In this document: positions 1 to 64,000 of the stretch, one piece after another
Layout: each line of letters begins with the position of its first letter
How positions within the stretch are numbered: position 1 is the stretch's first letter
DNA from: a virus
Length of the DNA: 64,000 nucleotides
IMG/VR virus record: IMGVR_UViG_3300044691_000566
Coordinates: 64,001 to 128,000 of that record
Direction: 5' to 3' (one strand)
The notes under the pieces: model-generated
Database searches by the model: none
What the model saw: only the letters and a program-made list of their open reading frames with translations
What the model was told of the DNA's origin: nothing
Made by a program: the position numbers and the translations under genes

Positions 1-11
1 CCTGCGGCTCG

Positions 12-344
12 ATGCACAACCGGTGCACCGACTGCGGCAACATCGTGGACCACTGCCCCATCGAGAGCGCCAGGGCGCAGGCCCGCTACAAGCCCGGCTC
101 CGTCATCACCCAGGGCATCGGGCCCGGTTCGTGGCGCTGGGAAGTCGTCGATGTGCTCAACACCTGCTACCGGGTGCGTACGCTGACGGGTTCGACCTCG
201 GGCTCGCCCACCTACTCCACCTGGGAGTTCGGCCTGTGCGAGGACGCCACCGTGCTGGAGTGGCAGAAGGACGGCCGTGAGGGCGTCATCGACGCCGAGG
301 GCAACTCCAGCATCCCGGAGGAGGCGAAGACCGATGGCGACTGA
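12..344 (+). CDS. hypothetical phage protein (may begin upstream of the window)
   Basis: ORF with GC3-biased codons, overlaps next start. Confidence 0.55.
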   Translation: MHNRCTDCGNIVDHCPIESARAQARYKPGSVITQGIGPGSWRWEVVDVLNTCYRVRTLTGSTSGSPTYSTWEFGLCEDATVLEWQKDGREGVIDAEGNSSIPEEAKTDGD

Positions 345-681
345 GGACAAGGCCGTGACGCCCTACGAACGGGTGCGGCTGTACACGGAGCTACACACGG
401 GTTGCAGTCTGGGCGACGAGATCCTCTTCGACAGGCGCTTCAAGACCGCGCCGTGGCCCCGGACGGGGTACGCCCTGGAGCAGGCCGACGTGGTCGCGGT
501 CCTGGACGAGCTGGTCCTGCTGCGGGAGGAGCTGGCCAGGGCCAAGGAGGTGAGTGCGGAGGTCGGGGAGAAGGTGCAGCGCATGGTGGCGTTGCACAAC
601 GAGTACGTGGCCACCGCTGAGCGGGAGATCGAGGGCCTCGAAGCGCAGGTACGAGAAGGAGGTGGCCTCAATGACGACTGA
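334..681 (+). CDS. hypothetical protein with C-terminal coiled coil
   Basis: ATG 334 after GGAGG; overlapping operon packing. Confidence 0.6.
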   Translation: MATEDKAVTPYERVRLYTELHTGCSLGDEILFDRRFKTAPWPRTGYALEQADVVAVLDELVLLREELARAKEVSAEVGEKVQRMVALHNEYVATAEREIEGLEAQVREGGGLNDD

Positions 682-1300
682 GCGGACCCCGTACGGACGG
701 CTGAGCGCCTACCTGGACGTCCTGCCCCAGGGGACGATGTGCGCCGGGGATCCGATCATCGTGGGCGGCGACTCGATGAATCCCCTGCGGGTCTACCGGG
801 GTGACCTGGCGAGTGTGCTGTACGAACTGAACACGCTGCGGCAGGACCACAAGGACCCGGCGCTGGGCTGGGAGACGGCTGCGATAGAGGCGCAACTGTA
901 TGAGCAGGCCAACGACAAGCTCTGGGCTCTGGAGGACCTGGTCAAGAAGCTGGGCTCCGAGAAGCTGCGCGACAAGGTGGAGGAGCTGCTGGAGACGCCT
1001 CCGGCCGACGGCCCCACCAAGCGTGAGGGCGTCGTGGAGGAGCTGCGCAAGGCCCTGGAGGAGCTGGCCGTCCAGCGTCAGGACATCGAGGACCTCACCA
1101 ACGAGCGGGACGATCTCAAAGACGAGGTCGAGTACCTGAGGGGGACGGAGGCGGTGTCCGTGGAGAAGGCCGTGGAGGCCGTCAGGCTCCGCCTGGAGGC
1201 GTTCTTGCAGGACGGCACGCTGATGGGTGGCCTGGCGGCCCGCAACGCCGCCCTGGACCTGCTGAGGGGCCTGCCGGGCATCCCCGAGTCCAGGGGCTGA
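671..1300 (+). CDS. hypothetical coiled-coil protein
   Basis: ATG 671 after GGAGGTGG; heptad-rich E/L/K segments. Confidence 0.65.
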   Translation: MTTERTPYGRLSAYLDVLPQGTMCAGDPIIVGGDSMNPLRVYRGDLASVLYELNTLRQDHKDPALGWETAAIEAQLYEQANDKLWALEDLVKKLGSEKLRDKVEELLETPPADGPTKREGVVEELRKALEELAVQRQDIEDLTNERDDLKDEVEYLRGTEAVSVEKAVEAVRLRLEAFLQDGTLMGGLAARNAALDLLRGLPGIPESRG

Positions 1301-1503
1301 ACGGATGAGATGGACCATGCGTATCTGGGCGCGTGCCGGGTGCGGTCGGCATCATGCGCCGTGGTGGAGGACTGTTCCTCCGCCGTCCTGCGGGAGGAGG
1401 TGATTTTCATGTCCTGCGCCAACCCTGACTGTCGTCGTGGCGGCTGTACCACCGGCCCCAAGCCATCGGAGGGCTCCGGCCCCAAGCGCTAACCTATGGC
1501 GCG

Positions 1504-1530
1504 AGCCCCCCTTCCTCGGGAGGGGGGCTT
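1504..1530 (+). terminator. GC hairpin terminator
   Basis: AGCCCCCCT...AGGGGGGCT followed by T residues. Confidence 0.55.
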
Positions 1531-1535
1531 TCCCC

Positions 1536-1565
1536 TTGACTCCCCAACAATCCTTGTAGTAGTCT
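1536..1565 (+). promoter_or_regulatory. sigma70/HrdB-type promoter
   Basis: TTGACT-N18-TAGTCT; spacer carries AATCCTTGTAG shared with 26384 and 43929 promoters. Confidence 0.6.
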
Positions 1566-1604
1566 CAGACCCATCAACCCGCCAGAGAATCCCGGGAGTT
1601 ACCT

Positions 1605-1832
1605 ATGACCAAGACCGTGCGCGCCCTCACCCTCACCGCCGCCACCGGCATGCTCGCCCTCACCGCCGCCTGCGGCTCGCACCACACCCACACCCACGGG
1701 GTCCCGGTGGTCGCGGTGCACCACTACTCCAGCCACCCGGCCCCCACCACCCACGTGATCGTGCACCACGTGCACCACGTCGTCGTGCACCCGGCGGCCC
1801 CCAAGACCTCCTCCAAGTTCCGCAAGCACTAG
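1605..1832 (+). CDS. small His-rich putative lipoprotein
   Basis: signal peptide with lipobox LTAA-C, then HHTHTH/VIVHHVHHVVVH. Confidence 0.6.
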   Translation: MTKTVRALTLTAATGMLALTAACGSHHTHTHGVPVVAVHHYSSHPAPTTHVIVHHVHHVVVHPAAPKTSSKFRKH

Positions 1833-1900
1833 TCCCGTCCCCGGCGGCCCGGTCTCCTCTCCCCAGGGGGCCGGGCCTTCGCCGTATCGAGAGGAGCCCT

Positions 1901-2089
1901 GTGGCCCAGACCCGAGAACGACGTATGTATCTGTACTGGAAGGCACTCAAGAAGGATCGGGAGTACCAGCGCGGGTACCGCCGTGAGGGCTGTTATCCCA
2001 AGCCGCTGATGATGGTCGCCATCAAGTTCAGCACCCCCATCCGCGAGGTCCGCGAAATCCTCGACATGCAGAAGGGAGAGCCCCGATGA
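1901..2089 (+). CDS. small hypothetical protein
   Basis: GTG after GAGGAG; ATGA overlap with next gene. Confidence 0.5.
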   Translation: MAQTRERRMYLYWKALKKDREYQRGYRREGCYPKPLMMVAIKFSTPIREVREILDMQKGEPR

Positions 2090-2907
2090 CGACTGATCCC
2101 CTCCTGGAGTATGTGGCGCGGGCTCTTGCCCGGCACGACATGGTGAACCTGGTCGGCCTGGAGCCGCACCAGGAGCTGCCCGAGCCCGACCACGAGTTCT
2201 GGGCCGTGTGGCGGGCCACGGCCCGTGTGGCCATCCGCGCCGTACGCGAGGCCGACGGTACGCGGACGATGGCGCTGGGCCCGGACCTGTCGGACTGGGA
2301 CAGTGCGGAGGATTCCGTCCACGACGAGCACGGCATGGAACCGGTCGACGAGGCGCCCCACCGCTGCCCGTTCTGTAGCACCGAGACCGTGTACCAGACG
2401 TTCTCCGGCGGCAAGGAGTGGTACTGCCCGGGGTGCGACGCCAGCGACTCGTACGAGAGCGGTCAGGCTCCTCGCCGTGTCGCGATGCTGACCACCCCCG
2501 AGGGCAGGACAGCCTTGCGCAAGGAGATGCGCGAGCACCTCGCCCCCGAGGATCCGGCCCCCGTGGACGCCGTCCCGCCCAACCCCTGCACCGCCACCTT
2601 CCCGGCCGTCAATCTCCGGGGGGAGGAGATAGGGATGATCCGGTGCGCCCTGGTCGCCGGGCACTATGACCGGTCTGTGATACCCGGAGCGGAGGATCCC
2701 GGCGGCTGGCACGAGGGTTCGGGCGTGCGGGTGCGCTCCGTCGTCTGGAGCGACGACGCCCGGGGTGCGGTGCCGCACGACGGCCGCTCGTACGAGGAGA
2801 AGATCAGCGCGCCCATGTCCCCGGCGAGCATCCAGGCACTGGCCAAAAAGCTCGCCGACGGCACTGTCGCCCGCCGCAAGATCAAGATGCCCAAGGAGCC
2901 GGAGTGA
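2086..2907 (+). CDS. hypothetical protein with CxxC...CxxC zinc ribbon
   Basis: CPFC...CPGC. Confidence 0.6.
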   Translation: MTTDPLLEYVARALARHDMVNLVGLEPHQELPEPDHEFWAVWRATARVAIRAVREADGTRTMALGPDLSDWDSAEDSVHDEHGMEPVDEAPHRCPFCSTETVYQTFSGGKEWYCPGCDASDSYESGQAPRRVAMLTTPEGRTALRKEMREHLAPEDPAPVDAVPPNPCTATFPAVNLRGEEIGMIRCALVAGHYDRSVIPGAEDPGGWHEGSGVRVRSVVWSDDARGAVPHDGRSYEEKISAPMSPASIQALAKKLADGTVARRKIKMPKEPE

Positions 2908-3338
2908 CCGACGAAGAGCGCGACGACACGGCCCGGCTGGCGTTCGTCCAGCGCGTCATGGAGATCTTCTGGCATGCCGACGTCTGCACCGAACTGATGT
3001 GGTACGTCGAGGACGGAGTGCTGTGCCTGTCGGCGGACGTCTCCGACATCTTCGCGTGGGGCAGCGCCGACTCCGAGGAGATCACCCCGCAGACCCTGCC
3101 GGTCCTGGAGGAGGCGTTCAGGGAACTGAAGGCCCTCGGCTCGCCGCCGTGGGGCCGCGCCGAGTGGCTGCCGGAGCTGTACGCGGCCCGTGTGCGCGGC
3201 ATGAGGCCCCAGGGCGCCGCGTACCCCGAGGGGGCTGCCGACGGCGCTGTGGCGGCTCTCCTGGATGCCTGCGGGCCCGCGCGGGAGACCGGCCTCGGCA
3301 ACCCCAAGAAGCGCCCGGTGTACGAAGGAGAGTCGTGA
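2904..3338 (+). CDS. hypothetical phage protein
   Basis: GTGA overlaps at both ends. Confidence 0.6.
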   Translation: MTDEERDDTARLAFVQRVMEIFWHADVCTELMWYVEDGVLCLSADVSDIFAWGSADSEEITPQTLPVLEEAFRELKALGSPPWGRAEWLPELYAARVRGMRPQGAAYPEGAADGAVAALLDACGPARETGLGNPKKRPVYEGES

Positions 3339-3913
3339 ACGACCTGTACTTCTGCCCGACGGCGGGGGAGATCGAGTCGGCCGGGCACGGCGGTTTCAAG
3401 AACGGCGTGTGCTGCAAGCACCCGTGGCTGCACGTGCCGGTGGAGGACTCCCCGGCGGTCCAGAAGATATCCCTGTACCTCAGCGACATGCGCCGGGAGT
3501 GGTACGCCGAGGAGAAGGTGGGTGAGATCTTCCGGCGGCGGCTGACCGAGTACGTCAGGGAGCTGGAGGGGAGGAGCGACCGGATCAGCACGGTAAAGGT
3601 CCGGCAGCGGCTGACCCTGATCCTGGCCATGTCGGGGACGCCGGACCCCTCGGAGCACCAGGACCGGGTGCTGAACGACCCGGAGGGTCTGTGGGGGTCC
3701 ACGCCGGGCTGGCGGTGCTGGGTGGGCCGCCATGCCCAGTGCGAGCCGCTGGGGGCCGACGAGCACTGCACGTGCGCGTGCGGGCTGGGGGAGCGGGGTC
3801 ACGGCCTGGAGCAGAACGGCGTGAAGACCCCGGGCTGCGACTGCGGCCATGAGGGCATGGGCATCACCTGGCATGCCCAGACGTGTGCGTGGAGGGAGAG
3901 CCGTCGTGGATGA
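3335..3913 (+). CDS. Cys/His-rich hypothetical protein
   Basis: GTG 3335 after AAGGAG, within ORF 2765..3913. Confidence 0.55.
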   Translation: MNDLYFCPTAGEIESAGHGGFKNGVCCKHPWLHVPVEDSPAVQKISLYLSDMRREWYAEEKVGEIFRRRLTEYVRELEGRSDRISTVKVRQRLTLILAMSGTPDPSEHQDRVLNDPEGLWGSTPGWRCWVGRHAQCEPLGADEHCTCACGLGERGHGLEQNGVKTPGCDCGHEGMGITWHAQTCAWRESRRG

Positions 3914-4175
3914 CATGTTCAATCGGGAGCAGATCGGCAAGTTCCGGCTGTATCCGCCGGACAGGCCCGGCGGCGGCTGGCAGATCTCGTACGACGAGGT
4001 GTGGCTGCCGGTGAGCCTGGCCGACCGGGACTCCTGCCTGGTCATTGCGGGCATGGTTCTCGCCGGGGTGGACGACGGGGTGCTGGAGGCGATGCAGGAC
4101 CGCGTCAACCGTGCGCAGTCGTCGCGGAACGTCACCCACGATGTGATCGAAGACCTCATGCGGAAGATGCCCTGA
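3906..4175 (+). CDS. hypothetical protein
   Basis: RBS GGAG, operon packing. Confidence 0.5.
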   Translation: MDDMFNREQIGKFRLYPPDRPGGGWQISYDEVWLPVSLADRDSCLVIAGMVLAGVDDGVLEAMQDRVNRAQSSRNVTHDVIEDLMRKMP

Positions 4176-4237
4176 CATAGTCAGCCCCTTGTGTAGTACA
4201 GTCCCGACCTATCCCGCCAGAAACCGAGGAGCTGCCC

Positions 4238-5194
4238 GTGAAAGACGAGTTCGGCACCCGCATGAAGCTGTACGAGAAGGTCACCCGGATGGTGCTGCCG
4301 CCGCGCACCTTCACGATTATCCGGGTGGACGGCAGGACCTTCCACACGTACCTGAAGAAGGCCGACAAGCCCTTCGACCAGAAGGTGGTCTTCGGCATGG
4401 ACTACGCGGCGAGGCGGCTGTGCGAGGAGATATCCGGCGCGGTCTTCGCCTACGCCCAGTCCGACGAGATCAGCATCCTGCTGACCGACCTGGGCCCCAG
4501 GACCGAGCCGTGGTTCGGCGGCTCGGTGCAGAAGATGGCCTCGGTGGCCGCTTCGATCGCTACGGCCGCCTTCAACGAGGTCTACCTGCCCAGTCCCGAG
4601 GAGGACCAGGAGCGCAGGCCGGGCAGCGCCACCTTCGACGCCCGGGTGTACACGATCCCCTCCCGCATCGAGGTGGCCAACTACTTTCTGTGGCGGCAGA
4701 AGGACGCGATCCGCAACGCGGTGAGCATGGCGGCGCACGCGAACTTCGAAAACTACGAACTGGGCGGTCTGAACCTGGCCCGGCAACAGGAGCTGCTGTT
4801 CCGGAAGCGGGGGATCAACTTCAAGACCGCGTACACCGACCGGGACCGGCGCGGGGGAGTGGTGGTCTACGAGAGTTACATGCTCCACCGCGCCAGCACC
4901 CAGCACCTCCTCCCGGACCGCGCCGTCCGGGAGGGACCCAAGCTGTCCCCCGTGGAGCGCCACCAGTGGACCGCCAGGGCCGCCCCGGACTTCACCCTGG
5001 ACAACGGGGGCTTCCTGGCCCTCCAGATCCCGCAGGAGCCCTCCGACGCCCTCCAGCCGATGGTCCCCGAGTGCATCCACGAGGCGTGGGAGGAGGGGCA
5101 CGGGGGTACCCCCTATCAGTGCACCGACTGCGACCACGTCTTCACTCCGGCAGAGATCGACGCACGCAAGTGGAACACCAGGGACGGGGTCTGA
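4238..5194 (+). CDS. thg1: tRNA(His) guanylyltransferase Thg1-like protein (3'-5' polymerase family)
   Basis: IIRVDGRTFH, AYAQSDEISIL, FGGSVQK, FDARV, NYFLWRQKDAIRN motifs. Confidence 0.9.
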   Translation: MKDEFGTRMKLYEKVTRMVLPPRTFTIIRVDGRTFHTYLKKADKPFDQKVVFGMDYAARRLCEEISGAVFAYAQSDEISILLTDLGPRTEPWFGGSVQKMASVAASIATAAFNEVYLPSPEEDQERRPGSATFDARVYTIPSRIEVANYFLWRQKDAIRNAVSMAAHANFENYELGGLNLARQQELLFRKRGINFKTAYTDRDRRGGVVVYESYMLHRASTQHLLPDRAVREGPKLSPVERHQWTARAAPDFTLDNGGFLALQIPQEPSDALQPMVPECIHEAWEEGHGGTPYQCTDCDHVFTPAEIDARKWNTRDGV

Positions 5195-5196
5195 CG

Positions 5197-5445
5197 ATGG
5201 CTGAGCAGCAGACGATGGAGGAATTGCTGAGCGACCGCCTGGCCGCCCTCATCAAGCCCCGGGAGGCGGCCACGGTCCGGGAGGTCTTCCGGATCCTCGG
5301 TGACGACGACATAGCCAGGGCCTGGATCATCGGCATGAACTCCTTCCTGGACGACGAGTCCCCGCTGGTGTGCATCATCCGGGGCGAGAGCGAGAAGGTC
5401 CTGCGGGCCGCCCGCGCCCAGGACGAGGGCACGGTGAGCGCGTGA
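5197..5445 (+). CDS. small protein resembling MbcA/ParS/Xre antitoxin C-terminal domain
   Basis: ARAWIIGMNSFLDDESPL pattern. Confidence 0.5.
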   Translation: MAEQQTMEELLSDRLAALIKPREAATVREVFRILGDDDIARAWIIGMNSFLDDESPLVCIIRGESEKVLRAARAQDEGTVSA

Positions 5446-6155
5446 CCAGTCTGGGCGACCAACTCGCCAAGAGCCGCAAGAGGTTCGAGACCGAGATCCG
5501 TGGTCACACGATGGAGGTGCTCAGGAACGACGACGTCTACCGGCACCTGCGGTTCCGGAACCGCAAGGACAGCGCCTACTGGTTCGAGATCCACACCGGC
5601 CCCAACTTCCTGCTGTTCCGGGGCGACGGCGACTCCTATGTCTTCTCCAACGGCGACAGCGACATGTTCCGGTCCTTCCGGCACAGCATCTACAAGGACG
5701 GGTCCCTGCACCCGGATCCCGGGTACTGGACGCAGAAGCTGTCCTCCTCCGAGCAGGCCGAGAAGTGGGACACCGACGTCTTCCAGGAGGACCTGGAGAA
5801 GCAGATCGCCGACCTGGTCGAGCAGGAGATCCTCCCCGAGCGGCACGAGAAGCGCTTCCGTGAGGACGTGGAGGCGCACCTGATGTACGAGGACCTGTAC
5901 TCCGCCGACCTGGTCATCAAGTGCCTGATGGAGTTCGACTTCTACTTCGACAAGGCTGACCGCTTCGACCCCAAGCACGAGCCGGACCTGGACTTCGACG
6001 AGTGCTGGGAATGGGTCACCAAGTGCACCGAGTACGACTGGTGGTACCTGTGGGCGCTGCACGGCATCTGCTGGGGTGTCCACCAGTTCGACAAGAAGTT
6101 CGGCCGCCCCGGGGTCGCGGTGGACCTGGCCATGGCCGGAGCTGAGGTCGGATGA
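5442..6155 (+). CDS. hypothetical phage protein
   Basis: GTGA overlap; aromatic-rich globular sequence. Confidence 0.65.
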   Translation: MTSLGDQLAKSRKRFETEIRGHTMEVLRNDDVYRHLRFRNRKDSAYWFEIHTGPNFLLFRGDGDSYVFSNGDSDMFRSFRHSIYKDGSLHPDPGYWTQKLSSSEQAEKWDTDVFQEDLEKQIADLVEQEILPERHEKRFREDVEAHLMYEDLYSADLVIKCLMEFDFYFDKADRFDPKHEPDLDFDECWEWVTKCTEYDWWYLWALHGICWGVHQFDKKFGRPGVAVDLAMAGAEVG

Positions 6156-6604
6156 TCGAGTACGAGCCGAGGGACACCGACCGGGAGTGGCCGGTGGCGC
6201 TGCTCCCGGGCGCGGCGGTGCGGCAGCTCAACTGGATGGTGCATGAAGGCCATATCGGTGAGGAGGCGGCTCAGAAGGTGTGGGACATGCTGGTGGCGCC
6301 GCTGTACGACACCCGGCAGGCTGGCCGTGACTGGCCGCGCCAGCAATGCCGGGTGTGCCAGGCCCTGCACCCGTCCCACCGGGACTACGAGCGGTCCGTC
6401 TACCGGCGGGCCCATCAGATGCGTTGCCCCAAGTACGTCGGTCCGCTGGAGCACCGACGCAACCGTTCCGACGTGATGTTCATGGGACACATCAACATCG
6501 AATGCACGTGCGGGACGCGTTACAACGAGCTGGACACCGAGGACAGTCCGCAGAACTGTCCGGACGCGGCTGTCGACTGGCGGGGTCCGCGCCCCGTACA
6601 GTGA
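6152..6604 (+). CDS. hypothetical Cys-rich protein
   Basis: ATGA overlap; CRVC, CTCG. Confidence 0.55.
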   Translation: MIEYEPRDTDREWPVALLPGAAVRQLNWMVHEGHIGEEAAQKVWDMLVAPLYDTRQAGRDWPRQQCRVCQALHPSHRDYERSVYRRAHQMRCPKYVGPLEHRRNRSDVMFMGHINIECTCGTRYNELDTEDSPQNCPDAAVDWRGPRPVQ

Positions 6605-6663
6605 GCACGCCACTTGTTGTTGCTCCACTACACCCCCTTCCGGCCTCGCCGTGAGGGGGTGTA

Positions 6664-7278
6664 GTGCTTTACCCTGCACTTTGGCCGCACCTGAGGAGAT
6701 CAGTGGACGACGAGATAGAGTCTGCGCTTGTGGAGGGGTGGGACGAGAGCATTCACGAGGCCCAACTTCGTCTCGCGTCGCTGGATCAGGCGTTCCGCAT
6801 TGTCCGGGAGCATCCGCACCAGAACGAGGTCTTGCTCCGTGCCGACATGTGGCGGCTCGCGGGCGAGATCGTGGCGTGGGCCTCCCGGCGCACCCCGGCT
6901 CATATCAGGATCGTCACCATCGGTGACGTCACGACGCAACAGGAGAAGGCACCGATGCAGATCCATGACAACGAGCAGTTCACCGTGACCATCGAGGTCG
7001 ACGATGCCAAGGGTGCCCCGATCACGGGTGACGCGGTCACCGTGACCAGCGCCGACACCACCGTGGCCACCGTCGTGGCCGAGGCCGACGGCGTGACCTA
7101 CACGGTCGTGGCGGGCCTGCCGGGCTCCACCGTCGTGACCTTCGACGCGGGCCTCGACGCCAACGGCAACGCGGTCACCGCGACCGAGGCCGTGGACGTC
7201 GTCGCGGGCGGTGTCGCCACCGTCAAGATCACCGAGGGTGCCGTCGTCCCGCAGCCCCCGGCCACTCCGGCCGCCTGA
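6664..7278 (+). CDS. protein with C-terminal Ig-like beta-sandwich (alternative start 6955)
   Basis: FTVTIEVDD...VTVTSADTTVATVV beta-rich; AGGAG RBS before ATG 6955. Confidence 0.55.
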   Translation: MLYPALWPHLRRSVDDEIESALVEGWDESIHEAQLRLASLDQAFRIVREHPHQNEVLLRADMWRLAGEIVAWASRRTPAHIRIVTIGDVTTQQEKAPMQIHDNEQFTVTIEVDDAKGAPITGDAVTVTSADTTVATVVAEADGVTYTVVAGLPGSTVVTFDAGLDANGNAVTATEAVDVVAGGVATVKITEGAVVPQPPATPAA

Positions 7279-7293
7279 CGCTCCTGGCAGACG

Positions 7294-7398
7294 CACGAAG
7301 GCCCCCACCCGATATGGGTGGGGGCCTTCGTGTTGTTCCCCTGCCGTGCCCTGCCATGCCCAGCCTTGCCGCGCCGTGCCGAGGACTTGACTGTATCA
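7294..7398 (-). ncRNA. GGY-NN repeat small RNA unit A (orphan)
   Basis: minus strand TGATACAGTCAAGTCCTC + 8 GGC-NN (AC GC AA TG AT AG AC AG) + hairpin. Confidence 0.8.
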
Positions 7399-7470
7399 GG
7401 GGCAGAGGGGATTTGCTGGCGCTTCCGGCCCAACTGCCTGACCCGGATGGGGTATTCCTTCCCAAAAGTC

Positions 7471-7500
7471 TTGTCCTACCAAGAATAGTTGGAGTAGGGT
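7471..7500 (+). promoter_or_regulatory. sigma70-type promoter
   Basis: TTGTCC-N18-TAGGGT upstream of 7530 operon. Confidence 0.45.
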
Positions 7501-7529
7501 CAGGGGATCCCGCCATCCCGGAGGTACCG

Positions 7530-7712
7530 ATGGACACTGACGTCCCGCTGAGCGCCCTCCTCCAGAAGATCGATGCCGTTCTGCTCTCCCAGGGCACCGA
7601 CCCCGCGTCCATCTCCGACACCGACAAAATCATGCTCGCCGTGCAGTACGTGGAGATCGCCTTCTCCCGGGGACTCACCGTCGCGGCCCACCTGGAGATG
7701 TACCGCCTATGA
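7530..7712 (+). CDS. small hypothetical protein
   Basis: GGAGG RBS; ATGA overlap. Confidence 0.55.
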   Translation: MDTDVPLSALLQKIDAVLLSQGTDPASISDTDKIMLAVQYVEIAFSRGLTVAAHLEMYRL

Positions 7713-7915
7713 TCTGCGAATCCGTACACCCGCTCCGTCCGGACATGTTCTGCGACAAGGAGACCCCCTGCACCGGCTACCACGCCAACGCCGGGCACGG
7801 CCTGGTGTGGCCCCACGAAAAGGGCCTGCCGTCGGTCTCCCCGCCGCCGCAGAAGAAGGGGGCGGCCACCCGCAAGGTGCAGCTCGTCCAGATCGCCCGG
7901 CGCGCCCAGCGCTGA
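7709..7915 (+). CDS. small hypothetical protein
   Basis: overlapping operon packing. Confidence 0.5.
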   Translation: MICESVHPLRPDMFCDKETPCTGYHANAGHGLVWPHEKGLPSVSPPPQKKGAATRKVQLVQIARRAQR

Positions 7916-7939
7916 ACTCCCGCCAGAGAGGTTTTTAAA

Positions 7940-8521
7940 ATGCTCGCAGACTTCCAGATACGCAAAGCCGTCGAAGACTGCTGGATCAGCGTCAAGCCCT
8001 TCCGCGAGGAGCACCTCAACCCCGTCTCGCTCGACCTGACCCTCGGCAATACCGTCCGGACCGTCCGGCGCGATGTCCAGATCATCGACACCGCGATGGC
8101 CGACGTCGAGCCCAACACCACCTACTACGGATGCGTCCCCTCCTGGCACCCCCACACCGACGAGGGGGTCATCCACGCCGACGGCTACCACCTGCGCCCC
8201 CGCGAGTTCATCCTGGCCAGCACCGCCGAGCGCATCGAGCTGTCCTCGTTCATCGCCGCCCGGGTGGAGGGCAAGTCCTCCCTGGGCCGCCTGGGACTGC
8301 TGGTGCACGTGACCGCCGGATTCGTCGACCCCGGCTTCGAGGGCGAACTGACCCTGGAGATCGCCAATCTCTCCGACGTCACGCTTGTCCTGTACGCGGG
8401 CATGCGGGTCTGCCAGCTCACGTTCGAGACCGTCGAACCGCCCGAGCAGGACTACCGGCACACGGGCCGCTACCAGGGCCAGACCGGACCCACCGAGTCC
8501 CGGTACCGCCACATTCGCTGA
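7940..8521 (+). CDS. dcd: dCTP deaminase
   Basis: PVSLDLTLG, EGKSSLGRLGL, AGFVDPGFEGELTLEI, GMRVCQL, RYQGQ motifs. Confidence 0.93.
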   Translation: MLADFQIRKAVEDCWISVKPFREEHLNPVSLDLTLGNTVRTVRRDVQIIDTAMADVEPNTTYYGCVPSWHPHTDEGVIHADGYHLRPREFILASTAERIELSSFIAARVEGKSSLGRLGLLVHVTAGFVDPGFEGELTLEIANLSDVTLVLYAGMRVCQLTFETVEPPEQDYRHTGRYQGQTGPTESRYRHIR

Positions 8522-8550
8522 ACGCACGACGTCCTGCGCCGAGCGCACAC

Positions 8551-8649
8551 GACGAAGCCCCCTCCGGTGATCCGGAGGGGGCTTCTCCCTGCCATGCCCT
8601 GCGCTGCCATGCCGCGCCTCGCCATGCCGTGCAAGACCTGACTTTATCA
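8551..8649 (-). ncRNA. GGY-NN repeat small RNA unit B (orphan)
   Basis: TGATAAAGTCAGGTCT + 8 pentamers (AT GA GC AT AG AG AT AG; one CGC variant) + hairpin. Confidence 0.8.
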
Positions 8650-8680
8650 GTCCCATGGTTCTCCGATCGCCGCCGAATGC

Positions 8681-8714
8681 TGTCCTCCGGCACCCTCGGC
8701 CCCGGAAGAGGTGG
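8681..8714 (+). promoter_or_regulatory. putative late promoter TGTC-N21-AAGAGGTGG
   Basis: first of 14 copies with identical 21-nt spacing. Confidence 0.7.
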
Positions 8715-8723
8715 AGGACACAC

Positions 8724-10994
8724 GTGGACGAGGACGACGAGGGCTTCGAGCTGTGGCCGCAGGGCTGGCAGCCCGACACCCCTGTCCGCGAAACCATGCG
8801 GGAGCACCAGAAGGTGCACCGCAGTCCTTCACCGAGTGACCTCAAAGTCCGGCGGCGCAACCGCCGGACGACTGCTGGAGGAGACGTGCAGACACGCGCC
8901 CAACTCGTCCGCGCTCTGGGCAAGGCCGCGAGCCTGGCCGAGCAGGCGCGAATCGCCGACGAGATTGCCAAGATCGACAACGGCCTGCGCACCCAGGCCG
9001 CCCAGGACCGGGACCTGGATCTCGCCGACACCGTGGTCCGCGACACCCTCACCCCCGTGCGGGTCCACGAGCACCACACCGCCGCCACCGACTGGATGGG
9101 TGACGAGACCGCCCCCGACCCCCAGTGGCAGGCCAAGGTCGTCGCCGAGGCCGCCCTCTGGTACGGCCGCGTCCCCGACATGGTCAAGGAGGACCCGGAG
9201 GAGTACGCCATCCAGGCGCAGGGCATGGCCCGCCGCGTCGCCGGACCCTACGGCCTCCAGGCCGAGGCCGCCAAGACCGCGTTCTTGAGCTACGCCGCGT
9301 TCCTCCACCAGGGCGCCTCCGGCCTGGACCAGATCCAGCAGACCGTCGACCCCAGCAACGCACCGAAGACCACCCCGCTGCCGCCCGAGGTCTTCGACAA
9401 TTTTGCCCCCGAGGTCGACCCGATCAACGCGGGCGTCTCCGGCACCGAGACCTCCGAGCGCAACCCTCTCCTCCAGGAGATCGTCAACGGCGGCTCCGGC
9501 ATGGACGGCGGCGCCCCCGAAAAGCCCGGCGGCCACTCCGAGGGCAACGAGCTGTCCTGGAACCCCCCGTCCGGCATGCAGGCCGACACCGCCCCCGGCT
9601 GGTCCGACGGCGACCCCGGCGCCCCCGAGCAGGGCGGCAACCGCCCCGACTACACCAAGGCCGCCTCGCTCCGCTTCGTCCCCGGCATGGCCATCCAGCA
9701 CACGATGACCATGGACCAGTACCTCGCCGAACAGGCCAGCACCGCCCGCACTGCGAGCAAGGCCGCCAGCCTGGGAAAATGCGTCGGCTGCGGGACTGAC
9801 CTGTCGGTCGGGAACGCGGCCGACCGCGAGGGCAAGGTCTGCAAGGGTTGCGCCAAGACCGCCTCCAGGCGGCAGGCGGCCTCCGGGCTGCCGCAGATCC
9901 AGCAGACCGTGGACGCCGACAACCAGCCCTCCACCACCCCGCTGCCCCCGGAGGTCGCCTTCCCGCTGGACGACACCATGCAGCAGGAGTGGACCACCAA
10001 CGGCACCGGCAACGCGGCGCCCGGCGCCCCGCAGACCGCGCCCAAGGCCGCCAGGCGCAAGCAGGCCGACATGTGGGGCAACTCCGACGCCCCGCACGCC
10101 GTGGTCCAGCCCGACGTGGCCAACAACCCCACCACCACCCCGCCGACGGCCGCAGGCGCCGGGGGAGCGGCAGCGGGGAAGGCCGACGCCAACAGCGGGC
10201 AGGCCCCCACCTTTGCCGACAACTCCTCCTCCATCCCGGCCCCGGCCCAGCAGTACGCCGAGGGCTTCAGCGGCGTCGACCAGACCGCCAAAGCCCCCGC
10301 CGCCGACGTCCCCGCCTCCATGGCCGGACCCGGCAACGGCGTCACCCACGCGGGCACCAAGGTCTCCTCCCTGATCACCACCGCCGCCGAACGCGCCAAC
10401 ACCGACTTCAAGAAGGGCTACGGCTACGCCTCCCGGTGGACCCCGGGCACCCGCCTGGTCTCCACCGGCTCCAGCGAATTCGAAGCCGGACTGTACGCGG
10501 GCATCTCTGATAACCCCGGTTATCAGAAGGCGTTCGTGGAAGCCCACCGCGACGCGTCCACCGCCTTCCCCAAGATCGCCGCCCGCGTCGACCAGCACAA
10601 GCGCGTCACCGCCCGCGTCGTGGCCAACAACGAGGTCCCCTCCAACGGCCTCTATCTGCTGGCGTCCACCTCCATGGACCTCAACACCACCGCGCCCAAC
10701 ACCACCCCGGCCGCCGACGGCTCCACCCCCATCAACGGCCCCGGCCAGCCCGGCCCGCTCGCGGGGGAGCAGAACGCCGCAGCCCCCGGCGGACCGGCCC
10801 CCTACAACGGCGCCGAGCCCTACGGCACGCCGGTCGTCCCCGGCGCAGGACAGGCCCCTCAGGCGCCCAACCCGGCCGACGCCCTGGTCGGCGGTGGGGG
10901 AATGTCCACCGAGCAGCAGGTGATGGCGTCCCAGACCCTGGCCTTCCGCAAGCGCGTGCAGGCAACCCTGCTGGCCGAACGCCAGGGGAAGTGA
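8724..10994 (+). CDS. large putative head-associated protein (alternative start 8886)
   Basis: follows late motif; internal duplicated ASGLxQIQQTVD...TTPLPPEV; Pro/Ala/Gly-rich. Confidence 0.65.
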   Translation: MDEDDEGFELWPQGWQPDTPVRETMREHQKVHRSPSPSDLKVRRRNRRTTAGGDVQTRAQLVRALGKAASLAEQARIADEIAKIDNGLRTQAAQDRDLDLADTVVRDTLTPVRVHEHHTAATDWMGDETAPDPQWQAKVVAEAALWYGRVPDMVKEDPEEYAIQAQGMARRVAGPYGLQAEAAKTAFLSYAAFLHQGASGLDQIQQTVDPSNAPKTTPLPPEVFDNFAPEVDPINAGVSGTETSERNPLLQEIVNGGSGMDGGAPEKPGGHSEGNELSWNPPSGMQADTAPGWSDGDPGAPEQGGNRPDYTKAASLRFVPGMAIQHTMTMDQYLAEQASTARTASKAASLGKCVGCGTDLSVGNAADREGKVCKGCAKTASRRQAASGLPQIQQTVDADNQPSTTPLPPEVAFPLDDTMQQEWTTNGTGNAAPGAPQTAPKAARRKQADMWGNSDAPHAVVQPDVANNPTTTPPTAAGAGGAAAGKADANSGQAPTFADNSSSIPAPAQQYAEGFSGVDQTAKAPAADVPASMAGPGNGVTHAGTKVSSLITTAAERANTDFKKGYGYASRWTPGTRLVSTGSSEFEAGLYAGISDNPGYQKAFVEAHRDASTAFPKIAARVDQHKRVTARVVANNEVPSNGLYLLASTSMDLNTTAPNTTPAADGSTPINGPGQPGPLAGEQNAAAPGGPAPYNGAEPYGTPVVPGAGQAPQAPNPADALVGGGGMSTEQQVMASQTLAFRKRVQATLLAERQGK

Positions 10995-11004
10995 GGATTT
11001 CAAA

Positions 11005-12387
11005 ATGAGTGATCTGTGGACCGAGGCGTCCTACGACGCCGAGGCCGAATACCGGACCCGGAACCTGGAGATGGCCAAGCAGGCCAGCACCGGCATCTGG
11101 TCCTTCCTTGCCCTCGCCCAGTCCCCGCAGGAGTACGACGACCGGGTGGCCCTGGCCACCGACTCCATCACCGTGGCCGCCCACGCCTTCCAGGTCCCCG
11201 CCGACGACCTCCTGACGGTCTTCGCCCAGCGCTACGCCCTGCTGATGGAGGCCAAGGACAACCCCTTCGCCAACGATTCTCAGGACGACTCCGGGGACGA
11301 CTCCAAAGAATCCAAGGGCGACTCCCATGACGAGGACGACTCCCATGACGACTCTCATGACGACTCTCATGACGACTCCGATGACGACGAGAACGGCGAC
11401 GACACCGGAGACGGCGACGACGAAGACGACGACAAGGGCAACAAGGGCGACGGCGCCGACGACGTAGACGACCAGACCGACCCCGACGACGACGGCGACC
11501 AGGACAACGCCGACAACGACGACAAGGGCCAGTCCCAGGACCCCGACCAGGACGACGACGAGGCCAAGGGCACCACCCAGGGCATCTCCCCCTGGGGGAG
11601 CCGCTACGCCGCCCTGGCCCAGCGCATCGCAGCGGGCGAAAACCCGCTGGAATGGGGTGGTACCCCTTTCGTCGGTAGCCCCGCCCGCAAGCACGCGGCG
11701 GACGGGGCACCCGACACCCAGGCAGGCCCCGAAGGCCCCGCCGGACCCAACGAGCCCGCCCCGCCCGGAGAGCCCGGAACGGAACCCCCCACCGCCCCCG
11801 GCGGACCCGTCACGCCCCCGCAGGAGCCCCTCGTCCCCGGCATGAACGGCGGCATCGCCGAGACCACCAAACCCCGCCAGCTCCCCGCAGACGGCGGCAT
11901 GGACCCCACCACGGGCCCCGGCATGGGCATGGACGGCATCCCCGGCGAATTCAACCCCACCATGAACGGCGGCGACATCGAACAGGGAGCCGACAGCGGC
12001 CCCACCGCACCCGACGAAGCCCGCACCGCCAAACTCCGCACCATCACCGCCGAGGTCAAGCACTACAACCCCGCCCTCACCCCGGCCCAGTGCCACAACG
12101 TCGCCGTACGCGTCTACGAGCGGTACCTCCACAAGCACGCCGAGGACGTCAACCCGCTCCTGTACGGAGACCGGGGCCCCGTACCCGACGGGCCCCTCAC
12201 CGACGCCGTCAAAAAGTGGTCCCCCACCGACATGAAACCCCCCAAGACCACCCCCGGCATGCCCGGCGCAGCCCCCGGCGGATCAAGCACCCCCGGACTG
12301 CCCTCCGGAGGCGCGGGCGGAGGAGCAGGCGAACTGGCCGCCGGGGAAGGCACCGCCGCCGAACTCCTCCCCCTCCTGGCCCTGTAG
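11005..12387 (+). CDS. acidic/Pro-rich putative head protein
   Basis: long Asp-rich tract with DDSH repeats. Confidence 0.65.
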   Translation: MSDLWTEASYDAEAEYRTRNLEMAKQASTGIWSFLALAQSPQEYDDRVALATDSITVAAHAFQVPADDLLTVFAQRYALLMEAKDNPFANDSQDDSGDDSKESKGDSHDEDDSHDDSHDDSHDDSDDDENGDDTGDGDDEDDDKGNKGDGADDVDDQTDPDDDGDQDNADNDDKGQSQDPDQDDDEAKGTTQGISPWGSRYAALAQRIAAGENPLEWGGTPFVGSPARKHAADGAPDTQAGPEGPAGPNEPAPPGEPGTEPPTAPGGPVTPPQEPLVPGMNGGIAETTKPRQLPADGGMDPTTGPGMGMDGIPGEFNPTMNGGDIEQGADSGPTAPDEARTAKLRTITAEVKHYNPALTPAQCHNVAVRVYERYLHKHAEDVNPLLYGDRGPVPDGPLTDAVKKWSPTDMKPPKTTPGMPGAAPGGSSTPGLPSGGAGGGAGELAAGEGTAAELLPLLAL

Positions 12388-12391
12388 AGCC

Positions 12392-12880
12392 GTGATCAAC
12401 GACGGCTCCCGGGTCCGCTACACCGGCCACGAGGACGGCCCCCTGATTCGTGGGGACCAGGGCTCCGTCCTCGTGGCCTCCGGCCACGCCGCCCACGTCC
12501 AGTGGCGCACAGGAGCCCTCGCCGGACAGGTCACCCTCCACGACACCGACACCGACGACATCGAACCCCTCACCCCCCGCCAGGGCGCCGTGGAAGACGC
12601 CCTCGACGACTCCCTGGACGTCGAGGGCCTCGGCACCTTCACCGCCCGCCAGATCTACGACGAAGGCGGCTCAGAAGCCCTCCTCAACGCCATGGCCGAC
12701 GCCGGACGCCTCGCCGCCTTCCAGGAAATAGCCGAAGACGCCCTCGCCCTGGTCGCCGAACGCATACGCACCTCCGCCGCCTTCACCACCGTGGCCGTCC
12801 ACCTGGACGAAGACGAAGCCGACGAGATGGTCCGCCTGGCCGCCGCAGCCCTCATCCGGGACGCCTACCACACCCCCTGA
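12392..12880 (+). CDS. hypothetical protein
   Basis: ORF with strong C-ending codon bias. Confidence 0.6.
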   Translation: MINDGSRVRYTGHEDGPLIRGDQGSVLVASGHAAHVQWRTGALAGQVTLHDTDTDDIEPLTPRQGAVEDALDDSLDVEGLGTFTARQIYDEGGSEALLNAMADAGRLAAFQEIAEDALALVAERIRTSAAFTTVAVHLDEDEADEMVRLAAAALIRDAYHTP

Positions 12881-12923
12881 TGTCCACCACGCCCGATCTC
12901 CGCCGAAAGGTTGGAGGTGGACA

Positions 12924-14822
12924 GTGGCCAAGATCAGACTGTGTGACCGCTGCGGAGGAAGATCATCCCCGCACATTCCCCGGGAGCGCGTGGGCGACCA
13001 GATGCTCTGCCAGGGCTGCGCACACGCCGTCGCCCGCCAGCGCACCGCCACCACCCCCACCACCGACTTCTGGCCCGGCGAACACACCCCCGAGGGAACC
13101 CACCCCCTCCTCGCCCCGCTGCCCCCCTCCGTCTGGCGCCGCTACCACAGCACCCAGCACACCGCAGCCCCCGACGCCCCCGGCTACCCCAACCCGCACC
13201 ACCAGGAGATGCACGGCCCCGACAGCCCAGCCGCCCACGAGTGGTACCACGGCACCAGCACGTCCTTCGAAGGACCCCCCAAAAGCGCCACCGAACTCAT
13301 GAACGACCACCAGTACTGGGGCAACTTCGGAGCAGGCGACTGGAACAACCACATCGGCTCCCACTGGACGTCCCTCCACGGCATGGCCAAGGGCTTCCTC
13401 GCCGCCAGCAGCGCAGGCAACCGCGTCATCCACGCCAAGCTCCACATGAAAAACCCCGTCAAATACAACTCCCTGGACCACATGACGCACGACGCCTACG
13501 AGCGCCTGTCCGCCTCCGGGGACATGCAAGACGGCGGAGAACACGTCGGCAAACACCAGGACGACGCAGGAGACCACTCCTGCTGCTCCGGAGCCCTCCT
13601 GCGCTACGCCAAGGGCGAGCACCGCTCAGACGGCAAATACGGCCTGGAACGCTACCGCGACTCCCTGCGCGCCTCCGGCCACGACGGCATCCTCATGCGC
13701 AACAACACCGACGACCCGATCGGCCACTGGAACGCCATCCCCCTGTCCGCCGACCACATACAGATCACCAACAGCGGCTGCAACCGCCCCCACCACGACC
13801 CCCGCGACCACGACGACACCGAATTCGAAGACCACCGCAGCAAGCTCCTCGGGAACTGGCAGGAAGAAAAGCCCTACCACCCCGCCCAGTACACCCACGG
13901 CAAGCCCCTGCCCGGCCCCGGAACCGTCGACCACGCACACACGCAGAAGAAGGCCGACACCTTCCCCCACCTCCAGCCCCACCAGAACCGTCCAGACGCC
14001 GACCCCCACACCCACGGCGAAAACCTGGACGAACTGCACGAGGAGAACGAACCCTCCTTCGGCGGCGAATACTGCGCGCACTGCGACGACCTCACCGACC
14101 ACACCACCGAGCAGCACGGCAAAGAACACGACCTACGGCACCTGGAAACCGAACACGGCTACGGACCCGACCACTACCTGCACCACGCACTCCAGGAAAT
14201 GAGCCCGCAGGAAGTGGCCGACCACCACGAACACGAACACACCACCGACTTCCCCAGCGGCGACTTCCCCACCCATACGCACTTCCCGAAGGAGGCCCGT
14301 ATGGCCGGGGCCATGAACAAAACCGCCCACGACAGCGGCGACGGCGCCACCATCTTCCACTGCCCCTTCTGCGGCTCCGGCCAGGTCATCGCCCGCAGCG
14401 ACCGCACCACCGAGTGCGAGTACTGCCACGCCTGCTTCACCGTCCAGGTCCAGCCCCAATTCCCCGCATTCCCCCAGACCATCGACGGAATGCCCATGCA
14501 GGTCCCCGGCATGCCCGGCCAGATCGGCGGACCCCCCGCAGCACCCCCCGGCGCCGACGGCACCATGCCCCCCGGCCAGGACCCCATGGCCGACCCCATG
14601 AACGGCGGCATGCCCGGCGAAGAAGACCCCGCAGCCCAGGACGAGCAGGACCCCGCCGCCGAAGAAGACAGCGCACCCCCCTTCGCCAAGGGCTCCATGC
14701 TCCGCACCGCCAGCGGCACCCCCCTGGACTGGGACAACTACCTCCGCCACCTCGCCATCAGGCACGCCGACAACGACCAGCGAGACGCCGTGATCGAACG
14801 CGTCCGGGGAGAACGACGATGA
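12924..14822 (+). CDS. His-rich multidomain protein with ART-PolyVal-like domain and zinc ribbons
   Basis: WYHGTS...GSHWTS...LHMKNP...GHDGIL; CDRC, CPFC/CEYC. Confidence 0.6.
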   Translation: MAKIRLCDRCGGRSSPHIPRERVGDQMLCQGCAHAVARQRTATTPTTDFWPGEHTPEGTHPLLAPLPPSVWRRYHSTQHTAAPDAPGYPNPHHQEMHGPDSPAAHEWYHGTSTSFEGPPKSATELMNDHQYWGNFGAGDWNNHIGSHWTSLHGMAKGFLAASSAGNRVIHAKLHMKNPVKYNSLDHMTHDAYERLSASGDMQDGGEHVGKHQDDAGDHSCCSGALLRYAKGEHRSDGKYGLERYRDSLRASGHDGILMRNNTDDPIGHWNAIPLSADHIQITNSGCNRPHHDPRDHDDTEFEDHRSKLLGNWQEEKPYHPAQYTHGKPLPGPGTVDHAHTQKKADTFPHLQPHQNRPDADPHTHGENLDELHEENEPSFGGEYCAHCDDLTDHTTEQHGKEHDLRHLETEHGYGPDHYLHHALQEMSPQEVADHHEHEHTTDFPSGDFPTHTHFPKEARMAGAMNKTAHDSGDGATIFHCPFCGSGQVIARSDRTTECEYCHACFTVQVQPQFPAFPQTIDGMPMQVPGMPGQIGGPPAAPPGADGTMPPGQDPMADPMNGGMPGEEDPAAQDEQDPAAEEDSAPPFAKGSMLRTASGTPLDWDNYLRHLAIRHADNDQRDAVIERVRGERR

Positions 14823-15022
14823 CCGACACCCGCACCCTCTACGTCCTCGTGAACTACACCGACCACGCCGCCACCCACCAGCGCGGCGAATCCGTCCAGT
14901 TCACCACCGACGACCGCGAAGCCGACGAACTCCTGCGACGCGGCGTCCTCACCACCCACCCCGTACGCCGCCAAGCCGGAGAAAACTCCGCCCGCACCGA
15001 GCCGAAGGCCGACCAGACATGA
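14819..15022 (+). CDS. small hypothetical protein
   Basis: ATGA overlaps both sides. Confidence 0.55.
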   Translation: MTDTRTLYVLVNYTDHAATHQRGESVQFTTDDREADELLRRGVLTTHPVRRQAGENSARTEPKADQT

Positions 15023-15327
15023 TCGCCAGGGAGGTCCTCGCCCTGATCGAGGGCACTCCCTCGATCACCCTGCCCGGCATCCCCGCCAACGGCATCAACT
15101 GCCAGGGATCCAGATTCCACTCCCCGCGCCCCATGCTCCTCCACCGCGTGGAACTGCCCCACAACCCCGGACAGCCCATCTACCTCTGCGGCACCTGCGC
15201 AGACAACTACCACCTCCTGCACGCCCTGGAACAGCCCCGAAAGGTGCCCTGGCCCGTCCGACGGTGCTTCGGAAACATGATCCGGGCCCTCGTGCCCCCC
15301 AACACCCAGGAGCACGACCGTGCCTGA
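15019..15327 (+). CDS. small putative Zn-binding protein
   Basis: LCGTC motif, overlap with portal start. Confidence 0.55.
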   Translation: MIAREVLALIEGTPSITLPGIPANGINCQGSRFHSPRPMLLHRVELPHNPGQPIYLCGTCADNYHLLHALEQPRKVPWPVRRCFGNMIRALVPPNTQEHDRA

Positions 15328-17425
15328 GACGCCCCCCACCCCGGACGAATGGAAGCAGGCCGTCTTCCAGCGCCTCGGCAAGGCCATGATCCGAGGAGGA
15401 GCAGCCCGGACCGACGGCACCCCCGAAGCCGCCCAGATGAAGGCCAACCGCCGCGTCGCCATGAAGAAGACCGGCGCCGCCACCCCCGCGACCGCCTTCG
15501 CCACCGGCCGCCCCCGCGACCCCCTCTTCTACTGGAAGCAGAACAACCTCCCCTACGAGGTCGACGACGAAACCCAGCTCCGGCAGCTCCGCATGTACTG
15601 CCGCCTCCTCTACCAGACCCACCCCGTCATCGCCTCATGCATCGACATCTACACCAAATACCCCCTCCTCGGCATGGAACTGCGCTGCAAAGACGAGCAG
15701 ATAACCCAGTTCTACGAAGACCTCTTCTTCACCGAGGACGGCCTCAACTACGACGAATTCCTCCTCGACGTCGGCCGTGAATACTGGACCGTCGGCGAAG
15801 CATGGCCCTTCGCCACCTTCAATGAATCCCTCGGCATCTGGGACGACGAAGAACTCCTCAACCCCGACGACGTCTCCGTACAACGCTCTGCATTCCTCAA
15901 AGAACCCCGCTTCCTCATCCGCCTCCCCGAAACCATCCGCGAAATCATGCAGAAGCGCTCCCCCGCCTGGGAGTACGAGAAGCTCATGCAGGTCTACCCC
16001 GAACTGTCCCAGTACGGCGGCGCCGACGACATGATGCCCGTCTCCAACATTCTGCTCCGCCAGATGAAATTCAAAGCCGACACCTTCTCCAAACGCGGCA
16101 TCCCCATCCTCATGCGCGCCATGCGAGCCGTCATGCAGGAAGAAATGCTCAACGCCGCCCAGGACGCCATTGCCGACCGCCTCTACACCCCCCTCGTCCT
16201 GGTCAAACTCGGCGCCAGCGCCACCGACCTGGGCACCGAAGTCCCCTGGATCCCCACCCCGGACGACCTCGAAGAGTTCATGGAGTCCCTGGACGCCGCC
16301 CTCGCCGCCGACTTCCGCGCCCTGGTGCACAACTTCGCCGTCACCATGGAACCCGTCTTCGGCCGCGAAAACATGCCCGACATGACCCCCGACTTCGAAC
16401 GCCTGGAAGACCGCATACTCCAGTCCTTCGGCATGTCCAAAACCATGCTCAACGGCGCCTCCTCCGGCGAGACCTACGCCGCCGACGCCCTCAACCGCGA
16501 CCTCGTCTCGCAGCTCCTCACCACCTATCAGGACATGATCAAGCGCCACTTCCACCAGCGCGCCCTCGTCGTCGCGGAGGCCCAGGAGCACTACGACTAC
16601 GACGAGCGCAACGGCAAGCGCTTCGTCAAAATGGAAGAAATCCTGGAAATCGACGAGGAAACCGGCGAAGAACGCATCGTCGAACAACCCAAACTCCTCG
16701 TCCCCGAACTGGTCATGCAGACCATGTCCCTCAGCGACGAATCCGCCGAACGCGAATTCTTCGAAGCCCTCCGCGCCGCCGGAGTCCCCATCTCGATGAA
16801 GACCCGCCTCATGGCCTCCGGCATCGACTTCGAAGACGAGGTGGAGCGCACCCAGGACGAGCAGGTCCAGCTCGCCATCGCCGAGCAGGAGACCCGCAAG
16901 AAGATCTACCAGGGCCTGAAGGACAAGGGCCTCCCCATCCCGGCGGACATGAAGATCGACTTCCAGCCCGCCGCCGAGCAGGCCCAGCCCCCGGCCATGC
17001 CCATGCCACCCATGCGCGCACCCATGCTCGGCACCGACGACATCACCCCCACCCCCAATCTGGCCCCCACCCAGATGGACCTCATGGCCGACGAGCCCGC
17101 CGGAGGCGTCCCCATGCCCGGCATGGACGCCCAACCCGTGGATGGCTCGGAGACCGGCGGCGAAGCCCCCGCCGAAGGCGCCCAGCGCCCGCCCGAGAGC
17201 GACGAGCAGCGCGGCGGCATGCCCAAGCCCGCCGCCCTCTTCCGGCAGTCCGAGCGCACCCGCAAGCTCGCCCGGGAGCTGTACCGGCCCCGCGAGAAGC
17301 CCGACGACGTACCGCTCAGCGAATGGGACCCCATCGGCAAGTTCAGCCAGCCCAAGGTGGTCGGCGTCCGTCGCCACATCGAGGTCGACCCGAAGACGTT
17401 CTACGAGGAGGCAGTAAATGCCTAA
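15320..17425 (+). CDS. portal protein
   Basis: LRMYCRLLYQTHPVIASCIDIY and RGIPILMRA patterns typical of large actinophage portals; position in head module. Confidence 0.75.
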   Translation: MPETPPTPDEWKQAVFQRLGKAMIRGGAARTDGTPEAAQMKANRRVAMKKTGAATPATAFATGRPRDPLFYWKQNNLPYEVDDETQLRQLRMYCRLLYQTHPVIASCIDIYTKYPLLGMELRCKDEQITQFYEDLFFTEDGLNYDEFLLDVGREYWTVGEAWPFATFNESLGIWDDEELLNPDDVSVQRSAFLKEPRFLIRLPETIREIMQKRSPAWEYEKLMQVYPELSQYGGADDMMPVSNILLRQMKFKADTFSKRGIPILMRAMRAVMQEEMLNAAQDAIADRLYTPLVLVKLGASATDLGTEVPWIPTPDDLEEFMESLDAALAADFRALVHNFAVTMEPVFGRENMPDMTPDFERLEDRILQSFGMSKTMLNGASSGETYAADALNRDLVSQLLTTYQDMIKRHFHQRALVVAEAQEHYDYDERNGKRFVKMEEILEIDEETGEERIVEQPKLLVPELVMQTMSLSDESAEREFFEALRAAGVPISMKTRLMASGIDFEDEVERTQDEQVQLAIAEQETRKKIYQGLKDKGLPIPADMKIDFQPAAEQAQPPAMPMPPMRAPMLGTDDITPTPNLAPTQMDLMADEPAGGVPMPGMDAQPVDGSETGGEAPAEGAQRPPESDEQRGGMPKPAALFRQSERTRKLARELYRPREKPDDVPLSEWDPIGKFSQPKVVGVRRHIEVDPKTFYEEAVNA

Positions 17426-20400
17426 GCACCTGACGGTCAACGACGAGTCCGCATTTATCACCGCTGGCCAGATCGGCGTGGCCAATGGGGTCGCGGGGCT
17501 GGGGTCGGACGGGAAGGTGCCGACGGCTCAGCTCCCCACGTCGGTGACCGGCTCGGTCATCTCTGTCGACGGCCTGATCGGCAACGTCGACCTGACCAGT
17601 CGGTATGCGCTGCTGAGCACCTCCTCGCGGGTGGACTGGATCAGTCCGCTGAACTACGAGGCGGTGGCCGACGGCACGACCGATGATCATGTCGCGATCC
17701 AGGCCGCGCTGAACGCGGCTCCGGCGGGTGGCGTGGTGTTCCTGGGCTCGCGGAAGTACGGGCTCGGCGCGAAGATCACGGTGCCGCCGTACGTGACGCT
17801 GCTGGGCGGTTTCGCCGACCGGGACGGTGCGGGAGACCCTGAGGCGGCTCTGATTCCGCTGCCCGGGTTTTCCAGCCCGATGGTGGTTGAGCTGGTCGAT
17901 CAGGTGACCGGTGCGTACGGCACGGTGAGCCGGGATGCGGTGCTGGCGAACTTCACCATTGACGGGCGGCTGCTGACGACGGAGTCCGTCAATGGTGTCC
18001 AGGCCAGTGGCCTTGTGCACGGCGTGCAGATGCAGAATGTGTCGGTTCACAAGGTGCGCGGGCACGCGGTGAGCCTGGTGAGCAACAGCAGCGGCAATCC
18101 GTACTCCTGGCACCTGAGCAACGTGCAGGTCTCCGGCAGCGGGTCGGTGACGACCTGGGACGGGTTCCACTTCATCGGTACGGATCACGTGTTCGTGGAC
18201 TGCCGTACGGAGGGGGTGCGGGGCAACGGTTTCTACCTCCAGGGGTGCCCGAACTCGTCGCTGACGGGGTGCCGTGCCGAGTGGTCGGCCCTCAACGGTT
18301 TCTACATCACCGGCTCGTACGGATCGGTGCAGGGCTCGGGCAGCATCCTGCTGTCCGGCTGCTCCACCGACCGCAGCTCACAGTACGGCGTGCTGATCGA
18401 CTCCACCGGTACCGGGCACGTCATCCTCAGCGGCCTGATGGCCCGCAGGGACGGCCGCAACGGTTTCCCGGGTACGGGCGGCGGCGGGTACGCGGCGGTG
18501 CGGGTGAGCAGCGCCACCACGCCGGTCCTGGTGACGGGTCTGTCGTGCTTCCCCGGGGTCGGCGACGACGGCCTGGGGGTGAACAGTCCCGAGCGCGGAA
18601 TCAGCGTGGCCAACAGCACGTACTGCATGGTGACGGGCTCCTACCTGCACGCGGATCTCACTCCGTATCACGACGGTGGCGGAAACGGGCAGTTCTACCG
18701 GGGACCGAACGTGGCCACGGCCACGGGGATCACCAGCGCGCCCGTCCGCTCGACGACGGAGCCCGCTGCCCTGTCCGGGCCGCTGACCCTCACGCAGGGC
18801 GGCTTCCTCGGCGTGCGGGGGGCGAGCGGCAATACGCTGCTGAACGGGCAGGTCACCGGGGACACCAACAACCGGGTGAACATCTCGGCTGGCGGAACGG
18901 TGACGTGGGGGTCGGGCGGTGCGGCCCCGGATACGACGCTGGCCCGGTCGGGGGTCAACCGGCTCGCGCTGTCCGGGGACGTGAGCCTGTTCGGGGTGGC
19001 CACCACCCCGCTGGGGTGGCTGAACGTCAAGGGCCCGGCGTACGGGGCGCTGGGTGACGGGACCACCGACGACACGGTGGCCATCCAGGCCGCCATCGAC
19101 GCGGCTGCGGCTGCCGGTGGCGGCACGGTGTACTTCCCCTACGGCGTCTACCGGACCTCGAACGCCCTGGTCCTCAAGACCGGCGTGACCCTGCGGGGGG
19201 TCCACTCCACGGCGTGGGCCAACCGCTTCACCACGGCGCTGTGCTCGCTGAAGGCGACGGCGTCGTTTGCGGGCGAATGCCTGATTTCGATGCTGGGGTC
19301 GGACATCACCGGGTCCGGGCACAACGAGGGCAATTGTCGGATCTTCGACCTGGAGCTGGACGGCTCCGCCATGAGTACCGGGTCGGTGTCCGGGATCCAT
19401 GCGCAGGGTGAGGTGCTGGACGTGATGCTCCAGCGCGTGATGGTCCGGAACATGACGCACAACGGTATCCATACGAATGTGGGGACGGGTACGAAAGCTC
19501 CGCACGACTGGAGCTTTGACAGCGTCGTCGCCTACCAGAACGCCCAGTTCGGCTTCTCCATGTCCATGACGGACGGCTACGTGCGCAACTGCGTGGCCAC
19601 CACCAACGGCAGCGACGGGTGGTTCCTCGGGCCGTTCGGGAGTCTCACCATGGACTCCTGCCAGGCGTTGTGGAACACCAACCACGGTCTGACCATCGGG
19701 GGCGGCAGCCAGGTCGGCAACCTGACCGTCAACAGCTTCCTGACCGACCGCAATGGTCACGACGGGATCCACCTGGGGCCGAGTTCCGGTTCGGGTTCTC
19801 CGCCGTTCGTGCTGACCGGCATAACGCTGAACCGGGACGGCCGGAACAGCAAGGCCGGTGGCGCCGGGTACGCGGGCCTGCGGATCGACGGGTGCGCCAA
19901 CCCGGTGATCATCAACGGGCTCAACGTCAACACGGGCGTGGACGACGACGCGACGGGCGTCAACAGCCCGCAGTACGGGATCCGGCTCACCGCCACCAAC
20001 GCCTACGTGCAGGTCAACGGCGGTTATGTGCACGGGGACACGCTGGGCTGGAACGACGACGGGACCAGCACCATCGTCCGTCGCTTCAACGTGGACGAGG
20101 CCACCGGGCTCAGGACCGCTCCGGTCTTCGCCTACGGCAACAGCGTCTCCACGTACGGCAGCTCCCTCGATGTCCCCGGTCACGCGATGGGGCTGCCGAG
20201 CCCCCGGGAGCACGGCGCCATCGCCTGGTCGGTCAACCCCCGGTCGGTCCGGTCCGACAAGCTCACTACCAGCGGCACCCTCTACCTGGCTGCACTGTAC
20301 GTTCCGCGCCCGGCGACGGCCGTGAAGCTCTTCTGGGGCATCAACACGGCCGGGGTGACCCCCACGGCCGGGCAGAACTTCGTCGGGCTCTACAGCGCCG

Positions 20401-20702
20401 CCGGGACGCAGCTCGCCAGCGTCGGCGTGGACGCCCGGGTGACCACGACCGGTCCGTTCCCCGAGGCCATCAGCACCGCGCTGGTGCCCGGCATGTACTG
20501 GGCGGCCTTCCTCTTCAACGCGGCCACCCCGCCGCGCCTGTATGTCGGCAGTGACCTCAACCCGCTGCTGATCAATTTCAACCTCGCCGGGGCCACGCTG
20601 GCCTTCGCCACCAACGGCACCGGCTTGACGGCCCTCCCCGCCTCCTTCTCCCCGTCCAGCAACGTCAGCTCCCAGTTCTGCCTTTTCTCCGCGCTCGCCT
20701 GA
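17418..20702 (+). CDS. tail spike/fibre with two pectate-lyase-like beta-helix domains
   Basis: two ADGTTDD/GDGTTDD...AIQAA...GGxVxF starts; GVAGLGSDGKVP fibre motif. Confidence 0.8.
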   Translation: MPKHLTVNDESAFITAGQIGVANGVAGLGSDGKVPTAQLPTSVTGSVISVDGLIGNVDLTSRYALLSTSSRVDWISPLNYEAVADGTTDDHVAIQAALNAAPAGGVVFLGSRKYGLGAKITVPPYVTLLGGFADRDGAGDPEAALIPLPGFSSPMVVELVDQVTGAYGTVSRDAVLANFTIDGRLLTTESVNGVQASGLVHGVQMQNVSVHKVRGHAVSLVSNSSGNPYSWHLSNVQVSGSGSVTTWDGFHFIGTDHVFVDCRTEGVRGNGFYLQGCPNSSLTGCRAEWSALNGFYITGSYGSVQGSGSILLSGCSTDRSSQYGVLIDSTGTGHVILSGLMARRDGRNGFPGTGGGGYAAVRVSSATTPVLVTGLSCFPGVGDDGLGVNSPERGISVANSTYCMVTGSYLHADLTPYHDGGGNGQFYRGPNVATATGITSAPVRSTTEPAALSGPLTLTQGGFLGVRGASGNTLLNGQVTGDTNNRVNISAGGTVTWGSGGAAPDTTLARSGVNRLALSGDVSLFGVATTPLGWLNVKGPAYGALGDGTTDDTVAIQAAIDAAAAAGGGTVYFPYGVYRTSNALVLKTGVTLRGVHSTAWANRFTTALCSLKATASFAGECLISMLGSDITGSGHNEGNCRIFDLELDGSAMSTGSVSGIHAQGEVLDVMLQRVMVRNMTHNGIHTNVGTGTKAPHDWSFDSVVAYQNAQFGFSMSMTDGYVRNCVATTNGSDGWFLGPFGSLTMDSCQALWNTNHGLTIGGGSQVGNLTVNSFLTDRNGHDGIHLGPSSGSGSPPFVLTGITLNRDGRNSKAGGAGYAGLRIDGCANPVIINGLNVNTGVDDDATGVNSPQYGIRLTATNAYVQVNGGYVHGDTLGWNDDGTSTIVRRFNVDEATGLRTAPVFAYGNSVSTYGSSLDVPGHAMGLPSPREHGAIAWSVNPRSVRSDKLTTSGTLYLAALYVPRPATAVKLFWGINTAGVTPTAGQNFVGLYSAAGTQLASVGVDARVTTTGPFPEAISTALVPGMYWAAFLFNAATPPRLYVGSDLNPLLINFNLAGATLAFATNGTGLTALPASFSPSSNVSSQFCLFSALA

Positions 20703-20768
20703 CCGTTCGAGCATCTGCTGTCACCCCTTCCGCCAGCGCGCGGAAGGGGTGAAAGCACAGGAGGACGC

Positions 20769-23700
20769 ATGGGGCTGGGACGCCGCGAGGCCGCACACGA
20801 CACCGCGCTGTCGCGCAAGCAGGCCGGGGACTATCCCACCGACTACTCGGTGGGCCAGAAGGTCATGACGGTCGACGGCATCCCGGGCCGTGTGGAGGAG
20901 GTCATCTTCTCCCCGGCCATGGGGGAGGAGTACGACGTCGTCCTGGACGATGGGGCCGGGCGCGGGACGTATGCGCCCTCCCAGCTCTCCCCGTACGCCA
21001 CCAGCACCCACCAGGCCACCGGGACGCACCTGGCCTCGGACGACTACGAAGAACTTACGGACGTCTTGCGCGACAGGCCCGACATCGCCGTGCCGGTGCG
21101 GTTGGGGTCCCTCCAGGTGCAGGCGTCCACGGAGCCCCTGCCGGGATACGGCACGCCGGGGCCGCGTCCCGAGCCGGAGCAGCCGGATGACGACGAGCAC
21201 TACGACCCGCCGTGCGCCTACCCGCACGAGGGGCCGTGCCCGGTGTGGCCCGAACCCCACGACCACCACACGTCGTCCGTGCACCTCGCGATGCCCCCCA
21301 AGTCGGGGAAGCCCCCCGTGGGCGAGTACTCGTACAAGGTGCATCCCTCCAGCGGCCTGTTGACCGGCTACATCAACGGCGAAGAAGCCGGGTACATCAA
21401 CCACACCCCGTACCGGAACGAGGACGAGTACGGCCACTACGAGGACTACGGCGACGGGGACGACAACCACGAGCACCACCCGTTCAGTGCCGGTCACAAG
21501 GCGGGCGCCGTCAAGGTCCACATGCTGCACACCAACCCCGCGCACCGGGGATCCGGTGTCGCCTCGGCGATGATGGACTCGCTCTACCACCACTACCCGA
21601 ACGCCTGGATCAACCACGGCTACCGGACGGACAATGGGTCGACGTGGTGGAACAAGTACGACGAACCGGACCCCGGTCGCAACGTCCACAACGTGAGCCC
21701 CGACGACCACTCGCACCGGCTGAAGAAGCACTGGACGAGCCACTTCGATGTCGACGACGTGGTCAGCGACATGGACTCCCTCTCCCGCACCAACGAGGAG
21801 CAGGGTCACGAGGGCAACGCGCACCGGCAGTGGGATCAGACCGAGCACGGCGGGACCGGCGCCAGTCCTTCCTGTGAAGACTGTGACTCCGACAGGGACC
21901 ACTACTGCCACGACTGCGAAAAGTACTACCCGCACCGGTACGAGGGCGACACACACGGCGATGATTGCCCGAAGCGGTGCGAGGAGTGCGACTCCGACGG
22001 CGAGCACGAGTGCCCCACGTGCAAAGAGTGGGTCCATCACGACGACCTGGAGCAGCACGAGCAGGACCACCAGGACGAGCATGCGGCCGACGACGAGCAC
22101 GACCCCGTCCAGGTCGGCCTGCACAACTCCGTCACGGTCCCCCTCACCCGCAAAGAGCACGACTTCGTGCACAATCCGGCCATCCCGGCGGACAAGCGGG
22201 CCCACCACCTGCTGAACCGGATCGGGCGGGGCGCCATGCCCAGCCACGACTGGGACGTCGACCCCAAGACCTCGCACGAGATCGAGCACGACTCCCACGA
22301 GCAGACCCCCTACTCTCGGGGCCTGCACACGACGGTGACCCTGCATGCCCACCCGCTGAACGAGCACGAGGCCCAGGACGGTTTCGGCAACGACAGCTAC
22401 ACCCGTGAAGGCGAGCGGTCGCACTTCGACGCCGTCCCCACCAAGTTTCGGCTGAAGGGCATGTCCTGGGGTGACGGCCCCCGGGAGGCGGAACATCACC
22501 ACGAGTTCCCCGGCCACGGCCAGCGGGTGGCCACCGCGCCCAGCACGTACAACAGCCAGCCCGGGAACTACCCCCGCAGCCTCAAGCCCCTCCTGCGCCA
22601 GCCGGGCCACGAGCGCCCGGCCCCCGAGGTCCACCCCGAGCAGGGCAAACTCTTCGCCCGGAAGACGGCCGCGACCCGTGCCGACTTCCAGTTCGAGCAC
22701 GAGGACACCGACATCCGTGGCATCAAGCACGGCTACAAGAACCACCTGCGGGCCATCCACCCGGAGACGGGGGAGCACGCCGGGACGCTGACATACTTCG
22801 CGCCCACGCGTAAGGGTGCCCCGGTGATCGTGGACGATCTGACGACGTCGCACCCGGGCGCGGGCTCCGCGCTGATGGACGAGGTGGAATCCCGGCACCC
22901 GGGCAGCCGGATTCAGCACGGCGTGGACAAGCCCATGAGCAAGGGCAAGCCGCACTACGACCACTCGGACTATGGCAAGGCCACCGACTGGTCCGCCCAC
23001 TACCCGAACCTGCCGGAGCAGGTCCACCGGGGCCTGAACGTGCGCCTGGAGGGTTCCGACGCCCGAGCGGTGACGCGCGGGGAGGGGTCGGCCGCCGACC
23101 ATGCCCAGATCCTGCACAGCGCCTTGCGCGATGGCGGACCTCTCGGCATGCACTGGTCGTCGGACGAGGAGACCAGCCGGAACTTCGCACACCGCAACAT
23201 TCGGGACCCCCGTAAGGACGTGCCGGTAATCCTGCACGCCGACCGGCCCGCCCAGAAAGACCTCGAAACCCGGCCGAACGTGCTCAAGAACAACGGGGTG
23301 TGGATGCACGACTACGAGCACGGCGACGCCGAGGTGCCGGTGCGCCGGGGCCGGTCGGTGAACCTCCGGGGGATCTCCTGGAAGCCGGACGCCCCGCACT
23401 CGGAGGCCGACGCCAGCGGCTGGGTGCACCACACCTTCGGCGAGGGCAGTCAGCACACTGCCGCTCTGTACGCGGCCGTCGGGGGCGAACCGGTCTACCG
23501 GGGCTTGAACCTCGGGCTGGCGAGCGACGAGGACGTGGAGCATCTGCACCGGGACCCGGTGGGGTACCTGAACCAGAAGGGCTTCCGGCCCCACGAGGCG
23601 GGCATCCACTGGTCCACTGACCCGTACACCGCGCACAACTTCGCCCTGGCCCACGATGAGGACGACGACGACGCCACTCCGCACACCCACGGGGTGATCC

Positions 23701-25871
23701 TGCACGGCCGGGCCGAGCCTCAGCACGTTGTGCAGCACGGTACCCCGGAGTGGGACGACTACGCCGATCAGTACGAGATCCACGGGGAGAACAGTCCCGA
23801 GCAGGAGCGCACCGTACGCACGGGTGCCCCCGTGCAGATCACCCACGCCACGGCGGTCTCCAAGCCGGTATGGGGCGACGAGGGCCGTGAGACCGAGGTG
23901 CCCTGGGGGAGCCAGGTCACCGCCAACCAGCAGGACGGCTTCCTCGCCGACACCGCCGACGAGGCCCCCGAGGAGGAGATCGTCTCCCAGGGCGCCTTCG
24001 ACCCGTACGCCATCCTCACCACCGCTGCCGCCGATCCGGAATTCCGCTTCCACGTCACGGCCGCCTGGGCCGACGTCCGCCGCAAGGCGAAGCGGATCCG
24101 CTCCGAGGGCGGCGTACGCATCACCCTGGCCACCGACGGCGTGGTCTTCGGCGAGGTCAAGGGCGACCACCACGTCTACGAGACCGGCGTACAGCGCTTC
24201 CCCGGCACCAAGCACTCCGTGGCCACCTACACCTGCGGCTGCAAGTGGGGCGCCTACCACTGGGGCGCCCCTGACGACTTCAGCCACTTCGCCGGACGTA
24301 TGTGCTCCCACGCCCTCGCCCTCCAGTACGAGGCCCAGTCCCGGGGCATGTTCGGCCGGGACGTGGAGGTCGACTCCACCAAGCCCGAGTGGGTCCCGAA
24401 GAAGGTCGTCCTCCGCTACGACATCGACGACGGCACCAACCGGATGGTGCGCTCCAGCACGAAGACGGCAGCAGCAGAGCCCAATCCGCACGGTCTGTAC
24501 CTGCGTTTCGGCAGGTGGCCCCACGACGAGCGCTCCACCAACAACATCACGGGTGCGAAGGAAGACGGGGTCAGCGTCTACGACCTCGATCATCACGGCC
24601 GCCCCATGGACCCGGACCCGGACGACAGTCGGACCAACATCGACGACGGGGACCGCAACTGGCCCAAGGAGGAGATGCACGGCCGGGTGGGCAAGGCCGA
24701 GCGCGACCGCAAGTGGGGCAATGACCATCCTGACCGTCAGGCCCACATCGTGAGGGGCGACATCGCAGGCTTCGGTCACGACAATGAGCCGCTGCTCAAC
24801 AACGTCGAGCGGATCGGCGACTGGATCGATCACCGGCATCTGTTCTTCAGCGGCAAGCCGCATCCCCTCGCCCGCAGTGAGGACCACGACGACTATGAGC
24901 CGCCGGAGGAGGAGCCCCAGCACCGTACGGCTGCCCTGGAGGTCACCCCGCTGGTGGCCCTCGCGCAGTGGTCCCGTGCGCAGGGCGACGACCCGGAGGA
25001 GTTCGCGTTCCTCCTGGGCATGCACGGCCTGACGGCCGCGATCAGCTCCCCCTGGGGCGAGCCGCAGGCCCCGGCCGCCAACTACACCCCGGGACCGACC
25101 AAGCCCCGCAACCCCGCCGAAAACCCCGGATCCACCGGCTGGGCCACCCAGTCCGACCCCGACAACTGGGATTCGATCAACCCCAACGACCTGGGGGACC
25201 GCGTCGCGGCCCTGGACGAGTTCCTGTTCGAGGGTGCCATCCCGCAGGAGATCGCCCAGTCCGACGACCCGATGGCCTCCTCCCCGGGCACTGAGGACAC
25301 CCCCCTGGAGAACGGCGTGACGGCGTACTGGCGGCACATGGAGGACGTGGCGATGACCACGGAGGCCATCTCGATGCTGGGGGAGCAGGACGGCCCCCTC
25401 TGGCCGTCCGGGCCCAAGGGCGGCCGGGGCGGTCCGATGCCGCCGGGACACGCGCAGATGCCGGAGCACGAGGAGCTGACCCCCGGAGCCGAGGCGGATC
25501 TGCATGTGCAGCCGGAGGGGGCGCTTCCGTACACCGACGGCGACGGCCCGGACCTGACCGACGACGAGTCCCTCACCCCGTCCCGGACCGCCTCCCTGGG
25601 CAGCAGCATCCTGGAACAGTTCCAGGCCACCGCCTCCCACTTGGCCCCCGGCGGCTCCACCAGACCCTCCGGACGCGGGGGTGTCGCGGCGGAGATCGCC
25701 GCCCAGGCCCGGGAAACCCTCAGCAAGATCGCGCTGAAGGACTACAGCCCCGCAGAGCAGGCTGCGATCATCAATGAGGGTGTCAACGTCAGGGCCTCCA
25801 ACCTGGACCGCCTGGACGTGACCGGCACGCACTACGAGTCTCAAGAAGACGAGGACGGGATATGGCCGTAA
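20769..25871 (+). CDS. 1700-aa polyvalent protein (GNAT-like, ART-like, SWIM modules)
   Basis: [11 protein letters not shown]; HRG..WSSD..EV; YRG..WSTD..EQE; CGC..CSHALA. Confidence 0.7.
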
Positions 25872-26269
25872 CCACCGCCAAGGACGAGCCGGAGGACGGC
25901 GTCCCGCAGGGGATGCTCACGCCGCCCGAGGAGGGCACCGTCCCCTACGGCGGCAAGGGCCTCACCCTGAATGCAACCGGGGACGTCCACCCCTACCAGC
26001 TCATCGAAGAGATCTACCAGCGCCTGGGCGAGCGCGGCGACTACGAAGTGGTCGTCACCGAGTCCCACGACGGCAAACAGCGCTCCGTGCACGTCCTGGG
26101 CGATGCCGACCGGGCCGTCGTGCAGGGCGTCATCGACTCCCACGACCCCGACCCCGACTACGGCCTCAGCGCCGAGGAGCGCCGCATCCAGGACCTGAAG
26201 CACCAGTTGAAGAGCGGCGCCGACCTGTCCCCCCAGGACTTGAACACCCTGATGCGCGCCATGCTCTGA
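25862..26269 (+). CDS. hypothetical protein
   Basis: overlaps previous stop; followed by hairpin. Confidence 0.6.
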
Positions 26270-26270
26270 C

Positions 26271-26379
26271 GACGAAGGGGGCGGCCGGAGCCGCCCCCTT
26301 CTCCCTGCCATGCCCAGCCATGCCGCGCCATGCCTCACCTTGCCGTGCCAGGCCATGCCCCGAGGACTTGACTATATCA
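26271..26379 (-). ncRNA. GGY-NN repeat small RNA unit C (orphan)
   Basis: TGATATAGTCAAGTCCTCGG + 11 pentamers (AT CT AC AA GA AT GC AT TG AT AG) + hairpin. Confidence 0.82.
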
Positions 26380-26383
26380 GGTC

Positions 26384-26412
26384 TTGCTCTCCAACAATCC
26401 TTGGAGTACTCT
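26384..26412 (+). promoter_or_regulatory. sigma70-type promoter
   Basis: TTGCTC-N17-TACTCT with AATCCTTGGAG element. Confidence 0.5.
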
Positions 26413-26444
26413 GGGGGCAGTAACCGACTCCTCTGGAGGCCAAT

Positions 26445-26654
26445 GTGGCATTCTTCCTCGACCCCGAACTGGCCCGTCTCGTCGAGGGCAGTTCCTCCGG
26501 CGCCCCCGCGAAGACCGCTCCGGCCAGCGGGACCCGTCGGCCCAACAAGTTCGGGAAGAAGTGCCACGGCTGCGGGACCTGGGTCAAGCCCCAGGAGGGC
26601 TATCTCGGCAAGGACGGGGGAGCCTGGGTCGTGTACTGCACCACGTGCCCCTAG
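26445..26654 (+). CDS. small zinc-ribbon protein
   Basis: NKFGKKCHGCG...YCTTC; GGAGG RBS. Confidence 0.6.
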   Translation: MAFFLDPELARLVEGSSSGAPAKTAPASGTRRPNKFGKKCHGCGTWVKPQEGYLGKDGGAWVVYCTTCP

Positions 26655-26662
26655 GAGGACCC

Positions 26663-26908
26663 ATGGTCACCGGACCGATCGACAACCACCTGTCCCGCAA
26701 CATTCCGCACGTCCACTCCGACGCCGAGCCGGAGGTGGTGCCGGACGAACTGCGCTCCCACCTGATCAAGTACCACGGGTGGGCCCTGTGGATGCTCCGC
26801 AAGCGCGGCGGCGACACCCCGGAGGGGACGGCCTATATCCGTTCGTGGCACGGGGGCGCCCACAAGGGCATTCAGGACGCCTCCGGGCACACCGCCGTGG
26901 AGTGGTGA
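26663..26908 (+). CDS. small hypothetical protein
   Basis: AGGAGG RBS. Confidence 0.55.
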   Translation: MVTGPIDNHLSRNIPHVHSDAEPEVVPDELRSHLIKYHGWALWMLRKRGGDTPEGTAYIRSWHGGAHKGIQDASGHTAVEW

Positions 26909-27114
26909 TGGCCACCTGGGTCGTCCGCGAGGACAAGGGCAAGTGGCGAGTGAGCTGCGGCCGGATATCCAAAGAGTTCGGCACGGAGGCCGACGCCATC
27001 CAGTACCTCCGCCAGGAACGCACCTGGAGCGACAAGATCGTCCTGGAGGAGGCCGACGGCTACCGGACCCCGGTGACCAGGCGGTATACCCGGCGGCGGC
27101 ACTGGCGCGGTTGA
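26908..27114 (+). CDS. small hypothetical protein
   Basis: TGATG overlap. Confidence 0.55.
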   Translation: MATWVVREDKGKWRVSCGRISKEFGTEADAIQYLRQERTWSDKIVLEEADGYRTPVTRRYTRRRHWRG

Positions 27115-27339
27115 ATCAGGGACCAACGATTCCCCGAGTAACTCCACCACAGGATTTTAAAATCCCGCCGCCTCCACGGAGGGGGACACCGACTCACAAC
27201 GCGTCACACGGGTAACACTCCGCCCGGGGAGTCGCTTGGTGACGCTGGCCCCATCGCCCTCGGATTCCTTGCCAGGGCCCCGGGTACCGGGGCTACAGTG
27301 GCAGCAGCTCCGGTGATCTCTGGCAGGACACCGCACAGA

Positions 27340-27373
27340 CGAGGCCCCCGCACTGCAAGGTGCGGGGGCCTCG
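27340..27373 (+). terminator. GC hairpin terminator
   Basis: CGAGGCCCCCGCAC/GTGCGGGGGCCTCG. Confidence 0.6.
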
Positions 27374-27447
27374 TTGTGCTGTCGGGCGGGATTCCAGGGC
27401 CCAGAAGGGGTGAGGGGCCACCGTTTAGACCGATGGGGAGGGGCACC

Positions 27448-27786
27448 GTGTCGACAGATCCGTTGAACAAAGACGACTTCAACCGATACGTCGATCGCCA
27501 CGACACCCAGCATTCCAATCTGGACGGACGCCTCGCGCGGGACATGGTCCCCACAGCGCTCTACATGGCCGACCAGCGGGCCAACGAGAGGCGTCTGACC
27601 GAGCTGGAGCGGGACCTCGCCGACAAGGCCACCAAAGCTGAACACAACACCCTGGCGGGCCGTATGACCTCGCTGGAAGGCCGTCCGGCCAACATGCGGA
27701 ACTATCTGATCGCCCTGGCTGGACTGGGACTGACTCTTCTGGGCATCGTCGTGTCCGCCTACTTCTCTTCCAAGGGCGGTACATGA
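27448..27786 (+). CDS. membrane protein (coiled coil + C-terminal TM), lysis-cassette associated
   Basis: YLIALAGLGLTLLGIVVSAYF. Confidence 0.65.
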   Translation: MSTDPLNKDDFNRYVDRHDTQHSNLDGRLARDMVPTALYMADQRANERRLTELERDLADKATKAEHNTLAGRMTSLEGRPANMRNYLIALAGLGLTLLGIVVSAYFSSKGGT

Positions 27787-27787
27787 G

Positions 27788-28627
27788 ATGCACAAGGCGG
27801 GATGGTTCGACCGAAACCAGATGAAGGTGCTGAAGGCCAGCATCCTGCTGGTTTTTGCGATATTGCTGCTGGGCGGCGTCTACATCTCGCACGAGATCCG
27901 GGCCGCCACCCAGCGGGCCGATGTCGCCACCCAGCGGGCCAACAACAGCGCCCGACAGGCCAATGACAGCGCCCGAGCGGTCGTCTCGTTGTCGAAGAAC
28001 CTGGAAACCTCGCGCAAGCAGCTCACCGATCACGGCATCAAACCCTCCGCGCCGTCGGCCAAGACCGTGATCGAACAGGTCGGCGGGATCCCGGGCGCCG
28101 CCGGATCCCCGGGCCGCAACGGCGCTACCGGCAGTTCCGGCCCGTCAGGTCCCCCCGGACCCACGGGGCCCGCAGGAGTGCAAGGACCCCTCGGCCCGCT
28201 GGGACATACCGGTCTCCCCGGACCCACGGGCATACCGGGGATCAACGGGACCAACGGCAGCAACGGAACAGACGGCAAGCCCGGAGAGCCGGGCATTGTC
28301 GGCCCCACCGGACCGGCGGGAGCCGCTGGAGCACAGGGGCCGCAGGGCGACCCGGGGCCCGCTGGACCGACGGGGCCTGCGGGGCCTTCAGGGCCGACAT
28401 GCCCCACCGGGTATTCGATGCAGACCTCGCCCACCGACCCGTATGCGCAGGTGTGCCGACAGGACGGGGCGCCCTCCCCGAGCCCGACCCCCAGTCCTTC
28501 ACCGACCACCGCAGCATCTTCAACACAGTCCCGGCTCCTCTCCGAGGGACCCGCATCCCCCCGCCAGGAGGCACCCGTTCTGATGGCGGGAATGTATGCG
28601 ATCGTCTCCGAGAGAAAACGCCTGTAG
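27788..28627 (+). CDS. membrane-anchored collagen-like protein
   Basis: N-terminal TM, then long G-X-Y run. Confidence 0.8.
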   Translation: MHKAGWFDRNQMKVLKASILLVFAILLLGGVYISHEIRAATQRADVATQRANNSARQANDSARAVVSLSKNLETSRKQLTDHGIKPSAPSAKTVIEQVGGIPGAAGSPGRNGATGSSGPSGPPGPTGPAGVQGPLGPLGHTGLPGPTGIPGINGTNGSNGTDGKPGEPGIVGPTGPAGAAGAQGPQGDPGPAGPTGPAGPSGPTCPTGYSMQTSPTDPYAQVCRQDGAPSPSPTPSPSPTTAASSTQSRLLSEGPASPRQEAPVLMAGMYAIVSERKRL

Positions 28628-28640
28628 GCAGGGGGCCAAC

Positions 28641-28916
28641 ATGGCCGCACCACCCGCCCGCCCGTCGCAGAACACCGGCCTGATCGTCCTGGTCGTCGGC
28701 ATCTTCATGATCATCATTGCGTTCGGCGCGGTGACGTACCTCAACGGGAACGTCAACACCGTCAAACAGAATCAGACCAAGAACTCCCAAGTGGGCCAGA
28801 CCGAACGCACCGCCCTGACCGCTATCACCTGCGCCCTGTGGCATTCCGTCGGCACCCCCACCAGGATCGACACCACCCTGCGCGCCTCCGTGGAAGCCGT
28901 CTGCGGCAAGCCCTAG
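28641..28916 (+). CDS. small membrane protein
   Basis: LIVLVVGIFMIIIAFGAVTYL TM. Confidence 0.65.
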   Translation: MAAPPARPSQNTGLIVLVVGIFMIIIAFGAVTYLNGNVNTVKQNQTKNSQVGQTERTALTAITCALWHSVGTPTRIDTTLRASVEAVCGKP

Positions 28917-28974
28917 TCCTGTCGCAGACAGCCCGAGCCCTTTAAAGGGGTGAGGACGACCCCTAGGAGGGCGC

Positions 28975-29811
28975 ATGACCGTCAACGGAATCGACGTCTC
29001 CGCGTACCAGAACAGCACCTACTCCACTGCGGGCCTCGGCTTCGTCATCGTCAAGGCCACCGAGGGCACCAGCTATGTGAACCCCGCGCACGCCGCGCAG
29101 ATCCAGCACGGCCGCGACGCCCACCTGGTTCCCGGCCACTACCACTTCGTCCGGCCGGGCGACATGAAGGCCCAGGCCGACTTCTTCCTCCAGCACGCCG
29201 CCCCCGGGCCCGGTGACGTCCTCGCCTTCGACTGGGAGGACAAGGCCGTCTCCGGCGGCGACAAGGACGTCTGGCTCAAGTACGTGCAGGCCAAGGCGCC
29301 CACGCACCGCGTGCTGCTGTACTGCGACCTGGACTTCTGGACCAACCGCGACCACACCGGTTTCACCGCCGACGGCCTGTGGATCGCCGATCCCAGCTCC
29401 CCGGCCGGGCACCCCGCCGTCAAGCACGCCTGGGTGATGCACCAGTACAGCTCCAGCGGCGGCATCGACCACAACGTGGCCGCGTTCGCCGACACCGCAG
29501 CCCTGCGCACCTGGGCCGCCAAGGGCACCCCCGCCGTCCAGCCGCACCCGCAGCAGCACCAGCCCTTCCCGGGCGCCTCGTGGTTCACCACGGGCCGCAG
29601 GAGCCCGATCGTGGCCGCCATGCACGACCGCCTGGTGGCCGTCGGCTGCAACCACTACACGAGCAACGCCAACAAGGACGTCATCGGCTCCGGCGACGTG
29701 GCCTCCTACCAAGCCTGGCAGCACAAGCTGGGCTACACCGGCCCGGCAGCCGTCTGGCCGCCCGGCCAGACGAGCTGGGACAAACTCCAGATCCCGAAGG
29801 TGGCGCGATGA
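28975..29811 (+). CDS. endolysin, GH25 muramidase + C-terminal peptidoglycan-binding domain
   Basis: GIDVSAYQ, VKATEG, GHYHF, DWE, WIA, HQY, IDHN motifs. Confidence 0.9.
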   Translation: MTVNGIDVSAYQNSTYSTAGLGFVIVKATEGTSYVNPAHAAQIQHGRDAHLVPGHYHFVRPGDMKAQADFFLQHAAPGPGDVLAFDWEDKAVSGGDKDVWLKYVQAKAPTHRVLLYCDLDFWTNRDHTGFTADGLWIADPSSPAGHPAVKHAWVMHQYSSSGGIDHNVAAFADTAALRTWAAKGTPAVQPHPQQHQPFPGASWFTTGRRSPIVAAMHDRLVAVGCNHYTSNANKDVIGSGDVASYQAWQHKLGYTGPAAVWPPGQTSWDKLQIPKVAR

Positions 29812-30074
29812 CGATCCCGACCCCGGTCCCGGCTCCCGACCACCGCGCGTCCACCGCGTGGAAAATCGAGGCGAAGGTCATCGCCTCCACGACGGCCACC
29901 TTCGCCGTCTCCCTCGTCCTGGCCGTCCTCAACGCCGTCCAGGGCAACCACGACCTGCTCGGCTCGATGCCCACCGCCCTCCAGACGGTCATCCTGCTCA
30001 TCGTCCCCACCGCCATCACCTTTCTGGGTGGATACCTAGCTCGTCATACGCCCCGGGCACCCGCCGGAAGCTAG
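29808..30074 (+). CDS. holin
   Basis: two TM helices, ATGA overlap with endolysin. Confidence 0.7.
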   Translation: MTIPTPVPAPDHRASTAWKIEAKVIASTTATFAVSLVLAVLNAVQGNHDLLGSMPTALQTVILLIVPTAITFLGGYLARHTPRAPAGS

Positions 30075-30084
30075 CGTTCAACAC

Positions 30085-30123
30085 GAAGGACCCCGGGATC
30101 CCCCACGTTCCCCGGGGTCCTTT
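30085..30123 (+). terminator. hairpin terminator after lysis cassette
   Basis: AAGGACCCCGGG/CCCGGGGTCCTT. Confidence 0.6.
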
Positions 30124-30168
30124 GCTGTCTGCCCCCCGGCCAGTACCGGGAAGGGGTGGAGGTGGCGA

Positions 30169-33100
30169 ATGCTCAAGTACGCGAGCGCCCAGATCATGAC
30201 GGCCGTGATGGCCCCGCAGGACGCGGGCCGCCGTGAGCTGCGCCGGTTCAGCCACCGGCACCACTTTTCGTATGAGGTGCGACCCGGGTACCTGTACGTG
30301 CGCTCTCGCGCCATCTCCAGCCGCTGCAACGACAACTTCGACGAATTCCCCGCCGAAGAACTCGAAAAGGGATACCGGACTTTCATCGGCAAGCCGGTCT
30401 TCGTCAATCATTCGAACGAGGACCACCGCCGGGCCCGGGGTGTGATTATCGACGCGGTCCTGCACAAGGACAGCAACCGCGACGGAACGAAAGACTGGTG
30501 GGTCGAAGTCCTCCAGGAGGTCGACGCCCTGCGCTTCCCCCGCCTGGCCGCCGAGATCCTCAACGGCAACATCGCGCGGACTTCGATGGGCACCGACGTG
30601 TCCCACAGCATCTGCTCCGCCTGCGGCAACCGGGCCACCACTCCCGCCGAATACTGCACGCACATTCCGGCATCAAAAGGAATGATGCTCTACCGGACCA
30701 CCGCGTCCGGCCAGAAGGTCGGCGAAGTCATCCGCGAGACCTGCTACGGCCTGAAGTTCTTCGAGAACTCGCTGCTCGTGGAGCCCCCGGCGGATCCGAC
30801 GGCGTATTTCACCGGGGTGGACGACCGGGGCCTGAAGGGCACCGCCATCCAGCGCGACCAGGCATCCCGCGCCGCCGACCCCTTCTTCTATGCCTCCACC
30901 CAGAAGACCGCCGCGCAGGTCCCGGGGCTGTCCTGGGACGAGGTCGGTGAGCGGCACCCCGAGATCTACGGCGACTCGGAGATCCACGGGGAGCGCGCCG
31001 AGGGCGCTGACGGGGAGATGATCGGCTCGGCGGCCAACGACCTGGCCCACTCCACGCCGGACGACCCCGACGCCGAGGCGCACTCGATCCACGACCTGAC
31101 CTTCCACCGCGCGATGATCGACCCGCACGCCATCGACCACAAGCGGAACGGCATCAGCGACGGCCGGGTGGCCTCCGCCATCCAGGGCTACAGGGAGCAC
31201 CCGGAGCAGATGCCGCCGGTCGTGCTCGTGCACCGGCACGGCGTCTTCCAGGTCGCCGACGGCCACCACCGCACCGAGGCCGCCAAGGCTGTGGGAATGA
31301 GCAAGATCCCCGCCTACGTGACCAAGTCGCCCTACCCCCGCACGCCCAGCGGCTGGGATGCCAAGGGCCCCTACCACGGGGCGGAGACGACCCGCTGGAG
31401 CCCGCCGCAGGTCCGGCCCAGGAAGGACCCGGGGCAGACTCCCGAAAGTTCCGGGTACACCCAGGACCGCATGTTCGAGGCCGCGAAGAAGGACCCCCGC
31501 TTCGCCGAAGTCGGCCTGAAGCAGGACGACAAGGGCCACTACGTGACGACGCACCGTGCGCGCTCCGACTCCTACCCGACCCCCGAAGCCATCCCCCAAT
31601 CGGTCGTGGACAAGATCGCCGCCACTGGCTCCCGCACCACCCTGGACGAGCTGATGACCGAGGGCACCAAGCAGGCCGCCCAGCAGTACCCCAACCCAGC
31701 GGACCACCCGTGGTTCAAGGAGGCCGGGCTCAGTCACGAAAACGTCATCCACCACTGGGACCTGGCCTCCCCCGAGGAGAAGGCACAGGGCAAGCGCTGG
31801 TACCCCGACGCGCACCTGGTGGCTCGATCCATTGCCCGACTGGACACCCGCATCAAGACCGACAAGGAGGCCGCCCACAAGGGCGGCGGGGTCCTGAGCG
31901 CGTACAGCCCGCAGCAGAACTGGTGGGCCAACCAGCACAACGCGGCGCGGTCCTTCCACGAGCAGCGGGCCCTGGGCAAGGGCGAAGGCATCATGATCAT
32001 GGCCAGCCACGCCAAGGCGGCCCAGCGGATCATGGACGGCGAAGACAGCCAGAAGGTGCTGAAGGGGCCGAAGACCTCCGACTTCGCATCCCTGATCGAG
32101 CACGGCGGCAACGACGAGCACGGCAACCCCTCGCAGAAAGTCGTCGTCGACCGGCACGCCCTTTCGGTGGCCGCCGGACGCCGCCTGAAGGCCGACGACG
32201 TCAACGGCTTCCCCTCCCAGAGTCGGCACTACTACGAGCACGCCGCCGAGCACTACCGCCGCGCGGCAGCCGTCATCTCCGACCGGGAGGGACGCACCGT
32301 GCCCCCGCACGAGGTCCAGGCCACCACGTGGCTGGTGCGCCAGCGCCTCAACGCCGAACAGGACAGCTCCCCCGGCCAGAAGGGGCGCGACTCCCTCCAG
32401 CGCAAGCACAAGGACGAGTGGCAGGGCCTGACCCATGAGCACGCCCCGGAACTGCACGAGCCGCCCACGAACTCTCATGTGGCCGGGGCCAACGGGGACC
32501 TTCCGGAGGGTCTGCACTTCACTTACCACGGTGGACCGGACTACAAGTACCACGTACTGCGCGCCCACACTCCTGATTACAAGCAGGCCGGGAAGTTGGA
32601 ATGGACGAAGAAGCGTGAAGAGTACTGGGACGAGAAGGGGCCCGCCGACTTCCAGCCCGACAAGCAGTGCGACCACTGCAACATGAACGGTCACGGCGAT
32701 TCCTGGCACGTCAAGCCCGCCGGTCACATCAATTGGATCGGCGTGGTCCCTGAATATCAGCGTCGGGGGGTGGCTTCGGCCATGCTGGATCACGCTGCGG
32801 CCAATTACGACCCGGCTCCGGTGCACACTGCGCACACCACCGACAGCGGCAAGGGCCTCCAGCAGAGCCGAAGTGCCGTCCTGCCGAACGACTCCCAGCG
32901 CCTGCTGGGCCGCAAGCTGGCCTACGGCGAGCAGCGGGCCCCCGAAGACGTCGACACCCTGCGTGAGGACGCCTGCCCGGTGTGCGGCGACCGTGACGCC
33001 TTCAACGGCGCCACATGCCAGGTGTGCGGCTACGTCGCGCCCCCGAAAATGTTCCAGGACCCGGACTTGGAGAAGGCCCGGCAGATGGACCTGCGGAAGG

Positions 33101-33864
33101 ACATCGCAGAGTTCAACGATCCGGCCAGCCCCGACCAGCTCGGACCCGACGGCCAGCCCGTCGCCAACCCGATGGACCCGGCAGCCCTGGACGAGAACGG
33201 CAACCCGGTCAACCCCGACGCTGCGGACCAGCAGGCGCAGCCCGGCACGCTCCCCGGTGAGGTACAGGCCGAGGTGCAGCCGGGCGGTGACCCGATGGGC
33301 GGAGGATCGCCCATGGACCCCGACGCGCTCGGGCAGGACGGCCAGATCCCCGAGGAAATGGGTGCGCCGGTCGATCCGGCCATGCTCGGGCCCGACGGCC
33401 AGCCGCTGCAACAGCCCGGCCAGCAGCAGATGGTCGGACCGGACGGGATGCCCATCGGTCCGCAGGCGCTGCCGCCTGACGCGACCACCAGTGAAGGCCA
33501 GCCGTTCACCCCGGGGCCCGACATGCCCCAGGGACCGGGCCAACCGGCAGGACCCCAAGGCCCGGCCGGGCCCGAGGACCTGGACCAGGACGGACAGATC
33601 CCCAACCCGGACGCGGGCCAGGGAGTCCCCGGAACCCCCGGGGACGGTGTACCGGATCTCCAGTGCCCGGCGTGCGGCTTCACCGTGGACGCCACCGCGC
33701 CGGTCTCGGTGGACATGGACACCTCGATCATGCCGCCGAGCGGACAGGCCACCCCCGACGGCGTCCAGGCGGGCGACGTCTGCCCCAACTGCGGTACCGC
33801 ACAGCTCATCAGCCCCGCCGAGGGGCAGGGCGAAGTACCGCCTCCGATGCCCGCACAGATATGA
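30169..33864 (+). CDS. putative capsid maturation protease fused to ParB-like, HhH-like and GNAT domains
   Basis: FIGKPVFVNH...TSMG...FFENSLLVEPPADPTA; DGHHR; VVVDRHA; YQRRGVASAML. Confidence 0.65.
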   Translation: MLKYASAQIMTAVMAPQDAGRRELRRFSHRHHFSYEVRPGYLYVRSRAISSRCNDNFDEFPAEELEKGYRTFIGKPVFVNHSNEDHRRARGVIIDAVLHKDSNRDGTKDWWVEVLQEVDALRFPRLAAEILNGNIARTSMGTDVSHSICSACGNRATTPAEYCTHIPASKGMMLYRTTASGQKVGEVIRETCYGLKFFENSLLVEPPADPTAYFTGVDDRGLKGTAIQRDQASRAADPFFYASTQKTAAQVPGLSWDEVGERHPEIYGDSEIHGERAEGADGEMIGSAANDLAHSTPDDPDAEAHSIHDLTFHRAMIDPHAIDHKRNGISDGRVASAIQGYREHPEQMPPVVLVHRHGVFQVADGHHRTEAAKAVGMSKIPAYVTKSPYPRTPSGWDAKGPYHGAETTRWSPPQVRPRKDPGQTPESSGYTQDRMFEAAKKDPRFAEVGLKQDDKGHYVTTHRARSDSYPTPEAIPQSVVDKIAATGSRTTLDELMTEGTKQAAQQYPNPADHPWFKEAGLSHENVIHHWDLASPEEKAQGKRWYPDAHLVARSIARLDTRIKTDKEAAHKGGGVLSAYSPQQNWWANQHNAARSFHEQRALGKGEGIMIMASHAKAAQRIMDGEDSQKVLKGPKTSDFASLIEHGGNDEHGNPSQKVVVDRHALSVAAGRRLKADDVNGFPSQSRHYYEHAAEHYRRAAAVISDREGRTVPPHEVQATTWLVRQRLNAEQDSSPGQKGRDSLQRKHKDEWQGLTHEHAPELHEPPTNSHVAGANGDLPEGLHFTYHGGPDYKYHVLRAHTPDYKQAGKLEWTKKREEYWDEKGPADFQPDKQCDHCNMNGHGDSWHVKPAGHINWIGVVPEYQRRGVASAMLDHAAANYDPAPVHTAHTTDSGKGLQQSRSAVLPNDSQRLLGRKLAYGEQRAPEDVDTLREDACPVCGDRDAFNGATCQVCGYVAPPKMFQDPDLEKARQMDLRKDIAEFNDPASPDQLGPDGQPVANPMDPAALDENGNPVNPDAADQQAQPGTLPGEVQAEVQPGGDPMGGGSPMDPDALGQDGQIPEEMGAPVDPAMLGPDGQPLQQPGQQQMVGPDGMPIGPQALPPDATTSEGQPFTPGPDMPQGPGQPAGPQGPAGPEDLDQDGQIPNPDAGQGVPGTPGDGVPDLQCPACGFTVDATAPVSVDMDTSIMPPSGQATPDGVQAGDVCPNCGTAQLISPAEGQGEVPPPMPAQI

Positions 33865-33872
33865 GGAGAGGC

Positions 33873-34106
33873 ATGCCCAGGCCGATCGACGCAGAGCTGA
33901 ACAGCTCACCGTTCCGCATCAACTTCGAGGTCACCCTCGCCGACGGCACCAGCGTGGCGTCCCGGGGCTTCATCCCGGAGGAGAGCTGGAACGCCCTGAA
34001 CGACGAGCAGCGTCTCGCCGAGGTGAGGGCCGGTCTGGAGGCCACCACGGCGGCCATCTTCGCTCTGGTCGAGAAGCACGGCTTCCCGGACGTGACCGTC
34101 GGATGA
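33873..34106 (+). CDS. small hypothetical protein
   Basis: GAGGAG RBS. Confidence 0.5.
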   Translation: MPRPIDAELNSSPFRINFEVTLADGTSVASRGFIPEESWNALNDEQRLAEVRAGLEATTAAIFALVEKHGFPDVTVG

Positions 34107-34321
34107 GCGGCGACATGGCGACCACGGCCGTGATTACGGTCGAAGGCATCGAGTACTACCCGTGGGACGTCTGCGGTGCCCCCGACGGCTGCGTGATGGG
34201 CCGCGAGCGGGGCTACGTCAAGAACGGCGTGATTCACGTGCGGGCGGACATTCAGCCGCCCGCCGAAGGCTGGGGCGAGCACATCTGTTCGGGCACCTGC
34301 TCTCGTCCTGTCCTGGTGTGA
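34103..34321 (+). CDS. small hypothetical protein
   Basis: ATGA overlap. Confidence 0.45.
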   Translation: MSGDMATTAVITVEGIEYYPWDVCGAPDGCVMGRERGYVKNGVIHVRADIQPPAEGWGEHICSGTCSRPVLV

Positions 34322-34392
34322 CCCAGGCCCCGTAAGGGGTGAAGACCACCGCCCACGGCCTCCGTGAGCCCGCATCCGAGGAAGTACATCTC

Positions 34393-35313
34393 ATGGCATC
34401 TGGTAACCGCCCGCTCATGCAGGCCATGGCGTCCCAGCAGAAGACGCTGGAGGCCACCCGCCAGCACATGGCCAGGGTCACTGCCCGCAACGCCGAACTG
34501 GAGCGTCAGTTCGCCATCCAGGGCCTCCAGCTCGCGTACGTGGCGCGGCTGGCGGGGGTGACGAAGGAGGTCGAGGCGATCAAGCGCCAGGCCGACATCG
34601 ACAACCCGGCGCAGCCCGTGCCCAACCCGCCCTCGGAGGCCCCGGTGGAGACCACCGAGCAGGCCGCCACCCCGGAGGCGTACGACAACCCCAACCAGAT
34701 CGGGCAGACCCCCGGAGCCAACCAGGGCGTCGCGGCCGAGACCACCGCCACGCCGATGGACCCGGGCGTGACCCTGCCGACCGCGCCGTACAACCAGCTC
34801 CTCAACGTCTCCGCCCCGGTGGCCGGAACCGAGACCCACACCCCGCCGGACACCACGCGCATCGAGACCGACGTCCGCGTGGGCGACCCGATGAACCCGG
34901 AGACGGCCTACCCGCTCAACCCGGCGTTCGGGCCGTCCGCGCAGCAGGGCACCACCCCGCCGCGTGACGGGGAGATGAGCCAGACCGGTTCCCGCAACCG
35001 GACCCTGGCCTCCATGCGCCTGGCCCGTCACCGGATCACCGCCGGTCTGGTCCGGGGTGACGAGTTCGCGGTGGCCGCCTCCATCGAGGGCGACCAGAAC
35101 CTGAGCGACGCGATGATCCGCCACGAGATCGCCACCCTGTCGCAGGTGACCAAGGCCGCCGCGCGGCAGGCCCGGCCGCAGGGCCTGGTGCCGCGCTCGG
35201 CTTCCGGTGTGCAGCGCACCACGCCGTCCCTGGTGACGCAGCCCGCCCCCATCACGTCGGTGGCGGGGTCCGTGGGCGCCTACGACGAGGACGCCGAGAG
35301 CCTTTTCGACTAG
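34393..35313 (+). CDS. putative scaffolding protein
   Basis: coiled coil + Pro/Thr-rich linker, upstream of capsid genes, after late motif. Confidence 0.55.
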   Translation: MASGNRPLMQAMASQQKTLEATRQHMARVTARNAELERQFAIQGLQLAYVARLAGVTKEVEAIKRQADIDNPAQPVPNPPSEAPVETTEQAATPEAYDNPNQIGQTPGANQGVAAETTATPMDPGVTLPTAPYNQLLNVSAPVAGTETHTPPDTTRIETDVRVGDPMNPETAYPLNPAFGPSAQQGTTPPRDGEMSQTGSRNRTLASMRLARHRITAGLVRGDEFAVAASIEGDQNLSDAMIRHEIATLSQVTKAAARQARPQGLVPRSASGVQRTTPSLVTQPAPITSVAGSVGAYDEDAESLFD

Positions 35314-35329
35314 GGTCTCTCCTCGGATC

Positions 35330-35363
35330 GCAGCCCCCTCACAGCGCTATGGGAGGGGGCTGC
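35330..35363 (+). terminator. hairpin terminator
   Basis: GCAGCCCCCTC/GAGGGGGCTGC. Confidence 0.55.
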
Positions 35364-35493
35364 GGCATGTTTTCAGGCCCTTGATCCTGTCTTCCCCGGC
35401 CCGAGCCCTCGAAAGGGGTGAGAAGGGCCTGTCTCGTATCGGACATCGAGCAGACGGCCCATATGTCCGAATAGACGAGATGGGAGGGAAAGC

Positions 35494-36018
35494 ATGCTCC
35501 GTACCCGTATGGCGACTTCGTACATCAAGCGTACGATTCGACCGCTTTATGGTTGGACGCAGGCGACGCCCGCTTCCTGCTTCCTGGACGCAGCTTGGGA
35601 CCGTTCCGTCCCGATCTGGCCTGGAATGGTGTTCATGAAGACCGCCGGGGAGAACGTGTCCCTGATAGGCGCGACCAGCAGCATCCCCTACGGCCTGGGC
35701 GCCCTGTACGTCGGCGGCGACGGCATCGACGAGCCGCTGGACTCGGGCATCAACACCTTCTCGGTGTGGAAGCTCGCCCCCGACGCCGAGTTCGAGATCC
35801 TCGCCCCCGCCTTCGACACCACTCAGGCGTGGGTCGAGCCGGGCGACGGCACCGAACAGCTCATCTACGGTGCCGCCACCGGCACCGGTCGTGGCAAGCT
35901 CGCGCTCGCCACCAACGGGTCGGTCGTGACTGCGCTCACCGTGCAGCCGGTCGCCCGCCTCCTGAAGGTCAACTCCGCGACGAAGATCACCATCGGTGGA
36001 CTTCGTCAGAAGTACTAG
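35494..36018 (+). CDS. putative capsid decoration/minor head protein
   Basis: immediately upstream of MCP; beta-rich. Confidence 0.6.
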   Translation: MLRTRMATSYIKRTIRPLYGWTQATPASCFLDAAWDRSVPIWPGMVFMKTAGENVSLIGATSSIPYGLGALYVGGDGIDEPLDSGINTFSVWKLAPDAEFEILAPAFDTTQAWVEPGDGTEQLIYGAATGTGRGKLALATNGSVVTALTVQPVARLLKVNSATKITIGGLRQKY

Positions 36019-36031
36019 GAGCTGACTGACG

Positions 36032-37021
36032 ATGACGACTCAGACTCTCGCCGCCACCTCGTCCCTGCGCGGCCGTATCGCGCGCAAGTCCGACGACTAC
36101 GCCAACGCCATCATGGAGCGCCGCAAGAGCAACGCGCCGCTCACCCATGAGGCCAAGGTCAAGAAGATGGCGTTGATCCTCTCCGACGAGACCAGCGGCA
36201 TCCGCCGCCTGGGCGTCGGGATGGTCGGCCCCATCCAGCTCAAGCTGCGCTACCAGGGCATCACCAGGAACGTGCTGGTGGAGGACCCGGTTACCCCGGG
36301 TACCCCCGTCGAGTACGACGTCTGGGATGATCTTGGTCAGGCGTACATCATGTCCGGCACCGAGGGCGAAGTCCGTGTGACTCCGTTCGAGGGCAAGCGC
36401 GTTCCGGTGCGGTTCTTCCGTATCGCCTCGCGCCCGGCCATCCGCAAGGAGGACCTGTTCTACCTGCGTATCAACGCAGTTGAGCAGGCCCAGGACGAGA
36501 CCAAGCAGGCCATCCTCAAGCAGGAGGACACCCGCCTGCTCGTCCTGCTCCAGGCGGCGCTGACCGACTACGCCACCCGGCCGGACCACACGGTCACCCC
36601 GAACCACAACATCACCGAGGCGTCGGGCTACCTGACGCCGGGCTCGCTGTACTCGGCCGTCGCCATGACGGACATGCACGAGTTGCAGAGTGCCAGGATC
36701 TTGATCAACCCGTTCGACTTCCGGGACCTCTACCGCTGGGACATCAACCAGACCGGCTGGGCGTTCAAGGACCGGGTCGTCGCGGGCGAGACGATCACCT
36801 CGTTCGGCGAGTTCCAGATCCAGCGGTCGATCATCGTGCCGCAGGGCAAGGTCTTCCTCACCCCGGAGCCCAACTTCTTGGGCGTTTTCCCCGTTTTGTA
36901 CTCCTTGGACGTCGAGGAGAACCACATGGTGGAGGCGTTCTGGAAGGGCTGGGTGTTCGACGAGATGGTGAACATGACCATTTTGAACGCAAGGGGAATT
37001 GCCACGATTACCAAGGCTTAG
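36032..37021 (+). CDS. major capsid protein
   Basis: 329 aa; PIQLKLRYQGITR...EGKRVPVRFFRIAS...AILKQED resembles Bxz1-type MCP; synteny. Confidence 0.8.
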   Translation: MTTQTLAATSSLRGRIARKSDDYANAIMERRKSNAPLTHEAKVKKMALILSDETSGIRRLGVGMVGPIQLKLRYQGITRNVLVEDPVTPGTPVEYDVWDDLGQAYIMSGTEGEVRVTPFEGKRVPVRFFRIASRPAIRKEDLFYLRINAVEQAQDETKQAILKQEDTRLLVLLQAALTDYATRPDHTVTPNHNITEASGYLTPGSLYSAVAMTDMHELQSARILINPFDFRDLYRWDINQTGWAFKDRVVAGETITSFGEFQIQRSIIVPQGKVFLTPEPNFLGVFPVLYSLDVEENHMVEAFWKGWVFDEMVNMTILNARGIATITKA

Positions 37022-37036
37022 TCCCTGGTGTCCGGT

Positions 37037-37573
37037 TTAGCCCAAGTGGCCCCACCGGGCACCAGTGACGAGTCGGGAGATCGCGCCCTGGCCAACCCCG
37101 TAGACGGCGGCGAGAGCCCTCTGGCTTTCGCCGCCGTCGGCGTATCTGCGGCGTATCTCCAGAACCTGCCACTCCTCCAGCTTGGCGGCAGCGTTGCCTG
37201 ACCCTCGTGAAGAGGTGCCGTGCAGGATCTTGTCAGCTTCGTTCTCCCCAGAAGTGCCCCAGACGAGGTTCTCCTGCCGGTTGTCCGTAGAGTCACCGTT
37301 CAGGTGGCGCCCCTCCTGGCCCGGCTCCGGAAGACCCACAAAGGCCCCCAGGACGAGCTGGTGGACCAGGCGCTGGGCTCGGACACCGTCGATCGACATC
37401 ATGATGTTCAGGTAGCCCCCGCCGTGACGGCCGGGCTTGAGTATGCGGCCCTGGACGTAGTGCCGCCGGGTCTGGCGCGACAGACTGCGCACGCGGCCAA
37501 GCGACGACACCTCGTAGAACTCATCGAACTCCGGTATGGGGACCGGCTTCCACTCTTCAGTCATGCGAGGCAT
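37037..37573 (-). CDS. NUMOD4-HNH homing endonuclease
   Basis: EEWKPV...YEVSSLGRVRS, VHQLVLGAF, RHLNGDSTDNRQENLVWGT. Confidence 0.9.
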   Translation of the reverse strand: MPRMTEEWKPVPIPEFDEFYEVSSLGRVRSLSRQTRRHYVQGRILKPGRHGGGYLNIMMSIDGVRAQRLVHQLVLGAFVGLPEPGQEGRHLNGDSTDNRQENLVWGTSGENEADKILHGTSSRGSGNAAAKLEEWQVLEIRRRYADGGESQRALAAVYGVGQGAISRLVTGARWGHLG

Positions 37574-37609
37574 CTTGTAGTACAGGACTTGACATCGTCA
37601 ACTCCAAAC

Positions 37610-38182
37610 GAAGGCCCCCGGATTTAAAAATCCGGGGGCCGTTCCCCTGCCCAGCCATGCCACGCCCAGCCAAACCCCACCGTGCCGGGCCATACCATGA
37701 GGCCCTGACTCTATCATCTCCAACGACTGAGGGGCTCCCCGTAGGAAGCCCCTCCCATGCCTTGCCACGCCGAACCGGGCCCTGCCTTGCCCTGCCAGGG
37801 CATGCCAGGGCCTTGACCCTGTCATCTCCAATGGCACCTGTCAAACGACTGAGGGCGCCACCCCGAAGGATGACGCCCTCCCATGCCCCGCCTGGCCCTG
37901 CCAGACCTCGCCACGCCGAGCCTCGCCCAGCCCCGCAAGACCTGACTCTGTCATCCCTGCCCGCATCTGTCAAAGCTGAGGGCGATCACCCGTAGATGAT
38001 CGCCCTCCCATGCCCTGCCCGGCCAAGCCGAGCCGCGCCATGCCTAGCCCTGCAAGACCTGACTCTATCAGCCCCAATGACGAAGGGGCCCGAAGGACCC
38101 CTTCTCCCTGCCCTGCCCGGCCTAGCCCCACCGCGCCAGACCTTGCCCAGCCGTGCCTAGCCACGCGGCCCTGACTCTATCA
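37610..38182 (-). ncRNA. array of five GGY-NN repeat small RNA units (D1-D5)
   Basis: units 37610-37716, 37729-37824, 37851-37953, 37978-38070, 38082-38182; each -10 box + 8-11 pentamers + hairpin. Confidence 0.85.
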
Positions 38183-38494
38183 GGACTTCTCCGGCGTCGG
38201 CTTGGGCGTGTGGATGCCGGTCTTCCGGACCCACCCGGCCTCGAAATCCTCCACCTGGTCCTTCGTCCACATGCGGCCCATGCGCAGCACCCGCCAGGGC
38301 TGGCCCAGGCGCCCGGTGGCCAGCTCGTCGGCCCGCTGCTTGGTCACGCCCCAGCGGTCGGCCAGCTCGGCGAGCCCGAAGACCTGCATGTCCTCCAGGA
38401 GTTCCGCCACCCGCTGGAGGACCACGTCCTCGGCCTGCTCGCTCAGGTGGTCGTCGAAGGTGGGGGTACCCGGGAGTTCACGCTGATCGTTCAT
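38180..38494 (-). CDS. small HTH DNA-binding protein
   Basis: GLAELADRWGVTKQRADEL HTH; stop codon is the TGA of unit D5 promoter. Confidence 0.65.
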   Translation of the reverse strand: MNDQRELPGTPTFDDHLSEQAEDVVLQRVAELLEDMQVFGLAELADRWGVTKQRADELATGRLGQPWRVLRMGRMWTKDQVEDFEAGWVRKTGIHTPKPTPEKS

Positions 38495-38707
38495 ACGTCC
38501 AGTGGAACACATACGCCTTGACATCGTCTACCCCATCGTGCCACGCTCCATCTGCACGAGAGGGCCTTGCTCCGCCCCCACGGACCCCGGTCCGTGGCCC
38601 CTCGTCGCCGAAAGACCCCGGCTCGGACCCCCTGGCCGGGGTCTTTCCTGTTGGACCGGCAGCGACTCCGCGTAAGGGACGAGAACCCCTCACGAACGGA
38701 GACCCCC

Positions 38708-39247
38708 ATGCCTGTCGGCGGAACGATCGTCGCGCGCAACCGGATGGACAGCATCACCGTCCTCGCCTCGGACATCAAGGGCACCCACTCGGTGGAGTGG
38801 GCCGCCTACAAGGACCCTTCCGGAGATGACATTCAGTTCATCCCCGAGGAGGTCCTGGCCTCCGTCGCCTTCAAGAAGGCCCTCGCCAGGGGCGTCGTGG
38901 AGCTGCTGGAGGACGAGTCCGACCCCGAGGTGGTGCTGGCCCTGGGCAAGCAGGTCGACGCGTTCAAGCGCCGCCAGGAGGGCGCCAAGGAGACCGCCGA
39001 GGCGCTGATCGAGAAGCCGACCACCCGGGACACCGTCCGCGCCTTCTGCGTCGGACCGGACACCCGGGGCACCGGTACCTGCGAGGAGGCGGTGGCCATC
39101 TCGGAGAAGCTCCTCAAGGACGTGCCGCCCCTCTGCACCCGTCACCAGAACCTCGCGCACCAGTACGTGCCCGAGGTCGACACCAAGGGCGACGAGACCA
39201 AGACGAAGTGGGTCCGGGTCATCATCGGGTCCCGCGAGCGTGACTGA
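38708..39247 (+). CDS. hypothetical virion-module protein
   Basis: after late-motif variant at 38649. Confidence 0.6.
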   Translation: MPVGGTIVARNRMDSITVLASDIKGTHSVEWAAYKDPSGDDIQFIPEEVLASVAFKKALARGVVELLEDESDPEVVLALGKQVDAFKRRQEGAKETAEALIEKPTTRDTVRAFCVGPDTRGTGTCEEAVAISEKLLKDVPPLCTRHQNLAHQYVPEVDTKGDETKTKWVRVIIGSRERD

Positions 39248-39260
39248 GAAGGGCGGACAG

Positions 39261-39605
39261 ATGACCGAGCAGGAGACCGGCCAGGTCCCCGAAGCCGTGG
39301 AGGACGACACCCCCGTGGCCTCCACGCACGTCCCGGACCCGACCGCCATGTCCGGCACCCTGGAGACCTCCGGGACCGGTGGGGGCCGCAACGAGCGCAT
39401 CACCGGCACCACCAACATCTTCGGCCGGATCGAGCGGGACATCGTCGCGGTGCGCAACGTCGTCCTCAAGGACGGCGAACGCGTCGTGGAGACGGTCGAG
39501 CACGTCCTGCGCAAGGAGCCCGACCCGCAGGAGGACGCCGGGAAGGCGACGGCGGCCGACGGCAAGCAGGCCGGGAAGACCACCCCGGCCGCCAAGAAGA
39601 AGTAG
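39261..39605 (+). CDS. hypothetical protein
   Basis: operon packing; shares SGTLE(T/S) with next gene. Confidence 0.55.
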   Translation: MTEQETGQVPEAVEDDTPVASTHVPDPTAMSGTLETSGTGGGRNERITGTTNIFGRIERDIVAVRNVVLKDGERVVETVEHVLRKEPDPQEDAGKATAADGKQAGKTTPAAKKK

Positions 39606-39629
39606 CCGAGCAGAGAGAGAGCAGCACCC

Positions 39630-41024
39630 ATGACGACACCGCCCGGATACTCGGGGCAGGAGATCGACACCGAGGGCGTATACGGCAACGCGGGTGCTGC
39701 TCCTCGGGGTACCCAGAACCTGGTCTCCAACACGGAGACCGCCACCCCGGCCGGTGCCGCATACGGTGGCGGCGCCAACGTCGTGACCGGCGGCACCCTC
39801 ACCGGCACCCCGGACACCGAGGGGATCGGCACGGGCGCCAACGGCCCGTACGTGCCCAACCCGCCGCCGCTGCTCACCGGCACCCTGGACACCCAGACCC
39901 TGGGCTGGCCGCTGACCTCCGGGGTCACCCAGGCGTACCGGGCCCCCAACACCACCATCGGCCTGGTCGGTGCGGCCGGTGCGTTCGACACCACCCGCAC
40001 CGACACCCCGATCACCGACGGCTCGATCCGCAACGACTACCAGCAGAACCTGAGCGGCACCCTGGAGTCGGGCAACATCGGCGCCATCGGCCCCGTCAGT
40101 GCCCTCGTGCCGGTCGCCCCCTCCGGCACCCCCACGGTGGCCGCAGGCGCCCGTACCGCGACCGTGACGTGGTCCACGGTGGCCGACCCGGACGCCACGG
40201 CGCCCGTGCTCGGATACGTGATCATCGGCTCCACGGGCGGCACCACGTACACGGGCCGGGGCGTCACCACCGCCGTGGTGACCAACCTGGTCCCCGACCT
40301 GCCGTACTCGTTCCAGGTGCTGGCCCGGAACCGCAACGGCAACGGCCCGCTGGGCACCGCCTCCGCCACGGTGACGCCGTACAACCCGGACGAGCCGGAC
40401 GTCGGCAAGCCCGGCGGCCTGGACCCGTACTGGGCCCAGAACCCGATCTACGGCCCCGACGGCACCGTGAAGGCGGGCTCGGGCCTCGCGGGACGCCCCG
40501 CCGCGCCCACGAGCGTCGTCCTGACCGGCAATGGCACCGTGGGCGGCGTGGTGGCCACCTGGGTTGCCCCGGCGACCGGCGGCACCGTGAGCAGCTACAC
40601 CGTCACCCTGTCCTCGGGACAGACCAAGTCGGTGTCGGCCAGCACCCTGACGACCACCTTCACCGGGGTCGCCAACGCCACCGCGATCACCGCGACGGTC
40701 ACCTCGGTGGGTTCGGTGGCCAACGCCACCTCCACGGCTTCGGCTGTCTTCGGCAAGCCCACGGCCCCGGCGGCTCCCACCGCCACCAGCCCGTCGGCGG
40801 GCACCATCCACGTGGTGTGGACCGCCCCGACTTCGGGCGCCCCGATCAACTACATCGTCACCCTCGCCGGTCAGGACACCACCTCCCACACGGTGGCGGG
40901 CACCATCTTGACCAACGACTTCACCGCCCTGACCACCGGCCACGTCGACACCGTCACGGTGGGGGCGCAGGGGTCGGTGTCCACCACCACCTCGGCCGCC
41001 TCCGGCAACGTCACCGTCACCTGA
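39630..41024 (+). CDS. fibronectin type III repeat virion protein
   Basis: PSGTPTV..ATVTW..Y..TNLVPDLPYSFQVLARN; three FN3-like repeats. Confidence 0.8.
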   Translation: MTTPPGYSGQEIDTEGVYGNAGAAPRGTQNLVSNTETATPAGAAYGGGANVVTGGTLTGTPDTEGIGTGANGPYVPNPPPLLTGTLDTQTLGWPLTSGVTQAYRAPNTTIGLVGAAGAFDTTRTDTPITDGSIRNDYQQNLSGTLESGNIGAIGPVSALVPVAPSGTPTVAAGARTATVTWSTVADPDATAPVLGYVIIGSTGGTTYTGRGVTTAVVTNLVPDLPYSFQVLARNRNGNGPLGTASATVTPYNPDEPDVGKPGGLDPYWAQNPIYGPDGTVKAGSGLAGRPAAPTSVVLTGNGTVGGVVATWVAPATGGTVSSYTVTLSSGQTKSVSASTLTTTFTGVANATAITATVTSVGSVANATSTASAVFGKPTAPAAPTATSPSAGTIHVVWTAPTSGAPINYIVTLAGQDTTSHTVAGTILTNDFTALTTGHVDTVTVGAQGSVSTTTSAASGNVTVT

Positions 41025-41033
41025 TCCGGCCGC

Positions 41034-41068
41034 GAGGAGCCCCGTACACCGCGTACGGGGCTCCTCGT
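41034..41068 (+). terminator. hairpin terminator
   Basis: CGAGGAGCCCCGTAC/GTACGGGGCTCCTCG. Confidence 0.6.
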
Positions 41069-41161
41069 ACCGCTGCCGGTCGTCGCATCATGCGGTCCTG
41101 TCGGGCGCCCCCGGTCCCCCCGGAAGGGTTGAAGGCCACCACCCAGCGGATCGGGAGCGGA

Positions 41162-41809
41162 ATGTCCACCACCAGCCAGCACGTGGGATACAAGATCCCG
41201 GATGGGTCGGACCCCTTCCTGCGGACCGACTTCGTCCAGAACCTCAACCTCCAGGACCAGTACACGGGCGACTGGATCTGCACGAGCACCACCCGACCGG
41301 CCTGGGGCAGCGGCCAGGCGGGCATGAAGATCGTCGAGACGGACACCCGCCGCACCCTGATGTGGACCGGCACCACGTTCCGGGAGATGCTCTACGGCCC
41401 CGCCGTCTGGTGGGGCTCCATCCGCCCCAACGCGACCATCTCCCACGGCACGGTGGTGTCCTACACCGTCGGCACGTTCACCGTGAACCGCCCCGGCACG
41501 CTGCTCGGGTTCGCCAACACCGAGTACGCGATGCCCAACACCGGCTACATCGGCGCCTCCACCCGCGTCACCATCGACGGCGCGGTGGCGAGCTGGGACA
41601 CCTCCGGCGTCGACTTCATTGAGACCAACTTCCCCAGCGGCGGCACCGACTTCTGGGGCGTCACCATCCCGGCCATGGGCGTCCGCAACATATCCGCCGG
41701 AACCCACTCGGTCGGCATCCAGATCCTGGGCACCGTCACCGGCACCAACACCCTCAAGATCGTCTCCAACCGCACGCTGGCCATGTTCGTCAACGCGACC
41801 GACCGCTAG
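41162..41809 (+). CDS. putative minor tail/fibre protein
   Basis: TSTTRPAW...GMKIVETDT motif; after late motif. Confidence 0.55.
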   Translation: MSTTSQHVGYKIPDGSDPFLRTDFVQNLNLQDQYTGDWICTSTTRPAWGSGQAGMKIVETDTRRTLMWTGTTFREMLYGPAVWWGSIRPNATISHGTVVSYTVGTFTVNRPGTLLGFANTEYAMPNTGYIGASTRVTIDGAVASWDTSGVDFIETNFPSGGTDFWGVTIPAMGVRNISAGTHSVGIQILGTVTGTNTLKIVSNRTLAMFVNATDR

Positions 41810-41818
41810 GACCGCCAC

Positions 41819-42688
41819 ATGGCGCTCTTCTGGAACGACCGGCAGTACGTCTCCCAGTACGCGGTGGACGTGGTGGGCATCCACCTGCTCCGCAACCAGG
41901 TCCCGGTGGACGCCGACTCCGGCGTCGCCCTCACCATGGTCTCGGAGAACACCGGCAGCGAGGTCTTCTCCCGCGCCGCCACCCACAACGCGACCGGCGA
42001 CTACTCGGCGTCGTTCAACAGCGTGGAGACCTCTGTCCCCGGGTCCTACACGCTGGCGTGGACCTACGTCCTGACCGGGCAGCCGGAGTACCTGGAGTCC
42101 GGCATCGAGGTCGGCCCGGCTGCCCCCTCGTACGACAATCTCGCGCCGGGGATGAAGGACATCGTGGAGGGGGTCATGATCCGCATCGCGGACACCATCG
42201 ACTCCCCGGGCGGTGGCCCGAATTTGTTGACATATGTCCAGAGCAAGTTCGGCCGGGGCCGGATCGCCGAGCTGATGCGGATCGCCCTGGGCCGCCTCAA
42301 CACGGTCGCCCAGCCCCATCAGACCTACACCCTGGACGGCAATGGGGGCGCCACCTTCCCCTTCGCCCAGTGGGGTCCGCTGCTGGAGGCCGTGACCTGG
42401 GCGGAGACGCTCAAGCATCTGATCCGCAGCTACAACGAGCAGCCGAACTTCATCGGCTCCGGCAACATCTCCCGCCTGGACCGCCGGGACTACGTCCAGC
42501 GCTGGCGCGACTCCCTCATGGACGAGGAGGCCGCGATCAAGGGGCAGCTCGATGTCTTCAAGATCGCGTCCATGGGCCTGGGCCGACCGGCTGTGCTGAT
42601 TTTCGGGGGCGTCTATGGTCGGTACGGGCCCACTCGCATGTCGGGTAGCGTGGCCGCGCGGCCCCGTTACTGGACGAGATTCTACTAA
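41819..42688 (+). CDS. putative head-tail adaptor/neck protein
   Basis: synteny; helical C-half. Confidence 0.5.
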   Translation: MALFWNDRQYVSQYAVDVVGIHLLRNQVPVDADSGVALTMVSENTGSEVFSRAATHNATGDYSASFNSVETSVPGSYTLAWTYVLTGQPEYLESGIEVGPAAPSYDNLAPGMKDIVEGVMIRIADTIDSPGGGPNLLTYVQSKFGRGRIAELMRIALGRLNTVAQPHQTYTLDGNGGATFPFAQWGPLLEAVTWAETLKHLIRSYNEQPNFIGSGNISRLDRRDYVQRWRDSLMDEEAAIKGQLDVFKIASMGLGRPAVLIFGGVYGRYGPTRMSGSVAARPRYWTRFY

Positions 42689-42815
42689 AACCGGACATTA
42701 CGGCCATGATAGGGTCAGGTCCTGCAAGGCACGGCAGGGCTAGGCGAGGTCTGGCAGGGTACGGCTGGGCACGGCAGGGGGAGGGCGATCACCTACGGGT
42801 GGTCGCCCTCCGTTG

Positions 42816-42931
42816 TTGACAGATCCAGTAGGACATGACAGAGTCAAGTCGTCCTCATTCACCTGGGGCGGGCGTCGGTCGATCCGTGGTGCTCCCTTTC
42901 GCAACAAGGGCACGGATTGACCGACGTCTTT
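42816..42931 (+). ncRNA. putative non-repeat structured sRNA driven by the same promoter type
   Basis: TTGACA-N17-CAGAGT then 18-bp stem 42871-42888/42911-42928. Confidence 0.45.
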
Positions 42932-43090
42932 GTACTCCCGTCGGTAACCCTGATAGAGTCAAGTCCTCGGCACGGCTAGGTAGGGCAGGGTTTGGTAGGG
43001 CAGGGAGAAGGGGTCCTCTACGGAGGACCCCTTCGTTTTGCCCCCGCAGGCCCGGTAGAGTCCGGCCTCCACCGTCAGAGAGGACCCTCA

Positions 43091-43300
43091 ATGCCCGACA
43101 GCGAGATCATCAGGGACTGGTACACCTCCAGCGCCTGCGGGGCGAACAACTCCTGCCTGGAGGCCCGCACTTACGCCGACGGGTCGGTCGAGATCCGCAA
43201 CTCCCAGGACCCGAAGGGCACCCTCCTCCGGTTCACCGAGGACGAATGGTCCGCCTTCCTCGTGGGCGCCCGCGCCGGGGAGTTTTCCACCGGGGCATGA
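43091..43300 (+). CDS. DUF397 family protein
   Basis: WYTSSAC..NSCLEA...VEIRNSQDP..LRFT..EWSAFL.G...GEF. Confidence 0.85.
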   Translation: MPDSEIIRDWYTSSACGANNSCLEARTYADGSVEIRNSQDPKGTLLRFTEDEWSAFLVGARAGEFSTGA

Positions 43301-43402
43301 CCTGATAGAGTCAAGTCCTCGGCTAGGCATGGCGGGGCTCGGCTTGGCACGGCAGGGAGAAGGGGTCCACTACGGTGGACCCCTTCGTCGTTGGGAGGAC
43401 GG

Positions 43403-43582
43403 ATGCGCATCGGTCAGGAGCCGCCCCGGCGGGAGAAGCTGCGGGGCTACGTGATCACCGGCTGCATCAAGTGCGGCGGCCGGTCCAAGTGGATCCGGCG
43501 TGGACCGCACGACTGCTGCTTGCGCAAGGACATGAGCCGGGCCCGGGAGAAGCAGGAATGGCGCCGGACCCTCAGGGATTGA
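43403..43582 (+). CDS. small basic Cys-containing protein
   Basis: GGAGG RBS; CIKC; stop overlaps unit E4 promoter. Confidence 0.5.
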   Translation: MRIGQEPPRREKLRGYVITGCIKCGGRSKWIRRGPHDCCLRKDMSRAREKQEWRRTLRD

Positions 43583-43928
43583 TAGAGTCAAGTCCCTGGC
43601 AAGGCTGGCCAAGGCCCGGTAGGGCACGGCTTGGCCCGGCAGGGCAGGGAGAAGAGCCCCACTACGGTGGGGCTCTTCGTCGTTGACGGACCCCGCAGTT
43701 CATGACAGAGTCAAGTCCTGCATGGCCGGGCGGGACGTGGCGCGGTGTGGCATGGCTAGGTAGGGCCGGGCAGGGCATGGGCTGTGGAGATGGGGCCTCT
43801 TTCGGGAGGCCCCATCGTCTTGATAGAGTCAAGTCCCTGGCTGGGCTTGGTATGGCTGGGCTTGGCGTGGTGAGGCATGGCAGGGGGAGAGGGCCCGGAT
43901 TTTTAAATCCGGGCCCTCCGCCATATGG

Positions 43929-43958
43929 TTGACACTCCAGGAATCCTTGGAGTACAGT
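43929..43958 (+). promoter_or_regulatory. sigma70-type promoter of RAMP-like gene
   Basis: TTGACA-N18-TACAGT. Confidence 0.7.
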
Positions 43959-43996
43959 CACCTTCGCCAGAGAACGCCGAGCCCCAGGGAGGGCCC

Positions 43997-44575
43997 ATGC
44001 AGGTCCGTTTGACTCTTACCGGAACCACATCGCTGCTCATGCACAACGCGCGGCTGTCCGACCCGTTGGACCCCTACACCAAGATGCTCAAGGCCATCTC
44101 CTCCAAGCGCACCAAGACGGAGGACGACCACGACGACATGGCGCGCGTCGAATTCCTCGGCGGCCTGTACTTCGACCCGGAGGCCGGGCCGTACGTTCCC
44201 GGCGTCAACGTCCACCGCTGCCTGGTGGAGGGCGCCAAGCTCAACAAGCTGGGCCGCCACGTGGAGCGCGGCATCATCGCCCTGGACGAGATCTGCCCGC
44301 TGGGCTACGCGGGGCCGCGCACGGAGGAGGCGCTGTGGAAGGACAAAAACTTCGTCTCCCGGCTGTCCGTCGGCGTCACCACCTCGCGCGTCATGCGCAC
44401 GCGCCCCGAATTCCCGGTGTGGGGCCTGGAGGCCGACATGCTGGTGGACACCGGCCAGCTCGACCTGGAGCAGGTCCGCACCATCGCCGAGAAGTCCGGA
44501 CAGATGATCGGTCTCGGCGACTACCGTCCCCGGTTCGGGCGATTCACCGTCGAGGTCGTCGAACTCCAGGGCTGA
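43997..44575 (+). CDS. RAMP/Cas7-like RRM protein, putative effector of the GGY-NN RNAs
   Basis: N-terminal strand LTLTGTTSLLMHN, PYVPGVNVHRCL (cf. RAMP IPGSxxKG), C-terminal G-rich loop GLGDYRPRFGRF. Confidence 0.7.
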   Translation: MQVRLTLTGTTSLLMHNARLSDPLDPYTKMLKAISSKRTKTEDDHDDMARVEFLGGLYFDPEAGPYVPGVNVHRCLVEGAKLNKLGRHVERGIIALDEICPLGYAGPRTEEALWKDKNFVSRLSVGVTTSRVMRTRPEFPVWGLEADMLVDTGQLDLEQVRTIAEKSGQMIGLGDYRPRFGRFTVEVVELQG

Positions 44576-44614
44576 TCCCGCCAGAATCTGTACCACCGAA
44601 CAGAAGGAGGACGA

Positions 44615-45178
44615 ATGGCCGCCAAGCCGTTCGAGCCCAAGGGCGATGTCGCCCGCTGGGTCCCCGTCTACGAGAATCTGCGCGACCTGGAGCCGGGGGT
44701 GCTGGTCACGTACGAGCAGCTCTCGGAGTGGGCCGGAGTCGATGTCCGGCGCGACCGCAGCCCCCTCGTGCAGGCCGAGGACAAGCTCCTGAAGGAGCAC
44801 GGGCGCGGCGTCGCCAACGAGCGGGGCGTGGGGTACCGGATCATGCTGGCCTCCGAACACGGTGAGGCCGCCCGGCGCCAGACCCGGAAGGCCGACCGCC
44901 GGATCAGGAAGGCCATAACCCTTCTGACCGTGGCCGACCGCAATCACCTGACCCCGCAGCAGCGGCAGAAGTACGAGAGTCAGGCCGGGGCTCTCCAGGC
45001 CGTCCGGGACATGACCAACCGCCTGGCGCGGCGGACGGCCGCGCTGGAGGAGGGTCTGAAAGCGGTCCGTCGGGAGACCAAGGAGACCACGGCCGGTCTG
45101 TCCGACCGCTTGGAGCGGCTGGAGGCCCGGTTCGCGAACGTTCCGGGCGATGCCCCGGCGGACAGCACCACGACCTGA
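44615..45178 (+). CDS. winged-HTH-like + coiled-coil protein co-transcribed with RAMP-like gene
   Basis: VTYEQLSEWAG...NERGVGYRI; long amphipathic helix. Confidence 0.6.
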   Translation: MAAKPFEPKGDVARWVPVYENLRDLEPGVLVTYEQLSEWAGVDVRRDRSPLVQAEDKLLKEHGRGVANERGVGYRIMLASEHGEAARRQTRKADRRIRKAITLLTVADRNHLTPQQRQKYESQAGALQAVRDMTNRLARRTAALEEGLKAVRRETKETTAGLSDRLERLEARFANVPGDAPADSTTT

Positions 45179-45193
45179 TAAGGTCACCCCCAT

Positions 45194-45211
45194 CGGGATT
45201 TTAAAATCCCG
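45194..45211. promoter_or_regulatory. perfect palindrome CGGGATTTTAAAATCCCG
   Basis: 18-bp palindrome; core recurs about 9 times in window. Confidence 0.55.
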
Positions 45212-45309
45212 CACAGACGACAGGCCCGTTCATGGGGAACGGGCCTGTCGTCATGTCCGGAGTCCTCCAAGCCCGGCGAAGAGGTGAAACCGCACCTCTG
45301 GAGGACGTC

Positions 45310-47082
45310 GTGCCGTACACCGTCACCCTCAACCCCGGGCTGGTCGATGTGGCGCTGCCCGGCGGCGTCCTGGCCCAGGGCAGCCACTCCTACACCTTGA
45401 CGGACGAGCAGTTCCTGATGCTGAGCCCCACGGCCGCAGCAGTGCTGTTCTCCGCCTCCGGCCAGACCGGCGGGGGCTCGGCCTGGTCGATCGACCCCAC
45501 CGCCTACGGCGCCAAGGGGGACGGCAAGATCGTCACCGACGGCGCCATGACCTCCGGGTCCGCTGTCCTGACTTGCGCCACGTCGACCCCTTTCGTCTCG
45601 GCGGATGCCACCGCAGGCAAGCTGGTCATGGTCAAGGGCGCCGGGCCCAACGGCGTGACCTGCCTGATCACCACGGTCAAGACCTTCACCGACTCCGGGC
45701 ACGTGGTGCTCAACGCCAGCGCCGCCACCACGATCAGCAACGCCCTGGTCATGTGGGCCACGGACGACACGGTGGCCTTCCAGGCGGCCATCGACGCCGC
45801 CGTGGCGTACGGCCTGGCGCACAGCTACACCGCGACCATCAAGGTCCCGGCGGCCACCGGCCGGTTCTACGGCATCGGCGGGGCCCTGAAGACCGGCGGC
45901 GCCACCAAGGGCAACAGCCAGCTCACGCTGCCGGTGGTGCCCACCACCGGGGACAAGCTGACCATCGTCTTCGACGGTCCGGGGGACAGCTCCGCCGTGC
46001 AGCACTGGCAGCAGCTCGTCCCGCAGACCGGCGGCGCCACCCTGGTCAGCTTCTTCGTGCACGCCTCGTCGTCGGCGCAGATCACCAGCATCAACAACGG
46101 CGGCAACTCCGCTGTCATCGGCGGCCCGTCCCAGCCGGGCGGCTTCGGCGTCAACCCGGGCGTCTACACCAACGTCAACGCGGTCTTCCGCAACCTCTCG
46201 ATCCTGACCAGCCACAGCGCCTTCGGCCTGACCCTGAGCGCGCTGGACCTGTCCGGCATCGCCAACGCCAGCCTGGAGAACTTCGCCTACGGCACCGCCG
46301 GATCGGTCACCGGCACCGACTACGTGAGTCCCGGGGTCTTCGCGACGGGCCTGTCCATCGGCCTGTTGATGCCCGCCTCCGGCAACAACGACAACTGCGT
46401 GGTCCGCAATGTGACCTGTCACGGCGGGTTCACGTACGGGTTTTTCGCCACCGAGCACTGCGACATCTCCGCGATGCGCATCCTGTACTGCTGGGCGGCC
46501 TTCTGCCCGGTCGGCACCTACTACAGCTCGGTCGGCTCCACGCACGCCATCGTCGCCACCAATCTGAGCATCGAGTCGTGCACCTACGTCCTCTACGTCA
46601 TCGGCGCGGGCGGTGGCGGCCTGGGGCCCTTCCTGCACCTGAGGATCGACACGGAGACCTCCACCCCCCGGTTCGGCGACAACAACGGTGGTGTCGGCCT
46701 GGCCGCCGCACGCGGGGACGTCTACCTGAGCGGCCTCTACACGGCGGCGTCGCTGACCCTGGACAACCCGGTGGGCTTCGACATCATCGACGGCCAGCGG
46801 TCCTACCCGGTGATCTCGGTCGCGGCCAACTACGCCGTGCTGACCACCGACGAGGTGATCCAGGTGGACTGCACGGCAGCCGCCCGGACCGTCACGCTGC
46901 CGACGGCCGTGGGCCGCAACCGCCGGATCCTGATCACCAAGATCGACTCCAGTGCCAACGCGGTGGTCGTCGCCACCACGGGGGGACAGACCGTCAACGG
47001 TGCTGCCCCGGCGACCATCACCGGTCAGTGGACCTCGAAGGAGTACTTCCCCACCCCGGCCGGGGTATGGATCGCCCGATGA
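45310..47082 (+). CDS. second tail spike/fibre with beta-helix domain
   Basis: DPTAYGAKGDG, DDTVAFQAAIDAA; C-terminal VTLPTA...KIDSSAN fibre motif. Confidence 0.75.
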   Translation: MPYTVTLNPGLVDVALPGGVLAQGSHSYTLTDEQFLMLSPTAAAVLFSASGQTGGGSAWSIDPTAYGAKGDGKIVTDGAMTSGSAVLTCATSTPFVSADATAGKLVMVKGAGPNGVTCLITTVKTFTDSGHVVLNASAATTISNALVMWATDDTVAFQAAIDAAVAYGLAHSYTATIKVPAATGRFYGIGGALKTGGATKGNSQLTLPVVPTTGDKLTIVFDGPGDSSAVQHWQQLVPQTGGATLVSFFVHASSSAQITSINNGGNSAVIGGPSQPGGFGVNPGVYTNVNAVFRNLSILTSHSAFGLTLSALDLSGIANASLENFAYGTAGSVTGTDYVSPGVFATGLSIGLLMPASGNNDNCVVRNVTCHGGFTYGFFATEHCDISAMRILYCWAAFCPVGTYYSSVGSTHAIVATNLSIESCTYVLYVIGAGGGGLGPFLHLRIDTETSTPRFGDNNGGVGLAAARGDVYLSGLYTAASLTLDNPVGFDIIDGQRSYPVISVAANYAVLTTDEVIQVDCTAAARTVTLPTAVGRNRRILITKIDSSANAVVVATTGGQTVNGAAPATITGQWTSKEYFPTPAGVWIAR

Positions 47083-47084
47083 CC

Positions 47085-47170
47085 TGATAGAGTCAGGGCC
47101 TCGGTATGGCTGGGCCGGGCTCGGCTGGTCGGGGCATGGCAGGGGAGGCCCCCACTTCGGTGGGGGCCTC
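47085..47170 (+). ncRNA. GGY-NN repeat small RNA unit F (orphan)
   Basis: TGATAGAGTCAGGGCCTC + 8 pentamers (AT TG CG TC TG GG AT AG; one GTC variant) + hairpin. Confidence 0.8.
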
Positions 47171-47236
47171 AGCCGTGTCCGGGGTCCGGCGAGCCCGGTG
47201 AAGGGGTGAAGAGATCCCCTTGACCCGGAGGCCGAC

Positions 47237-47662
47237 GTGGCGCGGTGGCTGTTCCCCTCTGACCGTCTGGTCTTCCGGTACGGCACGCCCGGAACTCCTC
47301 TGTACTCGCCTGCGGCCGAGAGGGTCGTCATCTGCACCGACTCGGCCGGAACGGCCCTCGCGGGCATCCAGGCGCCCGACGGGACCACGATCGACGCCAC
47401 CTTGAGCATCGGCCAGGACTGCCTGATCCCCGAGTTCCTGGGCCCCGACGGCCTCACCACGCTGTACGCCAGGAACAGCGCCGGGATCGTCTCCAAGCTG
47501 TACGCACAGTCCGGCCAGTTCTTCGCGGGCTCCGCGATCAACCTGCCCAACGTCACCGCGCCCCCGGCCACCCCGACCGGCGGCGGTGTGCTCTTCGTCC
47601 AGGCGGGAGCACTGAAGTACAAGGGCAGCTCCGGCACGACCACCACCATCGCTCCGGCCTAG
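47237..47662 (+). CDS. putative tail fibre-associated protein
   Basis: PTGGGVLFVQAGALKYKGSSGT fibre-type C-terminus. Confidence 0.55.
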   Translation: MARWLFPSDRLVFRYGTPGTPLYSPAAERVVICTDSAGTALAGIQAPDGTTIDATLSIGQDCLIPEFLGPDGLTTLYARNSAGIVSKLYAQSGQFFAGSAINLPNVTAPPATPTGGGVLFVQAGALKYKGSSGTTTTIAPA

Positions 47663-47670
47663 GAGACACC

Positions 47671-48378
47671 ATGCCCCTGGGGATCCCGCAGCCGAGCGGC
47701 ATGGTGCCGCACAGCCGCAGCACCATGCAGCCGTACTACATTCGCGAGCCCCAGCGGTGGGCCGTCGACCAGGAGCGCCAGCGGCACCTCCAGGCGCTGT
47801 ACTCGGTCGGCGAGTGGACCATCTTCTGTCTCATGTGGCACCTGGAGGACTTCCAGAACGGCCTCGTGACGCGGTGCTCGGTCTGCTACAACCGCTTCTC
47901 CCAGGCGTACAAGCAGGGCGAGCGCAACAAGTGCCCGGACTGTTTCGGGACGACTTTCGAGGGCGGCTTCAAGGCGATCATCGTGCGCCCGGCGATCTTC
48001 GGCGACACCGACGAGGCCACCAAGTACCAGGCGCGTGGCGTCGTGGACTCCGACGACCTGGACATGGAGTCGACCCCCGACTTCCGTGTCCGGAGCGGGG
48101 ACTACTGCTTCCGCTCCACGGGCCACAGGTTCTTCCTCCGGGTGCCGGAGCGCGTGACCCTGCGGACCGGCTTCGCCACCCCGTACCAGCGCTCCATGGC
48201 CGTCGGCTACAACCACGCGCGGGCCTCCCTTGAGGACCGCAGCGCGGTGGCCTACACCATCCCTCCCAACGAGGCCGACCTGATCCAGATCCTCAGCGTC
48301 GCGGTCACCGAGCCGGTGTCGTTCGGGGCTTTCGAAGTGATCAGAAGCCCCCTGATCCCCATCGACGACCTCGCGTAA
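47671..48378 (+). CDS. putative neck/head-closure protein
   Basis: RCSVC...KCPDCFGTTFEGGF; synteny. Confidence 0.55.
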   Translation: MPLGIPQPSGMVPHSRSTMQPYYIREPQRWAVDQERQRHLQALYSVGEWTIFCLMWHLEDFQNGLVTRCSVCYNRFSQAYKQGERNKCPDCFGTTFEGGFKAIIVRPAIFGDTDEATKYQARGVVDSDDLDMESTPDFRVRSGDYCFRSTGHRFFLRVPERVTLRTGFATPYQRSMAVGYNHARASLEDRSAVAYTIPPNEADLIQILSVAVTEPVSFGAFEVIRSPLIPIDDLA

Positions 48379-48388
48379 GGATTTTAAA

Positions 48389-49147
48389 ATGTCGCTGCTG
48401 TATGCCCGGGTACGCCGGGAGGCCATGGCCTGGCGCAATGAGAGTGGCGAGCACCACCCCGTGGTGCATCCCGTCAAGCACGTCGGGTTCGCCGGGCACG
48501 TGGGCCAGTCCCCCGAAGGCCGTGAGGAGTGGGGGATGGGGGACGAGGACGAAGACGAGGATGAGGGCGGCTTCGACGAAGACCTTCGCGACAGTGTGCG
48601 GCCCGAGCCGACGCCAGAGGAGGAGGAGCACAACGACCTCCACGGGGAGTACCCGGAAAGCTTCTACGACCGGCACGACGAGGCGTACGACCACGCCCTG
48701 GACCAGCGGCAGCGGAAGAACCATGAGGAGAACCGTCCTGACGATACGGACGACGAGCTGATGGACTTCATCGGCAATCACGGCACCGACAAAGAGTTCT
48801 GGCACAAGCACGCCACCCACGGACCCGTGGACATCAAGCAGCCGGTCTACGCCACCCAGTCCCACGTCTCCCAGACCCACCTGGACAAGTACCGCCACGC
48901 CCCGAATGCCCCCACCCACCGGGACAAGGGCGACGACAGCTACCTGGGCGACGAGTCCCCGCTGATGGTCACCCACCGAGGCGCCCTGCACACCATCGAA
49001 GGCCATCACCGGGTCGCTGCCGCTCTCCAGCGCGGCGACAGCCACATACCCGCCTGGCACTTCAATGCCGACGAGCACGGTGGCCTGCCGGACTCCGAGG
49101 GCCACATGCCGGACCACGAGGACTACGAGGAGCACTGGAGCGCATGA
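48389..49147 (+). CDS. acidic ParB/Srx-like domain protein
   Basis: VYATQSHV...IEGHHRVAAAL. Confidence 0.6.
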   Translation: MSLLYARVRREAMAWRNESGEHHPVVHPVKHVGFAGHVGQSPEGREEWGMGDEDEDEDEGGFDEDLRDSVRPEPTPEEEEHNDLHGEYPESFYDRHDEAYDHALDQRQRKNHEENRPDDTDDELMDFIGNHGTDKEFWHKHATHGPVDIKQPVYATQSHVSQTHLDKYRHAPNAPTHRDKGDDSYLGDESPLMVTHRGALHTIEGHHRVAAALQRGDSHIPAWHFNADEHGGLPDSEGHMPDHEDYEEHWSA

Positions 49148-49623
49148 GCACCCTGTGGGCTCAGGCGGCCTGGGTCCAGGACGACGCCGAGGACGAGTCG
49201 ACGCACCCCGAGGTGCGGCCGGTGGAGAAGGCCGGGTTCGCCGGGTGGGTGACCTCCCCCGGGATGGAGGAGGAGGGCGACCAGCCCCACCACCACAACG
49301 AGCCGCTCATGGACCACCTGCTCTCCCACGGCGGGGATGAACTGAGGGAGATGTCCCAGCACGGCCGGATCCCCCTCAACGAGCCCGTGTACGGCACCCA
49401 GAGCCACGTGACCGAGCGGGGCCTGGCCAAGCACGCCTTCCCCGCCAAGCACGTCCCCGCCGAGCAGAAGCCCCGCTTCATCCGGCACCAGGGGCGCCTG
49501 TACGTGGACGACGGCCACCACCGCGTGGGGGCGGCCCTCCTGCGCGGGGACCCTTCGATCGAGGGCTACTACTTCAACGCCGACAAGAAGGGCTTCCCGG
49601 AGCCCGAGAACAGGTGGTGGTGA
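49144..49623 (+). CDS. ParB/Srx-like domain protein (paralog of upstream gene)
   Basis: VYGTQSHV...DDGHHRVGAAL. Confidence 0.6.
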   Translation: MSTLWAQAAWVQDDAEDESTHPEVRPVEKAGFAGWVTSPGMEEEGDQPHHHNEPLMDHLLSHGGDELREMSQHGRIPLNEPVYGTQSHVTERGLAKHAFPAKHVPAEQKPRFIRHQGRLYVDDGHHRVGAALLRGDPSIEGYYFNADKKGFPEPENRWW

Positions 49624-49625
49624 GC

Positions 49626-50369
49626 ATGAGCTTGCTGTGGAGAACTGCCATGGTCCGTACCGCCTCCTGGGAGCCCCAGGACTCCGAGGAGCATATCCAC
49701 CCCGGGGACATGGAGGGCGACAAGATCCGGTACGAGCTGAACGACAAGCACATCGAGGACCTCGCGTCCTCGATCAAGCAGCACGGCTACAGCCCCGAGA
49801 GGCACGGCCAGCTCGGGATCAACGTCACCGACAACGGCGAGAACCTCTACACGCACTCGCGCGGGACCGAGGCCCACCCGGACCACCCGAACGACCACCA
49901 CGAGCACCTGTTGCACGCCCTGCGCGACGCCGGGCACGGCGAGGTGCCGGTACACATCCACGACCAGTCCTCGAACGAGTCCGGCACGGCCCCGACGTAC
50001 TACCACGGCACCACGGAGGAGGATCTGGATCAGGTCTATCCCAACCACGGCACCCGGGGCACCTTCGGTAACAACGGCGGCATTCATGAACCCGGCTACG
50101 CCTACGCCACCAGTCGGAAATGGGCCGAGCACTACGCCGACCGTGCAGCCGAAATGCGTGATGGCGTGCGCCCCCACGTCTACCAGGTCGAGCCCAAAGG
50201 GCCAGTGGAAGACGACCCTTCCCGCGACGTCCACGGCAACCTGCGAGGCAACTTCGCCGAGGACATGCGGTCCAAACACGGCTTCCAGGTTGTCGGCGAG
50301 GAGGACCTCGGCCATGACGACAACTACGAGGACGAGTGGGGCGAGCACGACCACGAGCATGAGGACTGA
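49626..50369 (+). CDS. protein with Arr-like ADP-ribosyltransferase domain
   Basis: YYHGT...YAYAT...VYQVEPKGPVEDDP. Confidence 0.55.
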   Translation: MSLLWRTAMVRTASWEPQDSEEHIHPGDMEGDKIRYELNDKHIEDLASSIKQHGYSPERHGQLGINVTDNGENLYTHSRGTEAHPDHPNDHHEHLLHALRDAGHGEVPVHIHDQSSNESGTAPTYYHGTTEEDLDQVYPNHGTRGTFGNNGGIHEPGYAYATSRKWAEHYADRAAEMRDGVRPHVYQVEPKGPVEDDPSRDVHGNLRGNFAEDMRSKHGFQVVGEEDLGHDDNYEDEWGEHDHEHED

Positions 50370-50374
50370 TCGCA

Positions 50375-51082
50375 TTGTTGCTCGAATCGGCCGAGATGAG
50401 GCTGTGCGAGACGCCGGACCGGATCATCATGGTGGTGGCCGGACTGACCCCGGGCCGTGCCCGCTCATGCGCTCTGGCGGCCGTACGCGAGTGCCGCAGG
50501 AAGATGCCCAAGATGAGCGGCGCCTCAGCGGCCCGGCTCCAGCCCCTGTACGGCAAGGGCTACTTCGGGATCTGGTGGGCGGACAGCTACGTGTTCTTCC
50601 AGGACCACGGCATCCGGCCTTTCACCATGCGGTCCCTGGCGGGCAAGATCATCCCCATGTGGATCGACGACCCCACCGGCAAGGAGCGGTCCAAAAACCC
50701 CAAGGCCAAGGTCCGCACCACGATGTCCGGCAAGATCCAGGTGCTGATCTTCCGCAAGGCGGCCAACATCGGCCAGCGGGTCACCAAGTACGGCCGGGAC
50801 GCGGGAGGCAACCGTGTCGTCGTCTCCGACAAGCCCGCGTCCTATCCGGGTGCCCCGGGCCGGATCGGCGTGCGGGAGGCCGGGAGTCCCAACACCCGGG
50901 CGGGCAAAGCGGGCGGCCAGATCGCCAAGGGCAACGTCGGTGTGCGCTGGCGGCACCCGGGCACCGCACCCCGGCTGTTCCTCAACAACGCGCTGACGCT
51001 GGCGGCGCAGTGGAACGGCATCCTCCCCATCCGCGTATACCTGTGCGACCGCACCTGGCGGTTGCAGGTGAAGGTGAGCTGA
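50375..51082 (+). CDS. putative neck/tail completion protein
   Basis: basic; DHGIRPF...HPG..PRLFL pattern; synteny. Confidence 0.5.
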   Translation: MLLESAEMRLCETPDRIIMVVAGLTPGRARSCALAAVRECRRKMPKMSGASAARLQPLYGKGYFGIWWADSYVFFQDHGIRPFTMRSLAGKIIPMWIDDPTGKERSKNPKAKVRTTMSGKIQVLIFRKAANIGQRVTKYGRDAGGNRVVVSDKPASYPGAPGRIGVREAGSPNTRAGKAGGQIAKGNVGVRWRHPGTAPRLFLNNALTLAAQWNGILPIRVYLCDRTWRLQVKVS

Positions 51083-51086
51083 CCCC

Positions 51087-51749
51087 ATGTACGTCGCCCC
51101 ACTGAAGACGCTGCTGAACGAGGCGCTCAACCTGACCTTCGACGGTCAGTACCCGGTGCCGGAGTTCCGGGGCATCCACATCGGCCTGGAGTACCCGGTC
51201 GACCAGCAGATGTACCCCTCGGTGTGGATCGACTTCGAGGACACCCAGCCGCTGCTGCGGGCAGGCATCGGGCACCTGGAGTACGTCAACCCCAGCGACG
51301 GCGTGACCCCGGTGGCTCCCTTCACCCGCTGGCGTTTCACGGGGTATGTCTCCCTCACCGCCGTGGCCCTGACCTCCCTGGAGCGGGACCGGCTGTACGA
51401 CGAGCTGGTCCGGGTGGTGGCCTTCAGCAATGAGGACGGCGTGGTCGGCCGCTTCAAGACCACCATCGCCAGCAACGACCTGATCGCCGCCACACTCAAC
51501 ACCGACAAGATCGAGGCCCGGGGCAACGCGGCGGCTCCCGGCACCCCCTGGGGCACCGACGAGATCATGTACGAGAAGTCCCTGAACCTGGAGCTGATCG
51601 GGGAGTTCGTGCCGGATCCGGCCACCGGGACCCTGGTCAGCCTCTCCCGGATCGTGATGATCCCGACCGAGGAACTGCCGGGCCACCTCACCTACGTCCC
51701 GGACAACGGCGTGGATCTCTCCTCCGGCCAGTTCTCCGAGTGGCACTGA
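51087..51749 (+). CDS. putative tail terminator/completion protein
   Basis: directly upstream of sheath. Confidence 0.55.
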   Translation: MYVAPLKTLLNEALNLTFDGQYPVPEFRGIHIGLEYPVDQQMYPSVWIDFEDTQPLLRAGIGHLEYVNPSDGVTPVAPFTRWRFTGYVSLTAVALTSLERDRLYDELVRVVAFSNEDGVVGRFKTTIASNDLIAATLNTDKIEARGNAAAPGTPWGTDEIMYEKSLNLELIGEFVPDPATGTLVSLSRIVMIPTEELPGHLTYVPDNGVDLSSGQFSEWH

Positions 51750-51828
51750 CCCTCCTGTCCTTCGGGACCCCGCTCCCCGGAAGAGGTGGAAGCACGATCT
51801 GACCACCGTTCCGGAGGGGTGGAACACC

Positions 51829-53394
51829 TTGCCCGACTTCACCAGTTACGTCCCACCGGGCGTATACGTCCAGGACACCTCGCAGCCGGTGGTGACGCCC
51901 ACCACCGTTGCCACCAACGTCGTGACGGTGATCGGCCCGGCGCAGGGGTACCAGACCCAGACGGACGCGGTCCAGGTCTACTGGAACTCGAACACTCTGC
52001 TGACCCAGCGCGGGGCCTTCGTGACGGCGGTGACCGGTCCTCCGGTCATCGGTGCCCCGGTGGTCAAGAACGCGGCCGGGCTCGTCATGACCTACGCCAT
52101 CGACTACACCTTCATCGTCGACTCCTCGGGCGGTGGGGGCGCCGCCAACGCGGTGACCTACATCAAGCGCCTGGGTACCAGCGGGAGTCCGTCGGCGACC
52201 TCCCCCAACGGCCTGGTGGACGGCGCTGTCGTCTTCGTCACCTACAGCTACGCGGACGCGGACTACTTCACTCCGCAGTCGTTCACCGACCCGAGTCAGA
52301 TCTCTGCCACCTACGGGGCGGCTCTGACCAGCACGGCGCCCGCCAACCCGAACAGCTCCCAGGTCCTGTGCGCCCTGACCCTGGCCGCCCAGCTCGCCAT
52401 GGCCAACGGGGCCAGCACGGTGCTCGCCCTGGCCACCAACCCGGCCGACGGCCCGATCCGGGACCAGTTCGTCGCGGCATATGCCAAGCTCCAGGCGAAA
52501 TACCAGGCGTCCCTGCTCGTCCCGCTGTTCGTGGACGGCTCGCCGCAGGCCAGCGGGTCAGCAGACGCCCACAGCGCGGACGCGGTCCTCGCCCTCATCC
52601 AGGACGTCAACGCCCACTGCGTGAACGCGTCGGCCGACGGCTACGGCCGGATGGCCTTCGTCGGCGTGGAGACCAATTACGACGCCACCACGCGGCCGTT
52701 CAGCACGGTGGCCACCACCGTCTCCTCCAAGCGGACCGTGCTGGCCTACCCCAACCAGCTCAGCTTCTACAACTCGCTGCTGGCGCAGACCACCACGGTC
52801 TCCGGCTACTACCTGGCAGCGGCCATGGCCGGGCGTCTGGCCGGTGGCGATGTGGAGCGCGGCCTGACCAAGATCTCCGTCACCGGGTTCAACGGTCTGC
52901 CCGCCGTCCTGGCGCAGCAGCAGACCAAGGCGTTCAAGGACTCCCTGTCCAAGGCGGGCGTCTCTGTCCTGGAGCAGATCCAGTCCGGGGCCCTCCAGAT
53001 CCGCCACGGCGTGACCACGGACATGTCGGGCCTGACCACCCGGGAGATCTCCCTGGTGCGTGTGGGCGACGTCCTGTTCGAGCTGGTGCAGACCGGCATG
53101 GACTCTGCGGGACTGATCGGGCAGCCGATCGACGCGGACATGACGACCAAGGTGAAGGGCGCCCTCACCGGGGTCCTGGAGACGGCCGTCAGCAACAACG
53201 TCATCGACTCGTACGGCAACGTCGTGGTGCGCCAGCAGCCACTGCCGAGCGGTGACCCCTCGATCATCGAGGCCCAGTTCGCCTACGCCCCGGCAATTCC
53301 CGCGAACTACATCACCGTCTCGTTCGCCATCGACCTGACGTCGGGCGCGTTCACCAACACCACCGACACGACGACCACCCCGACCTCCGGCTGA
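51829..53394 (+). CDS. tail sheath protein
   Basis: YVPPGVYVQ N-terminus; IRHGVTT...EISLVR; P.NYITVSF. Confidence 0.88.
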   Translation: MPDFTSYVPPGVYVQDTSQPVVTPTTVATNVVTVIGPAQGYQTQTDAVQVYWNSNTLLTQRGAFVTAVTGPPVIGAPVVKNAAGLVMTYAIDYTFIVDSSGGGGAANAVTYIKRLGTSGSPSATSPNGLVDGAVVFVTYSYADADYFTPQSFTDPSQISATYGAALTSTAPANPNSSQVLCALTLAAQLAMANGASTVLALATNPADGPIRDQFVAAYAKLQAKYQASLLVPLFVDGSPQASGSADAHSADAVLALIQDVNAHCVNASADGYGRMAFVGVETNYDATTRPFSTVATTVSSKRTVLAYPNQLSFYNSLLAQTTTVSGYYLAAAMAGRLAGGDVERGLTKISVTGFNGLPAVLAQQQTKAFKDSLSKAGVSVLEQIQSGALQIRHGVTTDMSGLTTREISLVRVGDVLFELVQTGMDSAGLIGQPIDADMTTKVKGALTGVLETAVSNNVIDSYGNVVVRQQPLPSGDPSIIEAQFAYAPAIPANYITVSFAIDLTSGAFTNTTDTTTTPTSG

Positions 53395-53411
53395 TCTGAG
53401 GGGATTTTAAA

Positions 53412-53918
53412 ATGCCGCAAACCAAGGTGAGGGTCGTCGGCTCGGGCTACACGACCTTCTTCTACAAGGGGAAGGCCATCGCCTTCTGCGAGGGCGTGGA
53501 GGACTCCGGCCAGCGGGCCTTCTCCGACCTCGGCCAGCCCTACCAGTTCATCCAGCCCCTGGGCGCCACGCATCCGGTGGAGATAGCCACCTCGCGTGTC
53601 CTCCAGGGCGGCACGCTGATGCTCACCATCCGCGAGCTGTGGAACACCCTCGTGTGGGAGCAGCTCTCCGGTCTGGCCGGGACCAAGAACATCGTCGACA
53701 TCTTCGCGGTCCTGGCCAACGACCCGAACTACGTCACCTGCCAGTTGGTGATCAAGCCTCCGGGCACCCAGAACAACCCGGGCGCGTGGCGCGGCAAGAA
53801 CTACCACAACTGCGTCGTCGTAGACATCAACGACGGCGACACCATCACGGTGGGGTCACTCGCTGTAACCAAGGGGATCACTGTGGCCTATACCCATACG
53901 AGTGCGCTCAACAAGTAG
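53412..53918 (+). CDS. tail tube protein
   Basis: 168 aa directly after sheath. Confidence 0.75.
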   Translation: MPQTKVRVVGSGYTTFFYKGKAIAFCEGVEDSGQRAFSDLGQPYQFIQPLGATHPVEIATSRVLQGGTLMLTIRELWNTLVWEQLSGLAGTKNIVDIFAVLANDPNYVTCQLVIKPPGTQNNPGAWRGKNYHNCVVVDINDGDTITVGSLAVTKGITVAYTHTSALNK

Positions 53919-54381
53919 CGAAGCGGTCGGAGCTGAGTAGACCCCGGTTGCGCAGCTCCATGCAGGTGCGGCAGCGGCGGCTCCCGTCGGAACGGATCAT
54001 GGTGTTGGAGGAGGTGAAGGCGTGGCCACGCAGACAGTGCGTCTTGCGCGCGTTGAGCGCGCACACGCCGTTGCCCCGTATGACGTTGACGGTCCCCGGC
54101 ACGATCTCCATGTGGGCCGTGAAGTTGACGCAGTGCTTCATGGTGCAGCCCCAGGCCCGCACATGGTCGATCGTCATATGATCCGGGACGGCCTTGACGA
54201 AGTGGTGAAAGCCCCAGCGGTGGGCGGGCCAGATGCGGCCCTCCACCCGGAACTGGCCGTACCCCCACCGATCGGTGCCCGCCGTCCACGGCCAGCACTC
54301 GGTGCTTCCGCGCCGGTCCACATGGGACCAGAAGCGGGCTTCGTCGTCTCCTTTGATGAAGGCGCGCGAGAGCTTGGTCAT
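53908..54381 (-). CDS. HNH endonuclease
   Basis: RFWSHV..ECWPW..GYGQF..AHR..IDH..CVN..H; RKTHCLRGH. Confidence 0.88.
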   Translation of the reverse strand: MTKLSRAFIKGDDEARFWSHVDRRGSTECWPWTAGTDRWGYGQFRVEGRIWPAHRWGFHHFVKAVPDHMTIDHVRAWGCTMKHCVNFTAHMEIVPGTVNVIRGNGVCALNARKTHCLRGHAFTSSNTMIRSDGSRRCRTCMELRNRGLLSSDRFATC

Positions 54382-54416
54382 AGTCGGATGGTTACCACAT
54401 ATATGCGGAGCGTGAG

Positions 54417-54950
54417 ATGAATTCGGGACCCACGTCCTACGATCCGACGACACTGGGGGCCCAGTCGGAGGACGAGCCGGGCACGCTCCGGGATGATCAG
54501 GGCAACGTTCTGCCGACGTTCGACCCCAAGCATGCAGAGTCCTTCACCGGCTTGCTGTACCTGGGGGCCCTGTCGGACACCTTCGACTGGCTCGGGCACA
54601 CCTTCAGCATCCGGACCCTGCGGGACGGCGAGAAGCTGGCCGTCGCCACGATCATCAAGCCGTACGTGGAGACGATGGGCGCCGACCGGGCCTACGCGGA
54701 CGCCATGGTCGGCATGTGCGTCACAGGCGTGGACGGCGACGACCTCCCCGTCCCCATCGGCGAGACCAGGCGGGCCCACGAGTGGGGGTACCAGCGCTTC
54801 GAGTACGTCAAAGACAACTGGTTCTCGTACACCACCGACGTGGTCTTCAACCGGTATCTGATGCTCGAAGACCTGGCCCGTCAGGTTCTGGACGCCATGG
54901 GAAAAGCATCGGCCCCCGAGGACTCGAACCCTTCGTCGAACGGCATCTGA
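54417..54950 (+). CDS. tail assembly chaperone
   Basis: between tube and tape measure; slippery GGGAAAA near 3' end. Confidence 0.7.
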   Translation: MNSGPTSYDPTTLGAQSEDEPGTLRDDQGNVLPTFDPKHAESFTGLLYLGALSDTFDWLGHTFSIRTLRDGEKLAVATIIKPYVETMGADRAYADAMVGMCVTGVDGDDLPVPIGETRRAHEWGYQRFEYVKDNWFSYTTDVVFNRYLMLEDLARQVLDAMGKASAPEDSNPSSNGI

Positions 54951-55414
54951 GACTCGCTCAGGCCCGGGGGCTCCTCAGCGGCGACAACTTGTCGGACGTC
55001 GCTCTGCTCGGGCTGGACTATCTCGCTTTCGCCGACGGCCTGGTGGCGGCCGACCTCCGGGCGCAGGCGGATGCGCGGCAAACGGCCCTCCTGAACACCA
55101 TCGTGCGCGGGGCGCTGGTCGCCTCCGGCAACTACGAGGAGAAGGTCCTCTTCGAGGACTACTTCCCGGCGCCGGAGATCCCCGACGGCATCGCCACCAC
55201 CAGCGATGCGGACGTGGATCTGGACTACAGCGGTGTCGACTTCGGGACCCCGGACGAGAGCGAGATGGAGATCCTCCAGCGCATGCTGGCCGACACCATG
55301 GTGACCGTCTCCGGAGTGGACGGGGCGGACGAGTCGGAAGCTCCCGCATCAGGTCTTCCGGCGCCGCGTGAGATCGCCCTCGCGGACATCGAGCAGGACA
55401 GGGAGTGGGTGTGA
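54899..55414 (+). CDS. -1 frameshift extension of tail assembly chaperone
   Basis: G GGA AAA at 54899-54905 leads into open -1 frame ending 55414. Confidence 0.7.
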   Translation, partial: GKSIGPRGLEPFVERHLRLAQARGLLSGDNLSDVALLGLDYLAFADGLVAADLRAQADARQTALLNTIVRGALVASGNYEEKVLFEDYFPAPEIPDGIATTSDADVDLDYSGVDFGTPDESEMEILQRMLADTMVTVSGVDGADESEAPASGLPAPREIALADIEQDREWV

Positions 55415-57942
55415 TGGCGCAGGGCGAACCGGACAACGGCGTCAACGGCAATCTGGACCTGGGACGGCTCTTCGAGCTGATGATCCGCAGCCAGGAGGCC
55501 CAGACGCGGATCCTCAACGACATGCGGGACTCCGCCCAGCGCAACCTGCACATGGCCCAGACCTTCATGACGTCGCCGGGAGCCGCCCAGCAGGCCCAGC
55601 AGGCCCGTTACGGCATGAACGGCGACCCGCGTGCCGGGCAGACGACTGCCCCGGGCGGCAACAACCGCGTCTGGAACGTCACCTCCCAGGGGGAGGCCGC
55701 CCCGGGGCAGCCGCAGGGGCTGATCGGCACCCCCGTCCAGCCGCCGGGACCTCCGGTGGGGTCCACCACGACGGGGGGCGACGGGGAGGGCCTCACGATG
55801 GCGGGAGCGCCCGCGAGCTTCTCCACGATGAGGACCGAGACCTCCAAGCAGCTCCGCAACTCGGTCCGCAACGCCGCCTTCGGGGTGTGGTCCTCCTCGT
55901 GGCAGGCCGGAGGGGGACGCGGGAACGGCGGTGGCCAGGGCGGGGGAGGGGGCGGCGGTGGCGGCGGCCAGATGGGCCCCGGGCCCTACGGCATGGGTCC
56001 GCAGGGGCTGCCCCCCAACCCGATCTACATTGGCGGCCCCGGCTCCCCCCTGGGCCCCTACGGTCCGTACGGCCCCTACGGTCCTGCCGGACCCGGTGCG
56101 GGCGGCGGCCTCGGCGGTGGCGGCCATGGCGGCGGCCATGGCGGCGGTCACGGCGGTGTCGCGGCCGGAGGAACCTATGGCGGCCTCCAGAGCGGTGGTG
56201 GCGGAGGTGGCGGTGGTCAGGGTGGCCACGGCGGCGGTGGTGGCTCCGGCATCGGCGGCTGGCTGAGTAGGAACGTGCCCTTCGTGGGTCTCGTCACCTC
56301 GGGACTCGCCGAGATGAGGAGCCAGCGGGACAAGAACGCCTATTACCAGAACGTGGAAGGCGGCTCGAACTTCGCCGGTTTCGGCGAGCGTGCGCACGAG
56401 GAGGCGTACGCGGCGTCGACCGGTGCCGTCTTCAGCGGCGACGAGGCCCGGACCGCCTTCAAGGGCGTGACCCGGCTCGGCTTCAACGGCCGGGTCGACC
56501 CCGTCTTCTCCCGTCAGGGCGGCCGTCAGAATGCCCTGGATTTCGCGTATCACGCGAAGACGTCCTACGGCGCCTCGGTCAACGAGTCGCTGAGCACCTT
56601 GGAGAAGGTCTCCCAGAATTCGACGTTGAGCCTCAACGGCCTCAACAAGGCCCTCAAGGACATCTCCGACACGGCGGGCAAGGCGGGCGTCAACGCTCAG
56701 ATGGCCCGTGCGCAGTACATGGCGCTGCTCCAGCAGGGGGTGCAGGCCGGATACGGCGCGGGCGCGGTCCCGACCGCCCAGAACATTCAGATGGGCAAGA
56801 CCAGCCTGGGCCGGTCGTACCAGGACGTCGACCTCAGCGGCCAGATGTCCCAGCAGTACACGTACATGGCGTCCTCCAACATGGGGATGACCTACAACCA
56901 GTACACCGCCATGCAGACCACCAACCCGCTGGCGGCGGCGCAGGGCCGCGCCGGGGAGAACCTGGCGCTGCTGTCCCAGATCTTCTCCCAGGAGGAGATC
57001 AACTGGGTCAAGGACAAGGCCAACTCCCTCGGGGGCAAGCTCGATCCGGACTCCGCGCTGAGCATCGTGCCGGAGTTCCTCCAGAAGTTCCCGAACCACA
57101 ACATCTCGGTCATCCAGCAGCAGCTCTCCGCCTTCGGGATCGTCACCACCAGCGACCCCCAGAAGGCCCTCGCGTACGCCTTCAACCTGATCGGCGGCAA
57201 CAACGGGGACCTGGCCAACGCGCAGAAGACCAGCGCCAGCACGGCCCCCATGTCCGCCTCGGCCGCCAAGGCCGCATCGGCCAACTCCAGCAGCGGTCTG
57301 ATCAAGGGCTTCAGCACCAAGATCGACAACGGCTCCAGCGTCGCGGCACAGATCGGCGGCACCCTCCTGGGCGTGGCCACGGGCGGCCTCGACCGCAGCG
57401 TGGGCAACGACAAGGGCGACAGCTCGGCCATGAAGAGCTACAAGGGCGTCGTCCAGGGCAACAAGGGGCAGCGCAACCCCGTCATCGAAAACCTGCTCCA
57501 GAGCGTCAAGGATCCCGACAAGGCCAAGGTCGTCGTGCACACAGGCGGCGGCCAACGGGTGATGAGCCTGTCCGACGCGATCAAGAGCCACTCCACGGAG
57601 CTGTCCTCCGGCTCGGTGTCCTTCGTCTCCGGCGACGAGACCGGCAAGTCCATCGCGGACATCGTCGGCACCGGCAACGTCAACACCTCGGCCGACTGGA
57701 CCAGCGAGGCGTCGGGATCCTCCGGCAAGACCGGGCAGGCGCTGACCGACTGGCAGAAGACCCACAAGACCGACTCCACGGCCGGGACCGGCTCCGGTAC
57801 CGGCGCCAACGGCCAGGTCGTGGTGGACCTGACCGACGCGGCCAAGCAGCTCCTGAAGATCAGCTCGGCCACCGGCATCGCCGGGGCCAACGGCGAGGGC
57901 GCCCCGCCGCTGAACTCCTACAACTGGAATGCGAGCCGCTGA
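55414..57942 (+). CDS. tape measure-like protein with Gly-rich segment
   Basis: position after chaperone; helical Ala/Gln-rich core. Confidence 0.65.
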   Translation: MAQGEPDNGVNGNLDLGRLFELMIRSQEAQTRILNDMRDSAQRNLHMAQTFMTSPGAAQQAQQARYGMNGDPRAGQTTAPGGNNRVWNVTSQGEAAPGQPQGLIGTPVQPPGPPVGSTTTGGDGEGLTMAGAPASFSTMRTETSKQLRNSVRNAAFGVWSSSWQAGGGRGNGGGQGGGGGGGGGGQMGPGPYGMGPQGLPPNPIYIGGPGSPLGPYGPYGPYGPAGPGAGGGLGGGGHGGGHGGGHGGVAAGGTYGGLQSGGGGGGGGQGGHGGGGGSGIGGWLSRNVPFVGLVTSGLAEMRSQRDKNAYYQNVEGGSNFAGFGERAHEEAYAASTGAVFSGDEARTAFKGVTRLGFNGRVDPVFSRQGGRQNALDFAYHAKTSYGASVNESLSTLEKVSQNSTLSLNGLNKALKDISDTAGKAGVNAQMARAQYMALLQQGVQAGYGAGAVPTAQNIQMGKTSLGRSYQDVDLSGQMSQQYTYMASSNMGMTYNQYTAMQTTNPLAAAQGRAGENLALLSQIFSQEEINWVKDKANSLGGKLDPDSALSIVPEFLQKFPNHNISVIQQQLSAFGIVTTSDPQKALAYAFNLIGGNNGDLANAQKTSASTAPMSASAAKAASANSSSGLIKGFSTKIDNGSSVAAQIGGTLLGVATGGLDRSVGNDKGDSSAMKSYKGVVQGNKGQRNPVIENLLQSVKDPDKAKVVVHTGGGQRVMSLSDAIKSHSTELSSGSVSFVSGDETGKSIADIVGTGNVNTSADWTSEASGSSGKTGQALTDWQKTHKTDSTAGTGSGTGANGQVVVDLTDAAKQLLKISSATGIAGANGEGAPPLNSYNWNASR

Positions 57943-58643
57943 TGGGAGTCGCCTCGATCGGCTTCCCCCGGGGAGCGTCGCGCACGTTCCGGATCGACCC
58001 GGACTCGATCGACTACAACGTCACGGTGCACACGTCGGTGCAGCAGACGGTGGGCGGCCGGGTCATCCAGATCCTGGGCACCTCCATCTCCGACGTCATC
58101 GTGCGGGGCTCCATCGGTGAGTCGCACACCCTCGGCCGGGACACCGACGGCGAGCACAAGGGGACGTCCTGGAAGCTCGCCGTCGACTTCTTCCTGGCCA
58201 TGCAGGGCTTGCAGCAGCTCCAGTCCAGCGGTTCGGCCACGCCCGGTCCCGCCACGAGGTCCGCCTTCCTCCAGCCCCTGACCTTCATCTACGCGCCGAA
58301 GAGCCTGCGCTTCCAGTGCTACATCAAGTCCATCGTGGACGCCGACGGCGACGGAACAGCCGGTGTGGTGCACAAGGTGGGAAGGGCCAACTACCGGTAC
58401 ACCCTGACCCTGTTCCCGGTGCAGGAGGGCTCCACCAACCTGGTGAAGGCGGGGACGTCCAACGGTGTCCTGGACAAGGCCCGAGCCGCTGCAATCGACG
58501 CGTATATCGGACGTATATCGCAGGGTATCGGCTGGAAGTTCACCGCCTACAACGGCGGTTCCACTCCCGATGCCTCGTGGAACTCCGACTTCCAGAAATC
58601 GAACACGACTGTCACTCCGAATTCGACATTGGGGGGGGCATGA
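57942..58643 (+). CDS. putative tube initiator/baseplate protein
   Basis: synteny; FRIDP..I...QQTVGG. Confidence 0.5.
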   Translation: MGVASIGFPRGASRTFRIDPDSIDYNVTVHTSVQQTVGGRVIQILGTSISDVIVRGSIGESHTLGRDTDGEHKGTSWKLAVDFFLAMQGLQQLQSSGSATPGPATRSAFLQPLTFIYAPKSLRFQCYIKSIVDADGDGTAGVVHKVGRANYRYTLTLFPVQEGSTNLVKAGTSNGVLDKARAAAIDAYIGRISQGIGWKFTAYNGGSTPDASWNSDFQKSNTTVTPNSTLGGA

Positions 58644-58858
58644 CCGAGCCCACGCACTGGGGCGCCGACGTACCGATCTCCCTGCCTCAGCCGCTGACCG
58701 CCGACAACCCGGGCATCATCCCCATGGACGGCTTCTGCTTCACCTCCAGCGGGCTGTTCTTCGACCTCTCGGACGCCGACTACCAGCGGATCGCGGTGCC
58801 CGCGTACGCCCCGGCGCAGCCCAAGCACCAGACCATCCGCTACGACGAGGGGCTGTAG
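58640..58858 (+). CDS. small baseplate-region protein
   Basis: ATGA overlap. Confidence 0.45.
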   Translation: MTEPTHWGADVPISLPQPLTADNPGIIPMDGFCFTSSGLFFDLSDADYQRIAVPAYAPAQPKHQTIRYDEGL

Positions 58859-59545
58859 GTGGTCCGGCTCGGGCTCAACACGAGCCTGACCTACCAGTAC
58901 GGGGGCAAGAACTACGCCTTCAGCGTGCGCACCGCCGAGGTCGACTTCGGCTCCCAGATGGTCGCCGACGAGGCGCAGGCCCGCACCCGCAGGGCGTTCT
59001 ACCCGCACACGGTCTCCGCCGTGCCCTTTTCCCTGGTGGTGATCATCAAGGGGTACCGGGAGCGTGTGCAGTTCAGCAACTTCCTCAACGACTTCGTCAG
59101 CCGGACCCTGGACCCGTCCCTGTCGGTGAGCAGCTTCCCGACCATGCGCGTGCAGGTGGCCAGCCGGAACTTCATCCGCTGGGGGATCCCGCTGAGCGGC
59201 CTGGAGTGGGGGGACCACATCGGCTCGATGGTCTGGACGCCCCGGGTGGTGTTCGAGACCCACGTGGACCAGAGCCTGGGGGAGACCGTCAAGGACTACA
59301 AGTGGGTCTCGTACTTCCAGCTCGACGCCTCAGCCGTGCAGGCGTCGCCGCAGATCAAGTACTTCTACCCGAGCGGAGTCCAGCTCTCGGGCAGTCAGGT
59401 GCCGGACGCGGGGGCCTTTGACAAGGTCACCTCGATCCAGGACATTCAGAACATCATCAACGGGGGTACCAGCGGCGGTTCCGACGTCGGGTCCGTGGAC
59501 CCGGTTACCGGGGTCAATCCCATCAACAACGGAATGCCGAGGTAA
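58859..59545 (+). CDS. baseplate-region protein
   Basis: synteny. Confidence 0.5.
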   Translation: MVRLGLNTSLTYQYGGKNYAFSVRTAEVDFGSQMVADEAQARTRRAFYPHTVSAVPFSLVVIIKGYRERVQFSNFLNDFVSRTLDPSLSVSSFPTMRVQVASRNFIRWGIPLSGLEWGDHIGSMVWTPRVVFETHVDQSLGETVKDYKWVSYFQLDASAVQASPQIKYFYPSGVQLSGSQVPDAGAFDKVTSIQDIQNIINGGTSGGSDVGSVDPVTGVNPINNGMPR

Positions 59546-59548
59546 CCG

Positions 59549-62098
59549 GTGGCCTCCTTCCTGTACGCCCCACAATTGCAAGTCCTCATAGAGACCGGTG
59601 GCAACCTCAACCGGGGGAGCACCAAGACCACCGTGCTGGACGTCTCGGACGACCTGGTCGGCGGTCAGATGACGAGGCGGGTCGACGGCGTCTCCGACTT
59701 CTCTTTCACGCTGCTCAACCCCCGCAGGAAGTACGACGAGGTCTTCACGCCGAACGACCGGATCACCGTGCTGATGAAGCGCGTGACCTGGGTCCGGGTG
59801 TTCACCGGGTATCTCAACCGGGTCCCGCTGCTGACCGCGTGGCCGCGCAACGTCACGCTGACGGCCTCGTGCTCCCTCAAGCGTCTCCAGTACTGGTACT
59901 GGGACCCGGAGTCGGCGTTCACCCAGCAGATGATCATGAACGCTCTGTCGGCGGCCTCCGGGACCGGGCAGACGTCCGACGGCGGCATGACCAATGTCGT
60001 CCTGTCGATTCTGAAGAACGTCGTCGGCTGGCCCGAGTCGAAAGCCCACATCGCCAAGATCCCCGACGACTGGTTCAAGGTCGCCTACAAGATCGCCGAA
60101 GCGGTCAACAAGACGGCCGCCGAGAGCGACCAGCTCGCCCAGCAGTTCTTCCAGTCCCTGGGGGGCGCCGGGACGGTGGGAACCAACGGCGGCCAGTCCT
60201 CTTCGGGCTCTCTCACCGGCAACTACGGCGAATTCAACGGGGCCGACCAGAAGACCAACGCGGCCACCATCTACAACACCGGTCGCTCCATGGGCGCCAC
60301 CGACCGGGACAACATCATCGCTCTGATGACGGCCATGCAGGAGTCCACCCTGCACAACCTGACCCACGGCGACCGGGACTCCATCGGCCTGTTCCAGCAG
60401 AGGCCCTCCCAGGGCTGGGGCACCGTGGCGCAGATCCTCGATCCCGTCTACGCCTCCAAGCGCTTCTTCACCGCGCTGTTCAACATCGGCAACCGCGATC
60501 AGATGACCACCTCCCAGGCGGCCCAGGCGGTGCAGCGCTCGGCCTTCCCTCAGGCATATGCCAAGTGGGAGGGTGTCGCGACCCAGATGGTTGCCGACCT
60601 GAAGAAGTCCGGCGGCATCAACCCGATCACCTCCTCCGGGGTCCCGGGCGCCAACGCCATCGGCACCACCTCCAACAAGCAGATCGTCCAGGTCGCCAAG
60701 GACCTGGTGACGACCTACCCGACCATCCCGTACACCGAGAAGTACGGCGGCACCCAGGTATCCATCATCAGCATGAATCCCCCGCCCGGCCTGGACTGCT
60801 CGTCCTTCCAGCAGGCGGTGGTCCTGCGGTCCCTGGGCGGCTTGTACGGCTTCCCCAGGACGTCGGAGACACAACTCCCCGCCTGCCGCGAGATACCCGT
60901 GGACGTGGCCCTCAAGACGCCGGGAGCGCTGCTCTTCAAGGGGTCTCCGCCGTTCCACGTGGAGATGTCCATCGGGGACGGCAAGAACGCGGTGGGGGCC
61001 CACCACACCGGGACGTTCGCCTCGATCGAGGCCACCTCGGCGGCCTACTGGGACCACGGCGGCCTGATCCCCCGGGTGGACTACGGGAAGCTGGGCCAGG
61101 GGGACGGATCGACGGGCGGCGGCCTGACCACCGGCACCCCTGGCTCCAGCGCGGCCAACAGTTCCAGCATCTACACCGATCAGTACAGCAACACGCCCGG
61201 CTACAACCCGAACGACCCCTTCGACCGTCTTTTCGGGGACACCGCCTGGGGAGCCCTGGCCGCCCAGAAGAGCGACCCGGCCTACATCATCAGCCAGTCC
61301 CTGACCGGCGTGAAGAGCCTGCTCAACGACCAGCCGCTGCTGCCCTACCTCAAAAACCTGTTCAGCTCCGGCATGCGGTCGTTCTCCTCGGCCCCCAACG
61401 GGGACCTCATCTCATGGTTCCCGGACTACTACGGCCTGTGGGGGACCGCCGCGACGATGACCCTCCAGCCGATCGAGATCAAGGACTTCTCCGTCGACTG
61501 GGACGACAGTTTCTTCGTCACCCACCAGTTCACCGCGACCACCCCGCAGGGCGGCGCCGGGCAGAACGTGCTGGACCTGTCCACCGGCCAGGTCTCCTCC
61601 CAGGCGAGCGCGGCCCTGGATCCGCTGGTGGTGGCCCAGAGCCTGAGCTACACCCGGGGCATCGCCTCGATCGACATACCGGCCCTGATGTACGCGCTTT
61701 TTAAAATCTCCCCGACGACGGCCCAGGCCGCCAACTTCGCCAAGTTCATCTACCAGCGCTTCGGGGCCCGCCCCGACTTCCAGAGCCTCCCCAACCTGGT
61801 GGGCCCCAGCGCCCAGTTCTTCGCCGCGATCTACTTCTTCATGCGGCAGTGGGCCTACCAGTACAACGCCGATATCCCGCTGACCTTCATGCCCGAGCTG
61901 TTCCCCGGCATGCTGGTCAAGATCCCGGCCTTCTCCTTCCAGGCGTACGTCAACCAGGTCACGCACACCTTCCAGATGGGCGACGGCGGCTACTTCAACA
62001 CCACCATCAACATCTCGGCCCCGGCCAAGCTCAACGACACCGGGGCAGCGGCCAACGTCCTCATCGGCCTGCCCCGTGCGGGCGGACTGCTCGGCTGA
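59549..62098 (+). CDS. baseplate hub with lysozyme-like and NlpC/P60 peptidoglycan hydrolase domains
   Basis: AMQESTL...DSIGLFQQR; GLDCSSF...HVEM. Confidence 0.8.
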   Translation: MASFLYAPQLQVLIETGGNLNRGSTKTTVLDVSDDLVGGQMTRRVDGVSDFSFTLLNPRRKYDEVFTPNDRITVLMKRVTWVRVFTGYLNRVPLLTAWPRNVTLTASCSLKRLQYWYWDPESAFTQQMIMNALSAASGTGQTSDGGMTNVVLSILKNVVGWPESKAHIAKIPDDWFKVAYKIAEAVNKTAAESDQLAQQFFQSLGGAGTVGTNGGQSSSGSLTGNYGEFNGADQKTNAATIYNTGRSMGATDRDNIIALMTAMQESTLHNLTHGDRDSIGLFQQRPSQGWGTVAQILDPVYASKRFFTALFNIGNRDQMTTSQAAQAVQRSAFPQAYAKWEGVATQMVADLKKSGGINPITSSGVPGANAIGTTSNKQIVQVAKDLVTTYPTIPYTEKYGGTQVSIISMNPPPGLDCSSFQQAVVLRSLGGLYGFPRTSETQLPACREIPVDVALKTPGALLFKGSPPFHVEMSIGDGKNAVGAHHTGTFASIEATSAAYWDHGGLIPRVDYGKLGQGDGSTGGGLTTGTPGSSAANSSSIYTDQYSNTPGYNPNDPFDRLFGDTAWGALAAQKSDPAYIISQSLTGVKSLLNDQPLLPYLKNLFSSGMRSFSSAPNGDLISWFPDYYGLWGTAATMTLQPIEIKDFSVDWDDSFFVTHQFTATTPQGGAGQNVLDLSTGQVSSQASAALDPLVVAQSLSYTRGIASIDIPALMYALFKISPTTAQAANFAKFIYQRFGARPDFQSLPNLVGPSAQFFAAIYFFMRQWAYQYNADIPLTFMPELFPGMLVKIPAFSFQAYVNQVTHTFQMGDGGYFNTTINISAPAKLNDTGAAANVLIGLPRAGGLLG

Positions 62099-62109
62099 TC
62101 GGAGAAGGC

Positions 62110-62832
62110 ATGTACCAGTCCGTTCTCGCCAAGCGACAGGGTTCCGGGTCCTCCGCCGTCGGTTTCGCCTTCACCCTGGTCGACGTCAGCGAGGTCCACC
62201 CGGACACGAACATCTGTCTGGTCTCGGACGTGCAGACCGGCGCCTTCACCCAGGTCGGCCTGGACAAGCGCGACTCCATCGCGTGGCCCCAGGTCGGCGA
62301 CCGGTGGATCATCGACCGCTCCCTGGGTCACTGGGCGCTGCGCTGCAAAGTCACCGCGACAGCCCCTCCGGTCATCACCGGATCCCGGAACTCCATCGGC
62401 GCCTCGGCCCAGATGCTCCTGGACGCCCTGGAGGAGTTGGGCCTGGTCAACGACCAGACCACCCCGGCAACGCTGCCGGTCGGCGTCTGGCAGGTGGTGG
62501 GCTCCGGCGCTCCGGTGGCCCCCTTCACCGCCCCTTGGGCCAACTACGACGCGACGACCTACCAAGGGGCCCGCTACATGATCGAGACCAGCGGGATCGT
62601 CCGGGTCGAGGGACTGGCCAAGACCACCGCAGCCGTCAGCGGCGCCTCCGAGATCTTCGTGCTCCCCCCGGGGTTCCGGCCTCTGAAGCACCAGGAGTTC
62701 TGCGTCTTCCGCAACGGCGGCTTCGCCCACCAGTACGAGATCTTCAGCACGGGATCCGTCCAGCTCGCCAACGTGCCCTCCTCCACCACCGTGGGCTACG
62801 TGAACTTGAGCGCCGCGTTCTCCACTCTCTGA
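62110..62832 (+). CDS. putative baseplate spike/fibre protein
   Basis: WPQVGDRW OB-like; IFVLPPGFRP fibre motif. Confidence 0.55.
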   Translation: MYQSVLAKRQGSGSSAVGFAFTLVDVSEVHPDTNICLVSDVQTGAFTQVGLDKRDSIAWPQVGDRWIIDRSLGHWALRCKVTATAPPVITGSRNSIGASAQMLLDALEELGLVNDQTTPATLPVGVWQVVGSGAPVAPFTAPWANYDATTYQGARYMIETSGIVRVEGLAKTTAAVSGASEIFVLPPGFRPLKHQEFCVFRNGGFAHQYEIFSTGSVQLANVPSSTTVGYVNLSAAFSTL

Positions 62833-62870
62833 TGTCACCGCCACCCCCTCCCCGCTGAAGGGGTGAGGAG

Positions 62871-63302
62871 GTGGCCGTGGAGACGTTGGCCCTGTCCGGT
62901 GGCGACCTGGTTGTGGGGCCCGGCGGATTGCAGATGCAGAACGGCACGGCGAAGATCCGCCAGGATCTCGCGCTTGCCCTGGGGGAGGACTACGGTGCCG
63001 ACCCGTACCACTCCGGCTGGGGCTCCGTCCTGGGGCAGTATCTGGGGGAGCCGGTCACCACCGACACCCCCATGCTCGTCCAGGCCGAGGTCAACCGGAT
63101 CCTTCAGCAGTACATGGGCGGGCAGCAGCAGCAGCTCGCGGCAGCAGCGGCGAACAACTACCAGCACACCATCAGCACGGCCGAGATCATCCAGACCGTC
63201 AACTCTGTGGACGTCTCCGTACTGTACGACTCTGTTCGGGTCGTCATCAGCCTGACGACCATGGCAGGCCAGAGCCTGAAGATCTCCCGGACGGTGAGCT
63301 GA
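62871..63302 (+). CDS. baseplate wedge protein (gp25-like)
   Basis: KIRQDL..AL...YHSGWGS; upstream of baseplate J. Confidence 0.65.
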   Translation: MAVETLALSGGDLVVGPGGLQMQNGTAKIRQDLALALGEDYGADPYHSGWGSVLGQYLGEPVTTDTPMLVQAEVNRILQQYMGGQQQQLAAAAANNYQHTISTAEIIQTVNSVDVSVLYDSVRVVISLTTMAGQSLKISRTVS

Positions 63303-64000
63303 GTGGCGACCACCCAAGCAGACATTTTCTCCCAGTTGAAGGCCGCCCTGGCGGCCTCGATGCCGGAGATGGACACCTCCATCGGCACGCCGATGGCCAA
63401 GATCATGGATTCGCTGGCGGCCACCATCGCCGATGCGTACGTGGAGAACCAGCTCCAGACCTACACCTACGACATCGACAGCAAGACCGGCGCGGATCTG
63501 GACGGCTTCTGCCAGCTCTTCGGCATCGCCCGGCTCCCGGCCAAGCGGTCCTCCGGCACCGTGACCTTCACCCGGGGCTCCAGCAACACCGACGCGATCG
63601 TGTTCATCCCGATCAACCTCCAGGTCACCAGCAGCACGGAGACCCCGATCATCTTCCAGACGGTGACCGGCGCGACCATGAACGTCGGGGTCCTCTCCAC
63701 CACGGTGCCCATCCAGGCGGTCAACGCGGGCCCGGCGGGCAACATCGGGCCCAACCTGATCACCAACCTCTCCTCGCCCGTCCAGGGCGTAGCGGCGATC
63801 ACCAACGTCTCGGCCACCTCGGGCGGCCTGGACCAGGAGACCGACACGGCCCTGCGGGCCCGCTGGAAGGCGACCGTGTTCCGCAACATGGCCGGGACCC
63901 AGGACATGTTCCTGGGTATCGCGCTGAACGATGCCGACTGCTTCGCGGCCAACGTCGTCACCGCGACCAAGCCGGTCCGCGAGCAGATCCAGGTGGCCTC
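63303..64000 (+). CDS. baseplate J-like protein (truncated by window end)
   Basis: GADLD..FGIARLPA..SSGTVTF; AGPAGN; GGLDQETD..LR. Confidence 0.8.
   Translation, partial: MATTQADIFSQLKAALAASMPEMDTSIGTPMAKIMDSLAATIADAYVENQLQTYTYDIDSKTGADLDGFCQLFGIARLPAKRSSGTVTFTRGSSNTDAIVFIPINLQVTSSTETPIIFQTVTGATMNVGVLSTTVPIQAVNAGPAGNIGPNLITNLSSPVQGVAAITNVSATSGGLDQETDTALRARWKATVFRNMAGTQDMFLGIALNDADCFAANVVTATKPVREQIQVA

What the first reader, a model, noticed from the sequence alone, without database searches (positions are those of the whole stretch)
7294..47170. Dinucleotide code of the 15 units; targets should be sought with gapped patterns
NN strings read 5'-3'. A: AC GC AA TG AT AG AC AG. B: AT GA GC AT AG AG AT AG. 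C: AT CT AC AA GA AT GC AT TG AT AG. D1: AT CC AC GG TT TG GT AT TG AG. D2: AT CT AG AA AG CC TC GT AA AT. D3: TG GA TC GT GA CT AG CA GG AT. D4: TA AT GC TC TT CG AG AT. D5: TA AC TG AA CT GC GG TA CG AG AG. E1: AC AG TA GA CT AG AC TG AC AG. E2: AC TA AG AG TT AG AG. E3: TA AT GG TC TT AC AG. E4: AA TG AA CC AG AC TT CC AG AG. E5: CG GG GT GC GT AT TA AG CG AG AT. E6: TG TT AT TG TT GT GA AT AG. F: AT TG CG TC TG GG AT AG. All 15 strings differ. The last NN is always AG or AT, suggesting a structural 3' anchor. The NN positions are far more AT-rich than the genome, which would fit promoter-like targets. The 5-nt register is kept even through GGY substitutions (CGC, GCC, GAC, GTC).
Basis: partly seen in the sequence, partly recalled or inferred. 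Interest (0 to 1): 0.85.

Follow-up and report, generated by a model that had tools for sequence, protein, structure and literature searches.

The report
Phage VIPR guide RNAs, gapped code
The 15 five-base-repeat units are guide-RNA genes of a VIPR system (a CRISPR-like, phage-borne RNA-guided DNA silencer first described in 2026), so the kind of system is already known, but five guides can be matched to Streptomyces and rival-phage genes, which is new detail.

Summary
All 15 NN strings, the AG/AT last dinucleotide, the kept 5-nt register and the AT-rich NN positions were reproduced. The whole 159.7-kb phage genome holds 20 such units.

Each unit is an extended -10 promoter, 7-11 GGY-NN pentamers and a strong covarying hairpin tail. 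A 192-aa gene (window 43997-44575) is the conserved neighbour of such arrays in unrelated viral contigs. It matches PDB 36pp, "SUSP1 Vipr protein" (E 4.6e-40), folds like Cas7/Csm3, and is followed by a vap1-like gene. This is a type II-like VIPR system (bioRxiv 10.64898/2026.04.26.720920), so the kind is already published. This scan has also found VIPR loci before on other DNA.

For unit E5, on the same 41 Streptomyces genomes, a 1-nt gap hit 30 genomes, and gaps of 0 and 2 hit none.

Predicted targets, all inside coding sequence at conserved motifs:
- sub-telomeric ttrA-like helicase (E5)
- DinG helicase of pPIWI-RE defence islands (E4)
- XRE/ImmA regulator (E6)
- N6/N4 DNA methylase (D1)
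- Ro60-like genes of other phages (D5)

The promoter-target idea is not supported. There are no self-targets.

The parts
8545..8649 (-). vrRNA gene vr03 (B), 8 pentamers; lies after the dCTP-deaminase-like gene
26265..26379 (-). vrRNA gene vr04 (C), 11 pentamers; no target found (0/121 Streptomyces genomes; one hit in a 42% GC viral contig, at the 0-1 level of the other no-target guides)
37603..37716 (-). vrRNA gene vr05 (D1), 10 pentamers; best target is the HITQKPV motif of N6/N4 DNA methylase genes in Streptomyces (16-17 of 18 NN bases)
37720..37824 (-). vrRNA gene vr06 (D2), 10 pentamers; no target above control
37840..37953 (-). vrRNA gene vr07 (D3), 10 pentamers; no exact hit in IMG/VR
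37970..38070 (-). vrRNA gene vr08 (D4), 8 pentamers; not tested outside (too short to be specific)
38074..38182 (-). vrRNA gene vr09 (D5), 11 pentamers; 9 NN match exactly in 18 viral contigs, always at YTWNLAGYR of a Ro60/TROVE-like gene
42707..42820 (+). vrRNA gene vr10 (E1), 10 pentamers; a single hit in a 46% GC viral contig, at the 0-1 level of the other no-target guides
42836..42950 (+). Same promoter motif followed by about 100 nt with no pentamer array; role unknown
42951..43040 (+). vrRNA gene vr11 (E2), 7 pentamers, rich in GGT
43303..43392 (+). vrRNA gene vr12 (E3), 7 pentamers
43580..43685 (+). vrRNA gene vr13 (E4), 10 pentamers; its 8 variable NN match MGNVLGFQ in the DinG-type helicase gene of pPIWI-RE defence islands
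43703..43821 (+). vrRNA gene vr14 (E5), 11 pentamers; 9 NN match RLYMTATPR (SF2 motif III) of sub-telomeric ttrA-like helicase genes
43821..43923 (+). vrRNA gene vr15 (E6), 9 pentamers; 7 NN match an HTH_3 + Peptidase_M78 (XRE/ImmA-like) gene in 3/101 Streptomyces genomes
43997..44575 (+). vipr: 192-aa RAMP/Cas7-like protein with its own TTGACA-17-TACAGT promoter
44615..45178 (+). vap1-like accessory gene (187 aa, phrog_5926)
47085..47178 (+). vrRNA gene vr16 (F), 8 pentamers; its promoter overlaps the stop codon of the upstream gene

Best explanation
This is a type II-like VIPR (Viral Interference Programmable Repeat) system of a 160-kb phage that probably infects Streptomyces. Twenty small genes, 15 of them in the window, each carry their own extended -10 promoter. 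Each should give an RNA of about 90-105 nt made of 7-11 GGY-NN pentamers followed by a hairpin tail. By homology with the solved SUSP1 system, Vipr protomers (window 43997-44575) polymerise along the RNA. They bury each GGY and present each NN. The NN then pair with double-stranded DNA in which every third base is skipped, which blocks transcription. The vap1-like gene next door assists. What is shown here: the anatomy, the homology, the gap-1 rule with this phage's own guides, and five predicted target families in foreign DNA with none in the phage itself. What is inferred from the literature: expression of the RNAs, RNP assembly and silencing.
For: Units and promoter motif lie far above chance. 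The tail hairpin has 9 of 12 pairs with compensatory changes and folds strongly. In loci picked only by the array pattern, homologues of the 192-aa protein lie 0-520 bp from arrays in 43 loci by direct BLAST. By clustering the figure is 94 of 121 loci. PDB 36pp 'SUSP1 Vipr protein' matches at E 4.6e-40. The AF2 model has pLDDT 95.6 and its top Foldseek hits are Csm3/Cas7. The vap is homologous to the gene that follows vipr in phages wV8 and LittleE. Gap test. Targets: vr14 hits 144/301 genomes against 1 control site, vr13 gives 24 sites against 4, vr05 gives 23 against 1, vr15 gives 3 against 0, all in the same gene, and vr09 gives 18 viral contigs against 0-1 for five other guides. There is no self-target above shuffled controls, and the phage has no homologue of three of the target genes that were tested (Ro60-like, helicase, XRE/ImmA).
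Against: There are no expression or binding data for this phage. No target was found for vr01, vr04, vr06, vr07, vr10 and vr18 in the samples searched. Nine guides were not tested outside the phage at all: seven are too short to be specific, and vr19 and vr20 were simply not reached. vr05 always keeps at least one mismatch. Arrays here have 7-11 repeats, the short ones below the published 9-16. The tail is a plain hairpin, not the pseudoknot reported for the SUSP1 clade. Matches to very conserved motifs may not all be intended targets.
Confidence: 0.9

Rival explanations
1. It is a real VIPR system, but it serves only competition between mobile elements. On this view the hits in defence, methylase and ttrA genes arise because such genes also ride on plasmids, prophages and integrated elements, and the phage does not use VIPR to disarm the host.
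For: Published natural targets are satellites, prophages and rival VIPR systems. ttrA also sits on linear plasmids. The XRE/ImmA target lies about 3.5 kb from a ttrA-like helicase inside two chromosomes, which looks like one integrated element. vr09 clearly aims at other phages.
Against: The vr13 site lies in a complete pPIWI-RE island of REase, DinG helicase and PIWI. I saw no mobile-element genes in the 15 kb read, but I did not search for them systematically.
Confidence: 0.35
2. The arrays are binding sites for a ring-shaped RNA-binding protein, as TRAP binds 11 triplets with 2-nt spacers. They would act as attenuator leaders or as protein sponges, and NN would carry no information.
For: The period is 5 nt with a fixed triplet, there are about 8-12 repeats, a terminator-like hairpin follows, and some units lie just before a ribosome-binding site. 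This was my first idea.
Against: Units A-C are antisense to their neighbouring genes, so they cannot be leaders. The partner protein is a Cas7-like Vipr, not a TRAP-like ring. NN strings match foreign genes only at a gap of 1, which a spacer without meaning would not do.
Confidence: 0.02
3. The arrays act at the DNA level, as protein-binding iterons, G-quadruplex or R-loop elements, or promoter-terminator insulators, and have no RNA function.
For: The G-rich strand with GG every 5 nt could form two-tier quadruplexes, and the units sit in intergenic gaps.
Against: The promoter-array-hairpin order is constant whatever the direction of the neighbouring genes. The tail stem shows compensatory changes. 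In the homologous SUSP1 system the RNAs are expressed and co-purify with Vipr.
Confidence: 0.02

Closest known systems
Type II VIPR of Escherichia phage SUSP1 and the Pseudomonas fulva prophage (bioRxiv 10.64898/2026.04.26.720920, .720927 and 10.64898/2026.10.15.759431; PDB 36pp)
   Same: A Vipr homologue is present (E 4.6e-40 to 36pp; about 39% identity to Felixounavirus copies). A vap1-like gene follows it. The guide RNAs are GGY-NN repeats with a structured 3' tail. Targets fit the 1-nt skip rule on either strand. There are no self-targets. Targets are conserved coding motifs with the wobble base skipped.
   Different: The host clade differs: a high-GC actinophage (the main text of the first VIPR paper has no occurrence of Streptomyces or actinomycetes). 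There are 20 guides spread over 8 places across about 93 kb, against four at the SUSP1 locus. Every guide has its own extended -10 promoter and a plain terminator-like hairpin. Some arrays have only 7-8 repeats. The predicted targets include chromosomal ttrA-like, pPIWI-RE and methylase genes.
Cas7/Csm3 backbone of class 1 CRISPR-Cas effectors
   Same: The RAMP fold is shared (Foldseek E 9e-6, TM about 0.5). The protein polymerises on a guide RNA, and base pairing is interrupted at regular intervals.
   Different: There is no CRISPR array, no other cas gene and no adaptation module. The period is 5 nt with only 2 pairing bases, against 6 nt with 5 pairing bases. The guides are separate genes.
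TRAP (trp RNA-binding attenuation protein) and its triplet-repeat leader
   Same: An RNA with a fixed triplet and a 2-nt spacer repeated about 11 times.
   Different: There is no TRAP-like protein. The spacers carry information. The units are not leaders.
Telomeric type I-E CAST spacers that match ttrA in Streptomyces (bioRxiv 10.1101/2024.11.13.623437)
   Same: A mobile element carries an RNA guide that matches the sub-telomeric ttrA helicase gene.
   Different: That case is a CRISPR-guided transposon that homes to telomeres. This case is a phage VIPR guide that presumably silences the gene.

Membership tests
VIPR system | A Vipr protein: a small stand-alone RAMP homologous to the characterised Vipr | tested here: met
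   phmmer against PDB 36pp_D 'SUSP1 Vipr protein' gives E 4.6e-40 over residues 4-188. The AF2 model has pLDDT 95.6 and its top hits are Csm3/Cas7. The protein falls in phrog_4652.
VIPR system | vrRNA genes made of tandem GGY-NN (YNNGG) pentamers with hypervariable NN and a conserved structured 3' tail | tested here: met
   There are 20 units with 7-11 pentamers and all NN strings differ. The tail hairpin shows compensatory changes. The short units fall below the published range of 9-16.
VIPR system | A minimal locus: vipr next to a vap accessory gene, flanked by guide genes, with no CRISPR array or other cas genes | tested here: met
   The vap1-like gene at 44615-45178 is homologous to wV8 gp94 (E 5e-6) and LittleE gp33 (E 8e-15). 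Six guides lie upstream and one downstream. I ran no dedicated cas-gene or CRISPR-repeat search; the tandem-repeat scan and the gene map of the window showed neither.
VIPR system | Targets follow the 1-nt skip rule with at least 80% NN match, and there is no self-targeting | tested here: met
   vr14: gap 1 hits 30/41 genomes (28 of 46 sites perfect), and gaps 0 and 2 hit 0/41. vr09, vr13, vr15 and vr05 match at 89-100% of their variable NN. The own genome scores no better than shuffled guides. A gap of 3 was not tested outside the phage.
VIPR system | vrRNAs are expressed, bind Vipr and silence transcription of the target | not testable with these tools
   Known only for SUSP1 and P. fulva.
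CRISPR-Cas | A repeat-spacer array plus cas1/cas2 or an effector module | tested here: not met
   There is no repeat-spacer array. The only Cas-like protein is the lone RAMP.
TRAP-type attenuation | A TRAP-fold ring protein, and arrays placed as cis leaders | tested here: not met
   The array's conserved partner protein is a Cas7-like RAMP, not a TRAP-fold ring; I did not scan the genome for the TRAP family itself. Units A-C are antisense to their neighbouring genes.

The most novel reading that the evidence does not exclude
This phage may use part of its 20-guide VIPR repertoire as a programmable anti-host tool rather than only against rival mobile elements. One guide would silence the DinG helicase of pPIWI-RE (Argonaute-like) defence islands. 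One would silence a DNA methylase. One would silence the ttrA helicase found at the ends of most Streptomyces linear replicons. Each guide is written on an invariant protein motif, so synonymous changes cannot give escape.
Probability: 0.35. Interest if true: 0.7.

Novelty: new member of a known kind. Interest (0 to 1): 0.45.

Why it matters
The kind of system is already published, so the finding itself is not a discovery. It does give an independent computational confirmation of the 1-nt skip rule in a distant, high-GC host clade. It shows a phage with an unusually large and dispersed guide set. It also proposes concrete, testable targets: ttrA at Streptomyces telomeres, a pPIWI-RE defence helicase, a DNA methylase, an XRE/ImmA switch regulator, and Ro60-like genes of other actinophages. 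If the defence-gene guide works, VIPR would also be an RNA-guided anti-defence mechanism.

Tried and rejected
- Rfam has no family for the units.
- BLAST of the E cluster against 50,697 phage records found nothing.
- My first idea, a TRAP-like ring-protein leader or sponge, was dropped after the Vipr match and the gap-1 targets.
- Self-targeting: none.
- Guides against 204 other VIPR-bearing loci: none.
- Convergence of many guides on the telomere-proximal 20 kb of 20 replicons: only vr14 hit, plus single hits of vr15 and vr02.
- No target was found for vr04 (0/121 genomes; one hit in a 42% GC viral contig, at the 0-1 background seen for the other guides), vr06 (2 sites against 2 in the control), vr07, vr01 and vr18 (0 exact in IMG/VR), or vr10 (one hit in a 46% GC contig, same background).
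- The first genome-contig scan with a wide alignment failed for lack of a conserved stretch. It was repeated with closer sequences.
- The tRNA-like look of the LittleE tails was not confirmed by ARAGORN or Rfam.
Full report
**Observation.**
The window is 64-71% G+C. It is part of a single 159,746-bp viral record with terminal repeats. Parsing from the conserved upstream motif gave 20 units in the genome, 15 of them in the window. Shuffled genomes give 0-4 short runs. The motif TGATAGAGTCARG occurs 16 times against 0.96 expected, and 15 of the 16 sit at arrays. The last NN is AG or AT in all 20 units. The variable NN are 58% A+T against 33% for the genome.

**Anatomy.**
On the strand that reads GGY-NN, every unit has the same order:
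- TG-n-TAGAGT, an extended -10 box;
- about 7-10 nt;
- 7-11 pentamers;
- GGGAGAAG or a variant;
- a 10-17-bp G+C-rich hairpin;
- a short T-containing run.

Across the 15 window units the hairpin sequence differs but the pairing is kept: 9 of 12 pairs show compensatory changes. Units A-C lie antisense between + strand genes, so they are independent genes and not leaders. D1-D5 and E1-E6 are tandem sets.

**Partner protein, found without the literature.**
A pattern of eight GGY-NN units hit at least 120 IMG/VR contigs of 39-72% G+C, many with tandem arrays. All-against-all BLAST of the ORFs in those loci gave one dominant cluster, present in 94 of 121 loci. It contains the ORF at window 43925-44575. 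Its direct homologues lie 0-520 bp from an array in 43 loci. The true start is 43997, giving 192 aa with its own promoter and ribosome-binding site. Pfam has nothing for it, and PHROGs places it in phrog_4652 of unknown function. Homologues occur in 130 phage records, including Felixounavirus, Mycobacterium phage LittleE, Gordonia and Pseudomonas phages. They also occur in 93 loci of bacterial genomes. In wV8 and LittleE the gene is again flanked by GGY-NN arrays.

**Identification.**
The protein matches PDB 36pp chain D, "SUSP1 Vipr protein", at E 4.6e-40. The AlphaFold model (pLDDT 95.6) resembles Csm3/Cas7 of type III and type VII CRISPR effectors. Three 2026 preprints describe VIPR:
- It consists of Vipr plus vrRNAs of alternating GGY and NN, with an adjacent vap gene.
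- Vipr filaments hide the GGY and present the NN.
- Double-stranded DNA is read with every third base skipped.
- There is no PAM, and either strand can be read.
- The outcome is transcriptional silencing.
- Natural targets are satellites, prophages and rival VIPR systems.

The gene after vipr here is homologous to the one after vipr in wV8 and LittleE. The locus is therefore type II-like.

The phage genome itself gives no match better than shuffled guides. An earlier first-stage note had read one guide as a helicase motif, so I tried vr14 (E5) first. With a 1-nt gap and up to 3 mismatches in 22 bases it hit 144 of 301 Streptomyces genomes, about 196 sites, against one site for the reversed pattern. 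Every listed site encodes RLYMTATPR.

On the same 41 genomes the nine variable NN gave these results:

| Gap | Genomes hit | Sites |
|---|---|---|
| 0 | 0/41 | 0 |
| 1 | 30/41 | 46 (28 perfect) |
| 2 | 0/41 | 0 |

Many sites lie 1-6 kb from both ends of complete linear chromosomes. The gene carries ResIII/DEAD, Helicase_C and HA domains. That is the architecture and place of ttrA, the conjugation helicase found at most Streptomyces replicon ends. Orthology to the studied TtrA was not tested directly. A related phage fragment (L001) carries a guide that shares six consecutive NN with vr14. No other of 420 foreign arrays shares more than four.

**Other guides.**

| Guide | Hits | Control | Site and gene |
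|---|---|---|---|
| vr15 (E6) | 3/101 genomes | 0 | Homologous HTH_3 + Peptidase_M78 gene; twice about 3.5 kb from a ttrA-like site |
| vr13 (E4) | 24 sites | 4 | 13 sites are one site, MGNVLGFQ, inside a 1164-1230-aa PprDinG helicase flanked by the REase and PIWI genes of a pPIWI-RE defence island; all eight variable NN perfect in five genomes |
| vr05 (D1) | 23 sites | 1 | About 17 sites at HITQKPV of an N6/N4 DNA methylase; best match 17 of 18 bases; gene identity checked in two loci only |
| vr09 (D5) | 18 IMG/VR contigs, exact 9-NN match | 0-1 for five other guides | All at YTWNLAGYR near the end of a TROVE/Ro60-like, vWA protein (phrog_850) |

The phage has no homologue of the Ro60-like, helicase or XRE/ImmA genes. 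In all cases the skipped base is the codon wobble position. Mismatches cluster in the last one or two NN, which are near-constant and so belong to the handle.

**Limits.**
Only 11 guides could be tested, on samples of 40-300 genomes or by exact match only. Six gave nothing. A gap of 3 was not tested outside the phage. The host is inferred from the targets and from a DUF397 gene. Whether the defence, methylase and ttrA matches mean anti-host silencing, or competition with elements that carry such genes, is open. An earlier claim of this type in the scan partly fell on later checking. The scan has found VIPR loci on other DNA several times.

Noticed in passing
window 42836-42950 (+): The vrRNA-type promoter motif is followed here by about 100 nt with no pentamer array, between E1 and E2. 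It could be another small RNA or a decayed unit.
   Followed up: no
genome 144301 (-), outside the window (window coordinate about 80301): The same promoter motif directly precedes a ribosome-binding site and a protein-coding gene, so the motif is not exclusive to guide RNAs.
   Followed up: no
genome 9947-52257 (-), and window 43929-43965 and 7440-7500: A second conserved promoter type recurs at least nine times, including in front of vipr. It has TTGAC(G/A), a conserved spacer with a CCAAGGATT-like core, and a TAG/TAC -10 box. It looks like an operator-bearing phage promoter class.
   Followed up: no
L123 (Mycobacterium phage LittleE, NC_042322) 2669-2860 and 4160-4440: Arrays flank vipr and vap inside the tail gene block. 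Their tails contain GGTTCGAGTCC-like, T-arm-like sequences. ARAGORN and Rfam call nothing there. The annotated gp35 overlaps two arrays and may be spurious.
   Followed up: partly
window 37037-37573 (-): A NUMOD4 + HNH_3 homing-endonuclease gene lies directly downstream of the D1-D5 guide cluster, next to the major capsid gene.
   Followed up: partly
window 42992-43300 and 43391-43582 (+): Small genes are interleaved with the E guides: a DUF397 protein, which is a Streptomyces-typical family, and a 63-aa Cys-rich ORF.
   Followed up: partly
L233/L240/L248 (genome G016, chromosome 4.99-5.27 Mb): Four ttrA-like helicase sites lie deep inside one Streptomyces chromosome, next to ThiF-family and XRE/ImmA genes. 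This may be an integrated linear plasmid or other element.
   Followed up: partly
L227 (G299 contig 2, a 407-kb replicon) 18608: There is a perfect 7-NN gap-1 match of vr02 (A) inside a phage-integrase-family gene. It is a single hit from a short guide, so its significance is unclear.
   Followed up: partly

What the first reader, a model, noticed from the sequence alone, without database searches (positions are those of the whole stretch)
37610..38182. Second, antisense array of five units between MCP/HNH and an HTH gene
Seen: five tandem units on the minus strand, about 5.8 kb from the RAMP-like gene. They are bounded by a NUMOD4-HNH gene and a small HTH gene whose stop codon is the TGA of the first promoter. 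Inference: a trans-acting guide reservoir. The HTH protein could regulate it, and the HNH may mobilise the cassette.
Basis: partly seen in the sequence, partly recalled or inferred. Interest (0 to 1): 0.75.

Follow-up and report, generated by a model that had tools for sequence, protein, structure and literature searches.

The report
Second VIPR guide-RNA array in actinophage
The five repeats are real and are a second set of guide-RNA genes for the phage's VIPR system (a CRISPR-related, RNA-guided DNA silencer first described in 2026). One guide spells a conserved motif of the Ro60 RNA-quality-control gene found in Streptomyces chromosomes and in other actinobacterial viral or proviral contigs.

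Summary
Window 37610-38182, minus strand, holds five tandem units. Each has a TGAYAGRGTCA promoter-like box, 8-12 in-phase GGY-NN pentamers and a 10-13 bp GC hairpin.

These are vrRNA genes of a VIPR system (bioRxiv 10.64898/2026.04.26.720920). The only vipr gene of this 160-kb phage (43925-44575) matches the solved SUSP1 Vipr at E 6e-40. The genome carries 20 such units at 11 places, all with different guides. This scan had already called the main locus (42707-45178) VIPR. VIPR arrays have been noted many times on other DNA.

- **New lead:** read by the published one-base-skip rule, guide U1 matches 18/18 informative bases of the in-frame motif YTWNLAGYR in the Ro60/TROVE gene. It hits 131 of 401 sampled Streptomyces genomes (reversed control: 2) and 18 viral contigs, all in Ro60 homologues.
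- **Other guides:** U5 has only a weak candidate, a DNA methylase motif. No target was found for U2-U4.
- **Neighbouring genes:** the HNH and HTH genes occur in relatives independently of the array. The "HTH regulates, HNH mobilises" ideas are not supported.
- **Not shown:** expression and binding are untested.

Verdict: a new member of a known kind, with one interesting target lead.

The parts
38081..38182 (-). Unit U1. Promoter-like box at 38182-38172. Eleven GGY-NN units at 38162-38108 with guide TA AC TG AA CT GC GG TA CG (AG AG = scaffold). Tail hairpin at 38104-38082.
   Evidence: The guide matches the Ro60/TROVE motif YTWNLAGYR.
37967..38070 (-). Unit U2. Box at 38070-38060. Guide TA AT GC TC TT CG AG (AT). 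Tail hairpin at 38007-37978.
   Evidence: No convergent target was found.
37849..37953 (-). Unit U3. TTGACA lies 17 bp upstream of CAGAGT; box at 37953-37943. Guide TG GA TC GT GA CT AG CA GG (AT). Tail hairpin at 37880-37851.
   Evidence: No target was found. The tail is homologous to a unit in relative L018 that carries a different guide.
37729..37824 (-). Unit U4. TTGACA lies 17 bp upstream of CAGGGT; box at 37824-37814. Eight units with guide AG AA AG CC TC GT AA (AT). Tail hairpin at 37754-37729.
   Evidence: No target was found in 81 Streptomyces genomes.
37610..37716 (-). Unit U5. Box at 37716-37706. Guide AT CC AC GG TT TG GT AT TG (AG). Tail hairpin at 37640-37613 followed by a T-rich run; this is the only unit called terminator-like by the scan.
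   Evidence: Weak candidate target: a DNA methylase motif, 17/18 bases.
37037..37573 (-). Free-standing NUMOD4-HNH homing-endonuclease gene, downstream neighbour of the array. It is probably an independent insertion behind the capsid gene.
   Evidence: Pfam NUMOD4 1e-13 and HNH_3 3e-7; PHROG HNH families. Homologues occur in relatives without arrays.
38180..38524 (-). A 114-aa MerR/excisionase-like winged-HTH gene, upstream neighbour. Its stop codon overlaps the U1 box.
   Evidence: The gene is syntenic in 11 relatives, 8 of them without an array.
43925..44575 (+). vipr, the only copy in the genome. It encodes the protein that would use these guides in trans.
   Evidence: phmmer against PDB 36pp_D 'SUSP1 Vipr protein' gives E 6.1e-40 over residues 28-212. 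The GGY-binding residues H17, R138, D177 and R179 are kept, and W178 is replaced by Y. Single copy by tblastn.
44615..45178 (+). A 187-aa gene directly after vipr, in the position of the vap accessory gene.
   Evidence: Position only; PHROG 5926 of unknown function. The gene after vipr in Gordonia phage MakoManhole is annotated as a DNA binding protein. Homology to vap1 was not tested.
42707..43900 (+). Main vrRNA array: six units upstream of vipr with the same box and tail types.
36032..37021 (+). Major capsid gene. The variable slot that holds the HNH gene and the array begins at its 3' end.
   Evidence: PHROG 2522 at 6e-102; synteny in 80 relatives.

Best explanation
The region is a second array of five independently transcribed vrRNA genes of the phage's type-II-like VIPR system. 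In each unit an extended -10 promoter (TGnTAGAGT) would drive an RNA of about 85-100 nt. The RNA consists of a short leader, 7-10 guide pentamers (GGY scaffold, NN guide), one or two invariant scaffold pentamers (GGCAG or GGCAT) and a GC hairpin that ends and probably stabilises it. The Vipr protein made 5.7 kb away would polymerise on the GGY motifs and present the NN pairs. The complex would then bind double-stranded DNA that matches NN-x-NN-x and block transcription. This mechanism is taken from the SUSP1 work and is inferred here. Guide U1 is aimed at the conserved codons YTWNLAGYR near the 3' end of the Ro60/TROVE (Rsr-like) gene, which is carried by about half of the sampled Streptomyces chromosomes and by other actinobacterial viral or proviral contigs. 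The targets of U2-U5 are unknown; U5 may aim at a DNA methylase. The array sits in a fast-changing slot behind the capsid gene, and the HNH and HTH genes are unrelated neighbours.
For: - **Protein:** the vipr homologue matches the solved SUSP1 Vipr at E 6e-40 with the G-binding residues conserved, and it is single copy.
- **RNA genes:** 51 pentamers have invariant GG, Y at position 3 in 49 of 51, and about 1.9 bits of entropy at each NN position. There are 20 distinct guides in 20 units. Every unit has a stable hairpin with a different stem sequence. The caller finds 21 runs against 0-1 in null genomes.
- **Definition in print:** the architecture fits the published one.
- **No self-target:** no guide scores above the shuffled-guide null on the phage's own genome, as published for VIPR.
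- **Guide turnover:** relatives have 0, 1, 3 or 5 units in this slot. A homologous tail in L018 carries a different guide. L014 has vipr-vap plus three vrRNAs inverted in the same slot.
- **U1 target in Streptomyces:** 131 of 401 genomes match with up to 3 mismatches, against 2 for the reversed control. The site is in frame with skips at wobble positions.
- **U1 target, unbiased sample:** of 30 TROVE loci, 24 match 18/18 and 4 match 17/18.
- **U1 target in viral contigs:** 18 contigs match exactly and all 18 lie inside Ro60 homologues. The equally long cores of U3 and U5 gave 0 and 1 hits.
Against: There are no expression data: no RNA run holds this DNA, so transcripts, their ends and Vipr binding are all inferred. 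The generic sigma-70 scan calls no promoter here, so the promoter assignment rests on the conserved position of a TGnTAGAGT box. The tail is a plain hairpin, not the pseudoknot described for the SUSP1 clade. Four of the five guides have no convincing target. The U1 site lies 49 codons before the stop, whereas published silencing assays used promoter-proximal sites. The last two U1 units do not match the target in most genomes. The natural host of this metagenomic phage is not known independently.
Confidence: 0.8

Rival explanations
1. The array does encode vrRNAs, but U1 is aimed at Ro-like genes carried by competing actinophages or proviruses, not at the host chromosome. The host copies match only because the motif is conserved across the family.
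For: Published VIPR targets are competing mobile elements. All 18 exact hits in viral contigs are Ro60 homologues. Many isolated Streptomyces, Gordonia and Arthrobacter phages carry a Ro-like gene. GiJojo matches 17/18.
Against: The isolated phages checked match worse than the chromosomal genes: BRock 15/18, Kela 13/18, Satis 11/18, against 18/18 in 24 of 30 Streptomyces loci. The chromosomal gene lies in a neighbourhood that is conserved on one side across species. Some IMG/VR hits may be proviral calls that include host DNA.
Confidence: 0.3
2. Some or all of the five units are non-targeting or decoy vrRNAs, or decaying duplicates of units from the main array. Such units would only load or titrate Vipr, or serve mainly as promoter and terminator punctuation between the HTH operon and the HNH gene.
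For: No target was found for U2-U4. Decoy-directed solo vrRNAs are documented in satellites. U4 has an out-of-phase 5' stretch. Tail types are shared with the main array.
Against: GGY is perfectly kept in all 51 pentamers and every guide is unique, which argues for selection on function. U1 has a strongly non-random target. The target search covered only one bacterial genus plus exact matches in the other collections, so missing targets are expected.
Confidence: 0.15
3. The 5-base rhythm acts at the DNA or RNA level without Vipr. Examples would be G-quadruplex-forming RNAs, or binding sites for another oligomeric protein in the manner of TRAP.
For: GG every five bases could form two-tetrad G4s. 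This was my first idea before the VIPR lead.
Against: A bona fide Vipr homologue with conserved GGY-binding residues lies in the same genome. The Y at position 3 and the hypervariable NN fit Vipr recognition exactly. The one-skip decoding yields an in-frame, wobble-aligned target.
Confidence: 0.03

Closest known systems
Type II VIPR of Escherichia phage SUSP1 and the Pseudomonas fulva prophage (bioRxiv 10.64898/2026.04.26.720920 and .720927)
   Same: A homologous Vipr protein (39% identity, E 6e-40). RNA genes of about 100 nt made of 9-16 GGY-NN repeats followed by a conserved 3' tail. vrRNAs lie on both sides of vipr. A second small gene follows vipr. No self-targeting. The predicted target is in frame with skipped bases at wobble positions.
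   Different: - The host group is high-GC Actinobacteria.
- There are 20 vrRNAs at 11 places in the genome, not 4 at one locus.
- This array lies 5.7 kb from vipr on the other strand.
- Each unit has its own promoter-like box.
- The tail is a plain hairpin rather than a pseudoknot.
- The one decoded target is a Ro60/TROVE gene present in host chromosomes, not a satellite or a prophage regulator.
Solo or orphan vrRNAs of F5 satellites and of VIPR-null SUSP1-like phages (bioRxiv 10.64898/2026.10.15.759431)
   Same: vrRNA genes located away from any vipr gene and acting in trans. Some are directed at host-genome sequences.
   Different: Those elements lack vipr and borrow another element's protein, and their host-directed guides hit repetitive decoy sites. 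Here the phage has its own vipr, and the guide hits a single-copy conserved coding motif.
Phage-borne CRISPR mini-arrays and class 1 crRNAs
   Same: An array of short guide genes read by a RAMP-fold protein, with a variable part capped by a constant handle.
   Different: There are no repeat-spacer units, no contiguous spacer and no cas genes. The guide is noncontiguous (2 of every 5 RNA bases, 2 of every 3 DNA bases). Each unit is probably its own transcript.
vrRNA arrays of Gordonia phage MakoManhole and Mycobacterium phage LittleE (Vipr 56% and 47% identical)
   Same: Closest Vipr proteins among isolated phages. GGY-NN runs flank vipr.
   Different: There the runs are separated by tRNA T-arm-like GGTTCGAnTCC elements, not by promoter boxes and terminator hairpins.

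Membership tests
VIPR system (Vipr + vrRNA) | A Vipr protein: a minimal RAMP with an RRM core, G-loop and thumb | tested here: met
   Window 43925-44575 against PDB 36pp_D 'SUSP1 Vipr protein' gives E 6.1e-40 over 185 residues. H17, R138, D177 and R179 are conserved and W178 is Y.
VIPR system (Vipr + vrRNA) | vrRNA genes: at least 4 (typically 9-16) tandem GGY-NN pentamers with conserved GGY and hypervariable NN | tested here: met
   The five units have 8-12 pentamers each. Entropy at positions 1 to 5 is 0, 0, 0.81, 1.91 and 1.94 bits. The genome has 21 runs against 0-1 in null genomes.
VIPR system (Vipr + vrRNA) | A constant structured 3' tail after the repeat tract (a pseudoknot in the SUSP1 clade) | tested here: inconclusive
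   All 20 units end in a GGCAG or GGCAT scaffold unit plus a 10-17 bp hairpin whose stem sequence varies. No pseudoknot was looked for beyond minimum-free-energy folding, and none is evident.
VIPR system (Vipr + vrRNA) | Targets obey the one-base-skip rule, mostly in frame with the skip at the wobble position | tested here: met
   This holds for U1 only: 18/18 core bases on YTWNLAGYR codons, with variation confined to third positions. No target was found for U2-U4, and U5 has only a weak candidate.
VIPR system (Vipr + vrRNA) | No self-targeting by the element's own guides | tested here: met
   The best self scores of all 20 guides do not exceed the shuffled-guide maxima.
VIPR system (Vipr + vrRNA) | A vap accessory gene next to vipr (vap1 in type II) | not tested
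   A 187-aa gene follows vipr, and it matches only PHROG 5926 of unknown function. No vap1 sequence was available for comparison.
VIPR system (Vipr + vrRNA) | vrRNAs are expressed and co-purify with Vipr, and the complex represses the target | not testable with these tools
   Needs small-RNA sequencing, a pull-down and a reporter assay.
CRISPR array | Identical direct repeats of 23-50 bp alternating with unique contiguous spacers | tested here: not met
   Tandem Repeats Finder reports only 10-bp-period fragments here. The units share only the box, the GGY scaffold and the hairpin type.

The most novel reading that the evidence does not exclude
A lytic actinophage uses one guide of a dispersed VIPR guide set to silence Ro60 (Rsr-like), a chromosomal RNA-quality-control gene of its Streptomyces host. 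A possible purpose is to protect its many structured non-coding RNAs (vrRNAs and the tRNA-like RNAs noted elsewhere in this genome) from Ro60-dependent decay. That would extend VIPR from warfare between mobile elements to programmable repression of a host housekeeping or surveillance gene.
Probability: 0.3. Interest if true: 0.75.

Novelty: new member of a known kind. Interest (0 to 1): 0.55.

Why it matters
VIPR was described only in 2026, and its published natural targets are satellites, prophage regulators and rival VIPR loci in Proteobacteria. This phage shows that one vipr gene can serve twenty separately promoted guides scattered over a 160-kb actinophage genome. It also shows that arrays come and go in a hot spot behind the capsid gene. 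It gives a statistically strong, directly testable prediction that a guide is tuned to an invariant Ro60 motif, reading only the two amino-acid-determining bases of each codon. If confirmed, it would link an RNA-guided silencer to RNA surveillance and would point to Streptomyces as the likely host of an uncultured phage.

Tried and rejected
- **Rfam and tRNA scans:** an Rfam gathering scan and a tRNA scan of the window found nothing.
- **First ideas:** a TRAP-like protein sponge or G-quadruplex RNA were dropped once Vipr was verified.
- **Targets in the phage itself and in relatives:** none above the nulls in the phage's own genome or in 1 Mb of relatives' capsid regions.
- **U1 with ten units:** no viral hit. 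Dropping the scaffold unit gave 18 hits.
- **U3:** no hit in viral contigs with 10 or 9 units, none in metagenome contigs, and 1 of 121 Streptomyces genomes at 2 mismatches, which is chance level. A 17/22 match inside the TROVE gene is out of frame and was judged chance.
- **U5:** 17/18 in a PF01555 DNA methylase (HITQKPVEI) in 4 of 101 genomes, with the control at 0 and about 1 expected. There was one exact hit in a low-GC viral contig and none in metagenomes.
- **U2 and U4:** 0 of 81 Streptomyces genomes each. The six viral hits for U2 are scattered, low-GC and non-convergent.
- **Solo guide at 26305:** 0 of 41 genomes.
- **Other guides at the TROVE locus:** none of the other 19 guides hits the 12 TROVE neighbourhoods.
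- **Y RNA:** no Rfam family, Y RNA included, was found near the Streptomyces TROVE gene. The gene has no PADLOC or NCBIfam hit.
- **HTH protein:** no Pfam hit, no homologue by word search, no profile hit in the PDB, and a poor single-sequence model.
- **Expression:** no RNA holder was listed for this DNA.

Full report
**What is there**

The window is bases 64001-128000 of a complete 159,746-bp IMG/VR phage genome with terminal repeats and 67% G+C. Its capsid gene is nearest to that of Rhodococcus phage E3 among deposited phages.

Read on the minus strand, 38182-37610 holds five head-to-tail units. Each begins with TGAYAGRGTCA. In the window this box occurs 20 times with up to 2 mismatches, against 5.6 +/- 2.3 in shuffles. 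A short leader follows, then 8-12 pentamers in one register that all start with GG and a pyrimidine, then GGGAGG or GGAGAAG and a perfect 10-13 bp hairpin.

The generic sigma-70 scan finds no promoter here, and it calls only the last hairpin terminator-like. I read the box as an extended -10 element, TGnTAGAGT. Units 3 and 4 also have TTGACA exactly 17 bp upstream. This promoter reading is an inference from sequence and from the box's fixed position in front of every unit.

A caller modelled on the published one finds 21 runs of at least six units in the genome, against 0-1 in Markov surrogates. Twenty of these runs carry the box and a hairpin: this array, six units at 42713-43883 and nine solitary units.

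**What it is**

Three 2026 preprints describe VIPR as a phage-borne system. It consists of a minimal RAMP protein (Vipr) and roughly 100-nt vrRNAs built from 9-16 GGY-NN repeats plus a constant tail. The NN pairs read double-stranded DNA while skipping every third base, and binding silences transcription.

The 216-aa product of 43925-44575 matches the solved SUSP1 Vipr chain at E 6.1e-40. The residues that hold the two guanines and the pyrimidine are kept: H17, R138, D177 and R179, with W178 changed to Y. It is the only copy in the genome.

In the five units, positions 1-2 of the pentamer are invariant, position 3 is C or T in 49 of 51 cases, and positions 4-5 carry about 1.9 bits each. All 20 guides differ. 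No guide matches the phage itself above a shuffled-guide null.

So the finding is a second vrRNA array that must work in trans with the distant vipr. The closest Vipr proteins in isolated phages are from Gordonia and Mycobacterium phages. Their repeat runs are separated by tRNA T-arm-like elements instead.

**Neighbours and evolution**

Eighty relatives were fetched through the capsid protein. The capsid gene and a block starting near window 38600 are syntenic, while the slot between them varies.

- **HTH gene:** an HTH homologue (41-52% identity) follows the capsid gene in eleven relatives. Eight of these have no array, two have one unit and one has three.
- **HNH gene:** HNH homologues (46-56% identity) occupy the slot in five other relatives that have neither array nor HTH.
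- **Whole module in the slot:** one relative (L014) carries vipr, its partner gene and three vrRNAs, inverted, directly behind the capsid gene.
- **Other array types:** two relatives have staggered arrays without per-unit promoters.
- **Guide turnover:** a unit in L018 has a tail nearly identical to that of U3 but a different guide.

The slot is therefore a hot spot where guides turn over. The HNH gene (NUMOD4 + HNH_3) and the HTH gene are independent neighbours. The HTH protein models as a MerR/excisionase-like winged helix, with core pLDDT about 90. Its best matches are BldC, MerR regulators and RdfS, with weak E-values.

**Targets**

I used the published rule: concatenate the NN pairs with one wildcard between them and search both strands.

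*U1.* Ten units of U1 matched exactly in Streptomyces sp. ASQP_92, and in one Actinobacillus genome that I regard as chance. The Streptomyces site lies in frame in a 555-aa TROVE-domain ORF, which is homologous to a solved Ro60-type protein.

- In a genus sample, 131 of 401 genomes matched with up to 3 mismatches, against 2 for the reversed pattern. All hits read TAC ACC TGG AAC CTS GCS GGN TAC CGS.
- In an unbiased sample, 31 of 61 genomes have the gene. Of 30 loci, 24 match 18/18 and 4 match 17/18 of the first nine units. Differences are confined to third codon positions.
- The last two U1 units (AG AG) are the scaffold shared by most units and usually do not match.
- The nine-unit core also matches 18 viral contigs exactly, and every hit is inside a Ro60 homologue. 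The equally long cores of U3 and U5 gave 0 and 1 hits.
- The phage has no Ro60 gene of its own.
- Isolated Streptomyces phages with Ro-like genes match less well, from 11 to 17 of 18.
- The chromosomal gene keeps a conserved flank across species.

I conclude that U1 is tuned to this Ro60 motif. Whether the relevant copy is the host's or a rival element's remains open.

*U5.* It has a 17/18 in-frame match to HITQKPVEI of a PF01555 methylase in 4 of 101 genomes. This is near chance level and no exact match was found elsewhere.

*U2-U4.* No convergent target was found.

**Limits**

Transcription, RNA ends, Vipr binding and silencing are all inferred. No RNA data set holds this DNA. The U1 site lies 49 codons before the stop, where a transcriptional roadblock would truncate the message rather than prevent it. 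Target searches covered one genus with mismatches and allowed only exact matches elsewhere.

**Verdict**

The system is a new member of a kind described in 2026 and noted many times in this scan, including at this genome's main locus. The Ro60 target of U1 and the dispersed, separately promoted guide set are the points worth following up.

Noticed in passing
window 7341-7398(-), 8589-8649(-), 26305-26379(-), 47085-47142(+); genome 56013(+), 142659-142714(-), 143799-143867(-), 144365-144432(-), 149170-149234(+): There are nine solitary vrRNA units, each with the same promoter box and a hairpin tail, scattered through the 160-kb genome far from vipr. A VIPR-positive phage with this many dispersed solo guides is not described in the main texts I read.
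   Followed up: partly
G000:C1 29110, 41283, 42504, 45338, 47562, 49015, 50379 (before the window): A second conserved promoter class, TTGACGCTCCAACAATCCTTGnAGTAGTCT, is followed by TGACTCTGTCA and a GGAGG leader. It shares the half-palindrome TGAC-NNN-GTCA with the vrRNA box.
   Followed up: no
L177 1650-3100 (Gordonia phage MakoManhole); L178 2600-4450 (Mycobacterium phage LittleE): In these isolated actinophages the GGY-NN runs around vipr are separated by tRNA T-arm-like GGTTCGAnTCC elements. This suggests vrRNA arrays processed by tRNA-maturation enzymes.
   Followed up: no
L030 11066-11439 and L032 11056-11251 (minus strand): Relatives carry contiguous 'staggered' vrRNA arrays behind the capsid gene: units joined by GGCAG with a one-base register slip, and one terminal hairpin. 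This is a different array architecture in the same slot.
   Followed up: no
L014 3912-5267: In this relative the whole VIPR module (three vrRNAs, the partner gene at 49% identity and vipr at 73% identity) lies inverted directly after the capsid gene, so the module moves between sites within this phage group.
   Followed up: partly
window 42836-42950(+): A vrRNA-type promoter box (TGACAGAGTCA with TTGACA upstream) is followed by about 100 bases that are not pentameric. This may be a different small RNA or a small ORF inside the main array.
   Followed up: no
L106 8499-10166 and flanks (Streptomyces sp. ASQP_92): The Streptomyces Ro60/TROVE gene lies next to a beta-ketoacyl synthase and near a TerD-domain gene. 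No Rfam family, Y RNA included, was detected within 20 kb.
   Followed up: partly

What the first reader, a model, noticed from the sequence alone, without database searches (positions are those of the whole stretch)
42707..45178. Candidate non-CRISPR RNA-guided system: GGY-NN small RNA array plus RAMP/Cas7-like effector
Seen: six units (E1-E6), each a -10 box, 7-11 pentamers with fixed GGY and variable NN, and a hairpin. They lie immediately upstream of a separately promoted 192-aa gene and a wHTH gene, as an island inside the neck/tail region. Nine more units occur elsewhere in the window. Known: RAMP/Cas7 proteins polymerise along guide RNAs with a fixed nucleotide period. Inference: one protomer binds each GGY while the NN dinucleotides form a discontinuous guide, giving programmable targeting of, for example, competing phages or host genes. 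No cas1/cas2, nuclease or repeat-spacer array is present. From memory this resembles the recently reported phage 'VIPR' (GGY/NN) architecture. I cannot verify that here, so it should be checked before claiming novelty.
Basis: partly seen in the sequence, partly recalled or inferred. Interest (0 to 1): 0.97.

Follow-up and report, generated by a model that had tools for sequence, protein, structure and literature searches.

The report
Actinophage VIPR system targeting host defences
This is a genuine VIPR system (a phage-borne, CRISPR-related RNA-guided DNA silencer first described in 2026) in a complete 160-kb Streptomyces-type phage, and at least two of its six local guide RNAs are predicted to match host anti-phage defence genes, a target class not reported for VIPR in the three papers I found.

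Summary
The window holds 15 GGYNN small-RNA genes and the 159,746-bp phage genome holds 20. Each has its own promoter, 7-11 units and a GC hairpin. Six lie just upstream of a separately promoted 192-aa gene and a winged-helix gene.

The 192-aa protein matches the solved SUSP1 Vipr protein (PDB 36pp, E 4.6e-40) and keeps its GGY-reading residues. Its model has a Cas7/Csm3-like fold. The next gene is homologous to the genes that follow vipr in relatives (vap1-like). VIPR is already published (three 2026 bioRxiv preprints), so the system is a member of a known kind.

What is new is the predicted target set. Under the published one-base-skip rule no guide matches the phage itself.
- Guide E5 matches helicase motif III of ttrA-like telomere helicases and type ISP-like restriction enzymes: 123 of 251 Streptomyces genomes, against one control hit.
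- Guide E4 matches the DinG helicase of the PIWI-RE Argonaute operon: 7 of 7 genomes carrying that subfamily. An unrelated VIPR locus has a guide for the same site.
- A guide at 38108-38162 matches Ro60/TROVE genes.
- E1, E2 and E3 have no clear target; E6 has one tentative hit.

Other notes of this scan on the same genome flagged this locus and two of its guides.

The parts
42707..42811 (+). vrRNA gene E1: extended -10 promoter 42707-42715, about 10-11 GGYNN units 42723-42777 (the first is degenerate), capping hairpin 42778-42811
   Evidence: No recurrent target in 151 plus 41 Streptomyces genomes. The one IMG/VR hit is in a 46% GC contig, so chance.
42836..42950 (+). Promoter (TTGACA, 17 nt, CAGAGT) followed by a roughly 100-nt transcript with an 18-bp hairpin and no GGY repeats. 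Function unknown; it sits inside the array.
   Evidence: promoter motif; fold, -48.8 kcal/mol; no Rfam family at gathering score.
42951..43034 (+). vrRNA gene E2: promoter 42951-42959, 7 units 42969-43003 (only 5 variable), hairpin 43004-43034
   Evidence: Too few informative positions for target prediction; not searched.
43091..43300 (+). 69-aa DUF397 gene lying between vrRNA genes E2 and E3
   Evidence: Pfam PF04149, E 1.2e-14.
43303..43386 (+). vrRNA gene E3: promoter 43303-43311, 7 units 43321-43355, hairpin 43356-43386
   Evidence: Target search at chance level: 12 hits against 9 control hits in 31 genomes.
43403..43582 (+). 59-aa Cys-containing ORF between E3 and E4; no family
   Evidence: no Pfam match.
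43580..43681 (+). vrRNA gene E4: promoter 43580-43588, 10 units 43598-43647, hairpin 43648-43681. The first 8 NN match the DinG-like helicase gene of the PIWI-RE Argonaute operon.
   Evidence: An independent guide in L009 matches the same site.
43703..43826 (+). vrRNA gene E5: TTGACG -35 plus CAGAGT -10, 11 units 43724-43778, hairpin up to 43826. The first 9 NN match helicase motif III of ttrA-like helicases and type ISP-like restriction-modification enzymes.
43821..43922 (+). vrRNA gene E6: promoter 43821-43829, 9 units 43839-43883, hairpin 43884-43922. One tentative target in a HigA-like XRE gene of a 63% GC viral contig.
   Evidence: 0 of 121 Streptomyces genomes.
43929..43958 (+). Sigma-70-type promoter of vipr (TTGACA, 18 nt, TACAGT)
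   Evidence: 10 of 12 matches; shuffles give a mean of 0.2 sites.
43997..44575 (+). vipr: 192-aa RAMP protein, the only copy in the genome
   Evidence: PDB 36pp_D 'SUSP1 Vipr protein', E 4.6e-40, residues 4-188. Key residues conserved. AF2 pLDDT 94.8. Foldseek top hits are Csm3/Cmr4/type VII Cas7. Single copy.
44615..45178 (+). vap (vap1-like): 187-aa winged-helix protein with a long coiled-coil tail
   Evidence: Homologous to the gene that directly follows vipr in LittleE (E 9e-14), Trine, MakoManhole and wV8 (E 5e-5), and in 16 actinobacterial or related loci. AF2 topology a1-b1-a2-a3-b2-b3 plus two long helices. Weak Foldseek hits, nearly all winged-helix regulators.
47085..47174 (+). Dispersed vrRNA gene (8 units 47103-47142)
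37610..38182 (-). Second cluster of five vrRNA genes: 38079-38182, 37978-38070, 37851-37953, 37729-37824, 37610-37716. The first matches Ro60/TROVE genes. The last gives a 15/16 match in a beta-class DNA methyltransferase gene.
   Evidence: targets (TROVE; methyltransferase, suggestive only). The guide at 37851-37953 has no target.
26271..26379 (-). Dispersed vrRNA gene (11 units 26305-26359)
   Evidence: No target in 41 Streptomyces genomes.
8551..8649 (-). Dispersed vrRNA gene (9 units 8589-8633)
7294..7398 (-). Dispersed vrRNA gene (8 units 7341-7380)

Best explanation
The locus is the core of a VIPR system, most like type II of Escherichia phage SUSP1, in a complete 159,746-bp actinophage.

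A single vipr gene encodes a minimal Cas7-like RAMP. By homology to SUSP1 Vipr, one protomer binds each GGY triplet of a vrRNA and presents the two following bases. The filament reads double-stranded DNA as NN-x-NN-x (one base skipped) and blocks transcription. The winged-helix Vap protein probably assists on DNA.

Here the guides are 20 separate small genes, six of them next to vipr. Each has a host-type promoter and ends in a GC hairpin that probably serves as both 3' cap and terminator. The last two units are semi-constant and look like part of the handle; the 5-9 units before them carry the specificity.

Decoded with the published rule, the guides avoid the phage's own DNA and fall in frame, with the skipped base at the wobble position, on conserved motifs of host-side genes:
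- E5 falls on helicase motif III (RLYMTATPR), shared by type ISP-like restriction enzymes and telomere-proximal ttrA-like helicases.
- E4 falls on the DinG helicase of the PIWI-RE Argonaute operon, upstream of the Argonaute gene, so a roadblock there would be polar on it.
- A guide at 38108-38162 falls on Ro60/TROVE genes.

I therefore infer that this phage uses VIPR at least partly as a programmable silencer of host defence and host-side genes.

Shown here: the sequence anatomy, the homology, the fold and the target matches. Inferred: expression, RNP assembly, silencing and any benefit to the phage. My odds: VIPR membership 0.97; the three recurrent target matches are real, non-chance targets 0.85; silencing them serves counter-defence 0.55.
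For: Membership:
- phmmer against the PDB gives only 'SUSP1 Vipr protein' (36pp_D), E 4.6e-40, over the full length.
- Residues shown in SUSP1 to read GGY or the skipped base are kept: H17, K33, R138, D177 and R179 are identical, and W178 becomes Y.
- The AF2 model has pLDDT 94.8. Its best PDB folds are all Cas7-family (Csm3, Cmr4, type VII Cas7), probability 1.0.
- There are 20 GGYNN arrays against 0-3 in shuffles.
- GGYNN arrays flank vipr in the four phages (MakoManhole, Trine, LittleE, wV8) and the two IMG/VR sisters I listed array by array.
- The vap gene is homologous to the gene after vipr in relatives.
- The genome has no Cas1 and the window has no CRISPR-like array.

Targets:
- No guide matches the phage genome above the level of shuffled guides, and the phage has no homolog of any target protein.
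- E5: 123 of 251 Streptomyces genomes have a site with at most 3 mismatches of 22, against one control hit. The first 9 NN are usually 18/18. Sites near chromosome ends lie in ResIII + Helicase_C + HA helicases, which is ttrA-like (literature). Internal sites lie in full-length type IIG/ISP-like R-M enzymes (PADLOC, 2260 bits). 52 IMG/VR contigs carry the exact 18-base core, mostly in 1400-1700-aa ORFs.
- E4: the seven genomes with the site are exactly the seven with the best-scoring PprDinG genes among 51 searched. Its neighbours are PprPIWI, PprRE and PprPDDEXK. A guide in an independent VIPR locus, L009 (Vipr 53% identical, different flanks), matches the same site 16/16.
- TROVE guide: 21 exact 18/18 sites in 20 of 41 genomes, against 5 control hits, plus 18 viral contigs.
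Against: - Nothing here shows that the RNAs are made, that they bind Vipr, or that any target is silenced.
- The true host is unknown. Streptomyces is inferred from the closest cellular Vipr homologs, the DUF397 gene and a tail protein similar to that of a Streptomyces phage.
- Four of the six local guides (E1, E2, E3, E6) have no convincing target. So do the guides at 26305-26359 and 37883-37937.
- The E5 motif is shared by ttrA, a conjugation or telomere helicase that is not a defence gene. TROVE genes also occur in viral contigs. The targets therefore also fit the published inter-element conflict role.
- The defence function of PIWI-RE is predicted, not demonstrated, as far as I know.
- The target sites lie inside coding regions, one of them near the 3' end (TROVE, residue about 487 of 530), where a roadblock may matter less.
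- Assignment to type II rests on 39% identity to SUSP1 Vipr and weak Vap similarity, not on a tree.
Confidence: 0.85

Rival explanations
1. The system is a standard VIPR used only for conflict between mobile elements, as published. On this view the matched genes matter because they ride on competitors: ttrA on linear plasmids and telomeric transposons, TROVE on rival phages, and R-M or Argonaute islands on mobile defence islands. Lowering host immunity is not the point.
For: - ttrA is needed for conjugal transfer of linear plasmids, sits on plasmids and telomeric transposons, and is itself a favoured target of telomeric CRISPR-associated transposons.
- The TROVE guide core occurs exactly in 18 viral contigs, and the E5 core in 52.
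- Another note of this scan reports that a guide outside this window matches dinG of related phages.
- All published natural targets are satellites, prophages or other VIPR systems.
Against: - The internal E5 sites are in complete single-chain restriction-modification enzymes, and the E4 site is in an Argonaute operon. These are immunity genes, not replication or life-cycle genes of a competitor.
- TROVE sites sit at a syntenic position about a quarter of the way along several complete chromosomes.
- No convergence of several guides on one element was seen, unlike the SUSP1 case.
Confidence: 0.3
2. The VIPR system is real, but the predicted targets are artefacts. Short gapped patterns might simply find conserved, codon-structured motifs by chance, and the true targets are elsewhere or unknown.
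For: - Guides specify only 10-18 informative bases.
- Homologous sites in many genomes count as one evolutionary event.
- Several guides gave only chance-level hits.
- The control used by the tool (the pattern read backwards) does not preserve codon structure.
Against: - My rough estimate for an exact 16-18-base gapped match in the sequence searched is 0.01-0.05 per guide, assuming independent bases at genome composition. Three of nine guides tested gave one.
- All three are in frame with the skipped base at the wobble position.
- Shuffling the NN order abolishes the hits on the fetched loci.
- E4 hits 7 of 7 members of one gene subfamily and none of the 38 genomes that lack a PprDinG gene.
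- An independent VIPR locus carries a guide for the same site in a shifted register.
Confidence: 0.1
3. The guides regulate the phage's own genes, for example temporal control of the late genes around the tail region where the island sits.
For: vrRNA genes are scattered through the genome next to structural and other genes, and they use the same promoter type as other phage transcripts.
Against: No guide matches the phage genome better than guides with shuffled NN order. The best self matches are 64-86% and none exceeds the shuffled maximum. The published systems also show no self-targeting.
Confidence: 0.03

Closest known systems
VIPR type II of Escherichia phage SUSP1 (bioRxiv 10.64898/2026.04.26.720920, 10.64898/2026.04.26.720927, 10.64898/2026.10.15.759431; PDB 36pp)
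   Same: - Homologous Vipr protein: 39% identity, E 4.6e-40, with the same GGY-reading residues.
- GGY/NN vrRNAs of similar length.
- An adjacent, weakly homologous DNA-binding vap gene.
- A phage-borne two-gene core without cas genes.
- The one-base-skip rule gives in-frame, wobble-aligned, non-self targets.
   Different: - 20 vrRNA genes instead of 4, most of them far from vipr and on both strands.
- Each is a separate promoter-to-hairpin unit.
- The 3' tail is a simple GC hairpin of variable sequence, not the conserved pseudoknot.
- Two semi-constant terminal units.
- Some arrays have only 7 units, whereas 9-16 are reported.
- Predicted targets are host restriction and Argonaute genes, ttrA and TROVE, rather than one satellite.
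VIPR of the Pseudomonas fulva prophage clade (same preprint)
   Same: Same type of core. Guides aimed at conserved coding motifs of resident elements, including transcription regulators. The tentative E6 target, a HigA-like XRE gene, would fit this pattern.
   Different: Those guides concentrate on one prophage locus. Here, no two of the guides examined fell on the same fetched target locus.
Cas7 backbone of class 1 CRISPR effectors (Csm3, Cmr4, type VII Cas7)
   Same: RRM core, thumb and glycine-rich loop fold. One protomer per fixed RNA period. Best structural matches in the PDB.
   Different: Only about 10-14% sequence identity. No Cas10, Cas5, Cas6, Cas1 or Cas2, no repeat-spacer array, no acquisition module. 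The period is 5 nt with 2 read bases, not 6 nt with 5.
Phage-encoded nucleic-acid-guided counter-measures, e.g. the CRISPR-Cas system of Vibrio phage ICP1 that targets the host PLE island (own knowledge, not checked here)
   Same: A phage carries a programmable guide system directed at host-resident anti-phage genes.
   Different: ICP1 uses a full type I-F CRISPR-Cas system that destroys DNA and acquires spacers. Here there is a minimal, nuclease-free silencer with hard-wired guides.

Membership tests
VIPR | Vipr protein: a minimal RAMP homologous to the described Vipr family | tested here: met
   phmmer against the PDB finds only 36pp_D 'SUSP1 Vipr protein', E 4.6e-40, residues 4-188 of 192. 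130 phage records and 83 cellular loci have homologs.
VIPR | RAMP fold (RRM core, thumb, G-loop) and conservation of the residues that read GGY and the skipped base | tested here: met
   AF2 pLDDT 94.8. Foldseek top hits are Csm3/Cmr4/Cas7, probability 1.0, TM about 0.5. SUSP1 H17, K33, R138, D177 and R179 are identical and W178 becomes Y. The pyrimidine-pocket residues E71/M72 are not kept.
VIPR | vrRNAs: at least 4 tandem YNNGG/GGYNN units with conserved GGY and variable NN, near vipr | tested here: met
   Six arrays within 1.3 kb upstream of vipr, 15 in the window, 20 in the genome; shuffles give 0-3.
VIPR | Conserved structured 3' tail capping the repeat tract | tested here: met
   All 20 units end in GGRRA plus a perfect 11-17 bp hairpin whose stem sequence differs between units. 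The form differs from the SUSP1 pseudoknot.
VIPR | Minimal locus: vipr plus one vap gene, no cas genes, no CRISPR array | tested here: met
   The vap homolog directly follows vipr. No Cas1 in the genome. No repeat-spacer array among the tandem repeats of the window. Other cas families were not searched one by one.
VIPR | Guides obey the one-base-skip rule, match non-self DNA and do not match their own genome | tested here: met
   No self match above shuffled level. Recurrent in-frame targets for E4, E5 and the guide at 38108-38162.
VIPR | vrRNAs are expressed, co-purify with Vipr, and the RNP binds and silences double-stranded DNA | not testable with these tools
   Needs small-RNA sequencing, pull-down and reporter assays.
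VIPR type II (SUSP1 / P. fulva type, vap1) | Position in the Vipr tree and presence of vap1 | tested here: inconclusive
   Closest solved or characterised relative is SUSP1 Vipr at 39% identity. Vap resembles the wV8 gene after vipr only weakly (26% over 115 aa, E 5e-5 in a small database).
CRISPR-Cas class 1 (type III-like) | CRISPR repeat-spacer array, Cas10 or large subunit, adaptation genes | tested here: not met
   No array, no Cas1. Only fold-level similarity of one protein to Cas7.

The most novel reading that the evidence does not exclude
This phage uses VIPR as a programmable counter-defence and host-takeover tool. Hard-wired guides silence host immunity genes: type ISP-like restriction enzymes through helicase motif III, and the PIWI-RE Argonaute operon through its DinG gene. 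They also silence other host-side genes (ttrA, Ro60/TROVE). Aiming at codons of conserved protein motifs would let one guide cover many host strains. This would be the first case of VIPR directed at cellular defence genes rather than at rival mobile elements. The same DinG site is also hit by a guide from an unrelated VIPR locus, which suggests the strategy is shared among actinobacterial VIPR systems.
Probability: 0.5. Interest if true: 0.85.

Novelty: new variant of a known kind. Interest (0 to 1): 0.7.

Why it matters
VIPR was described only in 2026 and has so far been characterised in Escherichia and Pseudomonas elements, as a weapon between phages, satellites and prophages. This locus extends it to a large high-GC actinophage with a much larger repertoire than the four vrRNAs characterised in SUSP1: 20 guides served by one vipr gene.

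It also shows a different way of organising guides, as stand-alone promoter-to-hairpin genes spread over the genome. And it gives concrete, testable predicted targets in host immunity genes. If these hold, phages have a transcription-silencing analogue of anti-CRISPR or anti-restriction proteins that is programmable by two-base codon words. That would bear on how phage host range evolves in antibiotic-producing Streptomyces.

The semi-constant last two units and the 7-unit guides would also help to define the minimal functional vrRNA.

Tried and rejected
- **Self-targeting.** All 20 guides scored against the phage genome sit at the level of shuffled guides.
- **Convergence of guides on one element.** The other 19 guides do not hit the 20-kb surroundings of ttrA sites, the PIWI-RE loci or the L130 contig.
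- **E1.** 1 of 151 genomes (20 bases, at most 2 mismatches) and 0 of 41 (18 bases). The one IMG/VR hit is in a 46% GC contig and out of frame.
- **E4 in IMG/VR.** The single exact hit is in a 48% GC contig, so chance.
- **E5 full 22-base pattern in IMG/VR.** No exact hit, because the last two units do not pair.
- **E6.** 0 of 121 Streptomyces genomes. 58 IMG/VR hits, nearly all in AT-rich contigs. Only the L130 hit is kept, as tentative.
- **E3.** 12 hits against 9 control hits.
- **E2.** Not searched; only 10 variable bases.
- **Guide 37883-37937.** One hit that is not in an ORF.
- **Guide 26305-26359.** No hit.
- **Family libraries.** Pfam and PADLOC give nothing for Vipr or Vap. Rfam gives nothing at gathering score for the array.
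- **Other searches.** Megablast of the locus against the phage collection gave no match. The generic terminator scan finds no hairpin followed by a T-run. The Foldseek search for Vap has no hit below E 0.001. A literature search for experimental work on PIWI-RE gave nothing usable.
- **Not run.** No complex-prediction job was sent.
Full report
**What is there.** The window is bases 64001-128000 of a complete 159,746-bp virus genome with direct terminal repeats. It is 67% G+C.

A phase-aware scan for GGY-NN pentamers finds 15 arrays in the window and 20 true arrays in the genome. Shuffled genomes give 0-3. The six arrays of the finding lie between 42707 and 43922 on the + strand. A second cluster of five lies at 37610-38182 on the - strand. 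Single units lie at 47085, 26379, 8649 and 7398.

Every unit begins with a promoter of one of two kinds. One is an extended -10 (TGnTAGAGT) without a -35. The other is TTGACA, 17 nt, then CAGAGT. This either/or pattern is what a housekeeping-sigma promoter would show.

A transcript starting about 7 nt after the -10 would carry a few leader bases and then 7-11 GGYNN units. It would end in a perfect 11-17 bp GC hairpin whose stem sequence differs from unit to unit. Thirteen of the 20 loops are UACG, UUCG or UCCG. No T-run follows the hairpins. Predicted RNA lengths are about 70-100 nt. Rfam has no family for these RNAs.

**The proteins.** The 192-aa ORF (43997-44575) has its own TTGACA-18-TACAGT promoter and no Pfam or PADLOC match.
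- Against the PDB sequences it hits a single entry, 36pp chain D, 'SUSP1 Vipr protein', at E 4.6e-40 over its whole length.
- The structure preprint names the residues that read the two guanines, the pyrimidine and the skipped target base. H17, K33, R138, D177 and R179 are identical here, and W178 is a tyrosine.
- An AlphaFold model built from 23 homologs has pLDDT 94.8. Its best structural matches are all Cas7-family proteins (Csm3, Cmr4, type VII Cas7) at probability 1.0.
- It is the only copy in the genome, and there is no Cas1.

The next ORF (44615-45178) resembles the gene that directly follows vipr in Mycobacterium phage LittleE, Gordonia phages Trine and MakoManhole, and, weakly, Escherichia phage wV8. 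The same holds in 16 mostly actinobacterial loci. Its model is a winged helix followed by two long helices. Foldseek matches are weak but almost all are winged-helix regulators.

**Is it VIPR?** Three 2026 preprints describe VIPR. It comprises a phage-borne minimal RAMP (Vipr), an accessory vap gene and vrRNAs of alternating GGY/NN. One protomer binds per repeat, and double-stranded DNA is recognised with one base skipped between the NN pairs. The outcome is transcriptional silencing. The locus meets every feature I could test (see the membership table).

Co-occurrence also holds. GGYNN arrays flank vipr in four phage relatives and two IMG/VR sisters at 73-76% identity. The automated scan also counted arrays in every one of the 16 loci L005-L020, which include those two sisters. 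Vipr homologs occur in at least 83 species genomes, the closest in Streptomyces at 56%.

**What differs from the described systems.**
- SUSP1 has four vrRNAs next to vipr, each with a pseudoknot tail. Here one vipr gene serves 20 monocistronic vrRNA genes spread over 94 kb on both strands, each with a simple hairpin tail.
- The last two units of almost every array are semi-constant (GGCAN GGCA[G/T]) and did not pair with the targets found below.
- E2 and E3 have only seven units, so five variable ones.
- A DUF397 gene, a small Cys-containing ORF and a promoter-driven hairpin RNA without GGY repeats are interleaved with the array.

**Targets.** I turned each guide into the pattern NN-x-NN-x in guide orientation and searched both strands. 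No guide matches the phage's own genome better than guides with shuffled NN order. This agrees with the published absence of self-targeting.

A lead from another note of this scan (e1-5735400) was that E5, read antisense as codons, spells a helicase motif III. I tested this.
- With at most 3 mismatches of 22, the E5 pattern occurs in 123 of 251 sampled Streptomyces genomes. The control (the pattern read backwards) occurs once.
- The first nine NN are usually 18/18 and the mismatches fall in the last two units.
- Many sites lie 1-5 kb from both ends of complete linear chromosomes. They sit in 750-990-aa helicases with ResIII, Helicase_C and HA domains. This is the ttrA family: subtelomeric, transcribed inwards, needed for conjugal transfer of linear plasmids, and a favoured target of telomeric CRISPR-associated transposons.
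- The four internal chromosomal sites that I fetched lie in 1356-1709-aa frames. The two that I ran against PADLOC match the type IIG/ISP-like restriction-modification model end to end at about 2260 bits.
- The exact 18-base core also occurs in 52 IMG/VR contigs of 37-72% G+C, mostly in 1400-1700-aa ORFs.

So E5 addresses the codons of a motif (RLYMTATPR) shared by ttrA-like helicases and helicase-containing restriction enzymes.

E4 gave 18 hits against 5 control hits in 51 genomes.
- Seven hits are one homologous site. The first eight NN match 16/16 or 15/16, in frame and antisense, spelling MGNVLGFQ.
- The gene is a 1164-aa PprDinG (PADLOC E 8e-256; Pfam pPIWI_RE_Z). It lies between PprRE/PprPDDEXK and the PIWI-RE Argonaute gene, and upstream of the Argonaute gene.
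- A family search of the same 51 genomes shows 13 with a PprDinG. The seven best-scoring ones are exactly the seven with the E4 site.
- Scanning the vrRNAs of 16 other VIPR loci against my target loci gave one hit. A guide in L009, a Streptantibioticus MAG whose Vipr is 53% identical, matches the same site 16/16. Its register is shifted by one unit, its GGY units are degenerate and its flanks differ. Two independent VIPR systems therefore point at the same place in PprDinG.

The guide at 38108-38162 (- strand) matches 18/18 at 21 sites in 20 of 41 genomes, against 5 control hits. The match is in the sense orientation, in frame, and spells YTWNLAGYR near the C-terminus of a roughly 530-aa TROVE (Ro60-like) protein. 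The same site occurs in TROVE genes of 18 viral contigs.

The guide at 37647-37696 gives 15/16 matches in the conserved TQKPV motif of a beta-class DNA methyltransferase in 2 of 31 genomes. This is suggestive only.

E6 has one exact 16-base hit in a 63% G+C viral contig, in frame on the recognition helix of a HigA-like XRE protein. It has none in 121 Streptomyces genomes, so I treat it as tentative.

E1, E3 and the guides at 26305-26359 and 37883-37937 gave nothing above chance. E2 was not searched. The phage encodes no homolog of any target protein.

**Reading.** The matches are too many and too specific to be chance. They are in frame, the skipped base falls at the wobble position, they are lost on shuffling, they are specific to a gene subfamily, and one is hit independently by another system.

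Two of the six guides beside vipr point at genes of anti-phage systems, and one of those (E5) also points at ttrA. Neither the full text of the discovery preprint nor term counts over all three VIPR papers held in the library turned up restriction enzymes, Argonaute or anti-defence as VIPR targets. I rate a counter-defence role at roughly even odds.

The main alternative is the published role of conflict between mobile elements. ttrA (plasmids, telomeric transposons) and the phage-borne TROVE genes fit it well. Both roles may hold for different guides.

Why a phage would silence Ro60 is open. Ro60 with Y RNA is known to direct degradation of structured RNAs (own knowledge). This phage makes many structured small RNAs, which would be one motive, but I did not test it.

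**Verdict.** The system is a member of the published VIPR kind. It has a distinctive guide organisation and a predicted target class that the papers I read do not report.

Noticed in passing
window 42836-42950 (+): A unit with the same promoter type as the vrRNA genes (TTGACA, 17 nt, CAGAGT) but no GGY repeats. Its roughly 100-nt transcript folds into an 18-bp hairpin (-48.8 kcal/mol). It sits between E1 and E2. No Rfam match.
   Followed up: partly
window 43091-43300 and 43403-43582 (+): Two small protein genes are interleaved with the vrRNA genes. One is a 69-aa DUF397 protein, a family typical of Streptomyces developmental regulators of the BldB type (own knowledge). The other is a 59-aa Cys-containing ORF without a family.
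   Followed up: partly
L001 1694-3063, L002 3634-3802, L003 2669-4440 (Gordonia phages MakoManhole and Trine, Mycobacterium phage LittleE): In these relatives the vrRNA tails are not hairpins. They contain a tRNA T-arm-like GGTTCGAnTCC element, which suggests tRNA-type processing of arrays. This tail architecture is not among the array types named in the sections of the discovery preprint that I read.
   Followed up: no
window 43895-43912, 37620-37640 and 45193-45212: A palindrome of the type GGATTTTTAAATCC forms the loop region of the E6 tail hairpin and of the 37716 unit's tail hairpin, and recurs just after the vap stop codon. The same motif appears elsewhere in the genome, so it may be a phage-specific terminator or protein-binding site.
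   Followed up: no
L238-L255 (IMG/VR contigs): Eighteen high-GC viral contigs carry full-length TROVE/Ro60-like genes, 49-63% identical to the Streptomyces gene. Ro60 homologs therefore seem common on actinobacterial (pro)viral contigs.
   Followed up: partly
L009 2329-2400: In this Streptantibioticus MAG locus a vrRNA with degenerate GGY units runs directly into the start codon of vap, with no hairpin between them. The 4-kb contig holds nine arrays.
   Followed up: partly
L061 and L062 (Sorangium sp. So ce134 chromosome, 2.81-2.82 Mb): Two Vipr homologs (30% identity to the query) lie about 8 kb apart in one myxobacterial chromosome.
   Followed up: no
genome 9947-52257, outside the window: The early-operon promoters carry, just downstream of their -10 box, the reverse complement of the TGACAGAGTCA motif that forms the vrRNA promoters. 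The motif is a near-palindrome (TGAC nnn GTCA), so it could also be a binding site for a regulator.
   Followed up: no

Follow-up and report, generated by a model that had tools for sequence, protein, structure and literature searches.

The open reading frame (ORF) at 43997-44575 very probably encodes Vipr, the RAMP protein of a type II-like VIPR system. The system includes guides, five of them with predicted targets, and is carried by a complete soil myovirus for which Streptomyces is the probable host. VIPR (Viral Interference Programmable Repeat) was described in 2026 preprints (bioRxiv 10.64898/2026.04.26.720920,.720927 and 2026.10.15.759431), and since April 2026 the Vipr family has had a name, a solved structure and a functional dissection. 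According to these preprints, a VIPR system consists of Vipr, which is a minimal RAMP protein, a vap accessory gene, and vrRNAs of 9-16 GGY/NN units followed by a structured tail. Vipr polymerises with one protomer per unit, so that GGY is sequestered and NN is presented; the NN bases pair with double-stranded DNA, in which every third base is skipped, and the outcome is transcriptional silencing. The published targets are satellites, prophages and other VIPR loci, and self-targeting is absent.

The virus, IMGVR_UViG_3300044691_000566, has a complete genome of 159,746 bp with direct terminal repeats. Its DNA came from a soil metagenome, has a G+C content of ~67-68% and carries nearly all genes on the + strand; a look-up of sequencing runs listed no RNA run that contains it. 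We analysed bases 64001-128000 of this record (64,000 nucleotides, referred to as the window), and positions are those of the window unless marked as genome positions. The two protein genes of the system are as follows.

43997-44575, + strand: vipr, intact ORF for a 192-aa minimal RAMP protein (Vipr)
44615-45178, + strand: vap1-like accessory gene, 187 aa, phrog_5926; next gene after vipr

Vipr is a minimal RAMP protein

A GGGAGGG Shine-Dalgarno sequence is found in the window sequence 6 nt 5' of the vipr start. The ATG at 43925, which would give a longer ORF, was rejected as the start because the homologues begin with MQVR or MKVR and because this position lies inside a vrRNA tail. The initial annotation had proposed three RAMP motifs in this ORF, and all three are present, at residues 5-17 (LTLTGTTSLLMHN), 65-76 (PYVPGVNVHRCL) and 172-183 (GLGDYRPRFGRF). 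In the AF2 model of Vipr (pLDDT 95), they are located on strand 1 (residues 2-9), at the start of helix 69-81, and in the loop joining helix 157-171 to strand 183-189; in the model, they are the RRM strand, the helix-1 and the G-loop of a RAMP. Residues H16, P68, N71, G172, D175, R177, P178, G181 and R182 are invariant in an alignment of 48 homologues, and since the motifs carry such residues, they are not a chance occurrence.

A search of a 5.8-billion-protein set revealed 515 Vipr homologues, none with an informative name. Vipr had no match at E<=1 in Pfam, NCBIfam or PADLOC, including their RAMP, Cas7 and cas models, and in PHROGs it belongs to phrog_4652, whose function is unassigned there. 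The check that had been suggested, an AlphaFold-type model followed by a Foldseek search, revealed that the solved matches outside Vipr are all Csm3/Cas7 (Foldseek and VIA), with only 6-16% identity to these chains. The profile of homologues matched one solved structure, PDB 36pp "SUSP1 Vipr protein", with an E value of 5.8e-55, and the single Vipr sequence alone reached 4.6e-40 over residues 4-188 in a phmmer comparison with the same entry. By tblastn, Vipr is 39% identical to the Felixounavirus homologues of SUSP1 Vipr.

Pairwise alignment to PDB 36pp, combined with the residue list of the SUSP1 cryo-EM paper, gave the correspondences (SUSP1 to this phage) H17 to H16, K33 to K32, R39 to R38, K82 to K81, K88 to R87, R138 to R136, D177 to D175, W178 to Y176 and R179 to R177. 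In SUSP1 Vipr, alanine mutations of K33, K82, R138 and D177 abolish silencing and that of R39 reduces it (cryo-EM paper, PDB 36pp); all five of these positions are retained in the phage protein. Across the 48 homologues, the residues that correspond to the GGY-reading ones of SUSP1 (H16, R136, D175, Y176 and R177) and to its DNA-holding ones (K32, R38 and K81) are invariant or nearly so, with W in most homologues at the position of Y176.

The claim that the 64 kb contain no other cas gene was borne out, as PADLOC and Pfam found no cas model in 58 window ORFs. The proposed stand-alone Cas7-type RAMP without Cascade partners is genuine, and by homology and fold it is a member of the VIPR family. 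The suggestion that it silences by binding rather than by cutting would also be essentially right, by homology with that family.

The vap1-like gene

The gene directly after vipr belongs to phrog_5926, the family of Felixounavirus wV8 gp94, which is in turn the gene after the wV8 Vipr homologue. BLASTP with its product gave E values of 8e-15 to LittleE gp33 and 5e-6 to wV8 gp94, the third value of the wV8/Trine/LittleE comparison being 6e-9. The vipr-vap pair occurs in the same order in Felixounavirus wV8 (gp95/gp94, beside the DNA polymerase) and in Gordonia phage Trine (gp41/gp40), and in the mycobacteriophage LittleE the pair (gp34/gp33) forms a reverse-strand insertion among the tail genes. 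A vap homologue lies directly 3' of vipr in 64 related loci. In the AF2 model of the vap1-like protein (pLDDT 93.9), residues 15-76 form a winged helix, after which come two long helices; a Foldseek search with this model revealed weak winged-helix rows only (best E 9e-3). The vap1 product is a DNA-binding accessory protein of type II VIPR systems (2026 preprints). By sequence and model, the gene at 44615-45178 fits vap1, and this homology suggests that the VIPR system is type II-like.

Vipr homologues were observed in Felixounavirus, Pseudomonas, Gordonia and Mycobacterium phages. Others come from genomes or MAGs that bear the labels Streptomyces, Bradyrhizobium, cyanobacteria, Planctomycetes and two archaeal lineages. 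Across its carriers, the vipr-vap pair occupies unrelated genome positions, like a mobile cassette.

Twenty predicted guide genes

A period-5 GGY scan found 20 GGYNN arrays in the genome and 15 in the window, compared with ~0.35 expected in the Markov shuffles used as the null. Six arrays lie in tandem 5' of vipr and on its strand (42707-43928, within 1.3 kb), and one lies downstream (47085-47187). Behind the capsid gene there is an antisense array of five predicted vrRNA genes (37602-38182), and single arrays occur at 26.3, 8.6 and 7.3 kb in the window; five more are outside it. The predicted vrRNA genes of the window are listed here.

42707-42822 (ends approximate), + strand: vrRNA gene, tract ~42728-42777; no target in 61 Streptomyces genomes
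42951-43048, + strand: vrRNA gene, tract 42969-43003, 7 units
43303-43400, + strand: vrRNA gene, tract 43321-43355, 7 units
43580-43692, + strand: vrRNA gene, tract 43598-43647; predicted target, the pPIWI_RE_Z helicase of a pPIWI-RE defence island
43703-43823, + strand: vrRNA gene, tract 43724-43778; predicted target, motif III (RLYMTATPR) of a telomere-proximal, presumably ttrA-like SF2 helicase
43821-43928, + strand: vrRNA gene directly 5' of vipr, tract 43839-43883; predicted target, an HTH_3 + Peptidase_M78 regulator
47085-47187, + strand: vrRNA gene, tract 47103-47142, 8 units
38063-38182, - strand: vrRNA gene, tract 38162-38108; predicted target, Ro60/Rsr (TROVE+VWA), motif YTWNLAGYR
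37965-38070, - strand: vrRNA gene, tract ~38049-38010
37838-37953, - strand: vrRNA gene, tract ~37932-37883; target matches not above control
37712-37824, - strand: vrRNA gene, tract 37806-37757; target matches not above control
37602-37716, - strand: vrRNA gene, tract 37696-37647; predicted target, N6_N4 DNA methylase, motif HITQKPVE
26260-26379, - strand: solo vrRNA gene, tract 26359-26305, 11 units; no target found
8544-8649, - strand: solo vrRNA gene, tract ~8628-8589
7296-7398, - strand: solo vrRNA gene, tract 7380-7341, 8 units

The guide genes share one layout, in which a TGATAGAGTCA-like motif precedes 7-11 guide units; these are followed by GGCAG/GGCAT units, one or two in number and nearly constant, and then by a GC hairpin as the tail. 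TGATAGAGTCA was found with at most 1 mismatch 11-21 nt 5' of 19 of the 20 arrays, and with 2 mismatches at the twentieth. In sequence it resembles an extended -10 promoter. It also stands before eight sequences of the genome that have neither GGY repeats nor guides, and is therefore probably a promoter-like motif in general use by the phage. MFE folds predicted a plain, perfect GC hairpin of 11-17 bp 3' of all 20 arrays, the stems of which differ between copies by compensatory changes (covariation), and no Rfam model matched the window, including the vrRNA tails. Arrays were found beside vipr in 75 of 80 related viral Vipr loci. In the closest relatives the promoter motif and the tail are kept while the NN bases differ, which is the signature of a programmable guide.

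Different arrangements were also seen. In a 154-kb relative (L012:10581-11851; Vipr 68% identical), eight vrRNAs are tightly packed and have the tail GGTTC + hairpin + GGGGGCGTTCA; TGATAGAGTCA does not precede each of them, and the arrangement resembles one processed array rather than separate genes. A second promoter-like family in the phage, which shares its core motif with the first and has no guide linkage, consists of five copies of TGACAGAGTCA at genome positions 29110, 42504, 45338, 47562 and 50379 (minus strand, before the window), followed by AGACTACTC..AGGATTGTTGGAG. Inside the vrRNA array, a DUF397 gene (window 42992-43297; Pfam E 2.5e-14) is preceded by a TGACAGAGTCA motif at 42836 without GGY repeats. 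DUF397 is typical of Streptomyces-like actinomycetes.

Predicted targets in Streptomyces

Targets were searched in Streptomyces genome samples using the published one-base-skip rule, with the reversed pattern as the control. Thirteen of the 20 guides were searched; five gave targets, and eight gave nothing above the control. The guides of 7-8 units (window 42969, 43321, 47103, 38059, 8638 and 7380; genome 142703) were left out because their 12-14 informative bases give too many chance matches, and an 11-unit guide at genome position 56033 was also left out. The five guides have predicted targets in Streptomyces coding motifs, where their matches greatly outnumber those of the reversed-pattern control. 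None of the targets is matched by the final one or two units (GGCAG/GGCAT), and the effective guides are therefore only 7-9 units long (14-18 informative bases).

Guide 43724 matched one Streptomyces genome at 21/22 and 20/22 positions of the one-skip pattern. With no more than 2 mismatches, 51 of 201 Streptomyces genomes contained matching sites, 66 in total (reversed control, 0). The first nine units matched 18/18, the mismatches being confined to the two constant units. The protein encoded at the sites has ~840 aa, ResIII/DEAD/Helicase_C domains and three to four HA domains, and is a putative ttrA-like helicase, of the kind encoded at Streptomyces chromosome ends; in complete chromosomes, the distance of the sites from both ends is 1.4-5 kb. 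Guide 43839 matched in 3 genomes with 14/14 on the first seven units (control, 0). Its site is in a ~380-aa protein that has HTH_3 and Peptidase_M78 domains (ImmA/IrrE-type) according to language-model features only, and in 2 genomes it lies in the same element as the helicase site of guide 43724, 3.5 kb from it, with identical spacing and relative orientation.

Guide 38162 was matched in 42 of 101 genomes, at 44 sites altogether (control, 1), with 18/18 in most matching genomes. The site encodes the motif YTWNLAGYR in a single-copy TROVE(+VWA) Ro60/Rsr gene of the chromosome core, and variation between genomes within the matched stretches falls on the skipped bases. Guide 43598 had 15 sites (control, 2), of which 7 converge on MGNVLGFQ within the pPIWI_RE_Z helicase of a pPIWI-RE three-gene island, and guide 37696 had 13 sites (control, 1), most of which converge on HITQKPVE in an N6_N4 DNA methylase with NlpC/P60 and EccE-like genes as neighbours; the methylase, pPIWI-RE and ImmA-type matches comprise 3-13 sites. 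From the site coordinates, all five targets are in frame and the skip falls on the wobble base.

Nothing above the control was found for guides 42713, 26359, 37806, 37942 and 149190 (the last a genome position) in about 50-60 Streptomyces genomes, and guides 143848 and 144414 (genome positions) had no match in five genomes. The exact one-skip patterns of guides 43724 and 149190 had 0 matches in IMG/VR. No self-match above the shuffled-guide null was found when the 20 guides were compared with the phage's own genome.

In a related phage (L011:9841-9885, IMGVR_UViG_3300048999_000131; Vipr 72% identical), a guide shares six consecutive NN units with guide 43724. Because this guide goes on matching the Streptomyces helicase site, the two phages appear to aim at the same helicase motif, with the register shifted by three units.

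The probable host

Judging from the guide matches alone, the host genus is probably Streptomyces. The major capsid protein (36026-37018) shares 61% identity with its counterparts in Myrna and Phabba, which are Cluster C mycobacteriophages, and ~58-60% with the capsid proteins of Rhodococcus and Gordonia myoviruses. However, in 51 genomes of a Mycobacterium genus sample the guide 38162 pattern had 1 match, compared with 6 in the control. Since this guide is not above the control there, Mycobacterium was counted against as the host despite the capsid identity. According to Pfam, the other products of the 58 window ORFs include a Thg1-like tRNA-His guanylyltransferase, a domain resembling rifampin ADP-ribosyltransferase (Arr-ms), a dCTP deaminase/dUTPase, a GH25 lysin, a cement protein, a tail sheath and an HNH/NUMOD4 homing endonuclease.

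Guide 149190 and the phage's own DinG-like helicase

The vrRNA at genome positions 149190-149234, outside the window, decodes antisense to [IM][FL]LYTS[RS][KN]A (loci L009 and L090). The phage's own DinG-like helicase, 900 bp from this guide, reads LLLYTSRKA at 148280-148306 with a DNA match of 13/18, and all differences between the guide and this gene are in Leu/Ser/Arg codon families. These differences in the phage's own copy suggest the DinG-like homologue of a rival phage as the target, and the phage's gene may avoid self-targeting by synonymous recoding. The related-locus search found no relatives of the phage's DinG-like protein.

Host genes or rival elements as targets

Our tentative reading, which is quite possible though short of probable, is that the phage uses VIPR against its host as well as against rival mobile elements, with autonomous guides across the genome silencing resident Streptomyces genes and the phage's own DinG-like homologue escaping by its codon families. 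A real VIPR system aimed only at rival phages, satellites and plasmids, for which the chromosomal matches in Ro60/Rsr and the pPIWI-RE island would be incidental or decoys, is rather unlikely but is the strongest competitor. It agrees with the satellite, prophage and other-VIPR-locus targets of the preprints, and guide 149190, which mirrors the phage's own LLLYTSRKA but differs from it at the Leu/Ser/Arg codon families, also favours it. The contexts of the helicase/ImmA-type pair and of the methylase look mobile as well (chromosome or contig ends, NlpC/P60 and EccE-like neighbours, lower GC3). The Ro60/Rsr site, however, does not: it is single-copy, lies ~1.4-2.9 Mb inward of the closer end in complete chromosomes, has ordinary genes (PhoX, GntR and a PLP enzyme) as its neighbours, and is matched 18/18 in most of the 42 genomes concerned. 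Nor did any of the 20 guides exceed the shuffled null in 80 related VIPR loci (1.2 Mb).

The GGYNN units might instead be promoter-terminator or REP-like punctuation to which the function of the protein is unrelated. Every array ends in a strong hairpin that could be a terminator, and TGATAGAGTCA also precedes the eight non-GGY sequences. This reading is nevertheless very improbable, since the GGY periodicity is strict while NN is variable, the same architecture lies beside vipr in 75/80 relatives, and the NN strings decode to in-frame conserved Streptomyces motifs far above the control.

Comparison with known systems

The locus combines homology to a characterised Vipr, its key residues, adjacent vrRNA genes with at least 4 tandem YNNGG/GGYNN units and a structured tail, a vap gene without cas genes or CRISPR, and one-skip guides that spare the phage's own genome. 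Cas partners, a CRISPR array and a match to a curated RAMP/Cas7 model, which would mark a class 1 Cas7/Csm3 protein, were absent. Compared with the class 1 backbone RAMPs (Csm3, Cmr4, Cas7 of types III and VII, and Cas7-11), Vipr is 6-16% identical and lacks the second RRM; it belongs to a phage system with a 5-nt period in which three bases are sequestered, and its family binds double-stranded DNA and would here repress rather than cleave. Although the best solved structures outside Vipr are Csm3/Cas7, an orphan Cas7/Csm3 derived from a class 1 CRISPR-Cas system that had decayed or been captured, either non-functional or using host crRNAs, is extremely improbable and already contradicted by this low identity, the lack of any Pfam RAMP/cas match at E<=1 or cas gene in the window, flanking repeats that are 5-nt GGYNN units and not CRISPR repeats, the similarity to Felixounavirus homologues (39% by tblastn) and to solved SUSP1 Vipr (E 4.6e-40), and functional residues invariant across 48 homologues.

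The type II VIPR systems of SUSP1 and Pseudomonas fulva likewise have a homologous Vipr with the GGY- and DNA-contacting residues kept, a homologous vap1 directly 3', and tandem GGYNN vrRNAs with a structured 3' tail on both sides of the genes. They likewise show no self-targeting and have coding-motif targets on either strand with the skip on the wobble base. In contrast to SUSP1, the system described here is in an actinobacterial myovirus of ~160 kb and has 20 guide genes, compared with four vrRNAs at the SUSP1 locus; 13/20 are more than 3 kb from vipr, 11/20 are on the opposite strand, and every guide gene comes with a promoter-like motif. A further difference lies in the constant GGCAG/GGCAT units, one or two per guide, which never match targets. 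The tail is pseudoknotted in the SUSP1 clade, whereas here it is a simple GC hairpin in MFE folds, a method that does not cover pseudoknots. Among the predicted targets are chromosomal host genes and a defence island; targets of this sort are unmentioned in the main texts of the preprints.

Single vrRNA genes far from vipr (window 7341-7380, 8589-8638 and 26305-26359) resemble the solo or orphan vrRNAs of satellites and VIPR-null phages (10.64898/2026.10.15.759431). However, the solo guides here share their genome with vipr-vap1, and therefore extend the phage's own repertoire rather than hijack the protein of another element.

Proposed mechanism and meaning

By analogy with the characterised systems, the locus would be expressed and assembled into an RNP that silences its targets to the benefit of the phage. 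By homology with SUSP1 Vipr, one protomer would bind each GGYNN unit of a vrRNA, with H16, R136, D175, Y176 and R177 holding the GGY bases while the filament presents the NN pairs. These pairs would read double-stranded DNA with two bases on and one skipped, and the complex would block transcription and leave the DNA uncut, presumably assisted by the vap1-like winged-helix protein. The phage would supply 20 separate guide genes, at least five of them apparently aimed at conserved codon motifs of resident Streptomyces genes, where the wobble position would be the one skipped.

Studies of VIPR have so far concerned phages of E. coli and Pseudomonas; this locus extends it to a large actinobacterial myovirus. 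What is new here is how unusually large and scattered the guide set is, its autonomous promoter-guide-hairpin design, the probable Streptomyces host, and the predicted host chromosomal and defence targets. Guide sequences alone can indicate the probable host genus of an uncultured soil phage. If VIPR is indeed directed at the host, it would act on a pPIWI-RE (Argonaute-type) island, on RNA surveillance by Ro60/Rsr, on a DNA methylase, and on a helicase near the telomere together with its ImmA-type regulator, and guides on conserved codon motifs would allow one guide to cover many strains. The predicted targets, if real, would mean that phage RNA-guided silencing reaches host defence and RNA-surveillance genes, a counter-defence role so far undescribed for VIPR.
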